DNA from: an uncultured virus (IMG/VR IMGVR_UViG_3300046507_000660)
Taxonomy: Duplodnaviria > Heunggongvirae > Uroviricota > Caudoviricetes
Virus record (IMG/VR): IMGVR_UViG_3300046507_000660
Location: 55,447-75,446 of that record
Reading direction: 5' to 3' (one strand)
Length of the DNA: 20,000 nucleotides
A program made the position numbers and the translations under genes. Position 1 is the stretch's first letter. Every line of letters begins with the position of its first letter. Of this stretch, positions 1 through 20,000 are shown piece after piece. The notes beneath the pieces were generated by a model. That model was not told the origin of the DNA. It was given only the letters and a program-made list of their open reading frames with translations, and ran no database searches.

Positions 1-2
1 CC

Positions 3-569
3 CCCGAGGCCGTCGCCGACGAACTCGGTGTCCCCCTCCCCGTCACGCCGGAGCAGCGCGGCGCGCTGGAGACCGCTATCCGCAACGCGCAGGCCGACGT
101 GGTGGGCCACATCAACCGGCCCATCGTGCCGCGGGCGCTCACCCTGCGCGCTGTGATGCCGTTCTACACCGGCCGTCTCGACGACGCCGACACCTGGCCC
201 CTGCCCGAGCAGGACGACAACGTCGTGGTGAGCGCCTACCGGGCCAACTCGGATGGCACGTACGACGTCGACTTTCTGATCGGCCTCAACGGGGCCCGCG
301 AGGAGACGATCGTTCGCTACGTCACCGCGGCGGCCGCGGAGTCCGAGCGGCAGCGCCCCGGCGGGGTCGGAGCCACCGGCCGCCGAGTGACCTCCGTGAG
401 CGCCGAGGGACAGTCCATCTCCTACGAGAGCGCACCCACCGAGGGACAGGCCGGAGCGGCGCCCACGCTGGCCTCCCTGAACCGGCTGCGCCGCAGCCTC
501 TACCAGCCTCTCAACCGTCCGGCCCGCCCACCGTGGCCGTACTCCACGTACCGCGGCCGCGGTCGCTGA
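3..569 (+). CDS. Head-tail connector/adaptor protein (5'-truncated by window edge)
   Basis: Frame is open from base 3 (PEAVADELGV...AIRNAQADVVGHINR). C-terminal 'VTSVSAEGQSISY' resembles gp6/gp15-type adaptors. Lies at the start of the neck module. Confidence 0.7.
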   Translation, partial: PEAVADELGVPLPVTPEQRGALETAIRNAQADVVGHINRPIVPRALTLRAVMPFYTGRLDDADTWPLPEQDDNVVVSAYRANSDGTYDVDFLIGLNGAREETIVRYVTAAAAESERQRPGGVGATGRRVTSVSAEGQSISYESAPTEGQAGAAPTLASLNRLRRSLYQPLNRPARPPWPYSTYRGRGR

Positions 570-590
570 TCCACGAAAGGAGCGTCCCCG

Positions 591-1226
591 ATGGGCGACC
601 TCTACCAGTCCTACGGCGAGCTGACCGGCGGCCAGATCGAGGGCATCGACTACCAACGCACCTGGCGCACGTCCGACGTGTCCACGCTGCTGCACCTGGC
701 CATCCACGGGGGAGGCATAGAGACCGGCACCACCGAACTCGCCGATGCGGCCGCGGCCGACATCCACGACTTCTACACCCTGGACGCCTTCAAGGCCGCC
801 GGCACGAACACCGACCTGCACATCACGTCGACCCGGTACGACGAACCGCAGGCCCTCGCCATGGCGGCCGCCGCCACGCACATCGTGTCCTGGCACGGCG
901 CCTCGGGAGCCACGGCCTTCACCTACCTGGGCGGCCGCGACTCCAACCTCCGCGACCAGATCGGCCAGTGCCTCCGCGATGCGGGGTTCACGGTGCAGCT
1001 CGCCACGGAGGAGCTGAACGGCAACGACCCGACGAACATCTGCAACAAGAACCGGCGGAGCATGGGCGTCCAGCTCGAGCTGAGCACCACCCAACGTGCC
1101 GCGTTCTTCACCGGCGGCGACATGTCCCGGGGCAACCGCAAGAACACCACGGCGGTGTTCACCTCGTACGTCGCCGCGGTGAAGCTGGGCATCTCCAAGG
1201 CCCTCGTCACGGCCGGGGCAGGCTGA
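591..1226 (+). CDS. Poly-gamma-glutamate hydrolase family protein (PghP/YjqB/DUF867-like zinc peptidase)
   Basis: Motifs AIHGGGIETGTTELA, LHITSTRYDEP, SWHG, NICN and GVQLELS match the family as I recall it. RBS GAAAGGAG lies just upstream. Confidence 0.88.
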   Translation: MGDLYQSYGELTGGQIEGIDYQRTWRTSDVSTLLHLAIHGGGIETGTTELADAAAADIHDFYTLDAFKAAGTNTDLHITSTRYDEPQALAMAAAATHIVSWHGASGATAFTYLGGRDSNLRDQIGQCLRDAGFTVQLATEELNGNDPTNICNKNRRSMGVQLELSTTQRAAFFTGGDMSRGNRKNTTAVFTSYVAAVKLGISKALVTAGAG

Positions 1227-1228
1227 CC

Positions 1229-1564
1229 ATGGCTGTCGTCCTCCCGAACGCCGTACTGACCGTGTACGCCCTCGCCCACCCATGGGCGCGGGACGCCAAC
1301 GGGGTGCCCGTCCCCCCGAACCCGAACCAGAAGCCGGCCCCGCGCGGCACCTGGCCCGGGTCGGTCCTGCAGCAGGACGACGGCTCATGGACGGTGCGCC
1401 TCGACCCGCAGGCGTGGCCAGTGAAGGACGGCGACACCATCAGCGACGAGACGGGCCGCTCCTGGACGCTGACCGGCTCGCCCCGCAACCACGCGGTACC
1501 CGGCTGCCCTGACGTCGACTACGTCCAGGCCGCCGCCACCCTCAACCCGCCCGAGGTGCTGTGA
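1229..1564 (+). CDS. Head-closure/stopper-like protein (111 aa)
   Basis: 3' part of ORF 533..1564 from ATG 1229 (MAVVLPNAVLTVY...WPVKDGDTISDETGRSWTL). Size, beta-rich character and position fit a head-closure gene. Confidence 0.6.
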   Translation: MAVVLPNAVLTVYALAHPWARDANGVPVPPNPNQKPAPRGTWPGSVLQQDDGSWTVRLDPQAWPVKDGDTISDETGRSWTLTGSPRNHAVPGCPDVDYVQAAATLNPPEVL

Positions 1565-2100
1565 TGGCGGACGCGAAGTTCACGCCGAACCAGGGTCTCG
1601 AGGAGGCCCTGGCCCGGATGCTCGCCCCGTACGTGCAGCGCATCGCGCACCAGGTCGAGATCGAGGCGAAGCGCCTGGCCCCGCCAACCAAGCGGTGGGT
1701 GACCGTCGGCGACGACAAGGTCCGCCCCACCCACGTCGCGGCCCAGGGCCAGGAGGTCCCCGGGAACCTGCGCTTCACGATCAACTCCATGCGCTGGGAC
1801 ATGGAACACCGAGGAGTCGGGCCCAGCACGTACATGCTCGAGCCCCGCGACGAGAGCTCCCGGGCCGTGGCCAACATCAAGAACTGCCGCTGCACCACGC
1901 ACAAGGACCCGCAGGGCATCGCCCGGCACATCAACACCGGCCAGCCGGTCGTGGCCGGGAAGAAGGTCACCGTCACCGTGTCCGTTCAGGCCCCCCAGGT
2001 CGTCGAGGCCGAGGTGGGCACCGTGTACCCGGGCAACCTCCGCGCGGACGGAACGCACTTCATGTCGCGCGCGGCCGCGATCGTCGCCGCCCGCCGCTGA
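1564..2100 (+). CDS. Neck/tail-completion (HK97 gp10-like) protein with internal MuF/SPP1-gp7-like segment
   Basis: TGATG overlap with the upstream gene. N-terminal 'AHQVEIEAKRLAP' and C-terminal 'EAEVGT...HFMSRAA' are gp10-like. The middle 'KRWVTVGDDKVRPTH...PRD...NCRC' is MuF-like. Confidence 0.6.
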   Translation: MADAKFTPNQGLEEALARMLAPYVQRIAHQVEIEAKRLAPPTKRWVTVGDDKVRPTHVAAQGQEVPGNLRFTINSMRWDMEHRGVGPSTYMLEPRDESSRAVANIKNCRCTTHKDPQGIARHINTGQPVVAGKKVTVTVSVQAPQVVEAEVGTVYPGNLRADGTHFMSRAAAIVAARR

Positions 2101-2103
2101 CCG

Positions 2104-2133
2104 CGCGACACAAGCCGGCCGGGCGCCCACAGT
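2104..2133 (+). promoter_or_regulatory. Conserved bipartite promoter-like motif, copy 1
   Basis: CGCGAC(2104-2109)ACAAGCC, N18, CACAGT(2128-2133). ATG 2141 follows 7 nt later, suggesting a leaderless transcript. Confidence 0.65.
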
Positions 2134-2140
2134 GCCCGGC

Positions 2141-2413
2141 ATGGCTACGAACCCCACCACCAGGAAGCCCGCCGCCGAGGCGGAGGACAACACCGAGCCG
2201 GTCGCCGAGACCGCCGAGGCCCGCCCGGAGCGCGCCCGCCGCACACCCGACGTCGTCGGCCCGCCCCTTGGCGACGGCGAAAAGCCGGTCACCGTCACCC
2301 TGTCCCACCACCTGCGGATCAACGGCACCGACCATCTGCCGGGCGTCGAGATCCGCGTGTCCCCCGACTATGCCCGCGGCCTGCGCGGTCAGGGCTACGT
2401 CGCCCGCACCTGA
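2141..2413 (+). CDS. Small hypothetical protein (90 aa), possibly virion-associated
   Basis: ATG 2141, no SD. Disordered N-terminus plus compact C-terminus VTLSHHLRINGTDHLPGVEIRVSPDYARGLRGQGYV. TGATG coupling to the next gene. Confidence 0.65.
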   Translation: MATNPTTRKPAAEAEDNTEPVAETAEARPERARRTPDVVGPPLGDGEKPVTVTLSHHLRINGTDHLPGVEIRVSPDYARGLRGQGYVART

Positions 2414-2838
2414 TGACCGAGCCGACCCTCGCCGACGCCGACCCGGTCTCCGTGCTCCTGGCGTGGCTGCAGCAGAGCGACGAGGTCGCCGACGCACTCG
2501 GCGGCCCCAATCGCGTGTCCGGCATCGCCGAGGCACCATGGCCGCACCTGGTCATTGACCACGGCGCCGGCGGAGACCTGCGTGACCTGAACTGGGCCAT
2601 CGCACCGGAGGTGACGCTCGAGGTGCACGGGGACCCGGGCGGCTGGCCGGGGAAGGCCGAACTGCGGAAGATCCTCATGCGCTGCGCCACGGCCGCCAAG
2701 GGCGTCGTCGAGGCGCCGCACACGCCCGGCCAACCCGTCATCAACGGGGTGAAGCCCTCCGGTCTCCTGGTCTGGTCGCCGCTCGTCAACGGCCAACCCA
2801 GGTGGCTGATGAACCTCTCAGTGACCCTGCACCCGTGA
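2413..2838 (+). CDS. Tail terminator/tail completion protein
   Basis: 141 aa, immediately upstream of the major tail gene. Pattern 'VADALGGPNRVSG...PWPHLVI...VTLEVHG' is typical of terminators. Confidence 0.7.
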   Translation: MTEPTLADADPVSVLLAWLQQSDEVADALGGPNRVSGIAEAPWPHLVIDHGAGGDLRDLNWAIAPEVTLEVHGDPGGWPGKAELRKILMRCATAAKGVVEAPHTPGQPVINGVKPSGLLVWSPLVNGQPRWLMNLSVTLHP

Positions 2839-2841
2839 CGA

Positions 2842-2872
2842 CGCGACGTTAACCACTCCCGCTCTCCAAGGT
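2842..2872 (+). promoter_or_regulatory. Conserved bipartite promoter-like motif, copy 2
   Basis: CGCGAC(2842-2847)GTTAACC, N19, CAAGGT(2867-2872). Confidence 0.65.
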
Positions 2873-2905
2873 GTCCGCGCCCTGACACCGGACACCTTGG
2901 AGAGC
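2861..2905 (+). repeat. Perfect 17-bp inverted repeat covering the major tail RBS
   Basis: GCTCTCCAAGGTGTCCG (2861-2877) / CGGACACCTTGGAGAGC (2889-2905). The right arm contains the GGAGAG SD. Confidence 0.9.
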
Positions 2906-2911
2906 CCCGTC

Positions 2912-3505
2912 ATGAGTGGCGAGACGATCAACAACAACGAAATCGTTGTCCCCAGCATCACCCGCGTCTACCTGGGGCCCGTCGGTACGACTGCGCCCGC
3001 CGACGCAACCGTGGCGATGCCCGCCGCTCTGCGGAGCGTCGGCCTCACTACCGAGGACTCGCTCAAGTTCAACTCCGAACCGAACTTCGAGCAGGTCAAG
3101 TCCGCCCAGTCCTCGTACCCGACCCGCACGTTCCAGACCTCCGATGCGGCGACCATCGAGGTCGACCTGCAGCAGTGGTCCGGCGAGAACTTCAAGGCCG
3201 TGTACGGCGGCGGCGACATCGCCGAGATCACGCCCGCCGGCGGCACCGGCACCCCCAAGCACTACAAGTTCACGCCGCCGCGGATCGGCTCCCGGACCGA
3301 GGTGATGGCTGTGGTCGAGGTCATCGACGGCGGCAAGCACTACCGGTACATCATCCCCCGCTGCATGCAGATGGAAGGCGTCGCCTCCGACCTCGCGAAG
3401 ACCAAGGAGGCCGTGCTCCCGTTGCGCCTGGCCGTCCAGGGCGGCGACGACCTGGATGCCTTCTACGTCCTCACCGACGACCCCGCGTTCGGCCCCGCGG
3501 CGTGA
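2912..3505 (+). CDS. Major tail (tube) protein
   Basis: ATG 2912 after GGAGAG, 197 aa. Motifs 'RVYLGPVGTTAP', 'VGLTTEDSLKF' and 'DGGKHYRYIIPR' are typical of actinophage tail tube proteins. Lies upstream of the chaperone and tape measure genes. Confidence 0.88.
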   Translation: MSGETINNNEIVVPSITRVYLGPVGTTAPADATVAMPAALRSVGLTTEDSLKFNSEPNFEQVKSAQSSYPTRTFQTSDAATIEVDLQQWSGENFKAVYGGGDIAEITPAGGTGTPKHYKFTPPRIGSRTEVMAVVEVIDGGKHYRYIIPRCMQMEGVASDLAKTKEAVLPLRLAVQGGDDLDAFYVLTDDPAFGPAA

Positions 3506-3520
3506 CCTCTCGCGGCAGCG

Positions 3521-3551
3521 CGCGACACAAGCCCCACCGGCTTGGCACTGT
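3521..3551 (+). promoter_or_regulatory. Conserved bipartite promoter-like motif, copy 3
   Basis: CGCGAC(3521-3526)ACAAGCC, N19, CACTGT(3546-3551). Confidence 0.65.
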
Positions 3552-3603
3552 CCGCGCGCTGCCGCACCCCGGCAACCCAGCTACTCAAGAAGAGGTCACC
3601 CAC

Positions 3604-4128
3604 ATGTCGTTCGTCATCGACCTGGACGCCGAGCGCCGCGAAGTCCAGTACCCCGACGGCATCCCCGTGAAGTTCGGCGGGGAACAGTTCATCTTCCCGG
3701 CAGAGCTGCCAGCGGAAGCTCTCGACCCGATCCTGTCCGACGAGCTGGACCTGGTCGGCCTCCTGGGCGACGTCCTCGAATCCTCCGACGGCGACGCCGG
3801 AATCAAGGAGATCGTCAACGCCCTCTTCCGGCGCCCGTCCCTGCCGCGGAAGTTCCTCGCCGCGATCCGCGAGACCTACACGATCCTCCTCGGCGACCAG
3901 CACGAGGACTTCCTCCGACAGCGCCCGTACATCGGCGACTACGTCCGCCTGACGACCGGTCTCACCAAGGTCTACGGGGTGGAACTGGGAAAGCTCTTTC
4001 GGTCTGCCGACTCCTCCGAGAACGCTTCGGAGACGTCGAGTCAGACCTTTCCCGATACCACCGAGTCGACGCCCGACGAGTCTGGCTCCGCCCCGGACAG
4101 CCCGAATTCATCGGCCTCCGACGGCTGA
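3604..4128 (+). CDS. Tail assembly chaperone (gpG-like, 174 aa)
   Basis: ATG 3604 after GAAGAGG, between major tail and tape measure genes. Contains slippery G GGA AAG (LGK) and an acidic Ser-rich tail. Confidence 0.85.
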   Translation: MSFVIDLDAERREVQYPDGIPVKFGGEQFIFPAELPAEALDPILSDELDLVGLLGDVLESSDGDAGIKEIVNALFRRPSLPRKFLAAIRETYTILLGDQHEDFLRQRPYIGDYVRLTTGLTKVYGVELGKLFRSADSSENASETSSQTFPDTTESTPDESGSAPDSPNSSASDG

Positions 4129-4433
4129 TCTCCCTCGTCGACGGTCTGCCCGACGACTCCCAGGTCCGCTCTGTCCCCTTCGGAGGCTGGAACCGGTACC
4201 TCGAGCTCTTGGCGCTGATCGTCGAGGAGATCGGGCTCCTTGCCGCAGACAAGCGGCGCGAAGAGCCCACCAGCATCGTTCGCCCGCCGCGCTCCGGCAC
4301 TGCGACGCGCAGCAGCTCCGGCACCACGCCCCAGCCGCCGCAGCCCGCCCCGGAACCGCCGGCGTCCCGCATGACCGGCCACAGACAGATGCTCATGGCG
4401 GCCATGCAGAGAGGAATGGTCCGTAGTGGGTGA
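3604..4433 (+). CDS. Tail assembly chaperone, frameshifted long form (gpGT-like, ~276 aa)
   Basis: -1 frame reads ALSVCRLLRERFGDVESDLSRYHRVD...LRRLISLVDGLPDDS, typical of actinophage gpT. Its stop overlaps the tape measure start. Confidence 0.82.
3987..3993 (+). other. Programmed -1 ribosomal frameshift site GGGAAAG
   Basis: In X XXY YYZ phase (CTG GGA AAG), same heptamer as lambda G/T. The -1 frame is open to 4433. Confidence 0.88.
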
Positions 4434-7400
4434 GGGCCTGCAGGCCGGTCGCCTCGACGTGCCGGTCGTCGCCGACCTTTCGGGGTTCGCGGCAAAGCTG
4501 CGCGCGGAAGTCGAGTCGGCCGCCGAAGGCCTGGCCGCGAAGATCAAGGTCGAGATCGACTCCAAGGGCCTACGGCGACGGCTCAAGGACGTGGTCAAGG
4601 AGGCGTCCAAGGGCGTCACCGCGAAGATCCGCGTAGAGATCGACGAAGACCGGTTCCGTGCCTCCCTGGACGGCATCCGCCGCCGCATCGACGACTCCGG
4701 CCTGAACCTTCCCGTCAGGCCGGACGGCGACGGCGACGGCTCGAACCGCGGCGGTCTACTCGCCGGGCTGCGGAACCTGATCACTGGCGCCCAGGGCGAA
4801 GCCGACCGGAACCCCGTCAACGTTCCGGTCAACATGCGGATGCCGGGGCGCGGCCGCGGCTCCCTGCGCATGCTCGGCATCGGCTCCCTCATCTCCCTGC
4901 TCGAGCCCGCGGTCGCCCTGATCGGCCAGTACGGCGCCGGCCTGACAGCCCTCGTGTCCGCGGCCGCGCCCGCGGTCGGTGTCCTGGGAGCGATACCCGG
5001 GCTGATCGCCGCGGCAGGCACCGCAGCTATCGGCACGAAGGTCGCGTTCTCCGGCTTCGGCGACGCGCTCAAGGAGACGCTGAAGATTCAGCAGCAGCAG
5101 GCCGCCGGGACCAAGGTCACCAAGGCCGAGCAGCAGAAGCTCGACCAGGCCCTCGGCAAGCTGTCGAAGTCGGCGCGGGAGACCGTCACCACGGTCGCGA
5201 GCCTGTCCAGTGCCTGGCGGGACATGAAGAAGTCCGTCCAAGAACGCTTCTTCTCCAAGATCGCCGACGAGGTCAAGCCCCTGTCGGAATCGGTCCTCCC
5301 TCTCTTCAAGAAGACCCTCGGCGACAGCGCCTCTCAGATGGGCAACCTCGCCAAGCGGGGCGCCCAGTTCATGCAGACCGGCGTCTTCCGCAGGGACTTC
5401 AAGACGATCGCGGGCACCAACTCCCGCGTCGTCGGCAACCTGACCGATGGCCTGGCCAACATGGGCCACGCCACCATGGACTTCCTGGTGGCTTCCGGAC
5501 CGTTCGTCGAGCGGGTCGGTCAGGCCGGCGAGAAGTTCACCCAGTGGGTCCGGGCCTCCGTGAAGGCGGGCCGGGAAACCGGCAGCCTCGCCAAGTTCTT
5601 GGACCACGCCGGGGACAAGGCCGCGCAGCTCGGCAGGACCACCGGCAACCTCATCAAGGGACTCGGCGGGGTCGGCAAGGCCGCGATGGACAGCGGTAAC
5701 GCCCTGCTCGACGGCCTCGAGGGCAGCATGCTGCGCTTCACGCGCTGGGCCAACTCCGGCGTGGGCCAGAAGGCCATGCAAAATTTCTTCAGCGACGCGG
5801 CCCCTGCGTTCCACGAGGTCAACCTCCTTTTCGGGGACCTCATGCGCGGGCTCGGCCGGTCCATGAAGGACGGCGGGATCACCGACCTCGTACGGCAGAT
5901 CCGCACGGAACTGATGCCCGCCCTCGGTTCGTTCTTCAACGCCATCGGCCACAGCGTCGGGCCAGCGGTCATCTCCGTGATCTCGAACCTCGCCACGGCG
6001 ATCGGGAACGTCTCGGCGGCGGGAAGCGGGCTCGCCGTACTGCTCGTGACCTTCAACGGGCTGCTGCAGATTTTCAACGGGGTCATGCGCGTGATCCCCG
6101 GGGCGAACACGGCACTTGCTGTGTTCCTGGGCACGATGCTCGCCCTCAAGGTGGTCAGCGGCGTCGCCACGATGCTGCGCGGCTTCGGCACCTCCGTCAC
6201 CGCCGCGGGCACCTCCGTGCGCACGCTCGGCACCACCATGCGGGGCACGATGGGCGCTGGCGTCCTCGGCCCGCAGATCACCATGTGGCAGCGGATGGGG
6301 CTCGCCTACCAGGGCGCCGCCTCGCAGGGTGGCCGCCTCACCGGGACGCTGCGCGGGATCGGCGCGGCCAACCGTGTCGCCTCCCGGGCCCTCGGCGGCA
6401 TCACGTCCGCTCTCGGCGGCCCGCTCGGCATCGCCATCGCTGGCGTCACGATCGGTCTCGGCTTGCTCGCCTCCAAGCAGGAGGCCGCAGCCCGCGCCGC
6501 GGCCGCGCACGAGGAGCGCGTCAACTCCCTCGCGCAGGCCCTGGCGGACTCCAACGGCCAGATCGACGCCAACGTTCGCGCCCAGGCCGCGCAGTACCTC
6601 CAGGAAATCAAGCTCTCCGATGGCAAGGGCAAGCTCGTCGACGTCATGCGGGACGCCGGCGTGAACCTCAAGTCGGTCACGGACGCCTACCTGCAGCAGG
6701 GCGGCTCAATCGACGGGCTGCAGAAGAAGCTGACCGGGCTCGCCGATGCCACCAAGCACTACGTGAACTACGCCGGTGACAAGGCGTCCAAGCTCGAGTA
6801 CACGCCGCAGGGCGAGAAGTACAAGGCCGCGGCCGACGCCCTCGGGGCGATGAGTGGCGAGCTGGACAAGTCACGGAAGAAGCAGAAGGAACTAGACCAG
6901 GCGGTCAACGGCTCGGCTACTACCGGCACGACGTCGTACGACCGTCTGAATTCCGCCGTCCAGGGCTTCACCGACAAGACCAAGAGCGCGGACGAGCGAG
7001 TCGACGCCCTCAAGCGCGCTCTCAACGAGCTGCAGGGCAACACCCAGTCGTTCCACGACGCCGAGACCCAGCTCAACGCCGTGATGCTCCAGATCGACGA
7101 CACGATGAAGGAGAACATCGACCACGCCGACGGCTGGGGCAAGAAGCTCGTCGACAACGACGGGTTGGTCAACACCGCGTCCAAGAACGGGCAGACCCTC
7201 AACTCGCAGCTCACGGACCTGCGAGACGGCATGCTCGGCGTGGCTACCCGGGCGCAGGAAGCCGCGGAGCAGGGCCTCATGCCCATGTCCGAAGCAATGA
7301 GCAAGAGCCAGAAGGCGATGGAGCAGGCCCGCGCGAAGGCCATTCAGCTCGCCACGGACATGGGCATCCCCAAGGAGCAGGCCAAGGCGCTTGCCGATCA

Positions 7401-8469
7401 GATGGGGTTCATCCCGGACACCGTCACCACCCTGATCACGGCCCAGGGCATCCCGGAGGCGACCGCGGAGTTCCTAAGCCTGCGCAGCACCCTGGAGAAG
7501 ATCCCCGCAGGCAAGGGCGTCCAGATCAAGGCGCCCACGTTTGAGGCCCGCACCCAGATCGAAGCCCTCGGCTTCAAGGTGCAGCGCATCCCCGGCAGCA
7601 AGAACATCGTGGTCACGGCCCCGACCAAGGGCGCGCGCATCAACATCGGCGCCCTCGCCGCGGACATCGCCAACGCCCCGGACAAGAAGAAGGTCACCGT
7701 CCAGGCGATCATCAAGCAGGCCGCCGGCGACCTGAAGAACGTCCAACAGAAGGTCGCGGGCCTGCCCAAGGGCAAGTCCATCGAGGTCAAGACACCCACG
7801 AAGACGGCCCAGGCCGCGCTCAAGGACCTCGGTTACAAGATCAAGACCGTCGACGGTTCGCACGGCAAGACCGTCAAGATCACCGCCCCGAACAAGACGC
7901 CCATCCAGCAGGTGCAGGCGATCCAGGGGAAGATCAACGGCCTTACCGGCAAGACCGTCCACGTCACCGTCAAGTACTCGACGCTGGGCAAGCCGTACGT
8001 CTCCCCGAAGGCAGACGGCGGGATCGTCCAGTACGCCAACGGTGGCATCCGCCGCATGGCAGGCCGAGTGAAGGCCTTCGCGAACGGCGCGGAGCAGCAC
8101 ATCGCGCAGATCGCGCAGGCAGGCGAGATGCGCCTGTGGGCGGAGCCCGAGACCGGCGGAGAGGCCTACATCCCGCTGGCTCCCGGCAAGCGCCGCCGCT
8201 CCGAGGCGATCCTCGATCGGGTCGCAGAGATGTTCGGCGGCCGCGTCGTCTACTTCGCCAACGGCGCGATGCGCCAGTACGCACAGGGCGCCGTACGGAC
8301 GCGCGCCTCCACCGTCCGGCAGCGAGCGGCGGCCGCGCAGGCGGCGGGAGCGCTTGTCGGCGGTGACCTCAACCTGAACATCGGTGCGGTCGCATCGACT
8401 GGAACCGCCCTGGAGGACGCCATGTTCGAGCTGCGCCGTATCCGACTCGGAGGGGGAGCCAATGCGTGA
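4426..8469 (+). CDS. Tape measure protein (1347 aa)
   Basis: Long Ala/Gly-rich helical protein with hydrophobic segments, following the chaperones. N-terminal 'AGRLDVPVVADLSGF' and C-terminal 'ADGGI...WAEPETGGEAYIPL' are tape-measure motifs. Confidence 0.95.
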   Translation: MGEGLQAGRLDVPVVADLSGFAAKLRAEVESAAEGLAAKIKVEIDSKGLRRRLKDVVKEASKGVTAKIRVEIDEDRFRASLDGIRRRIDDSGLNLPVRPDGDGDGSNRGGLLAGLRNLITGAQGEADRNPVNVPVNMRMPGRGRGSLRMLGIGSLISLLEPAVALIGQYGAGLTALVSAAAPAVGVLGAIPGLIAAAGTAAIGTKVAFSGFGDALKETLKIQQQQAAGTKVTKAEQQKLDQALGKLSKSARETVTTVASLSSAWRDMKKSVQERFFSKIADEVKPLSESVLPLFKKTLGDSASQMGNLAKRGAQFMQTGVFRRDFKTIAGTNSRVVGNLTDGLANMGHATMDFLVASGPFVERVGQAGEKFTQWVRASVKAGRETGSLAKFLDHAGDKAAQLGRTTGNLIKGLGGVGKAAMDSGNALLDGLEGSMLRFTRWANSGVGQKAMQNFFSDAAPAFHEVNLLFGDLMRGLGRSMKDGGITDLVRQIRTELMPALGSFFNAIGHSVGPAVISVISNLATAIGNVSAAGSGLAVLLVTFNGLLQIFNGVMRVIPGANTALAVFLGTMLALKVVSGVATMLRGFGTSVTAAGTSVRTLGTTMRGTMGAGVLGPQITMWQRMGLAYQGAASQGGRLTGTLRGIGAANRVASRALGGITSALGGPLGIAIAGVTIGLGLLASKQEAAARAAAAHEERVNSLAQALADSNGQIDANVRAQAAQYLQEIKLSDGKGKLVDVMRDAGVNLKSVTDAYLQQGGSIDGLQKKLTGLADATKHYVNYAGDKASKLEYTPQGEKYKAAADALGAMSGELDKSRKKQKELDQAVNGSATTGTTSYDRLNSAVQGFTDKTKSADERVDALKRALNELQGNTQSFHDAETQLNAVMLQIDDTMKENIDHADGWGKKLVDNDGLVNTASKNGQTLNSQLTDLRDGMLGVATRAQEAAEQGLMPMSEAMSKSQKAMEQARAKAIQLATDMGIPKEQAKALADQMGFIPDTVTTLITAQGIPEATAEFLSLRSTLEKIPAGKGVQIKAPTFEARTQIEALGFKVQRIPGSKNIVVTAPTKGARINIGALAADIANAPDKKKVTVQAIIKQAAGDLKNVQQKVAGLPKGKSIEVKTPTKTAQAALKDLGYKIKTVDGSHGKTVKITAPNKTPIQQVQAIQGKINGLTGKTVHVTVKYSTLGKPYVSPKADGGIVQYANGGIRRMAGRVKAFANGAEQHIAQIAQAGEMRLWAEPETGGEAYIPLAPGKRRRSEAILDRVAEMFGGRVVYFANGAMRQYAQGAVRTRASTVRQRAAAAQAAGALVGGDLNLNIGAVASTGTALEDAMFELRRIRLGGGANA

Positions 8470-9505
8470 CGGCGAATGGGTCCTCGGCTACTCCCCTTAT
8501 GACAACTACCCGGGCGCGTCGCTGACGTTCGGCCGCGAGAGGTCCGGCATCTACTGCCTGAGCGAGCCGGACGTCACGTTCGCCGACATGGACCTTTCCG
8601 ACGCGGCTTTGCCCGGCGAGGACGGTATCCGCATGGGCCGCGACTACCAGCGGAACGCCACGGTCACGTTCGAGCTGGGCGTCGACGGCGTAGGGGGACC
8701 GATTGACCGGCACTGGCCCATGCGCCCGTGGACGCGAGGGACCCGGGTCGGTGACTGGACCGACATCGAGGCGGTGCTCGCCGCCTACAACAAGAAGGAC
8801 CAGGGGCCGTACCAGTGGGGACTCGACGGCCTGAACATGCTGCGGCAGGTGTGGCGGGCCGACTCCACCCGTGGGAAGGCCGGCCGCGTCGCCTGGCTCG
8901 TACACAGCTCTGGAGGGCGCACCCGCCAGATGTACGGGCGCCCGAGGAAGTTCGCTGTCTCCCACTCCCGGCTGAGCCGCCAGGGGTACACGCCCGTCGT
9001 CTGCGAGTTCGTCGCCGTCGACGATCGCTTCTACGAGCAGACAGAGAAAGAGGTCGAGCTCTACGACCACCTGTTCCTTGGACTGCCGCCGCGGCCCGGC
9101 CGAGTGTCGGGCGGCGGCTGGCTGTTCCAGTCGAAGAAGACCGCGTCATTCCAGCAGCGCGGCACGCTCAACACGTACCCGTACATCGAGATCCACGGGC
9201 CGTGTAAGAACCCGAAGGTCACGCTGACCCCGGAACTGTGGGCGGTGCAGCTCAACATGACGATCGGCGTCGACGAGCACGTCACCATCGACGCCCGCCC
9301 GTGGGCGCGGACGGTCACTCACTACAAGGGCTCGACGTCGAAGTCGGTGGCGGACAAGCTGACGCGGTCGAGTCCGCGGCTGTCGCAGATGTTCATCCCG
9401 CCCGGGTACTGGACGGCTTCGCTGGCCTACACGAAGTCGACGGTCCGCGCGTTCGAGGGGCCGCGGATCCGGATCGCCTATCGCGACGCGTACTCCTGGT
9501 GGTGA
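8462..9505 (+). CDS. Distal tail protein (Dit)/minor tail protein
   Basis: ATG 8462 overlaps the tape measure end. 'GEDGIRMGRDY', 'YGRPRKF', 'YPYIEIHGPCKNPKV' and terminal 'YRDAY' fit a Dit. Confidence 0.8.
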   Translation: MRDGEWVLGYSPYDNYPGASLTFGRERSGIYCLSEPDVTFADMDLSDAALPGEDGIRMGRDYQRNATVTFELGVDGVGGPIDRHWPMRPWTRGTRVGDWTDIEAVLAAYNKKDQGPYQWGLDGLNMLRQVWRADSTRGKAGRVAWLVHSSGGRTRQMYGRPRKFAVSHSRLSRQGYTPVVCEFVAVDDRFYEQTEKEVELYDHLFLGLPPRPGRVSGGGWLFQSKKTASFQQRGTLNTYPYIEIHGPCKNPKVTLTPELWAVQLNMTIGVDEHVTIDARPWARTVTHYKGSTSKSVADKLTRSSPRLSQMFIPPGYWTASLAYTKSTVRAFEGPRIRIAYRDAYSWW

Positions 9506-9508
9506 GCA

Positions 9509-9539
9509 CGCGACAGTAGGCGCCGCGGCCGCCCACTCT
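9509..9539 (+). promoter_or_regulatory. Conserved bipartite promoter-like motif, copy 4
   Basis: CGCGAC(9509-9514)AGTAGGC, N19, CACTCT(9534-9539). Confidence 0.62.
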
Positions 9540-9569
9540 CTCCTCTCCCTTATGGAGAAGGAGAACGGC

Positions 9570-10538
9570 ATGACGTGGGACGGCATCCCCTGGTTCGTCG
9601 AGGGCACCGCAGCGTCCGAGGAGACGATGCGCCTGATCGTCGAGGCGGCCGTGTCTGGCGGAGAGGGCGTCATCGGCCCCGCTGACCTCCTGGTGACGGC
9701 GCTGGACGCCCCGGCCGGCGCGGTCCAGGTGGCACCGGGGGCCATAGTGGCGAAGCGCCGCGCGGCCGCGGGCGGCGGGAACCAGTCCTACGCGGCACGG
9801 ATGCCCACGCTTGAGCAGGTGGACATCGAGCCGACTGCCGCCGACGGAGGCAGGTCGGATCTGATCATCGCCAGGGTGGAGGACCCCTACGGCGGGGAGA
9901 CTTGGCCGGCGCCCGAAGACCCGACGGTCGGCCCGTACGTCTTCACCCGAGTCATCCCCGACGTGCCGCAAGGCACCACGAGCATCCTCGACATCGACCC
10001 CGACTCCACCGCCATCACCCTGGCCCGGGTCGACGTGCCAGCGGGGACGACCAACATCACCGCTGGCATGGTCACCAACCTGCGGCAAATCGCGCGGCCG
10101 CGGGCGCAGGCCTCGCGTCGGTACCTGCCCGGCGCCTGGTCGACCCCGGACGACGTCGGCCCCATCACCGACGGGTGGGAGATGTTCCCGCTCGGTGCGA
10201 CGTGGACGGAGAAGGTGCCGGAGTGGGCGACGCACGTGGCCGTGCACGTGTCCATCACGGGCCTGCTCCACCCCGACGCGACGGAGGCCCGCGGCCAGGT
10301 ACGGGTGTCCTTCGGCGAGCAGCACGGGGTGGGAATGCCGTACGGGGCCACCCAGGCGGGCCGGCTCGCCGTCCAGGCCGGGCACAAGTTCCTCCTCGAC
10401 CCGGCCGACCGCGGGCAGATGCGGGACATCGACATCGAGGGCATCGGCACCGCGGGCTTCACCGGTGTGCTGCGCGCCGACGCGTACACGGTGCTGTCGC
10501 TCGAGGTGACCTACTCGCAAGAGCCGGTGAGTGCCTGA
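9570..10538 (+). CDS. Minor tail/baseplate protein
   Basis: ATG 9570 after AAGGAG. 'GRSDLIIARVEDP' and 'ITLARVDVPAGTTNITAGMVTNLR' are common in actinophage baseplate proteins. Confidence 0.78.
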   Translation: MTWDGIPWFVEGTAASEETMRLIVEAAVSGGEGVIGPADLLVTALDAPAGAVQVAPGAIVAKRRAAAGGGNQSYAARMPTLEQVDIEPTAADGGRSDLIIARVEDPYGGETWPAPEDPTVGPYVFTRVIPDVPQGTTSILDIDPDSTAITLARVDVPAGTTNITAGMVTNLRQIARPRAQASRRYLPGAWSTPDDVGPITDGWEMFPLGATWTEKVPEWATHVAVHVSITGLLHPDATEARGQVRVSFGEQHGVGMPYGATQAGRLAVQAGHKFLLDPADRGQMRDIDIEGIGTAGFTGVLRADAYTVLSLEVTYSQEPVSA

Positions 10539-11737
10539 TGGCCTGGCGGTACATCGCGATGCGCGCGGTGTCCGGCGACTTCCTCGACTGGGACGTCCCG
10601 TTCGTCGCCGACTCCCCGCCCAAGCGGGAGCTGAACGGGCCCGGCCAGATGACAGGGAAGATCGCACCGGAGTACATGCGGCTGATGGCCAAGCCCGACG
10701 GCCTGCCCGTCCTCGCCGAGTGGTCCACCGCTCTGTTCGCCGAGTTCGAGGGCCGTATCCGGTGGGGCGGACTGATCACGAACATCGCCTTCGAGGGCCA
10801 GGCGATGAAGGTCACGTGTGCTGGCTACACCGCCTACCCCAACGGCATCCCCTACCTCGGTTCCGTGATCCGCTCCGGCGCCAAGATCGCCCAGAAGTGG
10901 GCGTACGACGGGAAAGACAAGAACCACGACGGCTACATCGACGGCACCCACCCCAAGAAGAAGATGCCGAAGAAGCCCAAAGGCAAGGTCAGTACCCGGT
11001 GGGACGCGTACGACATCGTCCGAACCATCTGGGCCCACCTGCAGGACTACAAGATGGGCAAGCTGGGCGTCACCCTCGACAAGCACGACTCCGGTTACAA
11101 GCTCGGCGCCTCAAGCGGCGAGGACCCGTGGGAACTGCTGTGGTGGGACAGCCCCGACTGTGGCTCCACGATCACCGACGTGATGAACCTTGCGAAGGGC
11201 GATTTCCTCGAGCGGCATTACTGGGACGGCTCGAAGGAGAAGATCCTCCATCACATCGACCTGGGCACCAGGCGCCTCGGCAAGGCCCGCAACGACCTGC
11301 GATTTGCCCAGGGCGAGAACATCATCGAGATCGCGACCCCCAACTACCAGGGCGATTTTTTCGCGAACAACGTCTACGTGCTGGGGAAGGGGTCGGGGCA
11401 GAAGACGGCCCGGGTCCGTGTCGTCGTCGACGACAAGCGGCTGCGTCGCGCCCGGATCATCGCCCACAAGAGCACCGCGAACGCGAAGTCGCTGACCGAG
11501 TACGGCAAGAAGGAGCGGGCCAGGCACTCGGAACAGCTCACGATCCCGTCCATCGCGGTCCGCCACCACCCCAACGCCCCGCTCGGCTCGTGGGCGCTCG
11601 GCGACCGCATCCTCGTCCAGGTCGACATCCCGTGGGTGGGCGAACTCGCCATCTGGCACCGCGTCGTGTCCGAGGAGATCGACCCGGCCGCCGGCACCGC
11701 GGTCCTGTCGCTGACCCGCAGCGACTTCTACGGCTGA
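10538..11737 (+). CDS. Tal/baseplate hub-like minor tail protein (399 aa)
   Basis: TGATG overlap. MAWRYIA..., 'RELNGPGQMTGKI', 'IRWGGLI', 'LRFAQGENI' and 'WALGDRILV' fit an actinophage hub protein. Confidence 0.78.
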   Translation: MAWRYIAMRAVSGDFLDWDVPFVADSPPKRELNGPGQMTGKIAPEYMRLMAKPDGLPVLAEWSTALFAEFEGRIRWGGLITNIAFEGQAMKVTCAGYTAYPNGIPYLGSVIRSGAKIAQKWAYDGKDKNHDGYIDGTHPKKKMPKKPKGKVSTRWDAYDIVRTIWAHLQDYKMGKLGVTLDKHDSGYKLGASSGEDPWELLWWDSPDCGSTITDVMNLAKGDFLERHYWDGSKEKILHHIDLGTRRLGKARNDLRFAQGENIIEIATPNYQGDFFANNVYVLGKGSGQKTARVRVVVDDKRLRRARIIAHKSTANAKSLTEYGKKERARHSEQLTIPSIAVRHHPNAPLGSWALGDRILVQVDIPWVGELAIWHRVVSEEIDPAAGTAVLSLTRSDFYG

Positions 11738-11743
11738 CCAGGC

Positions 11744-11774
11744 CGCGACACTAACCCCTTCTCCCCTCCACTCT
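11744..11774 (+). promoter_or_regulatory. Conserved bipartite promoter-like motif, copy 5
   Basis: CGCGAC(11744-11749)ACTAACC, N19, CACTCT(11769-11774). Confidence 0.65.
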
Positions 11775-11827
11775 CCCGCCCTGCCCCGGATATCCCGGCG
11801 GCCGCGGAGAGATGGAGGGGAGGACGG

Positions 11828-14800
11828 GTGTCGTCCTTCAACCTGGACGAGCGGGAGAAGGCCAAGCAGTTCGCGTCCTACTTCAAGCAGCTCGAGGACC
11901 GCCTGGCCGCGCTCGAGCGCTCTAACCAGCTCAACAACGCGAGCATCGAGGGCGGCGCCCTCGACATCTACGACGAGGACGGCGCCCTCAAGGGCTCCGT
12001 CGGCGTGCAGGACGACGGCACGGTGGCCTTGGTCCCCCACCCGGAGAACACCGACCCGCCCCCCACACCGTCCGCGCCGACCGTCGATTCCGCCCTGGCG
12101 GGGCTGGACATCACATGGTCCGGCCAGTGGGCCAACTCCGAGACCGCGCCCAACGACTTCGCCCTGGTCCAGGTCCACGTCGGCACACCCGCCGACTTCA
12201 CCCCGAACGCCGCCACCCAGGTCTCGCAGATCAACGACGTGACCGGCGGCAAGACGACTGTGCACATCGAGGGCTACGACCCGGTGTGGGTGCGCCTGGT
12301 CGCTGTGAACACCGCGGCGCTGGCGGGTGATCCGTCGGACGCGGTGCAGGGGCAGGCGAGGCAGGCCGTCGGCCAGGACCTGATCGACAACATCATCACT
12401 GACGTCAAGATCGCGAACGAGGCGATCACCGAGGCCAAGATCGCCTTGTCGGCTGTGACCAGCGACAAGATTGCGGCCGGCTCGGTGAACGAGCTGCTCC
12501 TGGCCGACGACGCGGTCACCGCGGCGAAGCTCGCGGCCGCTTCCGTGGGGACGGTCGCCCTCGCCGATGGCGCGGTGCTGGCGGCCAAGCTCGCCGACAA
12601 CGCGGTCACGCAAGCCAAGGTGGCGGCGAACGCGGTTACGGAACTCGCCCTCGCGAACTCGGCGGTCACCTCGGCGAAGGTGGCCGTGGGTGCGATCGAC
12701 TCCACGCGGATCGCGGACGCGGCCGTCACGGCGGTGAAGATCGGGCAGAACGCGGTCACCGCGGCGAAGCTGGCCGACGGCGCCGTGGGCGTACTGGCCC
12801 TGGCGGATTCCGCGGTCACCTCGGCGAAGGTGGCCGTGGGTGCGATCGACTCCACGCGGATCGCGGACGCGGCCGTCACGGCAGTGAAGATCGGGCAGAA
12901 CGCGGTCACCGCGGCGAAGCTGGCCGACGGCGCCGTGGGCGTACTGGCCCTGGCGGATTCCGCGGTCACCTCGGCCAAGGTCGCTGTCAACGCGATCGAC
13001 TCCACGAAGATCACGGACGCTGCTGTGACAGCGGCAAAGATCGGCGCGGCCGCGGTCACCACAGGCAAACTCGCCGCCCAGGCCGTCACGCTCGCCAACC
13101 TGTCCGGGGCGCTCGCCGACGTCGCCTCCCAGCGGTGGGTCGACACGATGGGTGACCCGTCCACCTGGACGGTGGCCGCCCTCAGTACCGGCGGCGCCTT
13201 CGACTTCCTCACCGGCATCACCGACGCCCAGACCGGACAGACCGTCGGCCAGGCCACCGGCTTCGCCCGCCTGCGCGGCAACACCCTGATCCCGTACGAC
13301 CCCGACGTCCTGTATCGCATCTCCGCCCGAGTCCGGATGCCGCAGGCCAGCACCTCCGACGCGGTCTATGTCGGCGTCCTCGGCATCGGCGCGGACGGCG
13401 TGACGTTGGTCAACCGCGACGGCTCCAACTCCGTGAACAGCCACTACTACCCGGCTGCGTCCGGGAAGGCCGTCGCGAACTCGGACGGCTGGGTCACGGT
13501 CGTCGGGTTCATGAAGGGCCGGGCCGCCTCTGGTGTCTCGGGCAGTGCCGGCCCGAACAACGACCCACGCTCCGCGGGCCTGGTGAACGCGGGCGTGCGG
13601 TTCATCAGCCCGTACATCTGGCTCAACTACAACCAGCAGTCCAGCGGGTCCTCGAAGATGCAGATGGACTACGTCGCGATCGAGGCCCTGAAAACCGGCG
13701 TGGTCGACACGATCAACCTGTCGTCCGGCGCGGTCACGGCCCCGGCCATCGCAACGGACGCTGTGATCGCCGGAAAGATCGCGGCCGACGCCATCACCGC
13801 GCGGGAACTTGCGGCGAACTCGGTCACGGCCGCGGAGCTCTCCGCCGGGTCGGTCACGGCGGCCGCCATCGCGGCGGGAACCATCACGGCCGGGCAGCTC
13901 GCCGCGAACTCCGTCACGGCGACGCAGATAGCCGCGGGCAGCGTGCAGACGGCGGCCCTGGCCGCCGACGCCGTAGCGGCCGGAAAGATCGCGGCCGACG
14001 CCATCACCGCGCGAGAGTTGGCCGCGAACTCGGTGACGGCCGCGGAGCTCTCCGCCGGGTCGGTCACGGCGGCCGCCATCGCGGCGGGAACCATCACGGC
14101 CGGGCAACTGGCCGCGAACTCCGTCACGGCGACGCAGATAGCCGCGGGGGCGGTGCAGGCTGGAGCCCTGGCCGCGGACGCCGTGGCGGCCGGCAAGGTG
14201 GCCGCGGACGCGATCACCGCGCGGGAGCTCGCCGCGGGGTCGGTCACGGCCTCCGAGATATCCGCCGGCTCCGTCACCGCCAACGCCATTGCCGCCGGAT
14301 CGGTCACCACGGACAAGCTGACCGTCGTAGCGGGCTCCAACGTCCTCAACGATCCCAGTTTCGAGGGCGCCTACGCCGCCTCGGTGGCCGCAAAGTTCTC
14401 CTCGTACGTCGCCCAGGACCTCACGTTCGGCAACGGCTCGGCGGCCAGCCTGAAGTTCACGACGGACGGCACCGCAGCCTGGCGCGCGGCCGAGCTCGCA
14501 CTCCTGACGATCCTCCCCGGGGACCAGCTCCACATCGGCGTCGACTACTACGCCTCGACGAACTGGGTCGGCGCTGGTGGCGAGATCAACATTCAGATCC
14601 GGTGGGAGTCCGAGGGCGGCACCATCCTGTCGTACAGCAAGACCGACAGCCGTACGACCGCGCCCACCCTCGGCGCGTGGACGCGACTGCAGGGCACCTA
14701 CACCGCTCCCGCCACCGCTGTACGCGCCCGCATCCGTATCGAGACCGGCCTGGTCACGGCCGGCACCGTGTCGTTCGACAACGCTGTATGCCGCCCGATC

Positions 14801-17488
14801 GTCCCCGGGGTGCAGATCGCCGACGGTGCGATCACCACGCCCAAGATGGTCGCCGGGTCCATCCAGGGCGACCGGATCGCGGTCAACACCCTGAACGCCG
14901 ACCGCATCGTGTCCGGCTCGATCACCACGAGCCAGCTCAACGTCACCACCGCGGCGAGCGTGCTGCAGAAGTTCTACGACGTCGGCGCGGACGCAGCGAA
15001 GTGGCGCACCAGCGGCTCGAGCACGACCACCACGACCACGCCCACGAACCTGACGTCGGTCCAGGTTGCCGACGCCCAGGCCGGCGGATCGGTCATGCGA
15101 GCGGTCGCCCAGGTCTCCGCGGCTTGGCGGCCGGACATGCTCATCCCGTTCGACCCGAACGTCCTCTATCGCATCTCCGCGGTCGTCCGGCAGACCGTCG
15201 CGGGCAGTGACACCGCGCAGCAGCGGTTCTACATGGGCGTGGCCGGCGTGGCAGCGGACGGCACCACCCTGGTCAACACCACCGGCGCCGCCTCCGCAGC
15301 CACGCAGCACTACGTCGCCGCCTCCTCCCAGAACCTCACCGCGGGCGGCGGATGGCAGCGCTTCACCGGCTACATCAAGGGCTACGCGGCGACTGGCGCC
15401 AACGGCACACAGGGCACTGCCCCCTCGCCCACCGCGCCGGGAGTGCTGCACGCGAACGCCCGCTACATCTCGCCCCTGTTCTACGTGAACTACAGCGGCG
15501 GAACCGGCACCGCCGAGATCAGCTCCATCACGGTCGAAGTCATCGAGACCGGCGCGGTGCAGACCGTCAACATCGCCGATGGCGCCATCACGGCGAACAA
15601 GATCCTGGCCAACACCATCACGGCGGACAAGATCGTCGGCCTGTCCATCACGGGCGACAAGATCGCGGCGAACGCCATCACGACGGACAAGCTAGCGGCG
15701 CTGTCTGTCACCGCGGTGCAGCTCGCCGCGAACTCGGTCACAGCCACGGCCATTCAGGCGGGATCCATCGACGCCACCCACATCAAGGCCGGAGCGATCA
15801 CCGCCGACCGGCTGTCCCTGGGTACCGACGGCAACCTCATCGCCGACCCCAGCTTCGAGGGGGCGATGTCCGACGCTCGGGTCGTCGGGACCACCTACTG
15901 GTCGATCGTCACCCCCGGCAACAACACCGCGCGAGCCCTGCAGGTCAACGCCGCCAACGGCACGGTTATCACCCGCTCCATGACCCTGGCCACGGTGCCG
16001 GGGATGCCCGGTCAAAAGCTGTGGCTGTCCCTCGACTACTTCGCCTCGACCGACTGGAACGGGCTCCGTATCAGCGTGTACGGGCAGTGGCTGGACGCCG
16101 TCGGCAACGTCCTCGACTACAGCACCATCACCACGGGCGACAACCTGGCAGTCAAGGGCGCGTGGACCACCATCAGCGGAGTGCCCGACACGGTGGCCCC
16201 TGCCGGTGCGACTCAGCTCCGCATTGCGTGCTCCACCGTCAACTCCAGCGTGGGCACGGTCCAGTACGACAACGCGTCCGCCCGGATCGTCCTCGCCTCC
16301 GGGTTCGCCGGGGCCCGCTCCGAGATCAGCCCCCGCGGTCTGCAGCTCTTCGACGACAACGGCGACGAGGCCGTCTCCCTGTTGACCGGCCAACCCAACT
16401 ACCTGACCCTCAGCGCCGACGGACTGCCCGTCGCGACGATCGACCAGAACGGTGGGGCCTACTTCCAGAGCCTGGCCGTCGCCGACACCCTGACCGTGGG
16501 CGGCTCCGACTGGACTACTTTCCTCAACCAGTCGCCCCGTGGGATCCAAGCAATCAACTTCCAGACCAGCACTCGCACCGCGTCCGCCACAGAAATGGGG
16601 TTCGTGGAGCTGGTGGCCGACATCGACGCCACCCGGATGTACCGGATCGTGTTCGCGGCCCGCGCCAACCCCTCTGTGACTGGCGGCGAGCTGCAGCTAC
16701 GCCTCCGCGACGGCGGCACCGCCGCGCCAACGATCACGAGCACCCAGCGGTACGTCTCCGTCCACCACATGGCCCTCGGCAACTCCTTCACCGCACGCAT
16801 GGAGTACAACGTCGCGGGCAAGTCGCTCGGCGCCGGAACGCACCGATTCCTGCTGACCTTCACCAACGCGCTCGGCCCCAGCGGACAGACGTGCACTCTG
16901 TCCGGGGCGAGCGACAACCCCGGCTATCTGTATGTCGAGGACACCGGCCCGTACGTCCCCGCGACCGGTGGCTACAACGACGGTGGCGGCACGGTCGCAC
17001 AGCCGCCCACGAAGTACACCAAGACCTATAGCGCCACCTGGTCCGGCTCGTACGCGAACCGCGGCTCGTACAACAGCTATTACGGAAACTCGTGCTACCA
17101 GGGCTACTACTCGTCGACGAACGGCACGCAGGCCAGCCTCATCGGCTTTTCCTCGGCACTCGGGACCGACCTGTCAGGCGCGACGATCGTCAAAGCCGAG
17201 GTGTACCTGTACTTCGATCACTGGTACGCCAACGCCGGCGGAAAGGCCGTCATCAAGGCCCACAGCTTCACCTCCCGACCGTCGACGTTCTCGAGTGATC
17301 CCGAGTCACAGACGATCTCCTGGGCCCGCAACGAAGGCAAATGGGTCGACATCACGGCCGTCTTCGACAGCACCAAGTGGCGCGGCATCGCGCTCGACCC
17401 GAACAGCACCTCGTCGACGTACTACGGCCGCGCCCGCGGCTATGGCCAGACCAACCCCCCGCAGCTCCGCGTCACCTACACCAAGTGA
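11828..17488 (+). CDS. Large tail fibre/receptor-binding protein (1886 aa) with 10-aa 'VTAAKIAAGA' shaft repeats and duplicated carbohydrate-binding-like domains
   Basis: GTG after GGAGG/GGGAGG. FN3-like N-terminal part, four blocks of 10-residue repeats, two 'DPSFEGA...FDNA/YDNA' CBM-like domains, two 'LIP(Y/F)DP.VLYRISA' domains and an aromatic-rich C-terminus. Confidence 0.88.
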   Translation: MSSFNLDEREKAKQFASYFKQLEDRLAALERSNQLNNASIEGGALDIYDEDGALKGSVGVQDDGTVALVPHPENTDPPPTPSAPTVDSALAGLDITWSGQWANSETAPNDFALVQVHVGTPADFTPNAATQVSQINDVTGGKTTVHIEGYDPVWVRLVAVNTAALAGDPSDAVQGQARQAVGQDLIDNIITDVKIANEAITEAKIALSAVTSDKIAAGSVNELLLADDAVTAAKLAAASVGTVALADGAVLAAKLADNAVTQAKVAANAVTELALANSAVTSAKVAVGAIDSTRIADAAVTAVKIGQNAVTAAKLADGAVGVLALADSAVTSAKVAVGAIDSTRIADAAVTAVKIGQNAVTAAKLADGAVGVLALADSAVTSAKVAVNAIDSTKITDAAVTAAKIGAAAVTTGKLAAQAVTLANLSGALADVASQRWVDTMGDPSTWTVAALSTGGAFDFLTGITDAQTGQTVGQATGFARLRGNTLIPYDPDVLYRISARVRMPQASTSDAVYVGVLGIGADGVTLVNRDGSNSVNSHYYPAASGKAVANSDGWVTVVGFMKGRAASGVSGSAGPNNDPRSAGLVNAGVRFISPYIWLNYNQQSSGSSKMQMDYVAIEALKTGVVDTINLSSGAVTAPAIATDAVIAGKIAADAITARELAANSVTAAELSAGSVTAAAIAAGTITAGQLAANSVTATQIAAGSVQTAALAADAVAAGKIAADAITARELAANSVTAAELSAGSVTAAAIAAGTITAGQLAANSVTATQIAAGAVQAGALAADAVAAGKVAADAITARELAAGSVTASEISAGSVTANAIAAGSVTTDKLTVVAGSNVLNDPSFEGAYAASVAAKFSSYVAQDLTFGNGSAASLKFTTDGTAAWRAAELALLTILPGDQLHIGVDYYASTNWVGAGGEINIQIRWESEGGTILSYSKTDSRTTAPTLGAWTRLQGTYTAPATAVRARIRIETGLVTAGTVSFDNAVCRPIVPGVQIADGAITTPKMVAGSIQGDRIAVNTLNADRIVSGSITTSQLNVTTAASVLQKFYDVGADAAKWRTSGSSTTTTTTPTNLTSVQVADAQAGGSVMRAVAQVSAAWRPDMLIPFDPNVLYRISAVVRQTVAGSDTAQQRFYMGVAGVAADGTTLVNTTGAASAATQHYVAASSQNLTAGGGWQRFTGYIKGYAATGANGTQGTAPSPTAPGVLHANARYISPLFYVNYSGGTGTAEISSITVEVIETGAVQTVNIADGAITANKILANTITADKIVGLSITGDKIAANAITTDKLAALSVTAVQLAANSVTATAIQAGSIDATHIKAGAITADRLSLGTDGNLIADPSFEGAMSDARVVGTTYWSIVTPGNNTARALQVNAANGTVITRSMTLATVPGMPGQKLWLSLDYFASTDWNGLRISVYGQWLDAVGNVLDYSTITTGDNLAVKGAWTTISGVPDTVAPAGATQLRIACSTVNSSVGTVQYDNASARIVLASGFAGARSEISPRGLQLFDDNGDEAVSLLTGQPNYLTLSADGLPVATIDQNGGAYFQSLAVADTLTVGGSDWTTFLNQSPRGIQAINFQTSTRTASATEMGFVELVADIDATRMYRIVFAARANPSVTGGELQLRLRDGGTAAPTITSTQRYVSVHHMALGNSFTARMEYNVAGKSLGAGTHRFLLTFTNALGPSGQTCTLSGASDNPGYLYVEDTGPYVPATGGYNDGGGTVAQPPTKYTKTYSATWSGSYANRGSYNSYYGNSCYQGYYSSTNGTQASLIGFSSALGTDLSGATIVKAEVYLYFDHWYANAGGKAVIKAHSFTSRPSTFSSDPESQTISWARNEGKWVDITAVFDSTKWRGIALDPNSTSSTYYGRARGYGQTNPPQLRVTYTK
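12662..13020 (+). repeat. 150-bp (50-aa) tandem repeat inside tail fibre
   Basis: 12662-12811 and 12812-12961 differ at one position that I could find (GCGGTG/GCAGTG). A degenerate third copy begins at 12962. Confidence 0.9.
13771..14270 (+). repeat. 210-bp (70-aa) tandem repeat inside tail fibre
   Basis: CGGAAAGATCGCGGCCGACGCCATCACCGC at 13771 and 13981. A diverged third copy starts at 14191. Confidence 0.88.
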
Positions 17489-17500
17489 GGAAGCCGACCT

Positions 17501-17884
17501 ATGCCCGCGCTACCGATGCCCCTGAACACGATGTGCGCTCTTGCCTGCGAGAAGTCTTTACTGCCACGCGTGCGCATGGCCATCGCGATCATCGCGCAGG
17601 AGGTTTTCGCCGAGTCCAAGGACACCCCCGGGTATCCGCTGCGCTGGAACTTGGCGAAGACGGTCCTGAGCCCGACCGAGGCACAAGCCGCGTCGATGAT
17701 GGTCGGCCTGGTCGTCTACCCGGACTTGCTCGCCGCGGCCGCGGCCGCCGGAACGACTGATCCCGTGGCCATGGCCGCAGCGATTACCGACGAGCAGCTC
17801 CTGGCCGCGATCCGCGCGGGATGGAACGCGGTCTCCGGCGTCAGCCAGGCCTCGATCGCCGAGACCGTGCAGGCGACGACGTAA
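17501..17884 (+). CDS. Small tail-fibre-associated hypothetical protein (127 aa)
   Basis: RBS GAGGAAG, directly after the fibre gene. Helical 'RVRMAIAIIAQEV...ITDEQLLAAIRAGWN'. Confidence 0.7.
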   Translation: MPALPMPLNTMCALACEKSLLPRVRMAIAIIAQEVFAESKDTPGYPLRWNLAKTVLSPTEAQAASMMVGLVVYPDLLAAAAAAGTTDPVAMAAAITDEQLLAAIRAGWNAVSGVSQASIAETVQATT

Positions 17885-17905
17885 AGCCTTCCGGTGTTGC
17901 AGCGT
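17875..17905 (+). promoter_or_regulatory. Conserved bipartite promoter-like motif, copy 6 (degenerate)
   Basis: GACGAC(17875-17880)GTAAAGC, N19, CAGCGT(17900-17905). Confidence 0.5.
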
Positions 17906-17911
17906 TCGGGC

Positions 17912-17953
17912 TGCGGGGAGCCGCGGACCTTTCGGGGTCCCGGCTCCCGCGCA
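17912..17953 (+). other. Strong GC-rich stem-loop with UUCG loop (5'-UTR hairpin or terminator)
   Basis: TGCG-GGGAGCCG-c-GGACCT-[TTCG]-GGGTCC-CGGCTCCC-g-CGCA. No U-tract follows. Confidence 0.7.
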
Positions 17954-17987
17954 CCCCAATCTGACGACCGATACCGAGGAGGCGCTC

Positions 17988-18395
17988 ATGGAGTGGCTCA
18001 CCTCTCTGGCGCCTGTCCTCGCCCCCCTGTCCGGCATGGTTGGCGTGCTGGGCGGAGCCTGGATGGTGTACCGCCAGACGAGACACAAGACCGACACGGA
18101 CGCCCGCACCGCGGAAGCCAACACGGCAGTCACCGCTGTGACGACCGTGACGGAGGGCTTCACCAAACTGCTGGAGCAGCAGCGCGAGACCAACGCGAAG
18201 ACCCTCGAGCGACTCACCACGGTCGAGGCCCGCGTCGAGCGCCTCGAGGAGGAACAACGGCAGTGGCGACGGTGGAAGGCCGCCGCGGTGGAGTACATCC
18301 ACCAGCTCCGCGCCCTGGTCGGCCGGCTCCGCGAGAGTCCCGCTCCGGCCCCGCCGCGCGAGCTCGCCGAGGACCTGGGCGACAACGCGACGTAA
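17988..18395 (+). CDS. Membrane-anchored coiled-coil protein, lysis-cassette type
   Basis: RBS GAGGAGG. One N-terminal TM segment followed by a heptad-rich region (LERLTTVEARVERLEEEQRQW). Confidence 0.75.
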   Translation: MEWLTSLAPVLAPLSGMVGVLGGAWMVYRQTRHKTDTDARTAEANTAVTAVTTVTEGFTKLLEQQRETNAKTLERLTTVEARVERLEEEQRQWRRWKAAAVEYIHQLRALVGRLRESPAPAPPRELAEDLGDNAT

Positions 18396-18416
18396 GCCGT
18401 CGGCCGCGCGCACAGT
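18386..18416 (+). promoter_or_regulatory. Conserved bipartite promoter-like motif, copy 7
   Basis: CGCGAC(18386-18391)GTAAGCC, N19, CACAGT(18411-18416). Confidence 0.65.
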
Positions 18417-18437
18417 CCGCCCGTCACGCATCCACGC

Positions 18438-18776
18438 ATGAAGGGCAATCCCTTGTCTCCAGTACTCGAAGCACTCGCGAATGGCGGCCAGGTGGGCGCA
18501 GTACTGCCGCTGCTCACCGCGGTCGTACAGCGCCCCGCCTGGTCCGCCCGGTACAAGCAGGTCGTCGCGGTCGTGGCCGCGCTCGTCGCCGGCGTCGCGG
18601 CCGTAGCGGCAGACGGCGGCTGGGATCAGTTCCAGCACGGCAAGCTCACCCTGGCCACCTTCCTCGGCGTCCTGGCGGCCGCCCAGACGTCCTATGACCT
18701 GATCTGGAAGCCCAGCAAGATCGCCCCCGTGATCGAGGCTCTGACGACGCGGAAGGGGGCGCAGCAGGCCGAATAG
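18438..18776 (+). CDS. Putative holin (start 18438 ATG or 18453 TTG)
   Basis: About 110 aa, 2-3 hydrophobic segments, 'LPLLTAVVQRPAWSARYKQVVAVVAA' pattern, basic C-terminus. Confidence 0.72.
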   Translation: MKGNPLSPVLEALANGGQVGAVLPLLTAVVQRPAWSARYKQVVAVVAALVAGVAAVAADGGWDQFQHGKLTLATFLGVLAAAQTSYDLIWKPSKIAPVIEALTTRKGAQQAE

Positions 18777-19112
18777 GGACCATGGGGCCCGCCGGCCCTC
18801 CACCTGGCGGGTACCATCTGCAACGAGGTGGCCGTACTGCCGCCGCGAATACGCGTCTGAGACTCCGGTCAGGTCTATGGGCTGTGACACGCGTTGCTCG
18901 TAAGAGCAGGGTGTTCCTCTCGCCCGTGGTCGACCTGGCCATCATGGGGCCGACCAACCGGGTGCGCGCAGAGCGCTCGGGGCCGGGGAGTGGTTGCTCC
19001 TACGAAGATCCGGCACACGCTATTCGCGACCGTACGGTCACCTCACCTGTTTCAGCAGGACCATCAGGGCCCGAGAGCACGGGCCTCACCCGAAGCGGAG
19101 GAACACACGCCC

Positions 19113-19934
19113 ATGAGCAACGCGCAGAACGTCGCCGCCGAGATCGGATACCTGTCCCGGATGGGCGACGACGCGTTCATGGACACCGCCGTTGCCTACG
19201 TCATGGGGGATACCGACACGCGCGTCCCCCGGGCCGTCCAGGGCGCGGCACTCGGATCGCCTCAGCTCGCGCCCCGCACTCTCGACGCCCTCGAGACGGC
19301 CCTGCGCCGCGCACGGCAGTACAACCCTCTCCAGGAGGGCGAGACCAAGCGGCAGCAGCAGGCCCGCATCGCGCCGTGGCGGGCGAGGATCCAGGCCGCG
19401 ACAGGCCCGCTCCAGGACGTCGTCGACGACCTGGCCCACGAGCACGCGAAGCAGTTGGCCGCTCTCGACGACGACTCGTTTACCGCCCGGTTCACCGACT
19501 TCATCCTCGGCGAGCCCGCCCCCGCGCCGACTTCCCAGCGGATCGAGGCGCTCGGCTTCCGATCACACAGAGTGGCTAAGCGGGCGGCGGACATCTGCCG
19601 CCTGATGAACGAGGACCCGGGCCAGTTCCTGCCCGAGCCCGCGCCGGACGAGAGCCGCACCGCGCGGCAGAAGCGGGTCGAGGAGTTCCGCCGGCGCGTG
19701 GAGGCCGAGGCCGCGTTCCTGCGGTACGGCGCCCAGTACGCGGAGGCGCGCCAGGGCCGGATGCCTAGCGAACCGAACCACCGGCTGCAGGCGCTCAAGC
19801 TCCTCGGCAAGGCCCACCCCCAGGAGCTGCTCGAGCTCCTCCGCCAGGTCCGGGGCGAGGCCCGCGCCGCCAAGCAGGACGCGCGCCGCGATGCCAGGGA
19901 CAGCCGGCGCGCGGCCCAGTCCGGCGCGCGCTGA
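19113..19934 (+). CDS. Hypothetical helical Arg/Ala-rich protein (273 aa)
   Basis: ATG 19113 after GGAGGAA, high GC3 codon usage. No family recognised. Confidence 0.75.
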   Translation: MSNAQNVAAEIGYLSRMGDDAFMDTAVAYVMGDTDTRVPRAVQGAALGSPQLAPRTLDALETALRRARQYNPLQEGETKRQQQARIAPWRARIQAATGPLQDVVDDLAHEHAKQLAALDDDSFTARFTDFILGEPAPAPTSQRIEALGFRSHRVAKRAADICRLMNEDPGQFLPEPAPDESRTARQKRVEEFRRRVEAEAAFLRYGAQYAEARQGRMPSEPNHRLQALKLLGKAHPQELLELLRQVRGEARAAKQDARRDARDSRRAAQSGAR

Positions 19935-19964
19935 GGCGCGCTCCCGGCCGACCGCTCCACTTTC

Positions 19965-19988
19965 AGGGCGCGCCCGATGGCGCGCCCT
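19965..19988 (+). terminator. Putative intrinsic terminator hairpin
   Basis: AGGGCGCGCC-[CGAT]-GGCGCGCCCT perfect 10-bp stem, 30 nt after the stop codon, followed by TCTCC. Confidence 0.55.
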
Positions 19989-20000
19989 TCTCCATGTCCG

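Follow-up and report, generated by a model that had tools for sequence, protein, structure and literature searches.

Promoter-like repeats and putative promoter-encoded anti-SD arms at virion-gene junctions of a Streptomyces phage

In bacteriophage T4, longer transcripts initiated upstream fold so that a helix sequesters the SD or the AUG; this is the case for the genes e, soc, 49, and I-TevI, and mobE of Aeh1 belongs to the same group (excerpts of PMC3014915). A late promoter lies in or beside the DNA for the 5' strand of the helix. Late transcripts are without this strand and are well translated, according to the same excerpts. The preliminary description of the DNA analysed here had named e, soc, and I-TevI as the precedent for its own proposal. 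The excerpts uphold this precedent, and add gene 49.

Cluster K mycobacteriophages carry start-associated sequences (SAS and ESAS), which recur in one orientation where translation of some of the genes begins. Inverted repeats directly precede half of the SAS sites, and the function of the elements is given as unknown in the excerpts of PMC3203893. There, the start site itself carries SAS, whose 13-bp sequence is fixed, the arms of ESAS share a 17-bp consensus, and the SAS sites are found in the non-structural half of the genome.

The stretch analysed here (the window, 20,000 nt) closes an IMG/VR phage record of 75 kb, making up its last 20 kb. None of the 24 sequencing runs listed as containing the stretch is recorded as RNA. 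The closest named relative of this phage is Streptomyces phage Gilgamesh. Besides the two genes in Table 1, the window contains genes for a tail assembly chaperone (ATG 3604), a minor tail protein (ATG 9570), a tail fibre of 1886 aa (GTG 11828), and a membrane or holin-like protein (17988-18395, ATG 17988). Non-structural genes are located upstream, on the same strand as the virion-gene block, and an early promoter was not identified. The ORF at 10531-11754 is spurious, as its frame is without similarity; the true gene here is the one at 10538-11737.

Compared with T4, the window phage has another host and another lineage, being a high-GC Streptomyces phage of siphovirus type. Its promoter-like motif is bipartite and sigma-70-family-like, while that of T4 is TATAAATA. 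Within one block, the putative device is seen at three or four of the junctions between virion genes, alternating with leaderless starts, and the upstream and internal promoters seem to be of the same class. The T4 logic is established, whereas the device of the window phage is a computational prediction. Like SAS/ESAS, the motif is a repeated actinophage element in one orientation. Unlike SAS, as far as the excerpts describe it, the motif is promoter-like, lies 23-75 nt from SD-led starts instead of at the start codon, and is found in virion genes. In contrast to the excerpted account of ESAS, each site here has its own arm sequences, which are complementary to the SD of that site. Judged against these excerpts, the motif is not an SAS/ESAS element. 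A literature search, at the level of search results, found no paper on such locks in actinophages and no paper combining Gilgamesh, Streptomyces, and phage.

Table 1. Coordinates of two genes, the promoter-like motifs, and the predicted helices in the window. Energies are in kcal/mol. For promoter-like motifs, the first box, the spacer length, and the second box are given.
Feature	Position	Strand	Details
Major tail protein gene	2912..3505	+	phrog_117, E 1.8e-21
Minor tail protein gene, 5' of site 5	10538..11737	+	46% identity to Gilgamesh gp70, E 9e-127
Promoter-like P1	2105..2133	+	GCGACACAAG, 13 nt, CACAGT; ATG 2141 as 8th base past the box
Promoter-like P2	2843..2872	+	GCGACGTTAA, 14 nt, CAAGGT; predicted start ~2880; conserved at the homologous junction of relatives
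Promoter-like P3	3522..3551	+	GCGACACAAG, 14 nt, CACTGT; predicted start ~3559
Promoter-like P4	9510..9539	+	GCGACAGTAG, 14 nt, CACTCT; predicted start ~9547
Promoter-like P5	11745..11774	+	GCGACACTAA, 14 nt, CACTCT; predicted start ~11782
Promoter-like P6, variant	17876..17905	+	ACGACGTAAA, 14 nt, CAGCGT; predicted start ~17913
Promoter-like P7	18387..18416	+	GCGACGTAAG, 14 nt, CACAGT; contains TAA 18393-18395, the stop of gene 17988-18395
Site 1, stem	2113..2146	+	2113-2126/2132-2146; -27.3, z -4.2
Site 2, putative lock	2861..2905	+	17-bp stem; -34.9, z -6.3
Site 3, long-range helix	3502..3599	+	outer helix 3502-3510/3591-3599; -57.1, z -7.5
Site 4, putative lock	9539..9564	+	9539-9548/9554-9564; -17.4, z -3.25; 1/200 shuffles fold as well
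Site 5, putative lock	11755..11828	+	~22-bp stem; -54.6, z -6.0
Site 6, stem	17886..17983	+	17886-17902 against the SD region, to 17983; z -5.1

The motif, GCGAC(A/G)NNA(A/G)-N13/14-CANNNT, has ten matches on the plus strand and none on the minus strand, against 0.23 expected from 200 shuffles. The repetition noticed earlier at these sites is thus real. Gilgamesh contains 20 strict matches, on the plus strand only, and 25 related loci together contain a single match on the minus strand. The two conserved boxes, the fixed spacing, the single orientation, and the location 5' of genes are those of sigma-70-family promoters of the ECF type. No promoter was found in the window by a scan for the generic sigma-70 consensus. 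A gene for an ECF-type sigma factor (PF04542, PF08281, PF07638) is present in all four fuller relatives, including a near-identical record of 125.8 kb, and is absent from the record of the window phage, which is itself truncated. In Gilgamesh, the ECF sigma factor is gp92. We infer that the motif represents a late promoter family, which would be read by the ECF-type sigma factor of the fuller relatives.

At four of the 11 motif sites, counting from the box, an ATG or GTG in frame with a long ORF falls exactly on the 8th base. Based on this spacing, we read them as leaderless starts. As in actinobacterial leaderless mRNAs, the predicted +1 coincides with the start codon, and no SD is present. 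What differs from those mRNAs is that the window phage alternates leaderless and SD-locked genes behind one promoter family. Because the leaderless sites put the start codon there, the 8th base after the second box is the likely transcription start, and the predicted starts in Table 1 are calibrated on the leaderless sites only. Three annotated starts of Gilgamesh are at +1 or +2 of the predicted start. P6 is a variant, as its first base deviates (ACGACG), and the upstream gene ends within it, at TAA 17882-17884. At the homologous junctions of 29 loci, P6 corresponds to (G/A)NGAC(G/A)NAAG ... CAGCGT.

The preliminary description had placed complementarity between the promoter region and the downstream SD or start codon at six sites. 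All six are present as minimum-free-energy stems, almost exactly where they had been placed, with z of -3.3 to -7.5 against shuffles. As it had also stated, the stems are unlike in sequence and share one geometry: every 5' arm is upstream of the predicted start, although the arm 9539-9548 of site 4 runs past it by ~2 nt. If the starts predicted from the motif and the leaderless spacing hold, the start is between the arms at sites 2, 3, 5, and 6. Minimum-free-energy structures and opening energies indicate that, at sites 2, 3, 4, and 5, the long transcript engages its SD or start codon in pairing.

The proposed contrast of a closed long transcript and an open short transcript is seen most directly at sites 2, 4, and 5. 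At site 2, the 5' arm (2861-2877) reaches from the spacer through the -10 box into the discriminator, and the 3' arm (2888-2905) includes the SD GGAGAG for ATG 2912. At site 4, CUCUCCUCUC pairs with GGAG.AGGAGA, the SD for ATG 9570. At site 5, the 5' arm (11755-11779) is rich in pyrimidines, and its pairing partner (11804-11828) contains the SD GGAGGGGAGGA and GTG 11828. In all three, the predicted start is within the loop, so that the 5' arm is upstream of the transcript and the 3' arm contains the SD. The cost of opening the ribosome site is 26.7 kcal/mol in the long form and 6.3 in the short form at site 2, 16.5 and 6.9 at site 4, and 26.0 and 8.7 at site 5. None of 200 shuffles reaches the long value at any of them. 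The short leaders are not more structured than shuffles (z +1.75, -0.09, and +0.62 for sites 2, 4, and 5). Sites 2 and 5 are above all 139 non-promoter genes of Gilgamesh, used as a natural background, and in a swap test their own pairing of promoter and ribosome site ranks first among 20, whichever way the swap is made.

The stems of sites 2 and 5 are long and near-perfect, and it can be asked whether such hairpins are intercistronic elements for processing, stability, or termination (RNase III-type duplexes, protective 3' hairpins, or U-less terminators), which include the SD as a by-product of short gaps. The gaps are merely 60-100 nt, and strong hairpins that do not touch the SD are found at 3512-3565, at 17913-17952, and just 5' of the capsid promoter. 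We consider this explanation unlikely, because the 3' arm is the SD itself in 17/17, 9/9, and 10/10 homologous SD-led junctions, the predicted start is in the loop at sites 2, 4, and 5, and the short leaders are unusually open. Besides, the stems differ from canonical intrinsic terminators; no U-tract follows any of them, and their 3' flanks are C/G-rich. A terminator scan gives no terminator-like site on the plus strand of the window, and read-through is therefore expected. Rfam gives no match above threshold. Its sole match is a miRNA model on the minus strand, which scores 26.7 bits where the gathering score is 64.

Among relatives, conservation is seen at sites 2, 4, 5, and 3, and is lacking at sites 6 and 1. 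The difference between the long and the short form at site 2 is at least 2.7 in 16 of the 17 SD-led homologous junctions folded, window included, and goes down to -0.4 to 4 kcal/mol in distant relatives. The spacer pairs with the SD in all 17. In an alignment fitted to the model structure, 85.5% of cells are paired, compared with 78.3 ± 1.4% in column shuffles (0/500 reach the observed value). Compensatory changes are seen in eight of 17 pairs, and there are seven G-U cells. RNAalifold on a plain MAFFT alignment gave just four pairs, as indels misalign the arms, and this covariance-model alignment was used instead, after removal of minus-strand matches and three unrelated matches. One relative (L017), which has no homologous junction, was left out.

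The long-minus-short difference at site 4 is 2.8-10.5 in 9/9 SD-led junctions, window included. Gilgamesh uses another arm pair there (CCGCUG/CAGCGG) with the same geometry. At site 5, the difference is 8.2-20 in 10/10 SD-led rows folded, which include the window and represent eight distinct sequences. Here 94.9% of cells are paired, four pairs are compensated, and the 15 G-U cells fit only plus-strand RNA.

Site 3 has a different layout. The TGA that ends the major tail gene (3503-3505) lies within the 5' arm of the outer helix (3502-3510), and the 3' arm (3591-3599) is the SD for ATG 3604. The inner hairpin (3512-3565, 16 bp) contains the entire promoter P3. The opening cost is 12.7 in the long form and 4.7 in the short form (1/200 shuffles). 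The long form is costlier to open in 12 of the 13 junctions computed, L014 and L018 not being counted, and the exception is Gilgamesh. With the upstream stop codon inside the 5' arm, terminating ribosomes should open the helix and unlock read-through RNA. Judged from the folding, site 3 may represent translational coupling rather than silencing. The lock proposed here finds support as a long-range one.

Coupling could be extended to all the helices: in polycistronic RNA, upstream ribosomes would open the SD and fix protein ratios, and the overlap with promoters would be incidental. The position of the site 3 arm over the stop codon, an arrangement kept in those 12 junctions, speaks for this. 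At sites 2, 4, and 5, however, the first paired base is 22, 33, and 17 nt past the upstream stop. Judged from ribosome footprints, 17-33 nt past a stop codon should be out of the reach of a terminating ribosome. As a general explanation, coupling appears distinctly unlikely.

The inverted repeats overlap the -10 region, and at site 3 they enclose the whole promoter, as would DNA operators for a regulator overlapping the promoter. It is very improbable that they are such operators. Because the arm sequences vary between sites, there is no common operator. Furthermore, G-U pairs are used at sites 2 and 5, and one relative (L020) has C to T in both arms of site 3. The G-U pairs fit one-strand RNA and not the symmetry of duplex DNA.

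The arrangement can be put together as follows. The intergenic gaps of the virion-gene block would carry copies of one phage late promoter. At three junctions (genes at 2912, 9570, and 11828), the promoter spacer, -10 box, and discriminator would double as the 5' arm of a helix, with the SD of the next gene as its 3' arm. RNA coming from upstream would have both arms, fold, and hide the ribosome-binding site. RNA begun at the local promoter would start in the loop without the 5' arm, and its site would be open. At 3604, the same idea would apply over a longer range, and ribosomes ending the major tail gene could also open the helix. In the leaderless copies, with the start codon at +1, efficient translation would likewise depend on a start at the local promoter. 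As the net effect, the first gene of each unit would be translated according to its own promoter and not to read-through RNA.

Probably, only messages begun at the local promoter are translated well. A promoter-embedded lock is plausible by analogy with T4. On balance, the folding analyses lean towards late promoter copies whose 5' DNA encodes an anti-SD arm, by which own-promoter RNA would be translated and read-through RNA would not. As the promoters seem to be of one class, most read-through RNA would also be late, which weakens a purely temporal role, a temporal AND-gate included. It can be speculated, with more reserve, that in a clade of ~110-130-kb Streptomyces phages sigma-dependent late promoters of one family serve as a gate for transcript identity, making the next gene translatable solely from RNA begun at its promoter, either via a start codon at +1 or via a promoter-encoded anti-SD strand. 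These two solutions might be exchanged at the same junction in evolution: the fibre gene is locked in the window phage and leaderless in Gilgamesh.

If this is true, the trick of T4 gene e would be a recurrent design rather than an oddity confined to a few genes of T-even phages. Such a design would have arisen independently in a high-GC actinophage, in several virion genes at once, and would be interchangeable with leaderless initiation. The motif offers a testable promoter consensus and a start-site rule for a phage group without a transcription map. It also suggests a candidate pairing of sigma factor and promoter, as well as compact parts for insulation that might be used to engineer Streptomyces. 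Annotators should be warned that several starts in these phages appear to be leaderless.

The lock recurs and is not universal; it is no fixed part of the promoter cassette. The SD-led promoter sites S0 (genome 54487) and 18387 in the genome of the window phage are without a convincing lock, and 2/12 SD-led promoter genes of Gilgamesh show a difference of at least 8 kcal/mol, against 3/139 other genes.

At site 1, the promoter spacer pairs with the discriminator region and ATG 2141. There is no SD, and just the start codon is paired. Because this ATG is the 8th base after the P1 box, its mRNA is predicted to be leaderless. The spacing between box and ATG in 13/13 related loci is 7 nt (11 loci) or 8 nt (two loci). 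In Gilgamesh, it is 7 nt and the ATG is the annotated start 56138. For site 1, a leaderless start is a better reading than the lock proposed earlier. The stem from spacer to ATG is present in just two of 11 unique relatives (the window type and L019), and it was rejected as a conserved feature. In the genome, three further promoter copies have the start codon at +1.

The stem of site 6 forms between the spacer GCCUUCCGGUG and the SD region ACCGAGGAGGC (ATG 17988), around the conserved hairpin 17913-17952. The ribosome site is paired in long and short forms alike, at 14.3 and 13.8 kcal/mol, and 43/200 shuffles reach the long value. The long-closed and short-open logic is not supported here. No difference of at least 5 kcal/mol is seen in 27 unique junctions, window included. 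Complementarity is above shuffles in just 3/28 junctions, and site 6 was rejected as a conserved lock.

Any lock at the 18387 site is weak. The opening cost is 12.8 in the long form and 7.9 in the short form (1/200 shuffles), and in the swap test its own pairing of promoter and ribosome site comes last. A further candidate outside the window, the capsid junction at genome 49968, was rejected as a lock, as the long and short forms show no difference and 21/100 shuffles reach the long value. Its spacer contains an anti-SD tract, CCTCTCCC, opposite the SD AGGGAGAG.

A bipartite promoter-like motif lies in gaps directly after stop codons: GCGAC(A/G)NNA(A/G), a spacer of 13–14 nt, and the -10-like box CANNNT. 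All 10 matches of the pattern in the 75-kb record are on the + strand; the mean over 200 dinucleotide shuffles, with both strands counted together, is 0.23 (maximum 3). If A is permitted at the first base, one more site appears at 17876. Because the pattern was drawn up after the sites had been seen, an independent check matters. The complete genome of Streptomyces phage Gilgamesh contains 20 strict matches, all on the + strand; the Gilgamesh matches precede virion genes, lysin A and some right-end genes. Across 25 related loci, matches are seen at homologous junctions, with a - strand total of one. At two junctions, the TAA within the first box (GACGTAA) also terminates the upstream gene (17882–17884 and 18393–18395). 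GAGACGTAAGC is common to many relatives at the former junction.

In the second box, position 2 is always A and position 6 always T; these are the key -10 positions in sigma-70-family promoters. An ECF-type sigma factor is encoded in fuller relatives, among them a 125.8-kb record in which the proteins tested match those of the window at 100% identity. The window's own record stops before the region that contains this gene in the fuller relatives. The ECF-type sigma factor of the relatives may read the motif.

Four of 11 motif sites have an ATG or GTG that begins precisely at the 8th base past the second box and is in frame with a long ORF. At the junction of 2141, 11 related loci have 7 nt between box and start, and two have 8 nt. 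In Gilgamesh, the predicted +1 falls on two annotated starts, 52245 and 56138, and one base ahead of a third, 66004. None of the starts at or near the predicted +1 in the window's genome and Gilgamesh has a Shine-Dalgarno (SD) sequence, and they are read as putative leaderless mRNAs. Since these starts sit at the 8th base after the box, +1 is placed likewise at the other motif sites. Outside the window, an ORF of ~3,830 aa (genome 34835–46333) has a predicted leaderless start behind a promoter copy. Its counterpart, Gilgamesh gene 48, is annotated as starting 12 nt upstream of where +1 is predicted.

The preliminary description proposed that at six sites promoter DNA pairs with the next gene's SD or start codon, so that read-through mRNA is silenced and internally initiated mRNA is unlocked, an AND-gate for virion and lysis genes. 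Folding returns each of the six stems near its proposed position, always better than shuffles, and the predicted short leaders of sites 2–5 are no more structured than shuffles. Opening cost is the free energy to unpair each start region from -16 to +2, in a long RNA (beginning 40 nt before the motif) or a short RNA (from the predicted start); in the control, the upstream part is shuffled (n = 200). The long RNA is costlier to open at sites 2, 3, 4 and 5, as proposed, but not at site 6.

Stems, start codons and opening costs at promoter copies (window positions unless marked genome; costs in kcal/mol)
Feature	Position	Start	Stem z	Short-leader z	Long	Short	Shuffles reaching long value
Site 1 (start at 8th base after second box)	2113–2146	2141	-4.2				
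Site 2	2861–2905	2912	-6.3	+1.75	26.7	6.3	0/200
Site 3	3502–3599	3604	-7.5	-0.6	12.7	4.7	1/200
Site 4	9539–9564	9570	-3.25	-0.09	16.5	6.9	0/200
Site 5	11755–11828	11828	-6.0	+0.62	26.0	8.7	0/200
Site 6	17886–17983	17988	-5.1		13.8	14.3	43/200
Further SD-led copy	18387				12.8	7.9	1/200
Further SD-led copy	genome 54487				9.4	8.6	136/200
Start at 8th base after second box		genome 31280					
Start at 8th base after second box		genome 34835					
Start at 8th base after second box		genome 46710					

The natural background is 139 annotated Gilgamesh genes without the motif, whose long-minus-short difference has a mean of 1.1 (sd 2.8) and is at least 8 in three genes. In the same fixed contexts, sites 2 and 5 (20.4 and 21.1) are above all 139 genes, and the difference of site 3, 7.3, is reached by five of them. 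Site 4 cannot be scored against this background because the fixed 35-nt short form keeps its 5' arm. When 20 promoter and ribosome-site pairs are recombined in both directions, sites 2 and 5 pair best with their own partner both ways. The own pairing of site 6 is near best in the window's genome and Gilgamesh alike. Among the same 20 pairs, site 4 shows no specificity for its own pairing, and that of the 18387 site ranks last.

At site 2, all 17 folded junctions (window, Gilgamesh and 15 IMG/VR loci) have the CUCUCC tract of the spacer paired with the SD. The difference is 15.7–20.7 in 10 junctions, 10.2 in one, 2.7–4.0 in five and -0.4 in one. In a covariance-model alignment of 15 distinct sequences, which favours covariation because it is fitted to the structure, 85.5% of cells are paired (column shuffles 78.3 ± 1.4%, observed value reached in 0/500), double changes occur at eight of 17 pairs (column shuffles 4.97 pairs, 11/500), and slid partners are paired in 38–51% of cells. 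At site 5, the difference is 8.2–20 in all 10 SD-led folded rows (window included; 8 distinct sequences), with 94.9% of cells paired, four doubly changed pairs (13/500 shuffles) and 15 G-U cells; the Gilgamesh junction has a leaderless start and no lock. Site 4 shows 2.8–10.5 in 9/9 junctions, and Gilgamesh has unrelated arms at the same place. Site 3 shows 3.2–10.8 in 12 of 13 computed junctions, a count omitting two loci, with -0.7 in Gilgamesh. Two other stems are poorly kept. At site 6, the mean difference over 27 distinct junctions (window included) is -1.3, with none as high as 5, and complementarity is better than shuffles in 3/28. The spacer-to-ATG stem of site 1 is present in 2/11 distinct sequences.

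At sites 2, 4 and 5, the hairpins are real structures at the RNA level and are conserved. Promoter DNA provides their 5' strand and the SD their 3' strand, and the predicted start is in the loop or at its edge. The lock recurs but is absent from some promoter copies, and is not a constant part of the cassette; site 6 and genome 54487 lack the long/short difference. A terminator scan detects no terminator-like site on the window's + strand, and promoters are spaced as little as 740 nt apart, so read-through RNA should be common across the junctions. Non-structural genes are present upstream on the same strand. Because the promoters resemble one another, the favoured role is to insulate the translation of each gene from transcription that began upstream, rather than a strict early/late gate. 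Since the 5' arm of site 3 covers the stop codon that ends the major tail gene, coupling to translation of that gene is at least as likely there as silencing.

A promoter-embedded ribosome-site lock is documented for e, soc, 49 and I-TevI of phage T4 in excerpts of PMC3014915. Based on computed folds and predicted start sites, sites 2, 4 and 5 would share this logic. Among the open-access papers and preprints searched, the nearest actinophage precedent is SAS/ESAS of Cluster K. Unlike the window's locks, these are described, in excerpts of PMC3203893, as having a single conserved sequence at the start and a single consensus for the inverted repeats. An Rfam search gives no match for the window's locks.

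A strongly conserved hairpin at 17913–17952 (GCGGGGAGCCGCGG...CCGGCUCCCGCGC) opens at the predicted +1 of the holin-like gene's promoter. In 24 sequences, its 17 pairs include compensatory changes at seven, and Rfam has no match for it. Candidate functions are that of a 5'-terminal stabiliser, of a terminator lacking U residues behind the fibre module, or of a site bound by a protein or RNA polymerase. The segment 17975–18020 may be a candidate for separate control on lysis timing. Just past the major tail gene, a 16-bp inverted repeat (3512–3565) surrounds a whole promoter; its 5' arm contains the first box, and its 3' arm both the second box and the predicted start site. In the homologous repeat of one related locus (L020), C is changed to T in both arms, making two G-U pairs, which points to a putative role of the repeat as RNA.

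The record holding the window is 75,446 bp long and 58% complete (CheckV), and the G+C content of the window is ~70%. The real genes of the window are all on the + strand, and their products are minor capsid, major tail, tail assembly chaperones, tape measure, minor tail, a 1886-aa fibre and a holin-like membrane protein. Gilgamesh (129 kb) is the sole named relative in the phage collection, with 79% identity over 45% of the window, and its annotation shares the gene order. The ORF at 10531–11754 is a long open frame without homology and is rejected as a gene; the minor tail gene, 10538–11737, is read in a different frame and has a TGATG overlap with the stop codon of the gene upstream. At 3604–4433, two frames that overlap, one ending at 4128 and the other at 4433, precede the tape measure gene and correspond to Gilgamesh's joined tail assembly chaperone annotation, a programmed frameshift. 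The clade of Gilgamesh (L066–L068) and related IMG/VR records has two tyrosine integrases, ParA/ParB-like genes and an ECF sigma factor gene. The class of the related records varies among provirus, direct-terminal-repeat and linear.
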